Shown here: piece after piece, positions 1 through 39,428 of the stretch
Layout: each line of letters opens with the position of its first letter
Position numbering within the stretch: position 1 is the stretch's first letter
Assembly: GCA_021163645.1 (NCBI GenBank)
Contig: JAGGTN010000017.1
Location: 1 to 39,428 of the forward strand
Reading direction: 5' to 3'
DNA from: Candidatus Micrarchaeota archaeon
GTDB lineage: Archaea; Micrarchaeota; Micrarchaeia; Anstonellales; JAGGTN01
DNA: 39,428 nucleotides
The notes under the pieces: generated by a model
Told to the model about the DNA's origin: nothing
Databases searched by the model: none
Seen by the model: only the letters and a program-made list of their open reading frames with translations
Made by a program: the position numbers and the translations under genes

Positions 1-620
1 ACCAGATTCTCAATGTAACTAGTGCCTCTCATCTTAAGTACTTCAAGAGCCCTAACTCTCTTCTCTCTCCTTTCAAGATTATACAGCATTATTAAACCAT
101 CAACTAAAAACTGTTCTGTTCCAAACCGAAGTTCATTCCTACCAAAGTATGGTAACTCATAAGTCATGATAGTAGTACAGTTTAATCCAGAAATAAGAGT
201 AATAAATTCCTGGATTGTCTGTCTATATTCTAAAGCATTATTAAACCCAAGACGCAGCACTGTTGCTGAATCGATAACGATCCTCTTTATCCCATCATTT
301 AAATTGCTCTCAATAAGATTAACGATCTCTGTTATACTAATCGATTTCGGTTTGACAATCTTTATTTTTGATTCTGATATCAACTTATCAATATCATTCC
401 AATCAAAAGTAGATTTCAAATTCTTTATCAATGAATCTTCTGATTCCACTAACGTTATGAACAATCCTGGCTCTCCATTCTCAGCTCCATAATACAAATA
501 CTGGAAACCCATCAACGTCTTGCCAGTTCCAGGCCCTCCACATAATGCAACCGTATGATTCGCAGGTATGCCACCATTTAACATCTTATCCAAACCCATT
601 ATCCCTGTCTTGATTTTCAT
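1..620 (-). CDS. KaiC/RAD55-family RecA-superfamily ATPase (runs off the window edge)
   Basis: Not in the ORF track. Manual translation: MKIKTGIMGLDKMLNGGIPANHTVALCGGPGTGKT (Walker A)...RIVIDS (Walker B)...RALEVLKMRG. GGTGA RBS upstream of ATG at 620. Confidence 0.9.
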   Translation of the reverse strand, partial: MKIKTGIMGLDKMLNGGIPANHTVALCGGPGTGKTLMGFQYLYYGAENGEPGLFITLVESEDSLIKNLKSTFDWNDIDKLISESKIKIVKPKSISITEIVNLIESNLNDGIKRIVIDSATVLRLGFNNALEYRQTIQEFITLISGLNCTTIMTYELPYFGRNELRFGTEQFLVDGLIMLYNLERREKRVRALEVLKMRGTSYIENL

Positions 621-727
621 TTATTTCACCTTATGCTAGTTATAATAGTGTTAAGCTTAAAAAAGATTACTATAACATAGCCTTGAATATCACAAAACAT
701 CAAAGATATAAACAGATAAAAAATCAA

Positions 728-1342
728 CTATTTATAAAGTGATGCGGCGATAGCGGCAAATCCAGACCAGATTGAACCAAATATCCCCGTGAACATCAAT
801 GAAAAGATATAGATTAAGAACATTATATAGAAGTAAGAGTTATAAGAACCTTCCTCAGCGATGTTTTGACCAATAAAAACAACTAATATAGCAAAAGCAA
901 TGGTCGCAGCAATCATCCCTCCCAACGCTCCTAATGCAAATGAGTGCCAAATAGGCCGTTTATATTTTGAGACTGTTCTCCATCCAAGGACCACACAAAG
1001 TATAAAAGCAACAAATGTTATCCAGAACGGAAATTGGAGAATAGGAACAGACGAATATAACATATCTGAGTAAAATAAATTAGCACTTAATCCGATTATA
1101 TATTTGATTGAAAGTGTAGAATATTCTTCTATAGTATAGTATTTGAGATTTACATAATCAACGATAAAAAAATATAAGACGAAAAATGAAAATGCAACCC
1201 CGATAGCTAATATCGGATATAATGGTTCAAGAAAAGATAAAAAACCTCTTTTAGTTTTGCTACTTTTTCTTTTCATCTTTTTACCACCTTTTTTTCTCAT
1301 CTTAATCCGCCTTATAAAATATCTATAAGTATTATCTCTCAA
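728..1342 (-). CDS. Multi-pass membrane protein, function unknown (true start probably the ATG near 1300)
   Basis: Basic N-terminus followed by about 4-5 hydrophobic helices. Confidence 0.7.
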   Translation of the reverse strand: MRDNTYRYFIRRIKMRKKGGKKMKRKSSKTKRGFLSFLEPLYPILAIGVAFSFFVLYFFIVDYVNLKYYTIEEYSTLSIKYIIGLSANLFYSDMLYSSVPILQFPFWITFVAFILCVVLGWRTVSKYKRPIWHSFALGALGGMIAATIAFAILVVFIGQNIAEEGSYNSYFYIMFLIYIFSLMFTGIFGSIWSGFAAIAASLYK

Positions 1343-1363
1343 AATTCAGAAAAATCAATTTCT

Positions 1364-1654
1364 TCATTTCTTACCCTCTTTATTATGTCCTTCATCAAGC
1401 ATCTTGTTAAGTCTTTCAAGCTGCATATCTATCGCTTTTACGCGAGCGTCTAATATCTCTTTAAGCTCATTCAATCTCTTCTTTGCCTCTTTCTTAGTTG
1501 ATTCTATAAGAAGCATACCATGAAATTGATATATCTTCCCTTTGGCCTTTTCAAGCTCTTCCATCGTATGTTTTATCTCATCTGCCTGAGCAATAGATTG
1601 CTGTTTCTGCATGTTTAATATCTGCTCCTGATAACGCAATTGGTCATGATCCAC
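1364..1654 (-). CDS. pfdB: Prefoldin beta subunit
   Basis: Coiled coil-beta hairpin (KIYQFHGMLLIE)-coiled coil; GTG start with GAGGTG RBS; usual position at the end of the exosome superoperon. Confidence 0.85.
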   Translation of the reverse strand: MDHDQLRYQEQILNMQKQQSIAQADEIKHTMEELEKAKGKIYQFHGMLLIESTKKEAKKRLNELKEILDARVKAIDMQLERLNKMLDEGHNKEGKK

Positions 1655-1673
1655 AAAAACACCTCTTTAACAT

Positions 1674-1931
1674 TTATTTCAATTCATCATTTAATCCATC
1701 CCATATCGATAATAAACGCGTTAAACTATTAAGAACCGCTCTCAAAACAACAGAATCCTTTGCAGTAATCACAATAACTACCTGATTCCCTTCTTTATTA
1801 AATTCAACTACTGCCCTACTAGTCTTAGATGCTTCTGGTAAAAGTAATTTATACAATTCATCTTGACCCACCTTATCCTTAGTATCTATCTTAAGGATAC
1901 ATTCATACTTAAATTCAACCACAAGCACCAC
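1674..1931 (-). CDS. pcc1: KEOPS complex subunit Pcc1
   Basis: LLPE...ITAKDSVVLRAVLNSLTRLL motif; superoperon context. Confidence 0.85.
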   Translation of the reverse strand: MVLVVEFKYECILKIDTKDKVGQDELYKLLLPEASKTSRAVVEFNKEGNQVVIVITAKDSVVLRAVLNSLTRLLSIWDGLNDELK

Positions 1932-1947
1932 TCATACATAAATATGT

Positions 1948-2088
1948 TTAATCTGTTGAAATCTCACGAGCTATTGGAGCACGTTTTTTGTATACTATTC
2001 TATACCCACAATACGGGCACCTTATAAACTTAGGATCAAGAACTTTTATCTCTTTACGGCATTTAGGATTCCCACAGATATACATCAT
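1948..2088 (-). CDS. rpoP: DNA-directed RNA polymerase subunit P (Rpo12), 46 aa
   Basis: Too short for the ORF track. [46 protein letters not shown]; Zn ribbon with [11 protein letters not shown]; lies between rpl37ae and pcc1. Confidence 0.93.
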
Positions 2089-2114
2089 ACCACCCATTCA
2101 TTTTCTTTCATTAT

Positions 2115-2366
2115 TCATTCTTTATTAATACTTTCCTTATAAACAGCCATCTTCCGTGACATCTCTACACCAGCAGGCGTCCGATAACTATACATACCAC
2201 CAGAAAACATCGTTTTGCATGAATTACAAACCCACACTGACGCAGAAACCCTTTTAACAGATTTCTTTCCGCATCTCACACATACGTATCGTTCATTCTT
2301 GGAACTAATGAGTTTATTGTATCTTTTCCTTACCTTTGTGCCTCCGCGTATTTGTTTTGATACCAT
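2115..2366 (-). CDS. rpl37ae: 50S ribosomal protein L37Ae (eL43)
   Basis: CxxC..VKR....W.CxxC...F.GG.Y zinc finger; follows rrp42. Confidence 0.92.
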   Translation of the reverse strand: MVSKQIRGGTKVRKRYNKLISSKNERYVCVRCGKKSVKRVSASVWVCNSCKTMFSGGMYSYRTPAGVEMSRKMAVYKESINKE

Positions 2367-2426
2367 TTCATCACCATTATTCTCAGATACTTTTATTCTT
2401 TAACAATTATTCCATATTATGCATTA

Positions 2427-3233
2427 TTATGCTTTTAAAACTATGCTCTTAAGGTCTTTTGATTTTTCAAGCGCTTTGTTGATTATATATTCTATTTCTT
2501 CTGCTCTAAAACTACCTTCAAGACCTTTTTGAAGCGCGCATATATTTCCTTTTACGAATGATACTGTCATTCGCGCACTTGCATCTGTCTCTTCATTCTT
2601 ATCAGCATCAAGTAATATCTTACCATCTACCTTAGAAAACGTACTAGTAGTCACAACATCTTTATAATCCAGTGGTTTATCATACTCCCCCCATACTATC
2701 TCTCCATCTTCAATCTTGGGCAATCTTGTATCTGTTATTGCACCCATGGAAGCGAGAGCAGCAGCATCTATAAGATTACCATCATGGTCCAACACATATA
2801 TATCAAGAAACATAGTCAAAACTTTACCTTCTTCAACAAAAAATGAATCTATATCAATAATTTCACTTGCACGTATCCCCTTATCCACAACCCTAGCCAG
2901 CTCAATCGCATTCTCTCTCGGCGGCCCTGATTCAAATTCAGGAGACGCTACAGGTAAAAATTCGGCAGATGTAATGAATACGCCCTGTTTCGGCCTATCA
3001 GGATATGGGGCCCCAATAGTAAATTTAACAGATGCGAGCACCTGTGTTTTGCCAAGCCTAGCCATCGCAGAACCATCAGGACCAGCATTCAAAACCCCTT
3101 TCAATAATGTTATTGGGCGATATTCATCCAATCCACGGCCATCCTCTCTTTTTCCCGATTTTATCATATTATCAATAACATCCTTTTTTAATAAATCCAA
3201 TATTTCAGTCATCATCATCACCTCATTAATCAC
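2427..3233 (-). CDS. rrp42: Exosome complex component Rrp42
   Basis: REDGR...YRPI, GSAMARLGKTQV, FESGPPRENAIELARVVDKGIR, DHDGNLIDAA. Confidence 0.96.
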   Translation of the reverse strand: MINEVMMMTEILDLLKKDVIDNMIKSGKREDGRGLDEYRPITLLKGVLNAGPDGSAMARLGKTQVLASVKFTIGAPYPDRPKQGVFITSAEFLPVASPEFESGPPRENAIELARVVDKGIRASEIIDIDSFFVEEGKVLTMFLDIYVLDHDGNLIDAAALASMGAITDTRLPKIEDGEIVWGEYDKPLDYKDVVTTSTFSKVDGKILLDADKNEETDASARMTVSFVKGNICALQKGLEGSFRAEEIEYIINKALEKSKDLKSIVLKA

Positions 3234-3973
3234 AAATCAAGCACAACTGATTCAGTTGGCTTATTTTTATATCCTTCTTCCAGTGCTTCCTTTTGAATCT
3301 TATATAGGTATTCTGTTGAATCCATTCCCATTTTCAATAACTCTTTAAACTTATCGATAGGCAGATCTCCTTCCATCTGGAGTAATAATACGTCTTTATT
3401 TCGATGTGTAAATGCCATTGCTAAATCAGCATTTCCTTGAGAATCCTCTATATAATTAAGGTCTAATACTAGTGTGTCCTCAATAATGCCTCCAGCAACC
3501 GCTGATACCATGTCTTTCATTGGTATCCCTGCATCTGCAAGAGCAACAGAAGCCGCAGTAACAGCAGCACACCGTGTACCTCCATCTGATTGAAGCACAT
3601 CGATGAATATCTCAATCATAGTTCTTGGAAACTGCTCAGCTAAGATAACATTCTGGAACGTATCGCTCACTACCTTTGATATTTCAATACTCCTTCTCGA
3701 AGGTCCTGACCGGCCATGACCCTCCTTACCAGCAAAGGGCGCCATATTATATCTTGCCCTAACAACCGCCTTATGAGGATCAGCTATATGTTTTGGTAAA
3801 CATTCTTTGGGACCATATACTCCAACAAGAATCTTATTATTGCCCCATTTTATGTATGCAGAACCATCTGCTTCGTTTATCACATGAGCCTTTATACTAA
3901 TCTGTCTAAGATCATCAAATGCTCTGCCATCTACTCGTTTACCATTCTTTATTAATGGTCCTTCATAATCCAT
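3230..3973 (-). CDS. rrp41: Exosome complex exonuclease Rrp41
   Basis: RVDGR, ADGSAYI, RYNMAPF, PSRRSIEIS, QSDGGTR: RNase PH motifs. Confidence 0.96.
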   Translation of the reverse strand: MDYEGPLIKNGKRVDGRAFDDLRQISIKAHVINEADGSAYIKWGNNKILVGVYGPKECLPKHIADPHKAVVRARYNMAPFAGKEGHGRSGPSRRSIEISKVVSDTFQNVILAEQFPRTMIEIFIDVLQSDGGTRCAAVTAASVALADAGIPMKDMVSAVAGGIIEDTLVLDLNYIEDSQGNADLAMAFTHRNKDVLLLQMEGDLPIDKFKELLKMGMDSTEYLYKIQKEALEEGYKNKPTESVVLDL

Positions 3974-4033
3974 CTATATCACCTCAATATCATAAAATCT
4001 TTCTCATTATCCTGTCTTCCAACTCAATCATGT

Positions 4034-4636
4034 TCAATTGACTTTCTTCTTATTAAGATATTGTTCCATACGATTGGTTAAACCAGGAATATGCGCTTCC
4101 TTCACAACCTTACCTATGCTTTCTACAGCAAGCTCAACATTGCCATGAAAGCTTATCCAAACAAGTCCATTATTCCCAACTACAATATCACATCCTGTCT
4201 TATCCTTGATAAGTGAAATCATTGAATTATTCCTACCTAAAATTCTTGGAACCTTAACAGGGGGTACCTTAATAACGATTCCTTTACGCAATCTCCTAAC
4301 ATCATCTATTGTTATATTCTTAACCTCATCCACATGAGATATCTTAGCAGTAATAATATCATTATAATCCAGATCAAATCTTATGCCTCTAGAAGATATA
4401 CTTACATCATATGGCATGTTCACAAATATATTATACCCTGAAAATCTAACATCTGATACCACTCCGATAATAAGATCACCTGGTTTAGGATCATATGGTC
4501 CTTTAAGCGGAATCAATCTCTTTCTTTTTATTCCTAATACTGTTGTGTATGTTTTACCATTTTCTATATATCCATAAGGCATCTGAACTGGTTTATCATA
4601 TAAAACATCACCTGGTAATTTTATCTCATCATTCAT
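4034..4636 (-). CDS. rrp4: Exosome RNA-binding protein Rrp4 (S1+KH)
   Basis: IPLKGPYDPKPGDLIIGVV, KVPRILGRNNSMI, VGNNGLVW, EAHIPGLT. Confidence 0.93.
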   Translation of the reverse strand: MNDEIKLPGDVLYDKPVQMPYGYIENGKTYTTVLGIKRKRLIPLKGPYDPKPGDLIIGVVSDVRFSGYNIFVNMPYDVSISSRGIRFDLDYNDIITAKISHVDEVKNITIDDVRRLRKGIVIKVPPVKVPRILGRNNSMISLIKDKTGCDIVVGNNGLVWISFHGNVELAVESIGKVVKEAHIPGLTNRMEQYLNKKKVN

Positions 4637-4675
4637 CGTACCACCTCAAATATTAAGCTTATTAAGCATTTATAC

Positions 4676-5368
4676 TCATTCAATGATTTTCGTCTCAACA
4701 CTACCATGCGTCATCTTATTGATTCTATCATAGAATTCTAACTGCAACCCAGCAGGCATCTCAACAACTGCTATAAGAGAACCAGTATTTGTCCACTCTT
4801 CTTTCTTTATACCATACTCTTTTAAAATACCATACACACGAGTCGCTTGCTCAGCAGGAACCTTAACAGCAATCTTAACCTTTTCAAAATGGATTGGGAG
4901 AACTGGTCTTAATGCGTTAACAACATCCTTAACCTGAATCTCTGGTTGCTTAAAAGGATCAATATGAATCTTCACCTTCTCCAACGCATTCAACAATCTT
5001 ACCTCTGGAATTGGTGCTTTTGTCCGTGGGTCAATCGCCTCACGCAAGATGATTGATATTATCTTTTTCTTCTTCTCTTCAATGAGTTTTTTACGCATGT
5101 CAGTAGTTAATGGTATCTCCCCATGTTTTATTATTTCATCTGCTATCCTATAAGGATCTGTTGTACCAAAAACAGACCTTAACACTTTTTCATCATATCT
5201 AATGCCTTTACGTGCATCCTTAAATATTTCATCTGTTATAAGTATCTTTGATATCCCTGGTATTTTACCTTCCTTGTAATCATACACAAGACTCTTATCA
5301 ACATAAATCTCAAATCTATACCCTCCTTTATCATAATGAATCAACAATGCTTTATCTAACGAAGACAT
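4676..5368 (-). CDS. sdo1: Ribosome maturation protein SBDS/Sdo1
   Basis: RFEI, IFKDARKG, FGTTD, IDPRTKAP, HIDPFK, VVEMPAG. Confidence 0.95.
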   Translation of the reverse strand: MSSLDKALLIHYDKGGYRFEIYVDKSLVYDYKEGKIPGISKILITDEIFKDARKGIRYDEKVLRSVFGTTDPYRIADEIIKHGEIPLTTDMRKKLIEEKKKKIISIILREAIDPRTKAPIPEVRLLNALEKVKIHIDPFKQPEIQVKDVVNALRPVLPIHFEKVKIAVKVPAEQATRVYGILKEYGIKKEEWTNTGSLIAVVEMPAGLQLEFYDRINKMTHGSVETKIIE

Positions 5369-5647
5369 ATCCTCACCTTACTATTTCCTATGCGTTATGT
5401 CTTACTACTTTAGCAGACGATTGAATCAAATAAAAATAAATAAACAATTAATTAACAAGGTATTTATTTATTTGCTCATGATTATTTGACGATTATCGTT
5501 TGTAGGTATTTTCTATTTTGTTTGTTAATCCCTCTTGCTTGTCTTTGTTATTTTTACAATTTTGCTCTTTTTGTTTATCTATTTCCTCTTTCTTTTTCGC
5601 TTGCTAAACCTTAATTTACTTGCTTTTTTTAATCTGTTAATTTAATC

Positions 5648-5685
5648 TGCTCTTTTGCTCATTTCATGCTCTTTTGCTCATTTCA
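5648..5685. repeat. Perfect 19-bp tandem duplication TGCTCTTTTGCTCATTTCA x2, spanning the psmA stop codon
   Basis: 5648-5666 is identical to 5667-5685. Confidence 0.85.
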
Positions 5686-6385
5686 GATACTTCTTTATTT
5701 CCGATTCTGTTAACACCTTAAACTTCTTTTTCTTCATAGTAGCATAAGCTATTTCTATATTAGACATTGTAAGTTTACTATCTTCTGATTTCTCCAATGC
5801 CTTAATAGATAATCTAATCAAATCATCAATACTCATAGTTTCCTTATAACTCTTGTTGAATATCTCCTCAACAATCTTCCTGCCAGAACCTATCGCACTC
5901 GCATGATACCCTAAAAGTGCTCCGCTGGGTTCTGCTTCAAATAATCTTGGTCTATCATCTATCCCACCAATCAATAATGATACCCCAAAGGGCCTAGCTC
6001 CACCATACTGGGTATATAACTGCATGACATCACACACATTTCTAGCGATCGTTTCAACATAAGGAGATTCATTATACATAACTTTATATTGTCGGACTTC
6101 ATCTCTTGCCATATCTATCAATCGTCTCGCGTCTGCAACGAGACCGCTGGCTGTGGTCGCTATATGCTCATCCACGATAAATATCTTTCTCAACGATTCT
6201 GGAATAAGCAATTTTGATTGAATATTCTTGTATGCCACAAGAACAACACCCTCTCTTGATGTCGCGCCAATCGTTGTAGCGCCCAACTTAACTGCCTCTT
6301 TAGCATATTCTACCTGAAATAATCTCCCATCTGGGCTAAACACTGTTATCGCCCTATCATAAGCCTGTGGAGAAACTGGATACAT
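5678..6385 (-). CDS. psmA: Proteasome subunit alpha
   Basis: YDRAITVFSPDGRLFQVEYA signature, RPFGVSLL. Confidence 0.98.
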   Translation of the reverse strand: MYPVSPQAYDRAITVFSPDGRLFQVEYAKEAVKLGATTIGATSREGVVLVAYKNIQSKLLIPESLRKIFIVDEHIATTASGLVADARRLIDMARDEVRQYKVMYNESPYVETIARNVCDVMQLYTQYGGARPFGVSLLIGGIDDRPRLFEAEPSGALLGYHASAIGSGRKIVEEIFNKSYKETMSIDDLIRLSIKALEKSEDSKLTMSNIEIAYATMKKKKFKVLTESEIKKYLK

Positions 6386-6521
6386 TATATCACCTCTTAT
6401 CTTTCCATATTATATTTCCATAACACAAATAAAATGCAGCCTATTGATACCTCAAATGTTTATTATGTTTTAATATGTAATGTTTATAAATATTTGCAAC
6501 TTATTCAATTGCCTGGTTTGC

Positions 6522-8306
6522 TCATCTGGCTCCGCCTCCTCCACCTCCGCCTCCTCCTCCGGTCCCGCCAAATGAGCCAGAAGAATAACCATAACCAGAA
6601 CTAGTAGGTGGGGCATAATGAGGAGTTACACTACTCGATAATGAACTCAGTATAACAGGATATGAATAAGCAGGATAAAACTTACTACTGGCTATCTCCT
6701 TCTTTGGCACTATTGTTTTCATAGCTTTGATTGTCTCTTTAGCAACACCAAAAGCGACAGCATACGTCATATAATAGTCCCATAATTTAACTGTTTGAGG
6801 AGGATGGTCACGAAGCAGTGAGAAATCACTTAAATATTTTTTATAATTAGTAAACTTCAGGTTCAATAATCTACCTTCCTTTGTCCATCTTGAAAACATC
6901 ATCTTCTTAGACATACCTACAAATAACAGTATAAATATCAGGAAAAATACTATCCCGAATGCTGTCATTAATACATCCAAAAATATTGCAGTTAATTCGT
7001 TCATAAATACACCTATGACTATCATAGCAATTAATGAAAAGAATAGAAAAGAACTCATCACACTCTTAAACAAAACATAACCTGTTTCATCTATATACTT
7101 ATTAACATTAGATTTGATTCCTGATTGCCATTTGTCAAACCAATCATAGAAAGACTTATTCTTAGATAGGTTTTTTATTACAGACATGGCAATCTTCCCA
7201 GAACTATCTATGTTTCCTTTCATCCAATAATAAACAGACAACTCGTGCGGTTTTAGATTGACTGGTTCCTTTCTTTTATTCAAAACAAATACAATATCTT
7301 CCTTCATTTTTCGTGTGTGCTGGATATCAAGATAACCCTTGTAAACTAATGAGAGTATAGTCGCTGACAACCCGCGTTCTATATGTTTGAACTCCCCACC
7401 TTCAACAAACATAATGGCTTCAGCAGGGGTGAACCCTTCGACTGGCTCTCTTTCATATATGCCATGATAACCTACTTCTATCCCAGAATACTCCCTGCCG
7501 TACTTCTTAAATAGATACACAAATATAACAAAAGGCGATACAAGGATTATAATCGCCAAGAACGATGTAAGATAACTGAGTTTTTTATAAAATAAGACCT
7601 TATTATACTCTTCCTGCTCGATTCTTATAATATCCTCTTTTGTATATTTATAATCATGGAAATAGTATCCATTATTATCAAACCAATCGTTTGGCATCAA
7701 AAGGTTTATCTCAAGATACGTATTTGTTGGTTGGTTGGTTGATAGAATTATCCTATCTGATTCGTTTTTTATTCTGATATCAATATCCCATGGATGAACA
7801 AAGTAAGCAGTATCTCTCACATAACCAGGAAGGATAATCACGACCGTAAGATTAGTAGGCTTATCCCATTCGTCACCCCATAATTTGTAATAGAATTGAG
7901 CTGTGTCATTATGAATTGCTATATAATATGTATCATATTCAAAATGAGCAGTGACAACCGAATGGCAGTTATGATCATTCAGCTCTAAAACAAGCTCCTG
8001 ATCCCCTGAATATGATTCTTCGGGTGTATCATACCTGAAATCACACGAAGCACCTTTACAGTAACCTGTCGGATTTAATATCCTCATATCCACAGGTTTC
8101 TGAAGGTATAATTCATGGAAATAGTCATCGTAATAATGCTCATCACAATCATATAGATCATAGGTAATCTCTTCTGTCACATGAATGGAACCATTTGTGT
8201 TGAGTAGGTATTCTAGATGCGCACTAGGTATACTGTAATCCTTAGAATACGTAAACGCAGTCATCAAGATTATTAACGTGAGAAGAACATCTAATTTGAA
8301 TGACAA
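6522..8306 (-). CDS. DUF2207-family membrane protein
   Basis: Signal peptide, NGSIHVTEEITY, YYKLWG, TM segments, WDYYMTYAVAFGV, Gly-rich GGGGGAR tail. Confidence 0.85.
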   Translation of the reverse strand: MSFKLDVLLTLIILMTAFTYSKDYSIPSAHLEYLLNTNGSIHVTEEITYDLYDCDEHYYDDYFHELYLQKPVDMRILNPTGYCKGASCDFRYDTPEESYSGDQELVLELNDHNCHSVVTAHFEYDTYYIAIHNDTAQFYYKLWGDEWDKPTNLTVVIILPGYVRDTAYFVHPWDIDIRIKNESDRIILSTNQPTNTYLEINLLMPNDWFDNNGYYFHDYKYTKEDIIRIEQEEYNKVLFYKKLSYLTSFLAIIILVSPFVIFVYLFKKYGREYSGIEVGYHGIYEREPVEGFTPAEAIMFVEGGEFKHIERGLSATILSLVYKGYLDIQHTRKMKEDIVFVLNKRKEPVNLKPHELSVYYWMKGNIDSSGKIAMSVIKNLSKNKSFYDWFDKWQSGIKSNVNKYIDETGYVLFKSVMSSFLFFSLIAMIVIGVFMNELTAIFLDVLMTAFGIVFFLIFILLFVGMSKKMMFSRWTKEGRLLNLKFTNYKKYLSDFSLLRDHPPQTVKLWDYYMTYAVAFGVAKETIKAMKTIVPKKEIASSKFYPAYSYPVILSSLSSSVTPHYAPPTSSGYGYSSGSFGGTGGGGGGGGGGAR

Positions 8307-8340
8307 AATAACACCACCACCTTTAACTTTCGGTTTATCT

Positions 8341-8443
8341 GATTTTACTTGAAATATTTTGCCTGAATTTTTACTTAATTTTTACCTGAATTTTTACTTA
8401 ATTTTTTTACTTGGAACTTTTTACTTAACTTTTACTTGAAACT
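8341..8443. repeat. Degenerate ~11-13-bp tandem repeat (TTTTTACTTAA / TTTTTACCTGAA), about 8 units
   Basis: Visible periodic TTTT(T)AC(T/C)T(G)AA units upstream of the DUF2207 gene. Confidence 0.7.
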
Positions 8444-8596
8444 GTCCAAAAGATGCATTACTTGGCAGACTCCAAAAATCATCGATTACTATTCTGATGA
8501 ACTTACCTAAGATCTCACAAGTTGCACCTCCCATAGTTACGTTATATCTAATACTATTTTAAATAGTATCGCTACCTAGTAACAATTTTATATTTT

Positions 8597-9214
8597 ATGG
8601 TTCAAATTATATTTATGACAACGTTCATGTTTGAGATGATGGGGGCTGTTTATAATAAATCTGACCTTTTCGGTATAACCAAGGAAACGTTAAAAGAATG
8701 CAGACATAACATTGATGATAAACTCCTGAAAAAGACGTATGACGAATTCGTAAATGGGAACATTGATGAAAACTATTTTTGGAAAAAATTAAGTATGGAC
8801 AATTATATGATGCCACGTAAATTGATTTTAGAAAAGATTGAAAACTCATTGAATAATGATTTTCTTGAAGTACTCCCTTCTCTTTCAGGAAATCGAATAG
8901 TAATTAAAGGAGATATTCCTCAAGAATGGGGAGAACATATCCTAGAATCTACAACAGTATCCTCGATGATACAATCGTATGTATTCTCAGGTAGTCTTGG
9001 CAAGAATGTTAATGATTCTGAATTCATCAAAACATTAATAAACAAGCTAGGTAGTTTGATATGCATCGAAACAAACAAAGAAAATTATATAAAATTAAGA
9101 GATGCAGGGGCAGATGTGATATTACTAGTAAGGGAACCAACTACGATTGATGGGTTAAATCCAGAGATAACAATAAGCAACCTTAGGCAGATAGAAGAGA
9201 TTTTTAGGACATAG
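8597..9214 (+). CDS. HAD-superfamily-like protein, catalytic motifs degenerate
   Basis: FMFEMMGAV at motif I position, cap YDEFVNGNIDENYFWKKL, VFSGSLG, LICIET at motif IV, tail PEITISNLRQI. Confidence 0.6.
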   Translation: MVQIIFMTTFMFEMMGAVYNKSDLFGITKETLKECRHNIDDKLLKKTYDEFVNGNIDENYFWKKLSMDNYMMPRKLILEKIENSLNNDFLEVLPSLSGNRIVIKGDIPQEWGEHILESTTVSSMIQSYVFSGSLGKNVNDSEFIKTLINKLGSLICIETNKENYIKLRDAGADVILLVREPTTIDGLNPEITISNLRQIEEIFRT

Positions 9215-9252
9215 GAGATAAATAGGTTATTAATACGAAAGCGGGTGGAAAT

Positions 9253-9918
9253 ATGGAAGATGAGGAGAATGATAAGGATAAGCAAGAAACCATAGATAAA
9301 TATGAATATGATTCTGTAATCATCATGAATCTTGAGGTCATTAACAAACAAGAACCATCAAAAATGATAAAACAAATACTGACTAATTTTGGAGAGATAA
9401 TTAACTTTGACATGACAGATATATATAAAGATTTTATCAAGGGCAGGATAAATGAAACACGATTCTGGAGGCTGTTGGATATTAAGAATTATTCCAATAT
9501 TAAGGAATTCATAATAAGAGAACTTGATGACCAATTAGAAAATAAATATAATATATTAACTGAATTGACGCGAATTTTTAAGATAAACATAATCCATGAA
9601 TTTCCAAAAGAATGGTTTGATGAGATATCAGAAAAAAATAATATTACTGGTATATCATTAAAGGATATCAACGAAGAGCCTTACTCAAAAGGATTCTATA
9701 ATCAAATCATAGAAAATATAAGAACCAATACAGGAATAGAAGATAAGATATTATTAATAGACAATGATATCTCGCGTATGAAAAACACTGATAGTCTTAA
9801 AATAAAAACATGTTTGATCCTCAACAAGCCGCTCGTAAAACCTGATTGGTATCCAAACATACTGGCCCCTGATTTTTCAAGCCTTACCAATATTAAAAAA
9901 GCCATTCAATATTTTTAA
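9253..9918 (+). CDS. HAD-superfamily-like protein, paralog of the upstream gene, degenerate motif I
   Basis: YKDFIKGRINETRFWRLL, EFPKEW, ILLIDND, PNILAPDFSSL. Confidence 0.6.
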   Translation: MEDEENDKDKQETIDKYEYDSVIIMNLEVINKQEPSKMIKQILTNFGEIINFDMTDIYKDFIKGRINETRFWRLLDIKNYSNIKEFIIRELDDQLENKYNILTELTRIFKINIIHEFPKEWFDEISEKNNITGISLKDINEEPYSKGFYNQIIENIRTNTGIEDKILLIDNDISRMKNTDSLKIKTCLILNKPLVKPDWYPNILAPDFSSLTNIKKAIQYF

Positions 9919-10047
9919 ATTTTTATCATTTCTATTGTTTGTTGGCTTTTCTGTTAAGTTTGATATAAATAAGATATAACACAGGAAACTTACAAAAAGA
10001 AAATTTTACAAAGAAAAACTTTACAAAATAAAAAAAGAGATGTCAAT

Positions 10048-11127
10048 ATGGTATTAGTATATAAGATAAAAAAAATGAATGCTCAAGAATTGAAACACAT
10101 CATCCCAATAGATTACTCATATAAACCAGAAACAAATAAAAATTATGTTTATTTTGCAGTAGATAAAAAACAAGATTACATAAAAATATTAAAAGACATT
10201 AAAAAGAAGATGCAAATACAACAAAAAGATGTCATTACCCTTGCAGATAAAAAACTTAAAAAAATAGAAAAGAAGCCACATAGCATAAAGGAGATACTTA
10301 AAAACAAAGGTATCAATATAGACATTTCATCTTTTGAGGTAATAAAAGACATAGCAATAATTGATATTCCGAAAAAGCTCAATATTAAAAAGGAAACAAT
10401 GAATGAAATTGCTGATGCAATCATGAGAGTTCACCCTCATGTTAAAACTGTCTTACGCAAGGCAAGTGCGATGGAAGGAGAATGGAGGGTAAGAAGATTA
10501 GAACTGATAAAAGGAGAGGAGAAAACAATTACAACATACATTGAAAACGGATGTAGATTTAAGGTAGACCTTTCAAAGATGTATTATTCAACACGGCTAT
10601 CTCCAGAACGCATGCGGATTGCCAAACTTGTTCAAGAATCCAAAAAGAACGAACAGATACTAATTCCATTTGCGGGATATGGGCCTTTTGCCATAACGAT
10701 AGCTAAATACAACCCATCATGTAGAATTGCTGGAATTGAAATAAATCCATATGCTGTAGAATATTTTAAAGAAAACATCAGACTAAACAAACTTGAAAAT
10801 ATCGATGTATACGAAGGTGATGCGCGGGCAATAGTTAAAACCAAATTTAATAGTTGGGCGGACAGGATAATCATGCCTCTCCCAAAAAATACAATTGATT
10901 ACCTATCGGATATAATCATAGGAGCAAAGGGTGAATCTATCATTCACGTATACGCATTCTCAGATAGAGAGAGGATGTTTAAAGACGTTGAAGAAAAACT
11001 AGATAAAAAGATAGGAAAGGAATATGATTATCAAATCATCAATAAAAGAATAGTAAGACCTTATTCTCCATTTGTATCTCAAGTTGTTATGGATATTAAA
11101 ATAAGACGAAAAAATAGGCAACTTTAA
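10048..11127 (+). CDS. trm5: Trm5-family tRNA (G37-N1/wyosine pathway) methyltransferase
   Basis: SFEVIKDIAII, GEWRVRRLE, ENGCRFKVD, YYSTRLSPER, FAGYGPF, EINP, DRIIMPLP. Confidence 0.92.
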   Translation: MVLVYKIKKMNAQELKHIIPIDYSYKPETNKNYVYFAVDKKQDYIKILKDIKKKMQIQQKDVITLADKKLKKIEKKPHSIKEILKNKGINIDISSFEVIKDIAIIDIPKKLNIKKETMNEIADAIMRVHPHVKTVLRKASAMEGEWRVRRLELIKGEEKTITTYIENGCRFKVDLSKMYYSTRLSPERMRIAKLVQESKKNEQILIPFAGYGPFAITIAKYNPSCRIAGIEINPYAVEYFKENIRLNKLENIDVYEGDARAIVKTKFNSWADRIIMPLPKNTIDYLSDIIIGAKGESIIHVYAFSDRERMFKDVEEKLDKKIGKEYDYQIINKRIVRPYSPFVSQVVMDIKIRRKNRQL

Positions 11128-11362
11128 CCCTTGTACTATCATTATTGGTAAAAATTTTTAATTGTAAACAAACAAAGAAGAATACAAAAGGATTATAAAC
11201 ATGATTATACATAAAATAATAACATTAAGTAAAATCAGAAACGTGAATTTAAATTTAGGAGCATATTACATGAACCTGCGGTTCATGGCTATCCAGAAAA
11301 ACTGGATATTACATGGTTTATACTTTATACTCAATCAAGAGATATAACAATATGGTGATTTT

Positions 11363-11923
11363 ATGAATAAGGGATTGAAAAGCATATTTACTAAAAAGGA
11401 TATGGAATTGCCTTTTAACAAGAGCAGAAAAAGAAGGTTCAATGACTTTATTAAAATACCTCTTCTGATAGGCATGCTAGGTTATACAATAATGACGTCT
11501 ACTAACTGCGCTGGAAAACTTGAATATAGAAGGAATGATATTATTGAAAAAAAGAAGGTTGGATACATCAAAAATAATGATTTCAGAATGTTCTTCAAAA
11601 ATTTCCTTAAGCTAGCACGCAAACAACATCATGCTAAAAAGGTATGGGTACTGATTCAAGATAAAACTGACCTTAATAAATTAAGAACAGATCTCTATTA
11701 CGCACTTAAAAAAGAAAACTACAAAATCACAGATTATGATGAGATTGATGGCATGTCAATATTAAACATAAAAAGAGAAGGAAAAGAGTACAGTTTAAAG
11801 ATAATATTTGGTAAATCATATAAATACATTTACTATGGTAGTATTGGGCAAGGATCAATAATATCACAACCAATAATTGGGTATAAATGTGCAGTGATCA
11901 AAGCTGAAATAAACGAAAAATAA
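11363..11923 (+). CDS. Hypothetical membrane-anchored or lipoprotein-like basic protein
   Basis: Hydrophobic stretch ending in NCAG; GGTGA RBS upstream. Confidence 0.6.
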   Translation: MNKGLKSIFTKKDMELPFNKSRKRRFNDFIKIPLLIGMLGYTIMTSTNCAGKLEYRRNDIIEKKKVGYIKNNDFRMFFKNFLKLARKQHHAKKVWVLIQDKTDLNKLRTDLYYALKKENYKITDYDEIDGMSILNIKREGKEYSLKIIFGKSYKYIYYGSIGQGSIISQPIIGYKCAVIKAEINEK

Positions 11924-11932
11924 CAATAAAAA

Positions 11933-14602
11933 TCAATCATCAAACATGAACAAGGTCGTTTGTCCGCTATACTTCTTTTTCTTTTCTTCTTCTGGATCTC
12001 TTGTTTCTAATTTGATATTAAAATTCTGTTTGAGTTCTTTGTCTTCTCTCTCAAGCAATGTCAGGGGTATTTGATTGAGAGCTTCTTTATGCACGTTATC
12101 ATTTTGCTCTAGAATATTAGCTATCTCCATCGAACGAATGATTACATCTCTCGGTATCCCAGCGAGCTTAGCAACATGAATACCATAACTCTTATCTGTC
12201 CCGCCCCTTACAAGCTTATGTAAAAATACTACATCGGCACCAGAATCCTCAACAGCAACATTATAATTAACTATATTATCATATTTTAAAGATAATAAAT
12301 TTAATAGATGATAATGCGTTGCAAACATGGTTTTACACCTTATTTTGGTAGATAGATATTCTGAAATCGCCCACGCCAACGCCATGCCATCATAAGTTGA
12401 TGTGCCCCTTCCAATTTCATCAAGAATAACCAGTGACCGTTCTGTTGCATTATTGAGGATGTTAGCCGTTTCTACCATTTCCATCATAAATGTTGATTGG
12501 CCTCTCGTTATATCATCCCTTGCCCCAACACGTGTGAATATTCTATCAGTAATTCCTATTATAGCTTTTTCAGCAGGGACGAAACTACCCATGTGAGCCA
12601 TCAGAGTTATCAAAGCAATCTGCCGAAGAATAGTTGATTTGCCAGCCATGTTGGGACCGGTAACAATCGCCACCAATTCTTTGTTATTAAGATGAATATC
12701 ATTAGGAATAAACGCATCCACCATTCGTTCAACAACTGGATGTCTTCCTTTATAGATATCAATAATGTTCTCCTCTGTTATAACAGGCCGTGTATAACCA
12801 TACAATCTAGATACATAAGATAATGATTGATATGTATCAAATTCACCTAACCATAAACTCAATCTTTTTATCACATCACTATATTCTGAGATTTCATCTA
12901 ATATTTTCATAAAGAGATTATACTCTACAGATTTTATCCGTTCTTCTGCATTAAATACCATTGCTTCCTTTTCTTTGAGTTCAGGAGTTATGAACCTTTC
13001 ACTGTTTAACTGCGTCTGCCTACGGATATAGTAATCTGGAATTTTGATTTTACTAAGCTGTGATTTTGATATTTCAATATAATATCCAATTATTTTATTA
13101 TAGCCTACTTTGAGCTTTGACAGACCTAATTTTTGACGCTCTTCTTGCTCAAGTTTAGACAACCATGACTTTGTATTATGAATTACCTCTCTCAATTCAT
13201 CAAGTTCCTTACTATAACCTGACTTGATTACATTGCCATCACGAACAAAGGATGGAGGATCATCATTAATACCCTCATCAATTATCCTTTCTATCTTATC
13301 CAATATTTTAGTATCAATGTTTTCTGGGCCTAATAATCTTCTTGGTAATCTGTATTTCCTTGATAACGTATCAGACAAATCCTTTTGACTTCGCTTCTGC
13401 ATTGTTATCGTCAATATTTTGATAAGTGATTTAAAATTCACTAACGAATCTCTAAGAGCAATGAGATCACGTGGTGAAGCAGTACTTAAGCTTATTCGCG
13501 TCGCTATTCGCTCCAAATCATAAAATCCTTTCATAGATTCTCGAATCTTGTCAAGAAGTATCGGATCTCCTACCAATGATTCTACACAATCTAATCTTTC
13601 CTCAATCTTATTGATGTTCTTAATAGGTGATAAAACCCATTTCCTAATCATCCTAGAACCCATAGGGGTTATAGTTTCATCTATCACTGATAAGAGCGTT
13701 CCATGTTTAGATCCATCTATTTGATTCTTCACCAAATCAAGATTCCTCTGAGTTATAGCATCAACTATCATATCGTTCCCTGGAGAATAATATGAAATCT
13801 TATTGAGATGTTTAATCGGTTTGCCAAGAAGGGTATACTCCATATAAGATAACAACCCCCCAATCGCACTCAACGCTAATGGTTTATCTCCTATTCCAAA
13901 CGCAGCAGGATTATCTACATTGAGATGTTTTTTAATAAGATATTTTGCATTTTCAACATCAAATTTGTAACTTTCAATATAGGTTGGTTTTATACCATAC
14001 TCATCTATCAGCTTCTTTCTCAATTTCTCCCTCAATCCATCACCATTTGATTTATCATCTGGGAGAAGTAGTTCCCTAGGTGAAAATCGTTCTATCTCAG
14101 TATCGACATCATTAAGACTGTCAAGCTCTGTCGCATATAACTCACCTGTTGAAAAATCAGAGATTCCTATACCATATACATGATTATCTCCCTTCTCCTT
14201 TGACGGTCCTACGATGGATAAGATATAATTGTTATTCTTACTAAGGAAATTTGACTCAAAAAGAGTTCCTGGTGTAACTACCCTAACAACACCTCTTTTA
14301 ACCAATCCCTTAGCTTTCTTCGGATCCTCAAGCTGTTCACAGATAGCAACCTTATATCCCTTTACGATAAGCTTGCTTAGGTATGTATCCAAAGCACGAT
14401 ATGGTATCCCAGCAAGAGGTGCTTTCTTATCCCCTTTCCCACGAGACGTTAGCACTATTTGAAGCTCTCTTGAAACTATCTTCGCATCATCGTAAAACGT
14501 CTCATAAAAATCTCCCATCCTGAACAAAACTAAGCAGTCAGGGAATTTATTCTTAACATCCCAATACTGCCTCATGCCAGGAGTAAAATTAGAACTAACC
14601 AT
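11933..14602 (-). CDS. mutS: DNA mismatch repair protein MutS (MutS1)
   Basis: TPGMRQYWDVK, FRMGDFYETF (Phe-X-Glu), TGPNMAGKST, STFMMEM, LDEIGRGTST, ATHYH, SYGIHVAKLAG. Confidence 0.97.
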   Translation of the reverse strand: MVSSNFTPGMRQYWDVKNKFPDCLVLFRMGDFYETFYDDAKIVSRELQIVLTSRGKGDKKAPLAGIPYRALDTYLSKLIVKGYKVAICEQLEDPKKAKGLVKRGVVRVVTPGTLFESNFLSKNNNYILSIVGPSKEKGDNHVYGIGISDFSTGELYATELDSLNDVDTEIERFSPRELLLPDDKSNGDGLREKLRKKLIDEYGIKPTYIESYKFDVENAKYLIKKHLNVDNPAAFGIGDKPLALSAIGGLLSYMEYTLLGKPIKHLNKISYYSPGNDMIVDAITQRNLDLVKNQIDGSKHGTLLSVIDETITPMGSRMIRKWVLSPIKNINKIEERLDCVESLVGDPILLDKIRESMKGFYDLERIATRISLSTASPRDLIALRDSLVNFKSLIKILTITMQKRSQKDLSDTLSRKYRLPRRLLGPENIDTKILDKIERIIDEGINDDPPSFVRDGNVIKSGYSKELDELREVIHNTKSWLSKLEQEERQKLGLSKLKVGYNKIIGYYIEISKSQLSKIKIPDYYIRRQTQLNSERFITPELKEKEAMVFNAEERIKSVEYNLFMKILDEISEYSDVIKRLSLWLGEFDTYQSLSYVSRLYGYTRPVITEENIIDIYKGRHPVVERMVDAFIPNDIHLNNKELVAIVTGPNMAGKSTILRQIALITLMAHMGSFVPAEKAIIGITDRIFTRVGARDDITRGQSTFMMEMVETANILNNATERSLVILDEIGRGTSTYDGMALAWAISEYLSTKIRCKTMFATHYHLLNLLSLKYDNIVNYNVAVEDSGADVVFLHKLVRGGTDKSYGIHVAKLAGIPRDVIIRSMEIANILEQNDNVHKEALNQIPLTLLEREDKELKQNFNIKLETRDPEEEKKKKYSGQTTLFMFDD

Positions 14603-14730
14603 AAGTTAGATTATATATAAAATGGCTTAAAAAGGTTGCTAAATCATAGCAATTAGAGTAAGTGTTTAAAATTTTCCTATTATCCTTATTTTTCATTATG
14701 CAAAGCAAAAACCATTTGTATCCAGTCAGA

Positions 14731-14952
14731 TTGGCTTATATTGGTTTTTATTGGGTTGGTTCTTTTTTTGTTTTGTTTGGTTTGGTTGATTGGTTGGACT
14801 TGGATTGGATTGATTTGGTTTGGGGCTTGGTGATTTGTTTGTTGGGTTTGTTTAGTTTTTGTTTGGGTTCTTTTTTGGGTTGGGTCGGAATTGGGTTGGA
14901 TTGGTTTGGTTTTGTTTGGTTTGGGGTTTGATTGGGTTGGTGATTGGATTTG
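14731..14952. repeat. G/T-rich mosaic repeat tract A (TTGG/TTGGG/TTGGA modules)
   Basis: Shares an exact 40-nt inverted block with 23359-23398 and an exact 31-nt direct block with 35499-35529. Confidence 0.85.
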
Positions 14953-15082
14953 CCATCATAAAATTGGCGAATAAATGAGAAGGGTTTTACGCGTTGTTCC
15001 AACACCTTAAAATCATAAAAATCAGTTGAATTAAATATAAAAAATTTAAATGTTTACTATATATATCGCGCTCGCATAGATT

Positions 15083-16402
15083 TCACATCGGTGGTATCTT
15101 AAACTTACCTGATTTCAACATCTTCTGGATATTACCGCGCATACTACGATTCCTTTTCATCATATTCAACATCTTCCTCATCTTTTCAAATTCCCTTATC
15201 ATAGATTTCACGTTTTCTGGTGGGACCCCTGAGCCTTTTGCTATTCGCTCTATACGGGTACGTGAATGCTTAATAAGATTGACATCTTTTTTCTCATCAG
15301 GAGTCATTGAGTTTATCATCGCCTCATACCTTTTGAGTTTGAGCTCGCTCTGATCCATCAATTCTTTCGGCACATCAGGCGCGCCAAACATTCCCATAAC
15401 TTTCTTAAGTGGACCCATCTTCTTAGCTGCTTTTAGTTGCTGATAAAACGTTTCAAAATTAAGCTCTTCTATGGATTCTGGTTTTATTTGCTCTTCCTCA
15501 GCAATCTTCTTTGCTTTTTCAAGCAGTGATTCAAAATCAGGGATACCCAACAACCTACCAACGAACTTTTTAGAATCATAAACCTCAATATCTCCTATTT
15601 TCTCACCATGACCTAGAAATGCAATATGCGCACCTGAATGTGCTACAGCACTTAACGCACCTCCTCCTTTTGCACTACCATCAATCTTAGTCACAATAAC
15701 CCCATTAATTCCAATAGCAGTATTAAATTGTTCTGCCTGTTTACCCGCCACCTGACCTATATCTGCACTAACTACAAGGAACTTTTTATCCGGCTTAAAC
15801 TCATCATTAATGATACGCAACTCCTCAACGAGCTTATCATCAAAAGCACTCCTCCCTGCAGAATCTAGAAGGATCACATCCTCCTTTGCATTCTTCAAAG
15901 CATATCGAACTATCGTTCTGACATCTGTTTCACCTTTAATACCATAGAAAGCGCAAGGGACCTGCTTTGATAATTGCTCCAGCTGTTCATAAGCAGCGGG
16001 TCTATCAACATCACATGCCACCAAAGCAGTGGTAAGCCCTTTTGACTTATAATAATAAGCCAACTTAGCTGCTGTCGTTGTTTTACCAGACCCATACAAA
16101 CCGCATAGGAGAATTTTCTGTTTTCTTAGTTCAGGTTTATAGGACTCACCAAGAAACTTTACAAGTTCATCATAAACAACCTTAAGGACATGCTCTCTCA
16201 TTGTTAAGCCTTTTAATAACCTTTCATCAAGAGCATTTTTCTCAATCTGTTTAGTCAATTCAAAAACCAATTTAACATTAACATCTGCAGATATTAAGAC
16301 ACGTTGGAGTTCTTTCACAACCTGTTTAACTACTCTTGCATCTACTATCGGTGCGCCTGAAATCCGCGCAAGAATATTTCTTAATCCCCTCCCTAAATCC
16401 AT
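15083..16402 (-). CDS. srp54: Signal recognition particle protein SRP54
   Basis: ADVNV, GLYGSGKTTT, DSAGR, TKIDGSAKGGGALS, M-domain MINSMT...RIAKGSG. Confidence 0.97.
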   Translation of the reverse strand: MDLGRGLRNILARISGAPIVDARVVKQVVKELQRVLISADVNVKLVFELTKQIEKNALDERLLKGLTMREHVLKVVYDELVKFLGESYKPELRKQKILLCGLYGSGKTTTAAKLAYYYKSKGLTTALVACDVDRPAAYEQLEQLSKQVPCAFYGIKGETDVRTIVRYALKNAKEDVILLDSAGRSAFDDKLVEELRIINDEFKPDKKFLVVSADIGQVAGKQAEQFNTAIGINGVIVTKIDGSAKGGGALSAVAHSGAHIAFLGHGEKIGDIEVYDSKKFVGRLLGIPDFESLLEKAKKIAEEEQIKPESIEELNFETFYQQLKAAKKMGPLKKVMGMFGAPDVPKELMDQSELKLKRYEAMINSMTPDEKKDVNLIKHSRTRIERIAKGSGVPPENVKSMIREFEKMRKMLNMMKRNRSMRGNIQKMLKSGKFKIPPM

Positions 16403-16430
16403 TTAATCACTCATTGTATCTAAATAATTC

Positions 16431-16500
16431 ATCAATCATTTCATCATCCATCACAAGCCAAACCAACCAAACCAAAGAAAAAAATTAATCAACCAGCAAA
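16431..16500. repeat. A/C-rich mosaic repeat tract B (short copy)
   Basis: ATCAATCATTTCATCAT leader shared with 23232-23248, followed by CCAAACCAACC modules. Confidence 0.6.
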
Positions 16501-16628
16501 TTGCAAAACCAACATCGCTTAATGGTCAATCCCACAAAAAACAAAAAAGTTACTTCAATCTGAATGTTGAGCATTATCAACCGATTTGATAACTATAATT
16601 TAAAAATCAAATTTTAAAAATCAATCGC

Positions 16629-17777
16629 TTAGCGGTTCAAAACAATAGCAGCCTTATGGCATATCAAATACATCGCGTAGTACAAAGGAGCCCTGACTGT
16701 TTTACCTATTGGTATTGGAGCAAATGTTTGGTCATTAAGGACCAGTTTTGGAACCTCCTCAATTATCTTTATCTTGATTTCTTCACTCCCATCAACACCT
16801 GTCTTGCCATAACCTCCAAAAACAACAGCATGTTTCAGAGGATCAAATTTATCAAGGGCAGATACCTTAAACTTAACTGCGCATAAACTGCTACCACCAT
16901 GAAGTGTATTAGGCACTCTTATAAGTCGATGGATATCAGTGGTCACTTGAGTATCAATATCATCAGAAAACCTGATACTTACCTTATTGATTACCTCTTT
17001 TAATTTATCCTTATTATCCATTACAAGAGACCAATTACCATGCGCTAATGTTCGATGCCATGCATCAACAAAATCCTTTACCTTAGCTTTCCGTGGCCTA
17101 AACATCTCTGGATGATTATAAACATATTTTGCAATCCTCCCACGCCACCCTTTCTGATTCGTATCTGGGCCTATGTATCTCCCTTTACCTTTATCATAAA
17201 TGAACGCATTCACATCCAACATAGTCCCCTGTATGTAATCAACTATCTGCCTTCTTGCATCTGAACTAAGTTGTATAACCCTGTCATCATTAAGATGAAC
17301 ATGATACCCTTTCCCTCCACTAAAGTTTATAGATAAATCCTTCTTTGAATATCCAAAATCAGAAATAAGGAATTCCTCAATTAACCTTATCGTCCTATTC
17401 TTAACCTCTTCTAACTGTTCTTCGGTAGGGAATCTTCGCCCACCAAGATCAGCATCCAAATCAAATACAATATCAGCACCTTGCCAATTCTTAGCTTCCA
17501 TTGGTCTGTTGGATGGAAATTCATAATAAGCAGTAGAATAAGAGATATATAAAGGAGTATCTTCAATTAAATACGTCCTCAATTTATCAACGGAATCAAA
17601 AGACATGTGGCGCACAGCAATCTTTTTTTCCCAATTGCCAACCCCAAACTCCCTTTTATCAATATCAGGAACACTAACCACATACCTTTTATAAAATTCA
17701 GAAAATTTATATTTAACAAACTTTATCGTATCCCAAACATCTTTGCTCTTATTTTCTTTACTTATCATAAAAATCAC
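16629..17777 (-). CDS. priS: DNA primase small (catalytic) subunit
   Basis: REFG, VFDLDAD, FSGGKGYHVH, IDTQVTTDIHRLIRVPNTLHG. Confidence 0.96.
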   Translation of the reverse strand: MIFMISKENKSKDVWDTIKFVKYKFSEFYKRYVVSVPDIDKREFGVGNWEKKIAVRHMSFDSVDKLRTYLIEDTPLYISYSTAYYEFPSNRPMEAKNWQGADIVFDLDADLGGRRFPTEEQLEEVKNRTIRLIEEFLISDFGYSKKDLSINFSGGKGYHVHLNDDRVIQLSSDARRQIVDYIQGTMLDVNAFIYDKGKGRYIGPDTNQKGWRGRIAKYVYNHPEMFRPRKAKVKDFVDAWHRTLAHGNWSLVMDNKDKLKEVINKVSIRFSDDIDTQVTTDIHRLIRVPNTLHGGSSLCAVKFKVSALDKFDPLKHAVVFGGYGKTGVDGSEEIKIKIIEEVPKLVLNDQTFAPIPIGKTVRAPLYYAMYLICHKAAIVLNR

Positions 17778-17790
17778 TCATAAATCATTT

Positions 17791-18822
17791 TTAAGTTTTT
17801 TGCTTTTTATTTTTACTCTTCTTGTTTTTATCTATCATAGATGCTTTCTTTCTATATTTTAATGGTGAAGAAATACCACATTCTGCTACGCATAATCCAT
17901 ATGTTTTCATACTTTTACAGCTAGGCATACCATAATTCCTTTTGATAAGATAATCCAATTGATACTCTGTTATATTAATGTCAAAATTTGGTGCTAATGA
18001 AAATAATCTTATTATCGAATCTTTGCTCATCTTTTTTTTATTGAGATAAACTGCGAGCGCCCATCTTTCAATATGAGATAATTTTTTATGTGCTTTTAAA
18101 TCATCGATTAATCTTTTGATACAAGGGGGGATAGAATATTTAACATTTGCATCTGCTGGTTTGGGCAAATTTGATTCAATTTCTTTCTGAAGCTTTTCTG
18201 ATAACCTTATTATATTATCAGGTAAAGATACATTCCTTGGTAACATAGCCACGCGTTTATGTATTGCCTGCTCGATAAGAAAATATCGTTCATTTTCAGT
18301 TATATATACATACCCACCATACAACTGTTTATTGCTTAACGAATACTTTGAAATATTCGGAGCTATAGAAACATACTGCGTATAATGAATTTTATATCCA
18401 ATTTTGGCCTTTATGAAATCAAGATTCAAATCATCAAGCAGACGTGAAACATACCGTATAAGCTTTTCATCTCTCTCATCAGAACGAAAATATTTCATAC
18501 ACCTTTTCGCATAATAACTAGAAAATCTACTAGTATAATAAGGGTTATCCAACAGGGATAATAACATTCTAGATATTGGATAAATCAACAACTTTTTTTT
18601 AATATCATCATCCGACAATGCAGTGAAAGGTTCCATCTTGATATCCGTCAACCTTTTATTCTCATAATCTTTTCTTGTAATCCCAGTAAAGACAAGTTGA
18701 TACGCAGAATTGATTATCTGACTATCACTAAATACATTAATATTTTTAATAAACGATTTGATATCATCATCCTTACTTACAAAAGGATATTTTGCATAAA
18801 AGATTAGTTCTTCTCTTCTCAT
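17791..18822 (-). CDS. priL: DNA primase large subunit
   Basis: AKYPF N-terminus; PPCIK...MPSCKSMKTYGLCVAECG Fe-S cysteines; adjacent to priS. Confidence 0.9.
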   Translation of the reverse strand: MRREELIFYAKYPFVSKDDDIKSFIKNINVFSDSQIINSAYQLVFTGITRKDYENKRLTDIKMEPFTALSDDDIKKKLLIYPISRMLLSLLDNPYYTSRFSSYYAKRCMKYFRSDERDEKLIRYVSRLLDDLNLDFIKAKIGYKIHYTQYVSIAPNISKYSLSNKQLYGGYVYITENERYFLIEQAIHKRVAMLPRNVSLPDNIIRLSEKLQKEIESNLPKPADANVKYSIPPCIKRLIDDLKAHKKLSHIERWALAVYLNKKKMSKDSIIRLFSLAPNFDINITEYQLDYLIKRNYGMPSCKSMKTYGLCVAECGISSPLKYRKKASMIDKNKKSKNKKQKT

Positions 18823-18905
18823 GATATCGCCTTTGATAACATTGAAACGATAAATTCAATAAATCTGATAAATCCGACAGATTCCTATTAAAATCGTATT
18901 ATAAA

Positions 18906-20606
18906 TTATTCATTTTTTTCTATCATGTTATCAATCATTTTAGAAATTTCAACCTTCTTCTTACTCATTTTATTCACATCTCTCTTAACCTGTTTTAACG
19001 AAGAGGATGCATTAATGAGTTCTTTTACTTGTTTATCACCTTTAAGCGACCGAAGTAAATTTATCTTTTTCTGTATCTCTTTTAACTGGTAAAGAATACT
19101 ATTCTTTTCGTTATCAACCTCTTTCATCAAAAGAAGCATATTCTTGAGATTATCTTTTACTGCTATGAGTTGATTATATTCTCTGGATAATGTTTCAAGT
19201 TCTTTTATTTTTTTATCAAAGCCAGCTGTATTCTTTTTAATCAAATCATCGGATTTCTTTATGGTTTCATTCAAGTTTATAATATCATTAGCTACGCTCT
19301 TACGTAGATTTTCTAATGAATTATTATAATAAATTACTTGTGATTTCAATGAATTGTAATTTTCAATGAAAGGAGAAATCTCACCTATCATTTTATCCAT
19401 CTCCTGTTTAATCTGATCTACAGAAATTTTTAAATCAGACTTCATCTTATATACATGGTTCAATAGAACATCAAGATCATTCTTAATCTTATTCGTTTTC
19501 TTCTCAATCCTTGATACATCTTTGATAGATTCCTTTGCCTTTTTATAATCCAACAGTAATTTATCTATGTGTTCTATATCCTTCTCGACTTGCCCTGTTA
19601 ATTTACGAATGTCTGACATTCTAAGTTTAAGATACGAATCATTTAATTGTTTCAATTCATAGGAAAGTTTTTTCTTTCTTCCTTCCACGTCATTTATCTG
19701 CTTTCTTATTTGGGCAATCGTCCCTGATAACTTATCCAACCGATTATTAAGTTTATCGATATAACTATTTACATTTTTCGCTTTAAATTGTTTTACAAAA
19801 TTATTGATTTCATTCTCCTTATTAACTATTCGGCTTATCTTATATTCCAGCCCTTTCTTCATAATTACAAGTTCATTTACAACTTCGTTAGATTTATAAA
19901 GGGCGGGTAGGAGATTATTCATTTCTGAAACACGTTTGTTTATCTCTTTTATATCCATTTCCAATTCCGAATACCTATTAAACATATTGCTTATTTTTTC
20001 ATCAAATTCATCTCGTATCTTATTTATCGTCCTTATTTGCCTATGTTTTTTCTCAAAATCATCAAACTTCGATTGCAATCTGTTTAACTCACCCACCGAT
20101 TTACTAATCTTCTCTTCCAATTCATCATAACTGATTTTGATACGCGTGAGTTCCATTCTAGGAGCTTCTATATATTCACTAAGTTTTTTCTTAGCTTTTC
20201 GCAACTTATCTATCCTATCATACAAGTCACCGTACTGTTTATCAAATGTCTTAAGAAATTTTTTAATCTCAGATTCTGATTTGGATACATCCTCTGCATG
20301 CATTTCAACAGTTGAAATAAGCCTTGCAACCTGTGAAGATAATAGTTGTATCTGCTCTCCAACATTACCTATCCTCTTTAATATCTCTTTTTCTGATTTT
20401 GCAGTCCATACCAGATACGCATGGGTGAACTGATATTTGATTTTTATAATTCCCTGACTTTCAAGAATTGATGACCAGTCCTCAACAACATCTACCGGTA
20501 AACCCAATAATGCAGCTGCATCTTCTATTTCAATCTTCTTCTTTTCATGAATCAATCGTATTAACGAATCTATACCTGTAGTTATCAGAATATCACCTGT
20601 TGCCAT
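18906..20606 (-). CDS. Long coiled-coil protein with N-terminal winged-helix-like domain
   Basis: TTGIDSLIRLI...AAALLGLPVDVVEDWSSILESQGII followed by about 480 aa of heptad pattern; no Walker motifs. Confidence 0.75.
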   Translation of the reverse strand: MATGDILITTGIDSLIRLIHEKKKIEIEDAAALLGLPVDVVEDWSSILESQGIIKIKYQFTHAYLVWTAKSEKEILKRIGNVGEQIQLLSSQVARLISTVEMHAEDVSKSESEIKKFLKTFDKQYGDLYDRIDKLRKAKKKLSEYIEAPRMELTRIKISYDELEEKISKSVGELNRLQSKFDDFEKKHRQIRTINKIRDEFDEKISNMFNRYSELEMDIKEINKRVSEMNNLLPALYKSNEVVNELVIMKKGLEYKISRIVNKENEINNFVKQFKAKNVNSYIDKLNNRLDKLSGTIAQIRKQINDVEGRKKKLSYELKQLNDSYLKLRMSDIRKLTGQVEKDIEHIDKLLLDYKKAKESIKDVSRIEKKTNKIKNDLDVLLNHVYKMKSDLKISVDQIKQEMDKMIGEISPFIENYNSLKSQVIYYNNSLENLRKSVANDIINLNETIKKSDDLIKKNTAGFDKKIKELETLSREYNQLIAVKDNLKNMLLLMKEVDNEKNSILYQLKEIQKKINLLRSLKGDKQVKELINASSSLKQVKRDVNKMSKKKVEISKMIDNMIEKNE

Positions 20607-20644
20607 ACAGTATGAATAGATTATAAGAATTATAAATATTACTA

Positions 20645-21808
20645 TTGTTTAGTATAACAATGAAAATAAGCAAAACCAGCAAGAATCCACTTGAAGTAAT
20701 AAAAGAGCAAAACCTATTACTAAAACGATTTGGTGAGAAAGGATTAGTAGTATATAGGTTAATAGGAGCCGAAACTACTATCGGTGAGCTTATGGACGTA
20801 ACAGGGCTCAATGAATCTGAAATAATGAAAATCCTTGAATTTATGGAAGAAAATAGGATGATTGACATCATAGGAGAACAGGCCAAAAAAGCAAAGGAAG
20901 AAAAGGAAATAAAAGAAACAAAAAGCATTAACGAAATACCGCAAGAGGAGGGAGAAGAAGAGGAAGAAATAAAGCCCACAAAACCTCCCAAAGATCTCGT
21001 AGGAGAAAAACCAAAAAATAAACAAGAAGAGGAGGGAGAAGAAGAGAGAGAGGGATTTAGAGAGACATTATCACCAATCGAACAAATGATTTATGATAAA
21101 TTCGGCAAATCAGGTGTTAAAGTATATAATATGATAGATGGTGAAAAGACCGCAGAAGAGATACTTAAAGAGGCAGGAATAAGTGAAGTCCGACTCGTAG
21201 AGATACTCGAATTTTTAGATAGTCAAGGGATAATAAAACTAGAAAAACCAAGTGAAAGAAAACCCAAGATAAATGAAATCGCGCCGATAACCGCTAGAGC
21301 TGAGGAGGAGGTTACAACAGAAGTTCCAACAAAAGAAATAATCCCTATCGATGTACCAATCAAGACAAAACTTAGCTTTTTAAAAACGATGAAACTCAAA
21401 ATGGATTTGAGGTTTAAATTAGGCAAGGATAGCGTTAAGATTTATGATAAGATAAACGGAAAGAAAAATGTTATTGACCTTGCAGTTGAAGATAAATTAT
21501 CTATATACTTTATCGATGCAGTGCTTGAATTCTTAGCAGACAGAAACGCCGCCATGTTTAAAACCCTTAAAAGAGAAGAGATAAGAGAGAGATATGGTAA
21601 TGAAGGTCTTACAATATATAAAAAATACGGCAGAGATGGTATATACATATATGAACTTATAGGAAAGATCCCGTCATTTAGAGAATTGGTGAATATTAGC
21701 GGAATGAATCCTGAACGCGTTGTTGATATATTTATTTATATACATAAAGTATTAGACATTGATCTCCCAGTATCAAGAGATATGTTATACAAAGAATTAG
21801 GATTGTGA
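20645..21808 (+). CDS. Protein with four repeated wHTH-like units and an acidic linker
   Basis: Repeat K.(F/Y/L)G..G..(V/I)Y..I.G......L.....(L/I).......ILEF occurs 4 times. Confidence 0.75.
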   Translation: MFSITMKISKTSKNPLEVIKEQNLLLKRFGEKGLVVYRLIGAETTIGELMDVTGLNESEIMKILEFMEENRMIDIIGEQAKKAKEEKEIKETKSINEIPQEEGEEEEEIKPTKPPKDLVGEKPKNKQEEEGEEEREGFRETLSPIEQMIYDKFGKSGVKVYNMIDGEKTAEEILKEAGISEVRLVEILEFLDSQGIIKLEKPSERKPKINEIAPITARAEEEVTTEVPTKEIIPIDVPIKTKLSFLKTMKLKMDLRFKLGKDSVKIYDKINGKKNVIDLAVEDKLSIYFIDAVLEFLADRNAAMFKTLKREEIRERYGNEGLTIYKKYGRDGIYIYELIGKIPSFRELVNISGMNPERVVDIFIYIHKVLDIDLPVSRDMLYKELGL

Positions 21809-21810
21809 AT

Positions 21811-22281
21811 TTAATTCTTCATCCGTTCTAACTTATGGACAGCCATATCTTCAAGAACTTGCTTCTCATAAACTGGATTCGGTTTTAAATCAACATCACT
21901 AAGTTGAACCAAGCCAAGAATATCAATAGATTTGGCCAAGAGTTCTTTTTCTTCTTTTTCACTATTTTTACTCTCTACTATGATGTAAAAAAACTGAGTT
22001 ATTTTTTTTATGCCTGCTTTTTTGATTGCCGTATCGAAATTATCATCACAAGCAAGCCATAATAAGAATTCATTACTATAATCAACTGCTCGGTTCGTTC
22101 TGTTATTAAATGCGTCCTTTGTATTAATATATGCCTGAAGCAATTGCCTTTCAGATACAATAATTTCTGGATTCACCAATTGGATTATCATTTCTATTTT
22201 TCCAAAATCCTTCTTTAACCTATGCAAATTCAAGAACAATTCATTTGGTTTCTGATTTGAAAGAGCTTTTTTTATTATCAT
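21811..22281 (-). CDS. cgi121: KEOPS complex subunit Cgi121
   Basis: IQLVNPEIIVSERQLLQA...NRA...EFLLWLA....F..AIKKAG. Confidence 0.8.
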   Translation of the reverse strand: MIIKKALSNQKPNELFLNLHRLKKDFGKIEMIIQLVNPEIIVSERQLLQAYINTKDAFNNRTNRAVDYSNEFLLWLACDDNFDTAIKKAGIKKITQFFYIIVESKNSEKEEKELLAKSIDILGLVQLSDVDLKPNPVYEKQVLEDMAVHKLERMKN

Positions 22282-22339
22282 ATGATTACTTCATCACAAT
22301 AGTTTTATAAAGATTCAGCGAATAAAAATCAAAAACATA

Positions 22340-22599
22340 CGAGCCCGGAGGGATTTTTGGGCCATATTGAGATTGATTCTCAATATGAGAACCCTCAACC
22401 TGCTGGTTTCCTCTTATTCACCACTCTTAATATCATCAGATTAACTTCTTTTGCTCTTTTTACGTTTCTTGTCATTTCTCGTTACATTTCTTCTTGATCC
22501 TTTTTCCGTTCCTCCTTTTTAGTGCAGGTTTTTCTTTCTTGTAAGAAAGAAAAATGTGCTCCGAAGCCAGCCGCGCTATCCAGGTTACGCTACGGGCCC
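22340..22599 (-). tRNA. tRNA-Arg(TCG) with two introns: 153 nt at 37/38 (22408-22560) and 32 nt at 56/57 (22357-22388)
   Basis: Spliced 75-nt cloverleaf GGGCCCG TA GCGT AACCTGGATA GCGC G GCTGG CTTCGGA CCAGC AGGTT GAGGG TTCAAAT CCCTC CGGGCTC G; central helices CTTC/GAGG and GGGT/GCCC with 3-nt bulges at the inferred cut sites. Confidence 0.93.
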
Positions 22600-22666
22600 G
22601 CAACAAATACATTTTATCTTTATAAATATTTAAATGTTTCAATTTTCCAAATTGAAATTTAATTGA

Positions 22667-23197
22667 TCAATCTTTCGCCTTAGCATAACAAATTTCTTTC
22701 TGGTAATCCATACTGACTAATTTCAATATCTTGTTTTCTTCGATCTCTTGGCATGACTGATTCATGTGCGTTATACTAGCTAAATCTATCAAACAATCAT
22801 TCTTAATAGACTTGCGATCAATCCTTTTACATATATCAACTAAACTGTTTATCTGTACTTGGTATGATTCATCATTTTTCTTTTTATACATTTCTTGATT
22901 GGCAGCTACAACCGCTATCATATGATAACAATCATTATTGAATTTTTCAACGTCGTTCTCACATATATCTAAAGCAATAGATGGATTATCTGGATTAATC
23001 ATATACTCATAGCTTGCTTTTCTCATGTAACAGTAATCTTTATTATATGCATCATGATACTGTTCACAATCTTGTTGGGGTGATAATCCAGTACAACCAC
23101 TAATACTTATAAACGCAAATAAAGCGAATGCAAACGCGAGGATAATTATTATATAAGTTTTCATTAATCTCATCTCCATATTATCATTCCCAGTCAA
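22667..23197 (-). CDS. Cys-rich secreted lipoprotein
   Basis: Lipobox-like ISGC; repeated C..(I)......C(Y) helical units. Confidence 0.75.
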   Translation of the reverse strand: MTGNDNMEMRLMKTYIIIILAFAFALFAFISISGCTGLSPQQDCEQYHDAYNKDYCYMRKASYEYMINPDNPSIALDICENDVEKFNNDCYHMIAVVAANQEMYKKKNDESYQVQINSLVDICKRIDRKSIKNDCLIDLASITHMNQSCQEIEENKILKLVSMDYQKEICYAKAKD

Positions 23198-23220
23198 TCA
23201 AATAATTATCAAACATACAC

Positions 23221-23470
23221 AATATCAAATCATCAATCATTTCATCATTCATCATCAAACCAGCCTCCCTCAAAATCCAACATCCTCGACGAAAAATCAA
23301 CCAAGCCCCAAACCAAATCCAATCACACAATCCCAACCAAAAACCAAACCAATCAAACAAACCAAATCAATCCAATCCAAGTCCAACCAATCAACCAACC
23401 CAATCACCAATCCCATCCGACCACAAATCAATCCAATCAAACAAACCCCGGTCCAAGAAAAAACAAAAAA
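23221..23470. repeat. A/C-rich mosaic repeat tract C
   Basis: CCAA/CCCAA/TCCAA modules; exact blocks shared with tracts A and E. Confidence 0.85.
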
Positions 23471-23473
23471 TCA

Positions 23474-24700
23474 TTACCTTCCAGTCATCTTATGACTCTC
23501 AAACATCCTTGGCTTATTCAACAATCTAAGGACCACTCTTCTAATACTCTCTGGTGGATAACCCAATTTAATAAATCTCGTATGGCCTCTAACCCCTCTT
23601 CCGCTCGCAGACAACGTAATAAGACCTAACATTTCTAAATCATTCAAATAATCTCTCAACCATCTAGATGTTCTCGGATGTTTAGAATATTTCTTACATA
23701 ACTTCTCATACATTTCGTATACCTCGCCTGAAAACAGCACATCATTTTCACCATATTCACCTATCTTACGATACCTACTTCCTTCTAGCATCAAATTTGC
23801 TATTGCTAACAATACTAACTGTTGATGCTCAGGTAATGTTGATATGATTTCAGCTGCTAGGTCTTCTTCAACACTCCTTCTCGCATCCACAACCTCTTTA
23901 TCAGTCACCTTACTTTTATTTTTATCATCTGATATCTCACCTGCTCTTAAAAGTAGTCTTAGCCCATATCGTGCATCACCCGTCTCCTGAGCTGTGACTG
24001 CTGCTACAAGATTAATCGCTGAATCAGTAACTGCCTTCTTCTTAAAACCTATCACTGCCCTTTGTTTGAGAATTACTTGAAGTTGAACAGCAGTGTAAGG
24101 GGCAAATATCATTTCCGTCTCGTAAAGACTGCTCTTACTCCTCGAATCCAGACTGTCTTTAAAAGATAATTTGTTTGATATACCTATCATAGATACACTT
24201 CCATTCTTAAGTTCATCATTCGCTCGTGTTAGTGAGTAGAGCAAATCATCGAGATCCTTTACCATATCAATTTCATCCAATACGATTACCAAACGAATCT
24301 TCTTCTTATTTATCCATTTTAATAATTTCTCATAAAGGAATGGCAATCCAAACCCTGACTTGTTCAACTCTGGCATGAATGTTTTTGCTATCTTCTGGAC
24401 TACCCTATATCTTGTGTTATACATCCTACAATTAACATAACACATTTTAGCGGTCTCTTTTCCCATGTCTATGAATTTAACCATTACATGTTTTACTGAG
24501 GCTGTTTTACCAGTACCTGTTTTGCCATATATAAAAAGATTATGTGGTTGCTGATCATTCAATGCAGGAGAGATAACTTTCATGATTTTCTCTATTTCCT
24601 TCTCTCTGAAAGGAAGGATTTCAGGGATATAATTAGGCGATAGAGCATCCCTATCTAAAAATACAGTAGGCTTGGATAGTATTTCATCAAAGCTAGGCAT
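23474..24700 (-). CDS. cdc6: Orc1/Cdc6 replication initiation protein
   Basis: Y.P..LPFRE, GKTGTGKT, YVNC, VLDEID, GDAR, C-terminal wH DLEMLGLI...GRGVRG.T. Confidence 0.96.
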   Translation of the reverse strand: MPSFDEILSKPTVFLDRDALSPNYIPEILPFREKEIEKIMKVISPALNDQQPHNLFIYGKTGTGKTASVKHVMVKFIDMGKETAKMCYVNCRMYNTRYRVVQKIAKTFMPELNKSGFGLPFLYEKLLKWINKKKIRLVIVLDEIDMVKDLDDLLYSLTRANDELKNGSVSMIGISNKLSFKDSLDSRSKSSLYETEMIFAPYTAVQLQVILKQRAVIGFKKKAVTDSAINLVAAVTAQETGDARYGLRLLLRAGEISDDKNKSKVTDKEVVDARRSVEEDLAAEIISTLPEHQQLVLLAIANLMLEGSRYRKIGEYGENDVLFSGEVYEMYEKLCKKYSKHPRTSRWLRDYLNDLEMLGLITLSASGRGVRGHTRFIKLGYPPESIRRVVLRLLNKPRMFESHKMTGR

Positions 24701-24774
24701 AGAAAGGTTTATAAGTAAAAGGCTTTTTAATCTTTATGTTCTATAAAATAACATAACAGAATATTTAATAAGAG

Positions 24775-25152
24775 GTGAGTAATATGGGAATATTGGAAAA
24801 GCTTACTGGTGGTTTTGGAGGAAATAAAAATATGAACATCGAAGAATATATAGATACAATGGAAATGGAAGAGATTGATGCACTACATGAACCAGCAGAT
24901 ATGTACATCAAACCAATCGCTCTAGAAAGAGTTGAAGACGTTGATGTTATTATAGATGAACTTAAAAAAGGTAATATAGTACTTCTAAATGTATCAAGAA
25001 TGATACGCTGGCCATCAAAACTCAAAAATTGTATAACATCACTTAAAACCTTTTCAACAAAGATAAATGGAGATATTGCTAGGATAGACGATGATAAGAT
25101 TATGCTAACTCCTAGAAGGATCAAGATTATTAAAAAGACAAAGAAAAGATAA
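24775..25152 (+). CDS. sepf: Cell division protein SepF (start probably ATG at 24784)
   Basis: ELKKGNIVLLNV...INGDIARI....IMLTP: archaeal SepF core. Confidence 0.88.
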   Translation: MSNMGILEKLTGGFGGNKNMNIEEYIDTMEMEEIDALHEPADMYIKPIALERVEDVDVIIDELKKGNIVLLNVSRMIRWPSKLKNCITSLKTFSTKINGDIARIDDDKIMLTPRRIKIIKKTKKR

Positions 25153-25171
25153 ATAATTAGATTTAATTCAT

Positions 25172-25948
25172 TTATTTATTCAGTCTATTAGCTTTAAGTA
25201 TCTTATTTATCTCGCTGAACAAGCCAGTCAATACCTTTGATTCTCTTTTACTTATTATCGTTCGACCAATGATATTATGAAAAGCCTGTTTCATTTTTGA
25301 CGGGAAAGTCAATCTGTCAGACATTAGTTCTACAAGATTATCATACATCTTAAATAGAACTTGTTTATCATCATATGATGCAATCTTATATCGCGTCTTC
25401 ACATTTTCAATACCCTTTACCTTATCCCTATTTCTCATTTTACTTACTTCATATAATACAACAGCAACTGCATGTGATAAATTCATAACAGGGTATTCTT
25501 CGGATGTTGGGATATACATGAATGAATCACATAAACCATATTCCTTATCATTAAGGCCTTTGCTCTCCCTACCAAAAACAATTGCAATCTCATTACTCTC
25601 TGATTCCCTTATAATACTTAATATTTCACTGATAGGCCTTGAGACCCGATAATTTTTCTCATATCTTACTGGAACACCAGTAGTCCCAATAATATATTGA
25701 CATCCTTTAACAGCATTTTCTAACTTATCAACGATATTTGCATTATCTAATATTCTTCTTGCATGTTTAGCGAACATATAAGCAGTATCATCAAGGGCTT
25801 TGGGCTTAACCAAGTATAGATTATCAAAACCAAAATTAGCCATAACCCTTGCAACTGAACCTATATTGATAGGAAATTCTGGTTCGACCAATACTACCCT
25901 AACATTAAACTTGATTCTAACCACCCCAGGCATATCTCCTCTCATCAA
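25172..25948 (-). CDS. trmJ: TrmJ/SpoU-family tRNA 2'-O-methyltransferase
   Basis: VVLVEP..P.NIGSVARVMANFG, VFGRESKGL, YPVMNLSHAV. Confidence 0.93.
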   Translation of the reverse strand: MMRGDMPGVVRIKFNVRVVLVEPEFPINIGSVARVMANFGFDNLYLVKPKALDDTAYMFAKHARRILDNANIVDKLENAVKGCQYIIGTTGVPVRYEKNYRVSRPISEILSIIRESESNEIAIVFGRESKGLNDKEYGLCDSFMYIPTSEEYPVMNLSHAVAVVLYEVSKMRNRDKVKGIENVKTRYKIASYDDKQVLFKMYDNLVELMSDRLTFPSKMKQAFHNIIGRTIISKRESKVLTGLFSEINKILKANRLNK

Positions 25949-25966
25949 ATCCCTATTATTTAATTT

Positions 25967-26659
25967 TTACAATTCTCTCCGAATAGGTAAACATTTTGTT
26001 CCTTTAATAACATACAACACCTCAAAAAACAGAGCCCTCTTAGATATGATTGATAAATCTAGGTTCTTAGAACTTGAAAACCTAAACAGATCATCAATAT
26101 CATTATTTGAACTAACCAGTAGATAAAAAACACCATTATCAGTTAAATGATTATTAACATGAGCCAAGAACCTATCTATGATCTCCCTGCCTTTGATCCC
26201 TCCATCTATATCAATATCCTTTTTATCATCACTTCGCTTATATACTGTTATGTCCTGCTGGGTATCTGATAGAGATTCAATAGGAACGTATGGCGGATTG
26301 AAAACAATTATATCTTTACCTCCACAAGGAACCTGATCAAATAAATCTGATTGAAAGACTTCCATTTTCATATTATTCAATCGTGCATTCATCTGAGTAA
26401 GTTTAACTGCAGATGGATTAATATCTACAGCAGTTACATCAAAATACTCTGCTAATAAAAGGCTTATTAACCCGGTACCACAACCTAACTCAAGCGCTTT
26501 TGATTTTACTTTTTCATAATTTTTATATTCAACAGAACATTCACTAAGAGATTCACCTAATTCTTCTTTTAATGTTTCAAATAAAAGAAATGTATCCTCT
26601 GATGGGGCATACACACTATCATTTAATTCTAAGTGATAACCATACATATCAACAGTCAT
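25967..26659 (-). CDS. HemK/PrmC (MTQ2-like) release-factor Gln methyltransferase
   Basis: VYAPSEDTFLL, LELGCGTG, FNPPY, GG..GREIIDRFL. Confidence 0.9.
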   Translation of the reverse strand: MTVDMYGYHLELNDSVYAPSEDTFLLFETLKEELGESLSECSVEYKNYEKVKSKALELGCGTGLISLLLAEYFDVTAVDINPSAVKLTQMNARLNNMKMEVFQSDLFDQVPCGGKDIIVFNPPYVPIESLSDTQQDITVYKRSDDKKDIDIDGGIKGREIIDRFLAHVNNHLTDNGVFYLLVSSNNDIDDLFRFSSSKNLDLSIISKRALFFEVLYVIKGTKCLPIRREL

Positions 26660-28320
26660 ATTATCAACACGCTCAAATCAATCTCACAAGCAGATACAGG
26701 CATCTGAATTCCAAATTTTTCCAATACATTTGGATGAACCTCCCCAATAAATCCAATCTCTTTATCATCAACAACGACATTCGCACATCGCCCAGGGATA
26801 AATGTCGGATGATTCATTCTCTTTATTTCTATATGATATCCTAATAATTTCATCGTCTTTGTTAAGATACGTTTTGTATCGGTAAAGGTTATCGATTCAC
26901 CAGACATGATGAATGAAAACATTTTATGGTTTACAAATATATTCTCATTCCTATCTGTACTACCTCTTCTAACAACATCAGAAATCTCAAATAATTTTAT
27001 TGGGTATGACCTTTCCCTATTAATACTTAATGAGCGAAGGAGTTCTGGTAGAAGCCAATATCTTACCATATTAACCTCTGTCGCTTTTGCTTTACTTATT
27101 CGCACATACACTTTACTATCAGGCATATAATTTGTCATATCAAATTGATATATTTTTGATGTTAATCCAAGAGTAAATGTTTCAAGGAACTCAAAACCAA
27201 TCATAATCTCTCTCATACGGTCTATCATAATTTCCTGATTAAATATATTTCCTATTGTAAATACAGGGCTCATTCGTGGCTCCAACCTATCATAAGTATA
27301 GGCCCTTCCTATATCATCAACGACATCTATTGGATGGATGATATCCACACGATACGGAGGGATTAATATCTTATTCTGTTTGATTATATAACCCATCTTC
27401 ACAAGAAAGTTGTTCATTGTTTTTTTATCCATCTTATCAATACCCAATATTTCAGATACATATTCTGGTTTGACATCAATACTCTCATAATTAAAATCTG
27501 GTGTGGTTGTAGTCTCTTTTTCATATTCTATTTTTACAGACATGATTTTACCTCCCATATCCTTAAACATACATGCGAGAATGTTAATCACATTCATAAC
27601 AGTTATCTTTCTTGTGCCTGTTACCTCAACAAAAAACTCCTTTGTATCCACTGTGATACGCCCTGATGTTTCTGAATTGATGATGGGAGGCATTGATAAA
27701 ACATCATTCTTAGAATCTACAAGAACAGGATATCGCTCTTTATTTTTAAGGAGATGAGCATATTCTCTACCAGTAGGATGTTTTGTAAGAATATCATCAC
27801 CTGTCATCTCTTTTAATGCTCCTAATGGAATGAATTTTATCATTTTTGGAATATACGCTGTAAATATTATTGGTGGTTTAATCTTATTCGATGGATATAT
27901 TCCAATCGCTGCTGCTTCCCTACCGCGACATAATGTATCATGTAATTTTTCTTGAACATATATCATTTCTTTAAGTTGTTCCTCTGTTATTTTTAACCCC
28001 TTAACCAAGAACCCACCAATATAAGGTCTTATACCACGTAATGACTGGTCAACCTTAATCACCCAATCTGATTTTTCATCTACCTTATATTGTTTTGGAT
28101 TTTCGATATCTAGATAATACCTGATAGCGCGTGCAAGACCGTATGACGACAATAGGTCTGGTCTGTCAGGAGTTATCTCAATCTTATATTCATCATCTGA
28201 GACACTATCTAATTCCATCCCAAACTGGAACAATAACTCCCATAACTGTTTATCATTAAGTTTTTTACCGAGCAATTCACTTAACTTATCCTTTTTAATA
28301 TCTAATATCGGCATATTCAT
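26656..28320 (-). CDS. pheT: Phenylalanyl-tRNA synthetase beta subunit
   Basis: PDRPDLLS, SMPPIINS, PPYRVDIIHPIDVVDDI, GEVHP. Confidence 0.96.
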   Translation of the reverse strand: MNMPILDIKKDKLSELLGKKLNDKQLWELLFQFGMELDSVSDDEYKIEITPDRPDLLSSYGLARAIRYYLDIENPKQYKVDEKSDWVIKVDQSLRGIRPYIGGFLVKGLKITEEQLKEMIYVQEKLHDTLCRGREAAAIGIYPSNKIKPPIIFTAYIPKMIKFIPLGALKEMTGDDILTKHPTGREYAHLLKNKERYPVLVDSKNDVLSMPPIINSETSGRITVDTKEFFVEVTGTRKITVMNVINILACMFKDMGGKIMSVKIEYEKETTTTPDFNYESIDVKPEYVSEILGIDKMDKKTMNNFLVKMGYIIKQNKILIPPYRVDIIHPIDVVDDIGRAYTYDRLEPRMSPVFTIGNIFNQEIMIDRMREIMIGFEFLETFTLGLTSKIYQFDMTNYMPDSKVYVRISKAKATEVNMVRYWLLPELLRSLSINRERSYPIKLFEISDVVRRGSTDRNENIFVNHKMFSFIMSGESITFTDTKRILTKTMKLLGYHIEIKRMNHPTFIPGRCANVVVDDKEIGFIGEVHPNVLEKFGIQMPVSACEIDLSVLII

Positions 28321-28395
28321 TCACCCTTTATTTCTCTCATGCTATTTTGATTTTATTTTATCTTTTAATCTCACTGTCATATAATAATTAAATTC

Positions 28396-29955
28396 TTATA
28401 ATTTAAATTCAGGTATTTTATAATTTCTCAACCAATTAACATCACAAGTGTGTCCAATTAATTTTCTAATATCATTTAAATTATACATAAGCATCGCTAA
28501 TCTCTCCAATGCAAGACCCCATGCAATTACAGGAACATTAATATTATATGGTGCAAGACTTTCTGGTCTAAACATCCCTGAATTACCAACTTCTATCCAT
28601 TTATTTAAGGTATTATGATACGCAAAGATTTCTGCTGATGGCTCTGTATATGGATTGTAGGTCGGCTTAAATCTTAGTTTATTTATCCCCATTTTATCAT
28701 AAAATTCTCTAATATAACCAAAAAGATCTCTCATTGTAAGGCCATCTGCTGCAATAAACCCTTCTATCTGATGAAATTCTGGAAGATGAAATTTATCTAT
28801 TGCTTCATTCCTAAATACCCTCCCAATTGAAAAATATTTAACAGGAGGAGAGATACCTGCCGCGAGAACCCTGAATGAAAGGCATGTAGTATGCGACCTA
28901 AGAATCAATTCTTTTGTAACATTTTCATCCCATAAGAATCGCCAGCCTTTAGATCCAGTTGTACCTCCTGTTTCATGGACCTCTTTAACCTTCCTAACAA
29001 GTTCCTTATTGTATATCTTACCTTTTATCCCTAAATAGAAAGTATCTTGAACATCACGTGCAGGATGATCCTGTGGGATAAACATAGCATCCATATTCCA
29101 AAAGACAAGATCTACCCAATCTCCTTTCATCTCTTGGAACCCCATCTCCCTAAAAACATCCCTAACATTCTCAGATACTAACCTTAACGGATGTTTTCTA
29201 CCTCCATCTATATCAGGAACTGGCGATTCAACATCGTAAGCTCTGAATGATTTCCCTTTCCACTCTTTATTAATTATCACGTCACGTGTGACACGATCGA
29301 TAAAATTAGTAGAAATGGTTTTGATCGCATTTTTCATCTTTTTACTAAGAGGAGTCAGCTTGATTGTGAGTATCTCTTTCTCCTTTTTTTCTATCAACCC
29401 TCTTTTAATGAGCTCTTTCTTCACTTTATCATCTTTAATATCATTGACTTGCCCAGTACTGCTCATCATGATTTTCTGAAGCACTTTCTTAATAGGTAGA
29501 GCATGAGAATAATCATACGACTTTTTTATTGTTAGAAATCCCTTATCAACAGTAATGAGGCCTAATTTCTTAAGTTCTCCTAATGCGATATTGGTTTCAG
29601 ATTTATCCAATGATGCCTTTGAAATTTCTGATACTCTTACACCTTTACCAACACTCCTAAGCCATGAAAATAACCTTTCTTCAGGAAGGCCTTGTTTGAC
29701 TATTTTTCTGCCCCTCTCTGTTATAACATAGACAACCTGATTTTGTTTAGACAGTTCAACAAGCCCTTTATTTTCAAGGTACATCAACGCTCTCTTAACC
29801 CCTACTTCATTCATTTTTACATTGTCTTTTTCATTCTCTTTCCTAATCAACTGCTCATTAGTAACTACCTTACTATCTGCCTGATAGAGAAATAATCTCT
29901 TAAGAAGTTCTATTTCATTTCTACTCAACATATTAATTATATCTTTATCTTCCAT
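28396..29955 (-). CDS. pheS: Phenylalanyl-tRNA synthetase alpha subunit
   Basis: PQDHPARDVQDTFY, FRNEAID.FHLPEFHQIEG, YNPYTEPS, WGLALERL. Confidence 0.97.
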   Translation of the reverse strand: MEDKDIINMLSRNEIELLKRLFLYQADSKVVTNEQLIRKENEKDNVKMNEVGVKRALMYLENKGLVELSKQNQVVYVITERGRKIVKQGLPEERLFSWLRSVGKGVRVSEISKASLDKSETNIALGELKKLGLITVDKGFLTIKKSYDYSHALPIKKVLQKIMMSSTGQVNDIKDDKVKKELIKRGLIEKKEKEILTIKLTPLSKKMKNAIKTISTNFIDRVTRDVIINKEWKGKSFRAYDVESPVPDIDGGRKHPLRLVSENVRDVFREMGFQEMKGDWVDLVFWNMDAMFIPQDHPARDVQDTFYLGIKGKIYNKELVRKVKEVHETGGTTGSKGWRFLWDENVTKELILRSHTTCLSFRVLAAGISPPVKYFSIGRVFRNEAIDKFHLPEFHQIEGFIAADGLTMRDLFGYIREFYDKMGINKLRFKPTYNPYTEPSAEIFAYHNTLNKWIEVGNSGMFRPESLAPYNINVPVIAWGLALERLAMLMYNLNDIRKLIGHTCDVNWLRNYKIPEFKL

Positions 29956-29957
29956 AC

Positions 29958-30290
29958 AATCAATCCCTAATCAACATCATTCATTTCATCATTAATCATC
30001 AAACCAACTTAACCAAATCAACCAACCTAAGCCAAACCAAGCCCAAATAAAAAATCAAATAAACATCATCAACCAAATCCAAACCTGAACACCAATCCAA
30101 GACCCAAACAATCCAAGCCCAACATCATCAAACAAAAAATAAAAAACAATCCCAACAAACCAACCAAACCAAATCAATCCCATCCAACCCCAAATAAAAA
30201 ATCAAATAAACATCATCAAACAAAAAACCAAAAACCAACCCCAACCAACCCAACCAAAAACCAACTAATCCAACCAAAAATCAATCATAC
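29958..30290. repeat. A/C-rich mosaic repeat tract D (longest)
   Basis: Same modules as the other tracts; internal exact 31-nt repeat 30042-30072 = 30189-30219. Confidence 0.85.
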
Positions 30291-30397
30291 ACATCCTCTG
30301 ACTTGCTTGCTCTTAATACATTTGTCATTCATCCTTCGCTTATCTGTAAACTCCTCTTTATCTATGATTTATCCAAGAATTAAATTTATATTAATTA

Positions 30398-30550
30398 TCA
30401 CTTCCTCCTAAAAAATCTTTCAAAAATACTAGAAGGTTTATTCATACGTTTGAGTACATAAGTCCTATGAATATCAGGATTCAATATAAGAAAACTCAAG
30501 ACCCTTTGTTTCTTTTTAGTTGATTTACGTTTATCATACATCTCATTCAT
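30398..30550 (-). CDS. Candidate small basic protein (50 aa)
   Basis: MNEMYDKRKSTKKKQRVLSFLILNPDIHRTYVLKRMNKPSSIFERFFRRK; GGGTG RBS-like element upstream. Confidence 0.4.
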   Translation of the reverse strand: MNEMYDKRKSTKKKQRVLSFLILNPDIHRTYVLKRMNKPSSIFERFFRRK

Positions 30551-30650
30551 ATTCTCGCACCCTTATCATCATGCTCATAAACATACACATTATTCTGCTC
30601 TTCCATGTCAAAGTAAGTTATGAGCAAATAATTTTATACGTACTTATTTT

Positions 30651-31436
30651 TTATTCTTTACTTATATATCCTTCTTTAAGAAGCATATCTAACCCTTCCT
30701 CTACCCTTGCCGGAGTAATATTATATATATTCGCAAATTCACTTACATTTATCTTTCCCCTATGGTTCTTCAACCATATCAATAATTCTTCTTTAAGCGT
30801 CTCGTTGGTCAGGCCCTCAAGTTTTCTTATACGTAAATTGAGTTTATCTATTTGTCTCTCATAATCTGCTACAAGTTTATTATTCTTATCCAAAAGATTA
30901 TATAATTCATCTCTCTCCTTCTTTGTATTTGTATATTGTTCTTTAAGAAGTTCATACTTATTAGATAGAATTGCATAATTATCTGTAAATAGTTCTGAAA
31001 CAACAGACAATGATTCAAGAACTCTTCTCATAATGCTTTTCCAGTCAATATCATATTCAGATAATATTAACAACACCTTCAATGTCAAAGCAGATACATC
31101 TACTTTGCGTTTATTCATATTAATCTCTTTAGGGATTGAATATTCTACGTCAATACCGTCTTTGCGAAATATATACTTTGTATACAGATAAGGTTTGCCT
31201 TTGATATCCTCACGCTCGACGTTCATCGCAATTATCTCATTCTTCTTCACATCAATATTCGAGAATCCTAACTGTGAAATCTCTTTCATCACATGACTAA
31301 GAGTAGTTTTAAGTTTGGCTTTCACTGTAAAATTCTTAATAATATCCTTCCTTTCTTTTTGTCTTGCTTCTTTTGTTCCATTATCTTTCTCATTCTCTTT
31401 TCCATCTTTCTTTTTCCTTATCCGTATTCTTCTCAC
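30651..31436 (-). CDS. Coiled-coil protein with C-terminal wHTH; last gene of the Ced/T4SS-like cluster
   Basis: Directly abuts the ATPase stop; GKINVSEFANIYNITPARVEEGLDMLLKEGYI. Confidence 0.75.
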   Translation of the reverse strand: MRRIRIRKKKDGKENEKDNGTKEARQKERKDIIKNFTVKAKLKTTLSHVMKEISQLGFSNIDVKKNEIIAMNVEREDIKGKPYLYTKYIFRKDGIDVEYSIPKEINMNKRKVDVSALTLKVLLILSEYDIDWKSIMRRVLESLSVVSELFTDNYAILSNKYELLKEQYTNTKKERDELYNLLDKNNKLVADYERQIDKLNLRIRKLEGLTNETLKEELLIWLKNHRGKINVSEFANIYNITPARVEEGLDMLLKEGYISKE

Positions 31437-32957
31437 TTAATCAACCTCCAACTTAGATATCTTATCAGATTCCACACCCATCTTAACTCTCTGTAATTCA
31501 GAGAACAAACTAGTAATATCAATGTCTCTTATCCCCAACTCTCTCAGAAATGTTATCACAACTGACCGTGCATACCCAAACTTTTCAAGGTCGCTGATTA
31601 TCTCAATAATATTCAATCGATTATCATTCTTCTCAAACTTCATAGATATCTGAGCAACCTGCTTATCAGTCAACCCAAATTCTAACAGTTTACGCCTAAA
31701 TGATTCCTTTTCAAATTCCAAATCCATCTTATCACCAACCAAAATATGTATTGTTATCAAAGGCTCCTCACCATCTATCCTACTCAACAAGAAGATATTT
31801 GAATATGATGTGCGCTTATAATATGCTTGATAGACAGCGCATTCACCTACACCAAACCGTCCGATATGCTCAGCTATGAAATCAGAATAATTCAGCGACG
31901 ACCGGACATAATCCTTAAACTCCTTAAAGAGCAATCGCATAACAAACATTGTGCCAACATTAGAGAATATCGCTTTATTAACATCGGTTGGATTTTGGCT
32001 CGCAACTATCAAACTGAACTGATACTTCCTACCTTCCCGAACAATCGTAATCAAATCACTACGTTCATCCTTAGCAATCTTCCATGCTTCATCAGCAACG
32101 ATAAATAGCTTGATTCCTTTACCAGGATGCCAACCTTCATCTCTCATCATTTCCTTGATAAATTGAAGGATTGTCAGGCCTGCTAGACTGCGTATTTGTT
32201 CGGAAGGTAAGCCATGAAGGTCAAGACACACCAATCCACTTGATATCAACTTATGCACTTTTAGTGTTGATTTCTTAGCAAAATAATCATTACCTGGGAT
32301 TATAAATTTTGACAATACTGATATTGCTTCATTGATCTCATCTCTCTTCGCCTCACTCTTCTCTCTTCTCTTTATCTCATTTAGATTTTTGATAACATCC
32401 TTTAATAGAGGTGGCTCTCTTTTCTGATCCTTCTTAACAAGATCAAACCCTTTTTCCTTATAAGCATTCTCTATCGCATCCTCAATCGCACGCTTCTGTG
32501 ACGCTGTATGACCCAAATCAGTTAATATTTCAAGTGCAGTCATTATCTGTTTCGCTCGATCAAGAGGTTTCATCCCCGCGAGGTCCAAGAGATTGATATA
32601 ATCACCTTTACCCAATGATACTACCTTACCACCAACCTGTTTCACCCATTTATTATACTCTCCTACCCAATCTAATATCAATGCATTGGTGTTCCAAACA
32701 AGATTAGCACGCGTTAGGAATGTCTTAACTAGATATGACTTACCTGCTCCTGTAACACCAACAACTGATATGTGGGGATTGATCAAATTTTTAAAATTCC
32801 AATAATATGGAACATTTAATATGCTCGTCCTAGCAAGATAGACTGCTTCGGTGGGATTACTCATTAATAATTCTTTGTTGGGTTCTGGTGGATGCACAAA
32901 GAAACATCTAGCCCCTAACTCACTGCTTAATACCTTTTGTGGACGAAGTATTCCCAT
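31437..32957 (-). CDS. VirB4/HerA-FtsK family ATPase (CedB-like)
   Basis: NPHISVVGVTGAGKS, ILDWVGEY, IVADEAW, REGRKY..SLIVASQNP.D. Confidence 0.88.
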   Translation of the reverse strand: MGILRPQKVLSSELGARCFFVHPPEPNKELLMSNPTEAVYLARTSILNVPYYWNFKNLINPHISVVGVTGAGKSYLVKTFLTRANLVWNTNALILDWVGEYNKWVKQVGGKVVSLGKGDYINLLDLAGMKPLDRAKQIMTALEILTDLGHTASQKRAIEDAIENAYKEKGFDLVKKDQKREPPLLKDVIKNLNEIKRREKSEAKRDEINEAISVLSKFIIPGNDYFAKKSTLKVHKLISSGLVCLDLHGLPSEQIRSLAGLTILQFIKEMMRDEGWHPGKGIKLFIVADEAWKIAKDERSDLITIVREGRKYQFSLIVASQNPTDVNKAIFSNVGTMFVMRLLFKEFKDYVRSSLNYSDFIAEHIGRFGVGECAVYQAYYKRTSYSNIFLLSRIDGEEPLITIHILVGDKMDLEFEKESFRRKLLEFGLTDKQVAQISMKFEKNDNRLNIIEIISDLEKFGYARSVVITFLRELGIRDIDITSLFSELQRVKMGVESDKISKLEVD

Positions 32958-32966
32958 GATGGCACC

Positions 32967-33758
32967 TCACAACGCAATATTACTAAATTCTGTTTCAGAT
33001 GCAGGGATAAATGTTTCCCATTCAAAAATTCTTTTCATATCCTCACCTATTAACTGATGAACCTCAACGTTCAACGCGTTACCAACAACTGATTTAACCT
33101 CATTACCCTGAGATTTTGCTCTAATGATTGCTTCCTCTTTTGTCGTTCCTTTAGCCGTTGTCATCATATAACAAACAACCTCCATAGGTTTCTCACCTGA
33201 TGTTAATCGTTCGAGTTGTCTGTTCCACATGGTGATCTCACGATTTAATCGCATCACATCTGCCTCCTTTGTCGAATCATTGGACGCTACCAACTGCGCC
33301 CTCTTAGTTTCACACCAACTCCTCTTCGCCTTTATCTCATCAATCGCATCGCTCAGATTGATGTTTCTGACAAGGACCGAAAACTTAACAATCGATTTCA
33401 CAGAACTGATCGCTCTCTCAAAATATTCAGCAAACAGCCCTCGCTGTTCAGTATTCATTTCAGTTATTGATTCAGGGATTATAGCAACATAAAAAACACT
33501 TGCATAATAATCCTGACCTGATTTCTTAACTATGATGTCCTGGCTAGGCGGTATTTCATACTGTCCAAATCGTTCTGATAACCCAATCATCTTAAATACA
33601 GAAGGCATCACCACATAGCCATACTTCCACAAGATAAATGTCAAGAACAATAAAACCGATGTAATGGATATAGCAACAACATTAAATGTAAATATGGCAA
33701 GCAATAATGCTATCCCACCTCCAGCTAATGTAATAAATGTAATCGTTTTTCCATTCAT
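32967..33758 (-). CDS. Membrane protein (2 N-terminal TM + coiled coil), putative VirB3/VirB4-N-like partner
   Basis: Two TM helices then a soluble alpha/beta domain with a coiled-coil insert; 9 bp upstream of the ATPase. Confidence 0.6.
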   Translation of the reverse strand: MNGKTITFITLAGGGIALLLAIFTFNVVAISITSVLLFLTFILWKYGYVVMPSVFKMIGLSERFGQYEIPPSQDIIVKKSGQDYYASVFYVAIIPESITEMNTEQRGLFAEYFERAISSVKSIVKFSVLVRNINLSDAIDEIKAKRSWCETKRAQLVASNDSTKEADVMRLNREITMWNRQLERLTSGEKPMEVVCYMMTTAKGTTKEEAIIRAKSQGNEVKSVVGNALNVEVHQLIGEDMKRIFEWETFIPASETEFSNIAL

Positions 33759-33828
33759 TAAATCACCTTATTTTTCAAACAATCCTATATTAAACAAACA
33801 TATTAATCTCATCACCTACTCAAAAGTA

Positions 33829-34887
33829 CTATATTATTTCAATTGGAGTAGTTATAAATTCGGCTCCAAGCACCTTTGTCAATTGGATAATCGTGACTAT
33901 TGTTATGAATAAGGATATAATCGGCAATATCACAGACATATAAAATAATGAACCTTCTACATTTGCAGCTGCACCAGTTAGGTGATATGTTGATTCTACC
34001 AGGTCTTTACGGTATTGTGTCATTGATGTCATGTTAGAAAAACTGCTTACACTTCCAGGAGTGCTCAAGTCATAGAATGTTAAATTCTCATAATATTTTG
34101 ATGTAAAATTCGTTATGTCATTGATCGATGAGTATAATTCATCAACATCCGACCGCATAGCAACGACATTTATAAGAGGATAAATTATATACAAACCTAT
34201 CGCAATAGCTATCAACAACCCGCCTACCTTTCTTGTAACGAAAAAGGAGCGGAATATTAAACCTAACGGCAGAAAGACAGTCAAAGCTGTTAAGTATGAA
34301 AACCTTAACAATAAAGCATTAGCAGTGAGTAAGGATTGGTACAATGTTGTCCTGTTAATAGTTGATGATAATGCTTTTGAAATATGAGAAAGACCGCTGA
34401 ACGGTTTATAATCAACAATTCCTGTATGTAATTCAATATCAGATGCAAATGATAATGTATCTATTGATTTTGATAATTCATCAGTGAATGTAAAACTACC
34501 TGTTTCAACATTCTGTATCAAACATTCTGAATAAGATGCCAATGTGAGATTTTCATTGGAGTATGATGAAGAAATGGGCCTGTACCATCCAAGCATATCA
34601 GATCCTGATAAGCACGTGGCTGTAGCATTGGTTGGCAGAAGATCGTAAGAAACAGTGGTAAGCATGGCAACAATCAATCCAAATGCGCCAAGAAGAGCAG
34701 CATTTATAAAGGATTGTAGAATTTCCTCTTTCCCAAAATTCTTCATTTTTTTTGAATTAAGGGCAAAACCCAACCCCAACACAATACCTGCAAATACTAT
34801 TGATATGCCCACAATACTTAGTGCTATCTCAAATCCACTTCCACTTTCCCCTATCTTAAAACTATCTATGATCTCAAATATTCCCAT
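33829..34887 (-). CDS. CedA/VirB6-like polytopic membrane protein
   Basis: About 5 TM; LPLGLIFRSFFVTRKVGGLLIAIAIGLYIIYPL resembles the CedA-type helical hairpin. Confidence 0.6.
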   Translation of the reverse strand: MGIFEIIDSFKIGESGSGFEIALSIVGISIVFAGIVLGLGFALNSKKMKNFGKEEILQSFINAALLGAFGLIVAMLTTVSYDLLPTNATATCLSGSDMLGWYRPISSSYSNENLTLASYSECLIQNVETGSFTFTDELSKSIDTLSFASDIELHTGIVDYKPFSGLSHISKALSSTINRTTLYQSLLTANALLLRFSYLTALTVFLPLGLIFRSFFVTRKVGGLLIAIAIGLYIIYPLINVVAMRSDVDELYSSINDITNFTSKYYENLTFYDLSTPGSVSSFSNMTSMTQYRKDLVESTYHLTGAAANVEGSLFYMSVILPIISLFITIVTIIQLTKVLGAEFITTPIEII

Positions 34888-34939
34888 GTCAAACCTCCAC
34901 TATCAAAAGCTAAAATGAAACGAAAATTAAATGAAGTAA

Positions 34940-35317
34940 TTACCCACCAACAGGTACGTTATCACTTGAAGGACCTACTTGTTGTAATGATTCATACGCT
35001 GATTCCCTTATCATAGTTGAAGCGCCGATTATTGCAGCCATCACAACACCTCCAATCAGCAAACCCACTGCTATACTAACCCATTTTCCTCTACTCTCTG
35101 AGGGCATCGTCTGTGAAATACCAAATACGATTGCTGCTAGTATGATTAGAACTAATGATAACCCAAGCCCAACGTTAGTGAGTGTGGTGCCCAAACTCGT
35201 GATCTTAGATTCTAGCTTAACAGTTGCATAGAATACTCCTGTTAGAATAAGCATTACTAATGGGAGATACATGCTTATCATGTGTAACCTTAATAACAAA
35301 AGATTTCTATTTATCAT
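34940..35317 (-). CDS. VirB2/TrbC-like pilin candidate
   Basis: Signal-like helix plus two hydrophobic helices joined by a short charged loop (PSESRGKW). Confidence 0.55.
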   Translation of the reverse strand: MINRNLLLLRLHMISMYLPLVMLILTGVFYATVKLESKITSLGTTLTNVGLGLSLVLIILAAIVFGISQTMPSESRGKWVSIAVGLLIGGVVMAAIIGASTMIRESAYESLQQVGPSSDNVPVGG

Positions 35318-35451
35318 GATACATCACAATATAATAATAATAAAAAGTTTTATAAATGTTTATTTAAGGAAAAAGAAATAAAAAGATAAATAAGTATTTA
35401 CAAATACTCTGATTCTCCGAAATTTTTTGACTCTTAACTCAATAACTTAAT

Positions 35452-35542
35452 TAGTTGGTTGGTTTTGGGTTGGATGGGATTGGTGATTGGTGATTGGGTT
35501 GGCTTATATTGGTTTTTATTGGGTTGGTTTTGGGTTGGGCTG
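35452..35542. repeat. G/T-rich mosaic repeat tract E
   Basis: Exact 31-nt match to 14731-14761; CCAATCACCAATCCCATCC block shared (inverted) with tract C. Confidence 0.85.
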
Positions 35543-35755
35543 ATTCATAGGTTCACTCATTGAATGGGTCAAATATTTTTAAGAGATACAAATAATCAAA
35601 GTGAAAGATTACAATGATAGGCAGTAAAAAATCATAGTTTGAAAGCAAAGAGCATATTAACAGCTACGATACATAGTTATCATTGTACAGGATAGATAAA
35701 ATAAATAATTGGAATTACAAAGAATAAAAACATCAAAATAAAAAAAGATGATGTA

Positions 35756-36016
35756 AGCCTCAGGAGGGATTTTTGGGCCACTTTTCTTTTTTAGCGCAGG
35801 TTTTTGGATGTCGCCTTCGCCTGCGACACCGAAAGAAAAGTGCGAACCCTTGACCTCGTCCTTTTTTTGAACTTTTCTTTTTTTAGCGCAGGTTTTTGGA
35901 TGTCGCCTTCGCCTGCGACACCGAAAGAAAAGTACATACCAAGGACGCGCTCTACCATTCCAGGCCTTTCTGAAAACTATCTGATTTCAGTCTAAGGCAG
36001 ACTGAGCTACTGAGGC
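35756..36016 (-). tRNA. tRNA-Thr(GGT) with three introns: 42 nt at 17/17a (35958-35999), 74 nt at 37/38 (35863-35936), 71 nt at 56/57 (35773-35843)
   Basis: Spliced 74-nt GCCTCAG TA GCTC AGTCTGGTA GAGC G CGTCC TTGGTAA GGACG AGGTC AAGGG TTCAAAT CCCTC CTGAGGC T; central helices TCAG/CTGG and GGGT/GCCC; the anticodon motif is relaxed. Confidence 0.92.
35780..35933. repeat. Direct repeat of a 62/63-nt structured element (35780-35841 and 35871-35933) forming the bodies of two tRNA-Thr introns
   Basis: Identical except for one T in a homopolymer run. Confidence 0.95.
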
Positions 36017-36081
36017 TTAAACTAAGTATTGAGATATATTATTAACAAAAGTTTAAAAAGATTCATGATTGAAAAGATTTT

Positions 36082-36351
36082 ATGTTTCAAGTCATCATTC
36101 AAGGAAGAGTCCAAGGTGTTGGATTCAGATGGTTAGTTGAAAATATTGCAAAAAGATTAAACATCAATGGATATGTAAAAAATCTATCAGACGGCTCTGT
36201 TGAAATAATGTGCGATTGCGATAAGAATAAACTAGATATATTCTTGAATGAGATAGAGAAAAACATCTCAGCACCGGTCAGGATAGATAATATCATCATC
36301 AATAATGTATCATCAGACAAACGGTTTGATGGATTTACCATTAGGTTTTAA
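36082..36351 (+). CDS. acyP: Acylphosphatase
   Basis: GRVQGVGFR, GYVKNLSDGSVE. Confidence 0.95.
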   Translation: MFQVIIQGRVQGVGFRWLVENIAKRLNINGYVKNLSDGSVEIMCDCDKNKLDIFLNEIEKNISAPVRIDNIIINNVSSDKRFDGFTIRF

Positions 36352-36444
36352 TCTCCAAATGTATCCTATGTTTATTAAACCCACATATTAAATTCACTTA
36401 CCATATCTGAATTGTCTCTATCCCAATCATTATTAGTTAATCTA

Positions 36445-37410
36445 TTAATCCCTTACTCCCTCACTAGTGATTTTGAATATGACTTCACCATCAGGCAGAT
36501 GTGGTGAATCAACCAAGCGAGCCACCCTTTTTTCATTCTTGCTTTTTCTAAGATAAACACGGAATGTAGCCGCATGACCTAATACATGCCCACCAATAGG
36601 AGTTGTCGGATCACCAAAAAGTATTCCTGGATTATCCATTACCTGATTAGTAACCACTACCGCCAGGTTATATTTATCTGACAATTGCTGTAATGTATGA
36701 ATATGCTTGTTAAGTTTCTGCTGACGTTCGCTCAATGCGCCCCTTCCAATATAATCTGCCCTAAACTGTGATGTTAATGAATCAACAATCAATAATTTAA
36801 TATTATGGTCCTTAATGAAATCTTCTGCTTTCTCGACCAATACTATCTGATGGTCAGAATTTATGGCTTTTGCTACATGTATTTTTTTGAGTGCTTCATT
36901 TGGGTCAAGACCCAATGCCTCAGCCATACCTGCAATCCTTTCTGGCCTAAACGAACTTTCAGTATCTATGTACAAAGCTTCACCATTAAGACCGCCCTTA
37001 TCAACAGGCAATTGCACATTCACACTCAACTGAAAACATATTTGAGATTTTGATGAGCCAAATTTACCATAGAATTCTGTTATCGACATTGTTTCTATTC
37101 CTCCTCCCAGCAATTCATCAAGATGTTTTGAGCCGGTAGTGAGCATACCTATTTCTTTACGCCTTTCAAGAATCTGGTCAGCAGATTCAAAAGACATATC
37201 TACTCCTCCTTTTGCGCTCTCTATAATCTTCTTAGCTGCATCGACGGACACATCAGCAATCTCTGTCAATTCATAAGGCGATGCTGCAGCTATCTTCTGC
37301 ACGTCATAACCTGCTGCTTTTAACTTATCTGCCTTTGCTGGACCAACACCAGCAAGGTCTTCTAAATCTACAATTATCTTTGCTCTCTCTTTAACCTTTT
37401 TCTTAATCAT
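36445..37410 (-). CDS. radA: DNA repair and recombination protein RadA (start at ATG 37410 after GGTGA)
   Basis: N-terminal Hh[14 protein letters not shown] motif, [38 protein letters not shown]. Confidence 0.97.
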
Positions 37411-37446
37411 AAAATCACCATTTCCAAATTCAATTTTATTAAGCAA

Positions 37447-37725
37447 TTATTTATTCTGAGGGAAGACTAATAATCTAAGATTACCAATTTTTAACGTATA
37501 AAATTCGTTACCATTCTTGGATACGTTTTTCCACATAGCACCGACATTAACAAGCATTCTTTTGCCATCCCTATCCGTCACAGATTGGACAACACGAAAG
37601 TCTGGTCTTGACCCACCTGTATTATAATTACTAGTTGAGGTTGATTTACTAGAAGGATTATCTGCTTTGTTACTCTTACCTGAATCTGTCAGTGCTTCTT
37701 CCAACTCTAAGATGTCCTCATCCAT
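37447..37725 (-). CDS. Small DUF736-like protein upstream of radA (start at ATG 37725 after GGAGGTG)
   Basis: RPDFRVV...VGAMWKNVSKNGNEFYTLKI resembles the DUF736 pattern PDYRV..IGAAW...S..G..YLSL; acidic, disordered N-terminus. Confidence 0.6.
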   Translation of the reverse strand: MDEDILELEEALTDSGKSNKADNPSSKSTSTSNYNTGGSRPDFRVVQSVTDRDGKRMLVNVGAMWKNVSKNGNEFYTLKIGNLRLLVFPQNK

Positions 37726-37829
37726 ACAATACACCTCCCAAATCAATACTAACAATATTATGGCTAGAAAAATTTATAAACCAACGTAGATAGTGCGTTT
37801 CCAATAAAATATTGAGATAAAATAACATG

Positions 37830-38300
37830 CTATTCTGGTTTGGGCTTCTTATAGAATATCCTCAACCACCAAGGTTTACTCTTCCATTCGTCCAAATGAT
37901 ACTCATAAACCCTTAACGATTCTATCCGCTTCTGCTCATCTAAGATTTTTTTGCGGTTTGCCAATATATTTGCTTGTGCTAATTCAAGGCTCAAATCATC
38001 TACTTCATCAGATAATGAATCAACACGCTCATTTAGCAAATGGATATCCCCATCAAACCTATCAACCTTATCCTTAATCTTTCTTAGTTCTGATCGTAAC
38101 GAACGGGTGGAACTGTTAAGCTTGCTCATATAAACCTGATTACCAACAAACACACCTAATCCAGCCCCTGTGGAGAATCCAACACTGATTAATATTCCAT
38201 AAGTAATTATTTTCTTTATCCTGCTATCCATACGATTTTCATGTGCTCTTTCCTTTTCTAAAATATTATTTACAACCATGTATAATATATGTATCTCCAT
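37830..38300 (-). CDS. Single-TM coiled-coil protein
   Basis: TM GILISVGFSTGAGLGVFVG, heptads, KPWWLRIF tail. Confidence 0.65.
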   Translation of the reverse strand: MEIHILYMVVNNILEKERAHENRMDSRIKKIITYGILISVGFSTGAGLGVFVGNQVYMSKLNSSTRSLRSELRKIKDKVDRFDGDIHLLNERVDSLSDEVDDLSLELAQANILANRKKILDEQKRIESLRVYEYHLDEWKSKPWWLRIFYKKPKPE

Positions 38301-38369
38301 TTTTTAAAACCTTTTGGATATTGTTATAATGTATGGTTTGAAGATTATTTCATAAAATTGAAACGGGTA

Positions 38370-38411
38370 AGCACACTTTTTGCCCGATGAGCAAAAAGTG
38401 CACTAAAAAGG
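38370..38411 (-). repeat. Free-standing REP-like palindrome related to the tRNA-intron elements
   Basis: Minus strand CCTTTTTAGTGCACTTTTTGCTCATCGGGCAAAAAGTGTGCT versus CCTTTTTAGTGCAGGTTTTTCTTTCTTGTAAGAAAGAAAAATGTGCT at 22514-22560 (+). Confidence 0.7.
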
Positions 38412-38477
38412 TAGAGCAAGGATGCTTCATTATGGCAATCAAAGATTGCAACTTGGCGAATTGAATATTTGCCATCC

Positions 38478-38556
38478 TTCAATAGCTATAAAATTCTCCA
38501 TGCTGCTTCATCATATTTGCCGTTCAACATCCTTTCTTCTTCTTTTGTAAGAACAT
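38478..38556 (-). pseudogene. Possible 5' remnant of an aconitase X catalytic subunit
   Basis: GGTG RBS; with frame corrections reads M(F)LTKEEERMLNGKYDEAAWRIL(V)AI. Confidence 0.4.
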
Positions 38557-38620
38557 ATTGAACACCTGCTTTTTAGAATGAATGAACATTACATCTTTAA
38601 AAAAACAACACCTATCATTG

Positions 38621-39425
38621 CTATAAGAGTTTAGCGAGGTTTCTTATATCTTTACCAGCCACATGTGTATAGATTTGGGTTGTTCTCAGGCTTTTATGCC
38701 CAAGTAATTGCTGAATATACCTGATATCAGCTCCTGCCTCCAGCAGATGTGTGGCAAAGCTATGCCTTAAAGTGTGAGGAGTAACCTTCTTTTTAATCCC
38801 TGCTTTTCTTGCAGCATTTTTTACTATTTGCTGAATCGTTCTTTTGTTGTATTCGCCACTGTTTTGTGACATAAAAACCAACCCTGTTCGTTAATACCAT
38901 AAACCTTTAACACTTCCTTCAATCTGGGATGCACACAACCCTCTCTTTTCTTCCTTTAGCTGTTTTAATATGAATGGTGTCTCTACCAAAATCTATGTCT
39001 TGCCATTTCAGATTTCTAACTTCTTCTAAACGCAAGCCGGCATAATAAAGAAACATCAGAATAAGCTTGTGCTTGATGTTCACGGTTACTTTTATCATTT
39101 TGATTATTTCTTCTCTGTTTAGTACTATTGGCAATCTCAAATCTTTCTTGGCCAGTGGTATTCTCTCTTCAAATTTTTCATTTAGCACATTTTCATAGAA
39201 GAATTTCAGAGCGAAATAAACACTTCTCATCGTTGATCTGCTCTTATTTGAATAAGAAAGCAAAAATCCTCTTGGTGTTTTCCCAGATTTCAAAAACCTT
39301 TTCACAACCGAAATATAAGATTTGCCTGTCTGGTAGGAATACTTCCTTAATTTCACCTCTTCTATGAGTTTGCCTATCAGCTCATACCTCTCTTGTGGGG
39401 TAAGCTTTTTAACATTTAGAGTCAT
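38621..39425 (-). pseudogene. Tyrosine recombinase/integrase with N-terminal SAM-like domain, frameshifted near 38930
   Basis: GLRLEE, KGRKER in the first frame; [23 protein letters not shown]...[27 protein letters not shown]...TQIY in the shifted frame. Confidence 0.88.
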
Positions 39426-39428
39426 AAA

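Follow-up and report, generated by a model that had tools for sequence, protein, structure and literature searches.

Short palindromic hairpins with a conserved 5' tetranucleotide are known from bacteria, where the REP/REPIN sequences, which go with RAYT transposases, are non-autonomous and often lie directly past stop codons. The attC sites of integrons are also hairpins, variable in the centre and conserved in the outer arms, set tight against ORF ends; archaeal integrons have reportedly been described, by Ghaly and colleagues in 2022. In plant mitochondrial t-elements and animal mitochondrial tRNA punctuation, a tRNA-like helix abuts coding sequence, sometimes over a stop codon, and we know of no such elements in archaea. 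Among archaea themselves, transposed tRNA introns have been reported from Thermoproteales (Fujishima et al., 2010, as summarized in parts of PMC4090602 and in section 2.5 of 10.64898/2026.10.13.758758).

A sequence-only reading of a 39,428-nt contig of Candidatus Micrarchaeota archaeon (JAGGTN010000017.1; hereafter the window, the whole stretch of DNA analysed) had pointed to four copies of a hairpin pattern, one in a tRNA-Arg intron, two in tRNA-Thr introns and one intergenic. All four are present at those places and belong to a structured module of 35-60 nt, here called module F, in which GCAC is followed by a T-run, a variable stem-loop, an A-run, CCTGCAC and TAA(A/G)AA. The closing helix has 3 bp (5' GCA with UGC of CCUGCAC) and gives way to a 2x2 internal loop (CU/CC); the inner stem-loop, variable in sequence and length, is based on pairing of the T-run with the A-run, and the 3' tail ACUAA(A/G)AA is unpaired. 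Covariance model R1, trained on 60 copies (the Arg-intron copy of the window and 59 from other genomes), recovered each of the four (E-values 1.6e-10, 2.1e-7, 3.6e-4 and 7.9e-4), the match at 22514-22559 being by construction because that copy is a training row. The 12-mer GCRCTAAAAARG, with at most one mismatch, has exactly four matches in the window:

22514-22525 (minus), 35786-35797 (minus), 35878-35889 (minus) and 38400-38411 (plus): matches to GCRCTAAAAARG (motif scan)

With G+C at 34%, T-runs and A-runs are frequent in the genome, which would favour a resemblance produced by chance or low complexity in AT-rich sequence. This explanation is refuted, and keeps practically no probability: only 0.69 matches to GCRCTAAAAARG were expected and none of 100 dinucleotide shuffles reached four, reversed-pattern controls totalled 9 matches against 26 genomes with forward matches, R1 E-values fall as low as 1e-12, and an exact 20-mer of F occurs in 38 stretches among 596 billion bases, all of them in archaeal MAG records. 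The structure can be followed across copies as well. A common fold was found in 86 of 95 distinct copies, with z < -2 in 81 of the 95. Among the 60 aligned copies, 95.9% of paired cells pair, compared with 84.5% in shuffles (0/500 as high) and 41-59% when partners are slid, and at 5 of 11 pairs both sides have changed. The stem ranges from 6 to 17 bp and its loop is without T-loop features, while the GCA:UGC closing helix is without variation (60/60). The earlier description of conserved arms around a differing hairpin that still pairs was borne out, with arms invariant across phyla and an inner stem that covaries.

ARAGORN found no tRNA gene in the raw window. Once the T-loop insert had been removed in silico, it returned a 77-nt cloverleaf with a 153-nt intron for the first gene in 25 of 49 boundary combinations:

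22340..22599, minus strand: tRNA-Arg(UCG) gene with two introns (ARAGORN after T-loop insert removal, and fold)
22408-22560, minus strand: Arg anticodon-loop intron, 153 nt
22357-22388, minus strand: Arg T-loop intron, 32 nt, without module F
22514..22559, minus strand: module F copy 1 (R1, E 1.6e-10, own training row; motif scan)

The program labelled this gene SeC(tca) because it placed the cut inside the anticodon; as we read the fold, a canonical 37/38 cut would yield Arg(UCG). In the predicted fold, the anticodon stem is accompanied by a 4-bp CUUC/GAGG helix and a bulge of AAA. Copy 1 starts 1 nt past the 5' splice site of the anticodon intron, and an A/G-rich intron tail of about 105 nt lies 3' of it. 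For the second gene, with the D-loop and T-loop inserts taken out, 910 of 2401 boundary combinations gave tRNA-Thr(GGT) interrupted by an anticodon intron of 74 nt:

35756..36016, minus strand: tRNA-Thr(GGU) gene with three introns (ARAGORN after in-silico insert removal, and folds)
35958-36000, minus strand: Thr D-loop intron, 43 nt, without module F
35863-35936, minus strand: Thr anticodon-loop intron, 74 nt
35773-35843, minus strand: Thr T-loop intron, 71 nt
35878..35935, minus strand: module F copy 2, in the anticodon-loop intron (R1, E 3.6e-4)
35786..35843, minus strand: module F copy 3, in the T-loop intron (R1, E 2.1e-7; minimum-free-energy fold)

The Thr D-loop intron and the Arg T-loop intron, neither of which carries F, had been overlooked, and the three introns that do carry it measure 153, 74 and 71 nt rather than the 47-62 given earlier. 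All intronic copies follow the orientation of their tRNA, as had been observed. Copy 2 has GTAC at its 5' end in place of GCAC and starts 1 nt past position 37, and the first G of copy 3 is the first nucleotide of the T-loop intron; the two copies are identical at 62 of 63 aligned positions. The suggestion that the element's own stem supplies the intron helix is upheld by prediction for the Thr T-loop intron, where CAC and the T-run of copy 3 pair with the distal A-run and GUG in an 11-bp intron-side helix beside a 4-bp GGGU/GCCC helix and a 3-nt UCG bulge. The minimum-free-energy fold of the Thr anticodon intron is without a canonical bulge-helix-bulge.

The fourth copy, previously taken as free and intergenic, is embedded in a repeat:

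38351..38494, plus strand: repeat of about 145 nt with inverted ends (ATAATATTGAAAC ... GTTCAATAGCTAT) (blastn, 12-copy alignment)
38371..38411, plus strand: module F copy 4, near the left end of the repeat (R1, E 7.9e-4)
38621..39428, minus strand: tyrosine recombinase in two frames, running off the contig end (Pfam Phage_integrase and SAM-like N-terminal domain)
38919-39425, minus strand: N-terminal part of the recombinase, 168 aa
38621-38881, minus strand: C-terminal part of the recombinase, 86 aa

This repeat is MITE-like; a blastn comparison of window positions 38251-39428 with the genome placed its other copies on 10 contigs (7 full-length, 3 partial), and F is present in 11 of 11 copies. 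The distance of about 210 bp from copy 4 to the 3' end of the integrase gene is correct (38411 to 38621). The link between the two did not hold, however: the gene is frameshifted, contains stops and has a single tblastn locus in the whole genome, and no integrase homologue accompanies the other 10 repeat copies anywhere in the assembly. The tyrosine recombinase is outside the module F family.

Across the 895-kb genome, the R1 scan found 22 copies at E<=1e-3, of which 7 lie in tRNA introns, 3 at tRNA 3' ends, 1 at an ORF stop and 11, half of the total and away from tRNAs, in the 145-nt repeat. With tRNA genes making up about 1% of the DNA by our estimate, the 7 of 22 confirm both further genomic copies and a strong enrichment in tRNA introns. 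Weaker or degenerate intron copies occur here in tRNA-Trp, Gly, Ile, Val, Lys and Leu, and a classification by eye of 36 copies elsewhere in the phylum put 20 in tRNA introns; loci read from several genomes place the start of intronic F 0-2 nt past the 5' splice site. The distribution is patchy within the order (17 of 151 genomes; 26 of 401 in the phylum) and spans several phyla, with 1-21 copies per genome and further copies in MAGs labelled Nanoarchaeota, Woesearchaeota, Methanophagales and Hadarchaeum. Within this Micrarchaeota-like genome, F chiefly makes up the body of tRNA introns. In other phyla the majority of copies flank protein genes, so an intron module covers only part of the family.

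Copying of F is supported at the sequence level by the Thr pair in one gene, by hairpin subfamilies common to copies within one genome, and by a filled and an empty site. In another order, 4 of 29 Mre11 orthologues have a 133-nt insert ending in F, and one carrier's closest relative, whose protein is 91% identical, reads stop-T-ATG at that point with no insert. This pair, the tandem and nested copies (a Hadarchaeum tRNA-Ala intron, a Micrarchaeota tRNA-Leu trailer), one inverted pair, the conserved 5' tetranucleotide of the hairpin and its carriage here in a repeat with inverted ends would all suit the remnant of a classical DNA transposon, whether REP/REPIN-like or a miniature element dependent on IS200/IS605 or an integrase. 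We regard such an origin as very unlikely. The one filled/empty pair showed no target-site duplication, copy numbers stay between 1 and 21 per genome, the single integrase gene is broken and has no counterpart near the other repeat copies, and 6 pattern matches in viral contigs include no hairpins. This genome, 88.6% complete, yielded neither a Y1/HUH transposase nor a reverse transcriptase. Co-occurrence with HUH transposases, raised by the sequence-only reading, was not borne out either: 6 of 23 carriers have one, compared with 141 of 401 genomes of the phylum overall, and the families richest in transposase are without or nearly without F (48/94 with transposase and 1/94 with F in one; 43/83 and 0/83 in the other). 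Hence the proposal of a small mobile hairpin in tRNA introns stands as to a real, copied and intron-enriched family, and falls short as a REP-like mobile element because no HUH transposase or reverse transcriptase accompanies F and copy number is low.

A further point against a transposon remnant is conservation at old sites. Orthologous introns of tRNA-Gly (6 genomes), tRNA-Glu (5) and tRNA-Thr(CGU) (3) keep the arms while hairpin and tail differ, which across families argues for selection on each copy and not free decay. Arms invariant at orthologous sites are explained by a host function no less well than by a duplicative passenger.

We lean, with moderate confidence, towards F as a duplicative tRNA intron module that EndA tolerates and whose arms are under selection. 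In the intron context, CAC and the T-run could re-pair with the distal A-run and GUG to form the intron-side helix h', and a short, site-specific 3' intron tail would pair with the exon to give the 4-bp helix of a bulge-helix-bulge or a relaxed H-B-h' motif. Excision would fall to the long, three-unit-type splicing endonuclease of this genome, whose EndA lies within a 422-aa frame; the epsilon2-type EndA of ultrasmall archaea is reported to be broad in specificity (PMC3239211, PMC5829648). New F introns would arise when a duplicate of an existing one enters another tRNA-gene loop, such a copy presumably persisting only where its flank can form a splicing motif, and selection on each copy may keep the arms, most likely as something read by a conserved host factor. 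F thus offers a concrete handle on how archaeal tRNA introns arise and spread.

One regularity is not predicted by the intron-module explanation: outside introns, the GCAC end adjoins stop codons, start codons and tRNA ends. An ORF boundary falls within 2 nt of this end in 20 of 76 copies and at the opposite end in 0 of 76. In the orientation of F, the distance from the end of a stop codon to the G is -1, 0 or 2 nt (12 copies), in the reverse orientation ATG always follows exactly 1 nt on (8 copies, at least 5 different genes), opposite-strand tRNA 5' ends lie at +1, 0 and -2 nt, and one copy sits 33 nt past a 23S rRNA 3' end. This arrangement would be accounted for if F were a host RNA-processing signal, a tRNA-like minihelix serving as punctuation. 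GCA:UGC and the unpaired A-C would copy pairs 1-72, 2-71 and 3-70, discriminator A73 and C74 of tRNA-Leu, the local type being GCAGGGG...CCCCUGC-A. RNase P would cleave immediately 5' of the first G and RNase Z past the unpaired nucleotide 3' of the helix, setting the 3' end of an upstream or the 5' end of a downstream RNA; because GCA/UGC is its own reverse complement, either orientation would work. The invariance of the arms across phyla, the RNase P RNA found in this genome, tRNA-Leu-type 3' ends (...CCCCTGCA) that overlap the GCA of F in at least 6 genomes, and a start-codon copy in a divergent promoter region rather than an operon spacer are in keeping with punctuation. We nevertheless judge it unlikely, since the loop is not a T-loop, the stem length varies widely, an RNase P cut before the G would take 3 nt off a tRNA at its 3' end, one start-codon case is a plain insertion into a 1-nt stop/start spacer, and the conserved UAA(A/G)AA tail is left without a role. 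In addition, the ends produced by RNase P cleavage within an intron would not suit the usual ligation by RtcB.

The same positions past stop codons, past tRNA 3' ends and soon past 23S rRNA could instead mark a transcription terminator or 3'-end element, its hairpin stabilizing the 3' end and its intronic copies being accidents. The T-run lies 4 nt past the gene end, where archaeal polymerases and aCPSF1/FttA terminate, and T-runs on both strands recall bidirectional terminators. This is improbable: F sits inside the only visible genes here for tRNA-Asn, tRNA-Trp, tRNA-Thr(GGU) and tRNA-Arg(UCG), so an efficient terminator would block synthesis of these tRNAs; the 8 start-codon copies lie between a likely promoter and the ATG; the T-run is 5' of the hairpin, not 3'; and the conserved CCTGCAC-TAA part goes unexplained.

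Compared with known systems, module F resembles REP/REPIN in being a short, non-autonomous hairpin with a conserved 5' tetranucleotide past stop codons, but it is archaeal, lies inside tRNA genes, keeps its arms at orthologous sites, lacks an HUH/Y1 partner and numbers 1-21 rather than hundreds per genome. With attC sites it shares conserved arms, a variable centre, placement at ORF ends and, in the window, a nearby tyrosine recombinase; it differs in having no GTT/AAC core triplets and no cassette arrays, its flanks are syntenic in related genomes, and the one integrase here is a broken gene without linkage to the other copies. As in t-elements and tRNA punctuation, a helix abuts coding sequence, and the asymmetry of 0 nt against 1 nt would by analogy fit RNase P/RNase Z cutting, although F has no T-loop. 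As with the Thermoproteales introns, in so far as the cited parts describe them, a bulge-helix-bulge context would be required for a copy to persist. F is additionally found next to ORF stops and starts, next to tRNA ends, inside a 23S rRNA insert and within the 145-nt repeat, settings that those parts do not report for Thermoproteales. Finally, F inhabits a Micrarchaeota-like DPANN genome with relatives in at least 3 other labelled phyla, and whereas the Thermoproteales cases, as described there, share similarity over whole introns, the shared unit here is a defined module whose arms are invariant and whose stem covaries.

Two tRNA genes appear in the window when its minus strand is read, together holding three of its four copies of the module, a structured hairpin of 35-60 nt (GCAC, a T-run, a variable stem-loop, an A-run, CCTGCAC and TAA(A/G)AA):

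22340-22599 (-): tRNA-Arg gene
22514-22559 (-): module copy in a tRNA-Arg intron
35756-36016 (-): tRNA-Thr gene
35786-35843 (-): module copy in a tRNA-Thr intron
35878-35935 (-): module copy in a second tRNA-Thr intron
38351-38494 (+): ~145-nt repeat with ends ATAATATTGAAAC and GTTCAATAGCTAT, holding the fourth module copy
38371-38411 (+): that fourth copy
38621-39428 (-): tyrosine recombinase gene

In the host genome (894,786 bases in 57 contigs, of which the window is C35; 34% G+C, 88.6% complete), ARAGORN detected only five tRNAs with its intron option on, and none in the raw window sequence, so that standard annotation badly undercounts tRNAs here; tRNA counts obtained in this way are far too low in genomes of this kind, a matter of practical concern. 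No Rfam family reached its gathering score within the window, and a permissive Rfam run on 35700-36060 returned six weak matches, all irrelevant; across the genome, the Rfam tRNA model gave eight matches above cut-off among 25 at E<=10. With the D-loop and T-loop inserts removed in silico, 910 of 2401 boundary combinations led ARAGORN to call tRNA-Thr(GGU), its anticodon intron being 74 nt long. For the other gene, 25 of 49 combinations gave a 77-nt cloverleaf interrupted by a 153-nt intron once the T-loop insert had been taken out. ARAGORN labels the latter SeC, with the cut set inside the anticodon; by the canonical 37/38 cut we read it as Arg(UCG), an assignment supported by a predicted fold with an anticodon stem, an AAA bulge and a 4-bp CUUC/GAGG helix. 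The inserts of both genes interrupt a tRNA whose cloverleaf their removal restores, as is characteristic of EndA-excised introns; tRNA-Arg thus has two introns and tRNA-Thr three. Genome-wide, most tRNA genes have one to three introns, many of them in the T-loop at the same position and with a common 3' end, GGCCCAAAAATCCC.

All three intronic window copies lie in the orientation of the tRNA and begin 0-1 nt past the 5' splice site, and the two tRNA-Thr copies differ at just one of 63 aligned positions. The observation of four related copies, made in the sequence-only reading, stands: a 12-mer common to them occurs nowhere else in the window (0.69 occurrences expected; 0 of 100 shuffles reach four). 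A search for RNA runs matching 35400-36400 returned none. In four DNA contig sets mapped to 21500-39428, contigs break at both tRNA-Thr copies, and none contains an intron-skipping joint. DNA contigs from three runs connect 23254 to 30156 and 30074 to 30218 with short filler letters between, which suggests a strain-level rearrangement or a ~6.8-kb segment that varies in the population.

Minimum-free-energy folding indicates how the module could take part in splicing. For the T-loop introns of both tRNA-Thr and tRNA-Arg, it predicts a 4-bp helix together with a 3-nt bulge and an h' helix. In that of tRNA-Thr, the CAC and T-run of the module pair with the distal A-run and GUG over 11 bp, next to the 3-nt bulge and a 4-bp helix of exon GGGU with intron GCCC; that of tRNA-Arg, without the module, has the same design built on another hairpin. 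The module can therefore, in these predicted folds, supply the intron-side helix, with exon pairing contributed by a short 3' tail particular to each site. In the anticodon intron of tRNA-Arg, the predicted stem, AAA bulge and 4-bp helix are accompanied by a 5'-side internal loop, and that of tRNA-Thr has no canonical bulge-helix-bulge in its minimum-free-energy fold. A self-contained bulge-helix-bulge within the module was ruled out, the consensus fold having a 2x2 internal loop and not two 3-nt bulges 4 bp apart. Split tRNAs, with termination in the intron T-run followed by trans-splicing, were also considered and dropped, introns of 71-74 nt being too short for a promoter. The genome encodes EndA (PF01974, E 2.2e-22) on contig C50, in an open frame of 422 aa. 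In size it falls with the three-unit enzyme known from ultrasmall archaea, for which broad specificity has been reported (PMC3239211, PMC5829648).

The module is a conserved structure. Among 95 distinct copies, 86 share one fold, consisting of a GCA:UGC closing helix, a 2x2 internal loop, an inner stem-loop and an unpaired tail, and 81 are more stable than their shuffles at z < -2. The covariance model was built from an alignment of 60 copies (59 from other genomes and the Arg-intron copy of the window), in which 95.9% of cells pair, as against 84.5% in shuffles, with none of 500 shuffles equalling the observed value; when partners are slid, pairing falls to 41-59%. Changes on both sides of a pair occur in 92 cells (27.5 expected) and affect five of the 11 pairs, and the three closing pairs show no variation. 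The chance that the copies resemble one another by accident is negligible. On which strand functions, the indications are mixed: the strand as defined here is the more stable one in 62 of the 95 copies, yet G:U pairs number 53 in reverse-strand folds versus 23. Motifs for box C/D, hammerhead or other ribozyme cores, a CRISPR repeat and an archaeal promoter (TATA at -26) were absent by eye.

Copies in the host genome were first gathered by motif scans and nhmmer, then by a scan with the covariance model, which returned 22 matches at E<=1e-3. Seven lie in tRNA introns, namely those of Ala(UGC), Ser(GGA), Arg(UCG), Asn(GUU), Thr(CGU) and, twice, Thr(GGU); three directly follow the 3' ends of Ala(UGC), Ala(GGC) and Leu(UAA); one directly follows the TAA of a 987-codon ORF; and 11 lie in the 145-nt repeat. 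A scan of this kind had been proposed in the earlier reading as a way of weighing intronic against intergenic copies; it places seven of 22 in tRNA introns and 12 (the 11 in the repeat and the one at the ORF stop) outside tRNA genes or their immediate ends. Weaker or degenerate copies occupy introns of tRNA-Trp, Gly, Ile, Val, Lys and Leu(CAA), and hairpin subtypes are common to the Ala and Arg introns and to three tRNA trailers. Several long introns and tRNA trailers have, past the module, extended tails of A/G-rich sequence of low complexity, which attain 390 nt in tRNA-Ala (contig C3, 13270-13620 and 13715-14000; C42, 3950-4232; C13, 28370-28500; window 22408-22513). Within these tails are ~85-nt repeats containing 3'-arm copies that lack the hairpin (AAAGAAAACCTGCACTAAAAG), and one tail reaches the start of an ORF that resembles glycyl-tRNA synthetase in our reading of its translation.

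With terminal inverted repeats and multiple dispersed copies, the 145-nt repeat resembles a miniature inverted-repeat element. There are eight full copies with shared ends, that of the window included, and partial ones on three further contigs; every copy holds the module. After some of them comes a second palindrome (CACAAATAAATATTTGTG) or a CCCTGCC...GGCAGGG hairpin, so that small repeats are nested, and contig C29 carries two half copies 1.4 kb apart in swapped order. The sequence-only reading had treated the fourth window copy as a free element beside an integrase, a view that does not survive: the copy belongs to this repeat, and the neighbouring tyrosine recombinase (identified by Pfam) is broken by a frame change and stops and is the only such gene in the assembly, which leaves the other 10 repeat copies without one. 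In four metagenome contig sets, depth over the integrase and repeat region (38244-39428) is three to five times that of the genes beside it, and variant letters are numerous, indicating that related copies exist in the community; in one variant, 84 other letters stand in place of the sequence that separates the two integrase frames. A 333-aa ORF (36445-37446, minus strand), RadA/Rad51 recombinase-like as judged from its translation, is situated between the repeat and the tRNA-Thr gene.

Mobilization as a classical transposon would call for a Y1/HUH transposase and a high intergenic copy number. The host genome has no match to the former, and no reverse transcriptase was found in it; in the phylum, Y1 transposases occur in 141 of 401 genomes (a tally that includes genome G205), as against six of the 23 convincing module carriers, so that the two do not co-occur, and the module is almost absent from the Y1-rich families f13 and f14. 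Copy numbers are only 1-21 per genome in the order and 1-5 in an ANME-1-like order. We regard the transposon reading as very improbable. What remains of the original idea of a REP-like mobile hairpin sheltering in tRNA introns is that the module is enriched there, can supply the intron helix and has been copied; the REP and transposase picture fails its defining tests. A viral vector was likewise dismissed, the six pattern matches on viral contigs being hairpin-less and all in unrelated sequence.

Relatives carry the module in a patchy manner. A 15-mer of the 3' arm occurs in six of 40 other genomes of the order (reversed-pattern controls gave ~0), and the covariance model finds the module in 17 of 151, including all three genomes of family f6, both of f10, four of 42 in f5, five of 74 in f8 and none of 19 in f9. 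Across the phylum, a two-arm pattern matches 26 of 401 genomes, with nine control hits in total, and about three of the 26 look like chance. When 36 copies from 25 of these genomes were classed by eye, 20 were tRNA-intronic (15 in the anticodon loop, four in the T-loop and one in the D-loop), 6-7 directly followed tRNA-Leu-type 3' ends (...CCCCT|GCA), two adjoined 5' ends of opposite-strand tRNAs, both confirmed by Rfam, and seven lay elsewhere. At orthologous introns of tRNA-Gly (six genomes), tRNA-Glu (five) and tRNA-Thr(CGU) (three, the host genome among them), the arms are kept as well as the exons are; the central hairpin and 3' tail diverge. In another genome of the order, the module heads a 58-nt insert in 23S rRNA (locus L008, genome G018, contig C36, 5964-6008). 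At another locus (L001/L014, genome G038, contig C11, 7900-8060), tRNA-Leu is followed by 2.5 repeats of 57 nt, each comprising the last 9 nt of the tRNA and a module.

The module extends beyond the phylum. Its exact 20-mer AAAGAACCTGCACTAAGAAA was matched by 38 stretches in the named genome collection, every one from an archaeal MAG record, with titles naming Micrarchaeota, Nanoarchaeota, Woesearchaeota, Methanophagales, Methanosarcinales, Methanomicrobia, Bathyarchaeia, Nitrosotalea and Hadarchaeum. The flanks are nearly identical in several records that bear different labels, so that truly distinct lineages are fewer than the labels. In the order around one ANME-1-like carrier, the pattern occurs in 19 of 41 genomes (three control hits; about four matches look like chance). 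The module again lies within tRNA introns in Hadarchaeum and one Nanoarchaeota MAG, and its neighbours in the ANME-1-like group are protein genes, a tRNA and a 23S rRNA. At one ANME-1-like locus (L067, genome G406, contig C38, 31399-31430), it is placed 33 nt past the 3' end of 23S rRNA and ~70 nt ahead of a tRNA. A Hadarchaeum-labelled contig (locus L047) has a tRNA-Ala anticodon intron with two full and one truncated tandem copies, and another copy in the T-loop. The Woesearchaeota-labelled genome G408 (loci L050-L059) carries a second short module, GTAAGGG-loop-CCCTTCACGAACCTGC, which has the core GAACCTGC in common with the main module and occurs singly or in strings, beside main-module copies and directly 3' of stop codons.

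At protein genes, the position of the module shows a regularity that was not expected. Among 76 distinct copies, scored against ORFs of at least 60 codons, 12 have an ORF end -1, 0 or 2 nt before GCAC, and eight have an opposite-strand ORF start exactly 1 nt from it, in at least five different genes, including Mre11- and GatC-like ones (named from our translations); no ORF boundary falls within 2 nt of the other end in any of the 76. Four of 29 Mre11 orthologues have a 133-nt insert ending in the module, and the closest relative of one carrier, with a 91% identical protein, reads stop-T-ATG with no insert. The filled and empty sites show gain or precise loss of the insert, a history that explains this start-codon case; another lies in a divergent, promoter-like region, so that the spacer argument does not cover every case. 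That the module is a terminator we consider improbable. A signal for RNA-end processing, in the form of a minihelix resembling a tRNA acceptor, would best explain the boundary offsets of 0 versus 1 nt, and why CCUGCA-C is identical to the 3' end of the local tRNA-Leu; we judge this reading unlikely. Set beside tRNA-like punctuation elements (t-elements), which have an acceptor-like helix and an unpaired discriminator next to the mature RNA end, the module gives a mixed picture: 86 of 95 folds have the GCA:UGC closing helix and an unpaired A, but it lacks a T-loop and its stem varies in length. RNase P RNA is present in the host genome.

A bolder and similarly doubtful proposal is that the module acts as an archaeal punctuation mark: a minihelix copying the top of the tRNA-Leu acceptor stem (the copied positions would be G1-C72, C2-G71, A3-U70, A73 and C74) may be read by tRNA end-processing enzymes either way round, trimming mRNAs so that their 5' ends are leaderless and their 3' ends fall at stop codons, and may seed introns on landing in tRNA loops from which EndA can remove it. 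If this is true, a single element would join the sequences of tRNA 3' ends, the processing of gene ends and the origin of tRNA introns, and would be common to DPANN, ANME-1-like and Hadarchaeota lineages. We lean slightly towards an account in which the module is a duplicative intron body, persisting at sites from which the splicing endonuclease is able to excise it, its arms held by selection.

The literature has yet to settle how introns come to archaeal tRNA genes, and the module offers a sequence-defined intron body traceable by a covariance model, present in many tRNAs in introns of the anticodon loop, T-loop or D-loop, duplicated within one gene and kept at orthologous introns. With it, one can test where introns come from, in which direction they spread and what factor recognises the invariant arms. 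Literature searches by topic returned no account of the module, its non-tRNA sites or its cross-phylum spread, with the supplementary tables of a preprint on Asgard archaea (10.64898/2026.10.13.758758) and Fujishima 2010 as places that could hold related families; searches by motif letters returned no description of it, and the matches listed were all unrelated primer sequences. Intron families shared among tRNAs are already known, and there is a real chance that the module is something new. In the relevant passages of a review, Thermoproteales have intron families common to several tRNAs, with a copying mechanism "still unknown" (PMC4090602), and the Asgard preprint, in the part concerned, tested copying, mobile elements and reverse transcription and states that the arrival route "remains open" (10.64898/2026.10.13.758758). 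As in the transposed introns of Thermoproteales, closely similar introns occur here in different tRNAs or positions of one genome, as in the tRNA-Thr pair (62/63), the Ala and Arg introns and the trailers. Unlike those families, the module is not confined to tRNA genes, with 12 of 22 copies outside these and their immediate ends and ORF-flanking copies in other phyla; it differs from the families of both sources, as described in these passages, in standing also at gene ends outside tRNA genes and in several phyla.

Follow-up and report, generated by a model that had tools for sequence, protein, structure and literature searches.

A 39,428-nucleotide stretch of Micrarchaeota DNA (the window) carries an operon, fixed in the chromosome, for what is probably a compact envelope machine of Ced/Ted type derived from a T4SS. 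Its five ORFs, O1-O2-O3-O4-O5 in transcription order, all lie on the minus strand between 30651 and 35317 and form a single operon, with intergenic gaps of 52, 70, 9 and 0 nt. The preliminary description had named these five co-oriented genes at the same coordinates; a sixth small ORF has to be added to them (Table 1). It had also proposed a Ced/T4SS-like machine with lineage-specific accessory proteins, and the CedB/VirB4-type ATPase, the probable pilin-family O1 and the Micrarchaeota-only O5 bear this out. A literature search found no published description of this Micrarchaeota system.

Table 1. Coordinates of the operon genes and of sites and domains within and next to them.
Feature	Position	Strand	Description and basis
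Candidate promoter, TATA-box-like TTTATAAA	35349..35356	-	~35 nt upstream of the O1 ATG; read from sequence
O1	34940-35317	-	Small membrane protein, 125 aa; ORF; VirB2/TrbC-like pilin family via orthologues
O2	33829-34887	-	Polytopic membrane protein with very long helices, 352 aa; ORF; AF2 model
O3	32967-33758	-	Putative anchor and VirB4 N-terminal domain, 263 aa; ORF
O3 residues 1-58	33585..33758	-	Two TM helices, VirB3-like membrane anchor; AF2 helices 3-24 and 27-58; hydrophobicity count 2 TM
O3 residues 62-249	33012..33575	-	Alpha/beta domain with inserted helical hairpin; matches VirB4 N-terminal domain
O3/O4 junction	32958..32969	-	TGA, 9-nt spacer with GAGGTG Shine-Dalgarno-like box, ATG of O4; sequence
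O4	31437-32957	-	FtsK/HerA-superfamily P-loop ATPase, VirB4/CedB type, 506 aa; ORF; Pfam, NCBIfam
O4 Walker A	32736-32759	-	Sequence
O4 Walker B (D-E)	32088-32093	-	Sequence
O4 C-terminal helical domain	31440..31739	-	~100 aa, three L-x-x-h-G-h type repeats; alignment of 23 sequences
O5	30651-31436	-	N-terminal domain, coiled coil and C-terminal winged helix (about 30663-30830), 261 aa; ORF, Pfam, profile
O6	30398-30550	-	Basic protein, 50 aa, 100 nt downstream of O5; small conserved ORF

Within the same study, contigs assembled separately from two further samples match positions 30934-35528 and 30705-35335 with 0 differences. In a strain sequenced in a different study and ~98% identical, 33 of the 39 substitutions listed (39 of 46) fall within O1-O5. 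Since 26 of these 33 are synonymous (one of them stop to stop) and the other 7 are conservative non-synonymous changes, O1-O5 are all coding and under purifying selection. As had been stated, the flanks are housekeeping genes, identified by Pfam as PheRS beta, PheRS alpha, acylphosphatase and RadA; RadA lies 1.1 kb upstream in the window and is not kept beside the operon in other loci. The TATA-box-like TTTATAAA may be the operon promoter, a weak call because the region is A+T-rich.

A three-intron tRNA-Thr gene is located just upstream of O1 (440 nt), and low-complexity CCAACC-type tracts border the operon in inverted orientation. Together with the PHROG matches of O4, among them a family of unknown function (7.6e-20) and a terminase-like one (2e-12), these features would suit what is left of a conjugative element or provirus that integrated beside the tRNA gene. 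Such an origin is hardly probable at all: the CCAACC tracts are found at 56 places in the genome, the G+C content of the operon does not deviate from that of the remainder of the window, and no integrase-like neighbour was found, nor, in the genome searches given below, a relaxase or coupling protein. The operon also lies beside PheRS in relatives from three other families, and the gene tree follows taxonomy. The earlier statement that att sites are absent holds insofar as no att-like repeat was found, the end of the tRNA-Thr gene not being repeated across the cluster, but a tRNA gene does adjoin the cluster. The absence of a relaxase, also noted earlier, agrees with the lack of any match to PF03432 in the same genome (88.6% complete), this being the sole relaxase family in the search. 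A search for the VirD4/TraG coupling protein (PF02534) at E<=0.01, with controls positive in 6 of 14 genomes, likewise found nothing in this genome. Pfam searches of the operon did not detect VirB5, 7, 8, 9, 10 or 11.

O4 is predicted from its motifs to be a catalytically intact ATPase, and tests support this; Walker A, Walker B and a REGRKY box are invariant across 22 ATPase sequences. Pfam matches are to DUF87 (E 1.2e-18) and AAA_10 (E 5.7e-14). The NCBIfam scores are 78 bits for CedB, 72 for CD1110 VirB4-like, 68 for Mbov VirB4, 55 for TraC, 51 for CedD and 47 for HerA, every one of them far below its curated equivalog cut-off (78.2 against 700 bits for CedB, NF041017; 46-47 against 800-970 bits for the HerA equivalog models, in partial alignment). 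CedB is the best NCBIfam model for all 22 ATPases (best E 1.7e-29, compared with 4.1e-25 for CD1110 VirB4-like and 3.7e-18 for HerA). The assignment to the VirB4/HerA type thus stands, with the CedB/VirB4 models outscoring those of HerA. In tblastn against plasmids (2247 records, 2066 classed as conjugative) the top-ranking rows carry VirB4-like ATPase annotations, at ~25% identity, a likeness to bacterial conjugative T4SS that extends to the TrbC/VirB2 match of an O1 orthologue.

O3 had been described as a two-TM coiled-coil protein. That description gives way to another, for which there is moderate support: O3 is the detached membrane anchor and N-terminal domain of a VirB4/CedB-like motor, and O4 is the motor half. 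The CedB HMM matches O3 over model positions 12-219 of 590 (E 0.003, 16.2 bits) and runs collinearly from O3 into O4, reaching 77.1 bits when read across both. The AF2 model of O3 (pLDDT 81.4) has TrwK/VirB4 in 8 of its 10 best Foldseek rows (prob up to 0.98, E 5.7e-3). In the VIA comparison TrwK is again the best row, with Z 10.4, rmsd 3.9 and 143 aligned residues (model 65-249, TrwK 221-373); the remaining TrwK chains reach just Z 7.4-8.0, and VirB4 is absent among the best 50 matches of a wide unbiased fold search. At the window's junction O3 and O4 share one frame, and the junction sequence is unchanged in independent contigs. O3 and the ATPase gene adjoin in 36 loci; their reading frames differ in 25 of these and agree in 11, which shows a true split rather than readthrough or a sequencing error.

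The P-loop core that O4 has in common with HerA raises the alternative of a lineage-specific, membrane-anchored HerA/FtsK-type housekeeping complex, active in segregation, division or envelope biogenesis, in which any T4SS likeness of O1 and O2 would be convergent. When PDB sequences are ranked against the ATPase profile, HerA-type chains do come first (1.9e-17) and the VirB4 chain 4ag5 follows (5.4e-13), but the former match over partial coverage and the latter over full coverage; the HerA matches take in part of the core, while those to VirB4 and CedB run end to end. The genome, at 88.6% completeness, has no separate HerA gene, the HerA model matching just the two operon ATPases described below. 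The partner at the N-terminal side is, unlike in HerA, a membrane protein whose fold matches the VirB4 N-terminal domain, and we know of no HerA with a VirB4-type N-domain. HerA, a helicase of DNA-end resection, is found with NurA; the neighbours of O4 are membrane proteins, O5, PheRS and the tRNA, with no nucleases, and NurA, Mre11 and Rad50 are absent from the neighbourhood in 40 loci, where the families were clustered without names, a weak point of that comparison. On balance we regard a HerA/FtsK-type complex as improbable.

A further point against such a complex comes from the family of O1, which had been called pilin-like. Our criterion for a pilin was a small protein with two hydrophobic helices and a match to PF04956 or PF18895. 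O1 has a ~44-aa N-terminal hydrophobic leader followed by two hydrophobic helices, linked by a conserved P-x-E-x-R-G-K-W loop; the three synonymous changes between strains at codons 11, 12 and 20 favour the long start. Pfam finds no pilin match for the O1 of the window itself. It aligns with four orthologues at 30-40% identity, and at E<=5 TrbC is matched by 3 of these 5 family members and T4SS_pilin by 3 of 5. One orthologue scores 28.0 bits against the Pfam cut-off of 27.9 (TrbC/VirB2, E 2.6e-6; T4SS_pilin 4.4e-5), the only one of the five to reach it and by a margin of 0.1 bit. Through its orthologues, then, O1 is supported as a probable member of the VirB2/TrbC-like pilin family, in keeping with the earlier call.

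O2 is a candidate VirB6/CedA-like platform; its predicted fold is consistent with that role but does not prove it. TrwI/VirB6 is the best natural near-full-length fold match of the AF2 model (pLDDT 84.2, pTM 0.76), with Z 9.2, 245 aligned residues and rmsd 6.1, and a wide fold search gave Z 8.3 over 242 residues; the tool warns that values of 8.3-9.2 can come from common helical arrangements. Foldseek assigns VirB6 a prob of 0.96, yet an E of 0.14. VirB6 is the only near-full-length match, but scores as high also come from designed repeats and from partial coiled coils, and fold matches no better than the noise among helical proteins would suit a HerA/FtsK-type complex. No TrbL (PF04610)/VirB6 sequence signal was seen in 9 or in 135 members of the O2 family, one of the 135 matching TraG_N at E 0.0017, and PDB profile searches with O2 returned no VirB6 chain. 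Of the earlier VirB6-like assignment, the fold likeness thus remains, with a weak Z and no sequence counterpart. Tests support O2 as a large Micrarchaeota family, with the signature LPxGxxxRxFxxTRxxGGxLIA, that always accompanies this motor; in this genome the family has expanded to 13 paralogs.

A synteny survey across Micrarchaeota, which the preliminary description had called for, found the cluster conserved. All 41 genomes of the order that were surveyed have the ATPase, and O2 (178 of 201) and O5 (175 of 201) show the same family-level pattern across the genomes of the phylum. The order holds two ancient paralogous operons, the compact type A of the window and type B, which in this genome has the order O3-ATPase-F5-O5-F3 and is located on another contig. 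The gene tree separates clade A (16 rows) from clade B (24 rows), with aLRT 100 for each, and both follow taxonomy; both operons are vertically inherited, and the system as a whole is chromosomal, vertically inherited and non-mobile. Near-universal, vertical and duplicated genes look like core functions, which is again a point for a housekeeping complex. In 10 of 16 type A loci, O2 is the gene immediately before O3. Orders outside this one have one large operon that includes tandem O2 paralogs; these immediately precede O3 in 6 of 9 single-copy loci, and O1-like genes take that place in 2 more. The paralogous operon pair of this order and the single large operon with tandem O2 paralogs elsewhere are new here.

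The remaining parts of the operon are putatively cytoplasmic. The C-terminal tail of O4 also occurs as a free-standing gene of 98-104 aa in some relatives and has no consistent Pfam family. In a PDB profile search it matches Topoisomerase V best (residues 786-850, E 1.2e-5) and an EF-hand protein next (8e-5); the tail may possibly be an (HhH)2-like DNA-binding repeat, and this weak helix-hairpin-helix likeness is also new here. O5 starts with GTG immediately after the O4 stop and adjoins the ATPase in 38 of 40 loci. An Atlas search with it returned archaeal clusters only, all without names, and we consider it a Micrarchaeota-specific partner. Pfam matches of O5 are weak (EAP30 7.2e-4, MarR 0.011), and its profile matches a winged-helix chain, 2xvc_A ('ESCRT-III'), at E 7.2e-5. 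This archaeal ESCRT-III match could also be claimed for a HerA/FtsK-type housekeeping complex, and the likeness of the winged helix to protein-binding ESCRT-type domains equals its likeness to DNA-binding ones. O6 has no Pfam match; in 8 loci including the window a same-strand ORF of 45-74 aa with the pattern Y/F-x-F-x-h-h-K ... S-F/Y-x-I follows O5, and the type A operon likely has O6 as its sixth gene.

The closest parallel to the T4SS-derived machine favoured here is the Ced system of Sulfolobales and Desulfurococcales (CedA, CedA1, CedA2, CedB, CedD, CedE), described as chromosomal and built from a VirB2-like/VirB6-like/VirB4-like triad (PMC9905601). Like the operon here, it is non-mobile and relaxase-free as described, and it spreads the VirB4 N-terminal domain over more than one polypeptide, CedB and CedD being reported as homologous to different parts of that domain (PMC11868833). 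O4 is no CedB orthologue by the score given above, and the split here parts the N-domain from the ATPase domain whereas Ced has two paralogous ATPases. We found no Ced counterpart of O5, O6, the HhH-like tail, F5 or F3, and this genome has an O2 family of 13 paralogs, with two paralogous machines per genome in the order. DNA import and, for Ced, induction by DNA damage such as UV are traits of the Ced/Ted kind. The Ted system of Thermoproteales (TedA, TedB, TedC), compared by its published description, is likewise a chromosomal triad, and the hydrophobic leader of O1 recalls the cleaved N-terminal signal sequence that TedC appears to have (PMC9905601). The R388 Trw system (TrwL/VirB2, TrwI/VirB6, TrwM/VirB3, TrwK/VirB4) supplied the best fold matches of O3 and O2. 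Bacterial conjugative T4SS differ from the Micrarchaeota system in that its motor is split, its locus is chromosomal and vertical, and no VirD4 or relaxase was found. The Rvh T4SS of Rickettsiales retains the full VirB/D4 set and has multiplied, tandem, strongly diverged VirB6 paralogs. Host dependence, a small genome and tandem diverged VirB6-like paralogs are common to both, but Rickettsiales belong to another domain of life and Rvh shows no detectable sequence relation.

The function suggested earlier, DNA uptake or host contact, stays a hypothesis here, as does DNA export. In the proposed mechanism O2 would form a membrane platform or channel and O3 would dock an O4 hexamer beneath it. ATP hydrolysis would then power the building of a filament or stalk from O1 and the movement of a macromolecule through the envelope, with the cytoplasmic extras (the HhH-like O4 tail, O5 and O6) handling the cargo. 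As in Ced and Ted, this cargo may be DNA, moved without relaxase or coupling protein; among the candidates it is our tentative first choice, at somewhat less than an even chance, and the Topoisomerase V match of the O4 tail to the C-terminal repeats of that protein provides a possible link to DNA.

The same T4SS-like hardware could instead serve host contact or the exchange of proteins, lipids or metabolites, as a symbiosis conduit or adhesion filament. Genomes of the phylum are reduced and nearly all of them encode the machine, and in family f6, the closest type A relatives, giant proteins of 955-1689 aa with few TM segments stand beside O3 in place of O1 and O2. Type B and ancestral-looking operons end in a 2-TM protein of ~800-870 aa, sometimes in one of ~1500 aa, and in nanohaloarchaea an action on hosts has been proposed for giant surface proteins that are fused to VirB4-like ATPases or lie next to them (PMC10266531). 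The protein-binding likeness of the O5 winged helix fits here as well. Against this, the nearest characterised archaeal relatives by HMM score, CedB and CedD, are reported to import DNA (PMC11868833), the ATPase tail weakly matches a DNA-binding repeat protein, and no effector-like genes are linked to the operon in the window. Such a role seems rather unlikely, though it is the most serious of the alternatives.

A broader proposal, unlikely enough that we offer it as speculation, is that T4SS-like machines of this kind give macromolecules (DNA, nucleotides) a physical route from host archaea into Micrarchaeota and perhaps other DPANN, and that the two paralogous machines divide the work. For example, the pilus-bearing compact type A might serve for reaching or importing, and type B, which would have a ring of six VirB6-like paralogs together with large surface proteins, might serve for docking. 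If this were true, the split-VirB4 apparatus would be the core organelle of the symbiosis.

The five co-oriented ORFs of the preliminary description were found at exactly the same coordinates, all on the minus strand. They encode a pilin-like protein (O1), a polytopic VirB6-like candidate (O2), a candidate VirB4-like N-terminal half (O3), an ATPase (O4) and a coiled-coil/winged-helix protein (O5). The gaps between them, from O1 to O5, measure 52, 70, 9 and 0 nt, an operon-like spacing. The O3/O4 junction consists of the TGA stop, a GAGGTG box and then the O4 start codon ATG, and the TAA of O4 abuts the GTG of O5. Positions 30934-35528 and 30705-35335 were recovered with 0 differences in contigs from two other samples of the same study. 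A strain of about 98% identity, from a different study, has 39 listed substitutions (7 more are not shown); 33 of those listed fall inside the five ORFs, as 26 synonymous changes and 7 conservative replacements, one synonymous change converting the O4 stop from TAA to TGA. Because the contigs reproduce the region and the strain substitutions are mostly synonymous, all five genes are real and under purifying selection. Seven other loci have a look-alike of the small sixth ORF, O6, immediately behind O5. Between O6 and PheRS alpha, within a low-complexity tract, there is also an ORF of 49 aa that has two hydrophobic segments and may be a non-gene.

The G+C of the operon is unremarkable within the window. 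Pfam matches bore out the housekeeping character of the flanks, which carry PheRS beta and alpha, two methyltransferases, an acylphosphatase and RadA. The gene for RadA (Rad51 family, E 1.9e-90) is separated from the operon by 1.1 kb on the upstream side, past tRNA and acylphosphatase genes; its position beside the operon is probably a coincidence, since this neighbourhood is not kept in other loci.

Location of features in the window and elsewhere in the same genome (G000)
Feature	Location	Strand	Size or description
O1	window 34940-35317	minus	125 aa
O2	window 33829-34887	minus	352 aa
O3	window 32967-33758	minus	263 aa
O4	window 31437-32957	minus	506 aa
O5	window 30651-31436	minus	261 aa
O6	window 30398-30550	minus	50 aa, basic
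49-aa ORF	window 30128-30277	minus	
RadA	window 36445-37446	minus	
tRNA-Thr	window, about 35756-36016	minus	
Type B operon	contig C8 16569-21623		O3-like 270 aa, ATPase 522 aa, zinc-ribbon-like 151 aa, O5-like 256 aa, large 2-TM protein
Six-paralog O2 array	contig C23 2884-10846	minus	beside housekeeping genes and large single-TM proteins
Six-paralog O2 array	contig C37 7582-14809	minus	beside housekeeping genes and large single-TM proteins
O1-like genes	contig C5 2638-5723 and contig C4 3984-4400		three genes in all

O4 matches the Pfam families DUF87 (1.2e-18) and AAA_10 (5.7e-14). Its best NCBIfam model is CedB, with 78 bits in a single stretch over model positions 249-563 of 590, followed by two VirB4-like conjugation ATPases (72 and 68 bits), TraC (55), CedD (51) and HerA (47), every one of these scores being far under the curated cut-off. 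The same order of models was obtained with 22 members of the ATPase family (best E 1.7e-29 for CedB and 3.7e-18 for HerA), and the ATPase alignment shows no variation in Walker A, Walker B or a REGRKY box. A tblastn search of plasmids with O4 returned 2247 records, of which 2066 are classed as conjugative, at about 25% identity; the top rows are annotated as VirB4-like ATPases. A repair-type HerA would be the alternative, and in the profile search of PDB sequences HerA-type chains came first (1.9e-17), with the VirB4 chain 4ag5 behind (5.4e-13). We counted this ranking against a VirB4/CedB-type assignment; the HerA-type matches span only about 110-190 positions, while the single VirB4 match extends from position 59 to position 325.

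O3 had been described as a 2-TM coiled-coil protein; its match to the CedB model and its predicted VirB4-like fold set aside the reading that it is an independent one. The CedB model matches O3 over model positions 12-219 (E 0.003) and 3 of 22 O3 family members (best E 4.2e-4); on the genome it runs collinearly from O3 through the TGA into O4 (positions 148-563). In the AF2 model of O3 (pLDDT 81.4), two membrane helices at the N-terminus precede an alpha/beta domain into which a hairpin is inserted. TrwK/VirB4 of R388 occupies 8 of the 10 top rows in Foldseek, with probabilities of up to 0.98 and E 5.7e-3, no row reaching E<=1e-3. It is also the top row in VIA (Z 10.4, rmsd 3.9 over 143 residues), with model residues 65-249 placed on 221-373 of TrwK, in the N-terminal domain; other TrwK chains reach Z 7.4-8.0, and the remaining high rows span only a 59-residue hairpin. 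As VirB4 is absent from the top 50 matches listed in a Foldseek-independent wide fold search, where helical hairpins fill the listing, the modelled fold is assigned to the VirB4 N-terminal domain type with moderate confidence only. O3 and O4 are in the same frame, and readthrough or recoding of the TGA between them was considered. It was rejected, since 25 of 36 adjacent O3-ATPase pairs, including the paralogous pair of the same genome, are in differing frames, which also indicates that the split is genuine. Longer forms in which O3 and the ATPase are fused were looked for and not found, which is weak evidence.

The last ~100 residues of O4 contain three helix-loop-helix-like repeats. The best profile match of this tail is Topoisomerase V 786-850 (E 1.2e-5), a region which we take to consist of tandem (HhH)2 DNA-binding repeats, and the next is an EF-hand protein (8e-5). 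Pfam gave no consistent family for the tail and an Atlas search only scores below 0.8; judged by its sequence, the tail is possibly HhH-like. A free-standing gene for a ~100-aa ATPase C-terminal domain directly follows the ATPase gene in loci L031, L034, L051, L056, L057 and L063. O5 begins with an N-terminal domain, continues as a coiled coil and ends in a winged helix. Its Pfam matches, to EAP30 and MarR, are weak; its profile matches the chain 2xvc_A ('ESCRT-III') at 7.2e-5, and an Atlas search returned unnamed archaeal clusters only.

O2 has no sequence match in Pfam or the PDB, and every protein homologous to it is unnamed and from Micrarchaeota. AF2 gave a good model of O2 (pLDDT 84.2, pTM 0.76), made up of very long helices. 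Foldseek returned no row at E<=1e-3, with TrwI/VirB6 of R388 highest in probability (0.96) and TM-score. VIA placed model residues 11-338 on chain residues 17-273 of TrwI (Z 9.2, 245 residues), and the wide fold search ranked TrwI fourth (Z 8.3, 242 aligned), behind three partial coiled-coil matches of 107-160 residues, although with helical proteins Z values of this size may be non-specific. No VirB6/TrbL match emerged when alignments of 9 and of 135 members were searched as profiles against PDB and Pfam; one member of the larger alignment matches TraG_N (0.0017). The family is large (2840 clusters at E<=1e-3 in an exhaustive representative search), and among its top 150 close members no bridge to named families was found. 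These model comparisons suggest that O2 may be VirB6-like. The genome of the window contains 13 members of the family, namely O2 and two six-gene arrays; these paralogs are 15-26% identical and have one signature helix in common.

O1 is 30-40% identical to four orthologues of ~80 aa, with which it has two hydrophobic helices and a conserved loop in common. One orthologue scores over the Pfam cut-off for TrbC/VirB2 (28.0 vs 27.9 bits, E 2.6e-6) and matches T4SS_pilin at 4.4e-5. At E<=5 each of these two Pfam models matches 3 of the 5 family members, the window copy matching neither. The window copy has an additional N-terminal hydrophobic leader, and this long form is favoured because the leader carries three synonymous strain changes and a TATA-like box lies 35 nt upstream of the ATG. 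An N-terminal relationship of the CedA1/CedA type is described in PMC9905601; when this pattern was checked by aligning the O1 and O2 families with hhalign, nothing was found (probability 1.9%). On contig C5 the further O1-like (pilin-like) genes adjoin four small proteins, each with one N-terminal hydrophobic segment, which by eye resemble archaeal type IV pilin precursors.

A synteny survey across Micrarchaeota showed the cluster to be conserved. All 41 genomes of the order, including all 29 of high quality, carry the ATPase, mostly in 2-5 copies. We fetched 40 loci which, with the window and the second locus of its genome, gave 40 ATPase neighbourhoods; O5 adjoins the ATPase in 38 of these 40. 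A quick ML tree has two clades with aLRT 100, A (16 rows) and B (24 rows), and both track family labels. The type A order, that of the compact operon of the window, is O1-O2-O3-ATPase-O5(-O6), with O2 adjacent in 10 of 16 loci and O1 called in 5; two relatives have giant proteins instead of O1 and O2, and the remaining loci are cut at contig ends or different. At L016 and L017 (genomes G021 and G005), of the family whose ATPase is 61-62% identical to that of the window, the O1/O2 positions upstream of O3 are taken by giant proteins (1486-1689 aa and 955 aa or more) with no Pfam match. The paralogous type B operon has the order O3-ATPase-F5-O5-F3, in which F5, zinc-ribbon-like and with 2 TM segments, weakly matches PrgI (E 0.0023) and F3 is a protein of ~850 aa with 2 TM segments. 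In the genome of the window the ATPase of this operon is 49% identical to O4, and the contig ends within the gene for its large 2-TM protein; the operon has gyrase and glycosyltransferase genes as neighbours.

Of 201 genomes sampled from the phylum, among them the unpublished G060 and G205, 178 have O2 and 175 have O5, the same families being without both. O5 is mostly present in two copies in the window's order and in one in other orders, from which nine single-copy loci were fetched. Directly upstream, 6 of these 9 loci have 3-5 or more tandem O2 paralogs, and O1-like genes occur there in 2. Two tandem O3 genes (7 of 9) precede the ATPase, followed by a free tail copy (3 of 9), F5, O5 and F3. 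This layout looks like the undivided arrangement. The tandem O3-like pairs ahead of the ATPase are those of L056, L057 and L060-L064, in other orders of the class, where the N-terminal half of the motor is thus itself duplicated.

As the preliminary description had proposed, no relaxase is apparent: PF03432 is unmatched in the 88.6%-complete genome of the window. The coupling protein PF02534 was likewise not found there, and the HerA model matches only the two ATPases themselves. ARAGORN and Rfam reported no RNA genes on the raw window, a false negative for an intron-rich tRNA whose matching acceptor ends were located by eye. When two non-canonical inserts were removed by coordinate (4312 insert-removal combinations were tried), 628 of the 634 ARAGORN calls were tRNA-Thr(GGT) with a canonical intron of 74 nt. 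The tRNA-Thr(GGU) gene has three inserts, in the D-loop, at the canonical anticodon position (74 nt) and in the T-loop; two of the three (35782-35848 and 35874-35940) form a direct repeat of 67 nt whose copies are 93% alike. The ORFs 35791-35958 and 35804-35995 that overlie it are probably spurious. CCAACC/GGTTGG-type low-complexity tracts flank the operon in inverted orientation (29993-30266 and 35451-35538), and assemblies of other samples break at such tracts. At a minimum length of 45 nt, 56 of them occur in the 895-kb genome. No repeat of the tRNA end was found across the cluster, in keeping with the reported lack of att sites. Integration at the tRNA was rejected on this ground and because the flanking tracts occur genome-wide; together with the conserved PheRS-side position, these observations argue against an integrated element.

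The preliminary description had proposed a Ced/T4SS-like machine, and its anatomy stands once O3 is read as part of the motor and not as a separate protein. We consider it fairly probable that this anatomy corresponds to a Ced/Ted-like machine derived from a T4SS, in which the VirB4 motor is naturally split; its cargo and direction of transport, like the VirB6 assignment of O2, are matters that we infer. Ced and Ted are conjugation hardware that archaea domesticated for DNA import, treated for Crenarchaeota only in PMC9905601, whose main text makes no mention of DPANN or Micrarchaeota. PMC10266531 describes VirB4-like domains in nanohaloarchaeal giant proteins. A search of the openly accessible literature found no published description of the system in Micrarchaeota. 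The system would bear on how DPANN archaea with sub-megabase genomes acquire DNA, nucleotides, lipids and proteins from partner cells. It is distinctive in its naturally split motor, its expanded family of candidate VirB6-like proteins (13 genes in a genome of 895 kb) and its unique cytoplasmic partners, and it offers concrete targets for study in a putative O1 filament, a putative O2 ring and a putative O3-O4-O5 complex. A near-universal, vertically inherited and duplicated T4SS-like system would extend the principle of domesticated conjugation to the symbiotic phylum Micrarchaeota.

Follow-up and report, generated by a model that had tools for sequence, protein, structure and literature searches.

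How introns arrive in archaeal tRNA genes and how they move between them is still debated, and a 2026 census of Asgard archaea offered no general route (10.64898/2026.10.13.758758). The locus described here raises this question within a single gene: The same 62-base hairpin sits in two of the three introns of a tRNA-Thr(GGT) gene, apparently through very recent copying between introns that were already in place, which would make it a dated example of archaeal tRNA introns acquiring sequence, and with donor and recipient 92 bp apart and no substitutions between them, the edges of the shared tract can be read exactly. The host is a Candidatus Micrarchaeota archaeon with a genome of 895 kb in 57 contigs (88.6% complete, around 33% G+C), and the whole stretch of DNA that we analyzed, hereafter the window, is its contig C35 (39,428 nucleotides). 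The missing share of this genome matters for what follows, as it could hide a third, “master” copy of the hairpin, another Thr(GGT) gene, or genes for a transposase or reverse transcriptase. The original prediction for this locus was a very recent intron copy or conversion event within one gene. Our analysis supports recent copying or conversion, yet with a hairpin body rather than a whole intron as the unit that appears to have moved, and both copies do lie in Thr(GGT), but their body is not private to this gene and belongs to a family whose members also reside in tRNA trailers, in introns of other tRNA genes, and within a dispersed repeat.

The tRNA-Thr(GGT) gene occupies positions 35756 to 36016 of the reverse strand, with the discriminator T at 35756. 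Exon 1 (36000–36016) comprises the 5' strands of acceptor and D stem and the start of the D loop and is followed by a D-loop intron of 42 nt (35958–35999); exon 2 (35937–35957) runs from the 3' part of the D loop through position 37 and includes the anticodon GGT. An anticodon-loop intron of 74 nt at 37/38 (35863–35936) separates it from exon 3 (35844–35862, tRNA positions 38–56), and a T-loop intron of 71 nt at 56/57 (35773–35843) precedes exon 4 (35756–35772, positions 57–73). The lengths and coordinates of these latter 2 introns agree with the original prediction, which had not mentioned the third one in the D loop. Removal of all 3 (35999–35958, 35936–35863, and 35843–35773) leaves 74 nt that ARAGORN recognizes as tRNA-Thr(ggt) with A49×C65 as the sole mismatch. 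A run of 7 T residues that begins 10 nt past the tRNA end (35739–35745, same strand) is likely an archaeal terminator. The 4 exons have no other full-length match in the genome, so the gene is present in a single copy; Thr(CGT) and Thr(TGT) exist as separate genes, and only one Thr(GGT) was found in the 88.6% of the genome that is covered. Default ARAGORN and Rfam at gathering thresholds reported no tRNA in the window, and Thr(GGT) became visible only after manual removal of its introns. The window, twin introns included, likewise matched none of the curated covariance models of Rfam at the gathering threshold, those of self-splicing group I/II introns among them, and the single Rfam match between 35600 and 38700 was at chance level (E 0.81). 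Downstream of the tRNA, a segment of 41 nt (35686–35726) is matched with 4 differences and at higher depth by contigs of other organisms in all 4 sequencing runs that we consulted (see below); beyond it, those contigs run into unrelated sequence, which makes this a short shared or repeated segment.

We read splice motifs by the rule that each strand contributes 4 helix nucleotides and then a bulge of 3 nt, with the cut between its second and third bases. On this basis, the T-loop intron has a clean HBh' motif with H GGGT/GCCC, bulges TC↓g and aa↓A (arrows mark the cuts), and an h' of 11 bp (CACTTTTCTTT/AAAGAAAAGTG), and its minimum-energy fold gives precisely this motif; the proposed pairing of its GCCC end with GGGT holds, with AA placed in the bulge. 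The D-loop intron is similarly clean (H TCAG/CTGG; bulges TC↓t and aa↓T; h' GCCTT/AAGGC). For the anticodon intron, we found h CGTCC/GGACG, bulges TA↓t and aa↓A, and an h' of 12 positions with one T×T. The pairing of TCAA with TTGG that had been proposed for this intron fails because it needs bulges of 5 nt, and the canonical 3-4-3 register yields an H of only T-A, T-A, G·A, and G·A. With so weak an H (2 A-U and 2 G·A) and a minimum-energy fold that is not a BHB and prefers a 7-bp helix with a 4×4 loop, we classed this motif as relaxed and counted all 3 introns as BHB introns on these terms.

The genome encodes the matching enzymes, namely a predicted relaxed-motif endonuclease of the epsilon2 type and the ligase RtcB (490 bits). 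The endonuclease is a single frame of 422 amino acids on contig C50 that matches PF01974 at 86 bits and aligns over residues 32–422 with PDB entry 4fz2 (E 5.9e-119), which is the ARMAN-2 epsilon2 enzyme according to PMC3488258; this enzyme type suggests a Micrarchaeota-type organism. It keeps the residues aligned with the catalytic triad Y236, H251, and K282 as well as K161 of the GTYK loop, which the same source credits with the broad specificity of the ARMAN-2 enzyme (PMC3488258). An endonuclease of this type cleaves strict as well as relaxed motifs in vitro (PMC3239211). The 3 introns of Thr(GGT) would be expected to be spliced in vivo, and, as part of the explanation that we favor below, we regard Thr(GGT) as probably a working, single-copy tRNA gene with 3 protein-spliced BHB introns. 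The gene could be impaired, given the weak splice motif in the anticodon loop and the A49×C65 mismatch in the T stem.

A second gene of the window, tRNA-Arg(TCG) (22599–22340, reverse strand), helps to distinguish the parts of such an intron. Its T-loop intron of 32 nt also lies at 56/57 and consists of one initial nucleotide (i1), a hairpin, GCCC, and AA; the last 7 nt (GGCCCAA) and the T arm are identical to those of Thr(GGT), while the hairpin differs. Judged by this comparison, the Arg(TCG) intron combines the same scaffold with another body.

The twin itself consists of a hairpin cassette of 63 nt with a run of 7 A residues in the anticodon intron (35871–35933, reverse strand) and one of 62 nt with a run of 6 A residues in the T-loop intron (35780–35841, reverse strand). 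Gapped alignment of these cores found 0 substitutions and one indel in this homopolymer (A7 versus A6), just as had been claimed from inspection of the sequence. An ungapped repeat search instead delineates two 67-nt copies (35782–35848 and 35874–35940) with 93% identity at a distance of 92 nt, and the longest exact direct repeat between 34001 and 38000 measures 55 nt compared to at most 12 nt in 20 shuffles. The 29 nt between the cores (35870–35842) consist of exon 3 together with the 3' tail of the intron ahead of it and the 2 nt that open the intron behind it. Since the 29 nt that follow copy 1 have no counterpart past copy 2 or ahead of copy 1, a simple tandem duplication is ruled out, as the original prediction had argued from the same unrepeated stretch and the real exon within it. 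Outside of the cores, the twin introns are unrelated over 2–3 nt at their 5' ends and 7–8 nt at their 3' ends, which are the parts that pair with the exons, and the bases at the cassette edges differ as well (GTAC/AGTT versus GCAC/AGTG). The 2 introns thus combine the high identity across non-homologous positions that is expected of a transposed intron (62/63 nt common to 37/38 and 56/57) with differing ends, and the shared unit is not the intron from cut to cut.

Four runs of one hydrothermal-vent study carry 92% of the words sampled from this sequence, and Logan contigs (k = 31) of 3 of them (X1, X2, and X3) cover the twin locus. In each case, they comprise a left flanking piece (35650–35816), a right piece from 35904 onward, a bridge of 97 nt that leads from copy 1 through exon 3 into copy 2 (35812–35908) at a depth of 15–17, and a shared core of 55 nt at about twice that depth (30–40); no joints or variants are listed at this locus in the contigs of these runs. 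The contig breaks are exactly as expected for 2 true copies, which answers the concern that only one might be real, with the scope that X1 to X3 belong to one study, may be the source sample, and therefore give support that is independent of the assembler only. A run from another study (X5) contains just the flanks at a depth of about 3, and its contigs end near the tRNA and are uninformative on the introns. No RNA run was listed among the carriers of this sequence.

The history of the introns was addressed with the Thr(GGT) orthologs of relatives, for which we searched 40 genomes of the same order; 13 loci were tried, of which 8 matched our reading pattern, and the other 5 were left out. Thr(GGT) is intronless in 5 of these 8 orthologs (G032, G040, G022, G015, and G006) and has only an unrelated anticodon intron at 37/38 in the remaining 3 (G019, G011, and G005). 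A T-loop or D-loop intron was found in none of the 8, so both seem to have been gained on the line to the present genome, and the T-loop intron shows the absence from orthologous tRNA genes of relatives that marks a gain. When metagenomes were scanned with exon 3, the matches listed were all bacterial tRNA-Thr genes without introns, and no close relative was among them. A similarity of 83% links the D-loop intron to the one in the D loop of tRNA-Lys(CTT) of one relative (G005, C1:31286–31348), which indicates an intron family common to different families and tRNA types; this tRNA-Lys(CTT) gene also has introns in its anticodon and T loops. Downstream of Thr(GGT) in 4 relatives (G019, G022, G015, and G006), the 3' acceptor segment of the tRNA recurs 2 to 3 times within around 300 nt, and these recurring segments resemble the attachment-site repeats left behind by integrating elements.

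Within the host genome, a search with one core recovered the twin (100% and 98%) along with weaker copies at 73%–75%, and iterated nhmmer extended these to 8 full-length cassette copies with conserved ends (GCAC and a T-run at one side, CCTGCAC-TAAAAG at the other). They fall into 3 subtypes. The twin forms a subtype of its own that is 55%–67% identical to all other copies. A second comprises 3 trailer copies behind Leu, Leu, and Ala(GGC), with 97% identity between a Leu copy and the Ala(GGC) copy (C13:28308–28372 and C44:9029–8965). The third includes the Ala(TGC) trailer and the 37/38 intron of Ser(GGA), which are 95% identical to each other (C3:13657–13716 and C56:12246–12188), as well as a trailer behind another RNA on C11. 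One subtype can therefore serve as both a trailer and the start of an intron, and these 95% (trailer/intron) and 97% (trailer/trailer) pairs suggest that the cassette moves between contexts. Cassette stems co-vary between the subtypes (TGTCGC/GCGACA, TGTCC/GGACA, and TGTTGC/GCAACA). The search for the same core in other tRNA genes that had been proposed thus did uncover the family in further tRNA introns, but the assembled genome has no further copy of the twin subtype, nor any other cassette with its derived features (a T4 run, CCTGCGC, and a long A run).

The motif CCTGC[AG]CTAA occurs 21 times in the genome, and 19 of these occurrences lie inside a cassette or half-cassette. Cassettes stand at the start of the 37/38 introns of Ala(TGC), Asn(GTT), Arg(TCG), Ser(GGA), and Trp(CCA), with a variant in Thr(CGT), and a dispersed repeat of 145 or 260 nt with at least 12 copies in the genome opens with the cassette too. 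One copy of this repeat lies in the window (38352–38494), where it starts with ATAATATTGAAAC.GATAAGC followed by the cassette and has no Rfam match. In this genome, the cassette is multi-copy and lacks terminal inverted repeats apart from its own hairpin stem. Assessed by hand, neither the cassette alone nor the trailer copies together with the tRNA 3' end form a BHB. The T4 run of the twin and its matching 3' tail would complete a perfect inner helix, which looks like an adaptation to intron life, and the T5 to T6 runs of other cassette introns might act as terminators. Readings of the cassette as C/D-box or H/ACA RNA, K-turn, integron attC site, or CRISPR were rejected because the respective boxes or cores are absent and the supposed “spacers” are conserved between loci.

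Several features of other tRNA genes were recorded alongside. The 37/38 intron of Arg(TCG) (gene at 22340–22599, reverse strand) is about 190 nt long, and its cassette copy with a T5 run starts one base past the cut. The intervening sequence of Ala(TGC) (C3:13188–13650) is A-rich, measures around 390 nt, and begins with a cassette that holds a T6 run, and A-rich tracts with repeated half-cassettes (period around 85 nt) lie behind several tRNAs on C3, C13, and C42. Trp(CCA) (C57:3470–3703) has 3 introns as well. ARAGORN with one intron allowed reported 11 tRNA genes in the genome, several of them misidentified, and the Rfam tRNA model matched at 8 places; a strict heuristic based on T arm and acceptor stem detected only 10 tRNA genes, with Thr(GGT) among those missed. 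Most tRNA genes of this genome thus seem to be multiply interrupted.

Searches of this 88.6% complete genome gave 0 matches for a reverse transcriptase (RVT_1) and 0 for the Y1 (HUH) transposase (PF01797) that goes with elements of the IS200/IS605 or REP type, and we treat both absences as provisional. TnpB-like sequences are limited to 4 short fragments. One of them, an open frame of 138 amino acids with a match to a TnpB-type zinc ribbon (C44:17944–18105), adjoins a tRNA gene (C44:17826–17934).

Relatives of the cassette extend far beyond this genome. The 21-mer AAAGAAAACCTGCACTAAAAG, for which we estimate fewer than 1 chance occurrence in 596 Gb, was found in 39 stretches among species-representative genomes. 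Archaeal records account for 32 of these (Micrarchaeia/Micrarchaeota, Nanoarchaeota, Pacearchaeota, Ca. Forterrea, Methanophagales, Methanosarcinales, and others, as named in the record titles), 2 with a full cassette come from rumen bacterial bins, and 5 from Staphylococcus or Bacillaceae lack the 5' half; viral contigs contained no match to the 21-mer. Every full copy reads GCAC, T-run, variable palindrome, A-run, and CCTGCAC-TAAAAG. A total of 46 cassette instances gave 40 distinct cores, of which 32 fold with z < −2. As in the host genome, some copies elsewhere lie directly behind tRNA 3' ends or at the start of 37/38 introns (for example, loci L188, L166, and L200). The distribution is patchy: A cassette 17-mer occurs in 5 of 301 genomes from this phylum, and the sampled genomes of the same order have none. 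No Rfam model matches the cassette, and a literature search by cassette strings and by keyword found nothing relevant in the main texts that it covered.

In an ANME-type order, a CCTGTGC variant lies at the core of a longer element (about 135 nt) that has inverted termini and contains another hairpin. This element is present in 17–27 copies in 4 of the 5 genomes counted and in 2 copies in the fifth (0 for a reversed control pattern), its inverted termini of 16 nt match at 88%, and many copies lie at contig ends. The family profile built from the host genome matched 20 of 20 fetched ANME-type copies (E 4e-5 to 9e-4) and no shuffled sequences, while the twin intron on its own did not match these loci significantly (E 0.31), so that the link runs only through the family profile. 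The ANME-type element comprises 2 subfamilies with different termini (L227–L246; G335, G344, and G329). The left end of the dispersed repeat at 38352–38494 of the window resembles the left terminus of this element.

We consider it probable that the hairpin body was copied very recently, at the DNA level, between the 2 loop sites and into an intron scaffold that already existed. In this explanation, the anticodon and T-loop introns would be built alike from a site-specific scaffold and an interchangeable hairpin body. The 3' nucleotides of the scaffold would pair with the neighboring exon to form a 4-bp central helix flanked by two 3-nt bulges for the endonuclease, and the ends of the body itself (ACTTTTCTTT and AAAGAAAAGT) would provide the inner helix by pairing with each other. 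The body may have been copied between sites 92 bp apart by gene conversion, templated repair, or non-reciprocal recombination, with the twin body as an intron-adapted member of a cassette family that would spread via tRNA trailers, tRNA introns, and the dispersed repeat. After transcription, the epsilon2 endonuclease would cut the bulges, and RtcB would join the exons.

The contrast between the cores and their surroundings is central to this explanation. About 10 differences at the intron ends stand against 0 substitutions in the cores, so neutral divergence cannot explain the ends, and since a single-copy tRNA must be spliced at once and cannot await around 10 compensating changes, the recipient scaffold probably pre-existed. 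The absence of substitutions over 62 nt supports very recent copying, as the original prediction had proposed. We infer the mechanism of copying, its direction, and the mobility of the cassette from patterns in the sequence, and for direction these clues conflict: The T-loop copy keeps the GCAC start of the family, while 37/38 is where this genome usually has its cassette introns.

A closely related history, which we regard as possible though less probable, starts from cassette introns that the 2 sites acquired independently and long ago, with gene conversion homogenizing their cores afterwards, in which case the identity of the cores dates the conversion rather than the gain of any intron. 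Cassette introns at 37/38 are indeed common in this genome, the sister gene Thr(CGT) included, and the edge bases GTAC/AGTT and GCAC/AGTG differ as they would outside of a conversion tract. The lack of a T-loop intron in all 8 order-level orthologs nevertheless implies that this intron is not very old, and homogenization is itself one mechanistic version of the recent body copying that we favor, which the sequence does not separate from it.

Two independent insertions of an active mobile cassette into both loops, from a master copy elsewhere, seem unlikely to us. The family is certainly dispersed, with its 8 full-length copies and the 12 or more copies of the 145/260-nt repeat, further near-identical pairs (97% and 95%) lie at unrelated loci, and related cassettes form the core of the MITE-like element with 17–27 copies in ANME-type genomes. 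However, no other assembled copy shares the derived features of the twin, with the next best at 55%–67%, 2 insertions within one gene of 260 nt would be a striking coincidence, and the 88.6% complete genome gave no match to a Y1 transposase and just the 4 short TnpB-like fragments. We give still less credence to an assembly artefact or a decaying pseudogene: The sequence does come from a metagenome-assembled genome and the gene has a weak anticodon splice motif and a T-stem mismatch, but the contigs of 3 runs contain the bridge along with the core at twice the depth, and this is the sole Thr(GGT) found, next to separate Thr(CGT) and Thr(TGT) genes, with otherwise canonical exons. Least probable of all is classical transposition by an excised, possibly circular intron RNA that was reverse-spliced at a BHB-like site, reverse-transcribed, and recombined into the genome, since, despite the presence of endonuclease and ligase and the “tRNA intron transposition” proposed for Thermoproteales (with an unknown mechanism; PMC4090602, PMC4033280), the genome (88.6% complete) has no RVT_1 match and the shared tract ends 2–3 nt inside the 5' cut and 7–8 nt inside the 3' cut, and a copied tract that excludes the splice ends speaks for copying or conversion of the body and against reinsertion of an excised intron.

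Beyond the event in Thr(GGT), recent body copying could be one episode in a larger process. We tentatively suggest that the twin was left only recently by an archaeal hairpin cassette that spreads horizontally (GCAC + T-run + variable palindrome + A-run + CCTGCAC-TAAAAG). This cassette might be the MITE-like core in ANME-type archaea and a colonizer of tRNA trailers and existing introns in DPANN, where introns may tolerate it because its stem provides their splice motif with an inner helix. If true, archaeal tRNA introns would draw on this cassette as raw material for growth, exchange of bodies, and multiplication, and the long-unexplained “tRNA intron transposition” would have a concrete vector in it.

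MITEs and REP-like repeats are short, dispersed, hairpin-forming elements with conserved ends and a variable palindromic center. The cassette resembles them in being short, dispersed, and hairpin-forming, and its ANME-type relatives reach 17–27 copies with inverted termini; the cassette of the host genome differs from a MITE in that its own hairpin is the sole inverted repeat at its termini and in that no transposase was linked to it. In splicing, the case resembles Ca. Micrarchaeum (ARMAN-2), which has the same enzyme type and in which tRNA genes likewise have T-loop introns or several introns, with motifs both strict and relaxed (PMC3239211 and PMC3488258). The ARMAN-2 introns described there are 13–25 nt long, and the accessible text of these sources describes no shared bodies (PMC3239211, PMC3488258), whereas the introns studied here measure 71–74 nt with a repeated cassette, and standard finders miss most tRNA genes of our genome (ARAGORN reports 11 and Rfam 8). 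Asgard archaea similarly have heavily interrupted tRNA genes and introns at BHB-competent sites, with the arrival of introns in question (10.64898/2026.10.13.758758). This preprint puts copying between tRNA genes at 1.5% of 1,062 at 80% identity and describes copying as present in Thermoproteales but nearly absent from Asgard archaea, with no route via mobile elements (10.64898/2026.10.13.758758). In our genome, unlike there, copying is evident, and the copied body is related to a dispersed element.

The nearest precedent is that of Thermoproteales, where similar introns at different positions of different tRNAs were termed “tRNA intron transposition” (PMC4033280, PMC4090602; originally reported in 2010, Mol Biol Evol 27:2233, as cited in these reviews and in the preprint 10.64898/2026.10.13.758758). 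Both reviews suppose gain at the DNA level by an unknown mechanism (PMC4033280, PMC4090602). The present case instead comes from a Micrarchaeota-type lineage with an epsilon2 endonuclease and points to DNA-level swapping of bodies between pre-existing scaffolds, fed by a dispersed hairpin cassette. What we regard as new compared to known intron transposition is that both copies reside in one gene, that the copied tract is sharply bounded and leaves out the splice-site ends, and that its body is shared with sequences outside of introns, namely tRNA trailers and a dispersed element.
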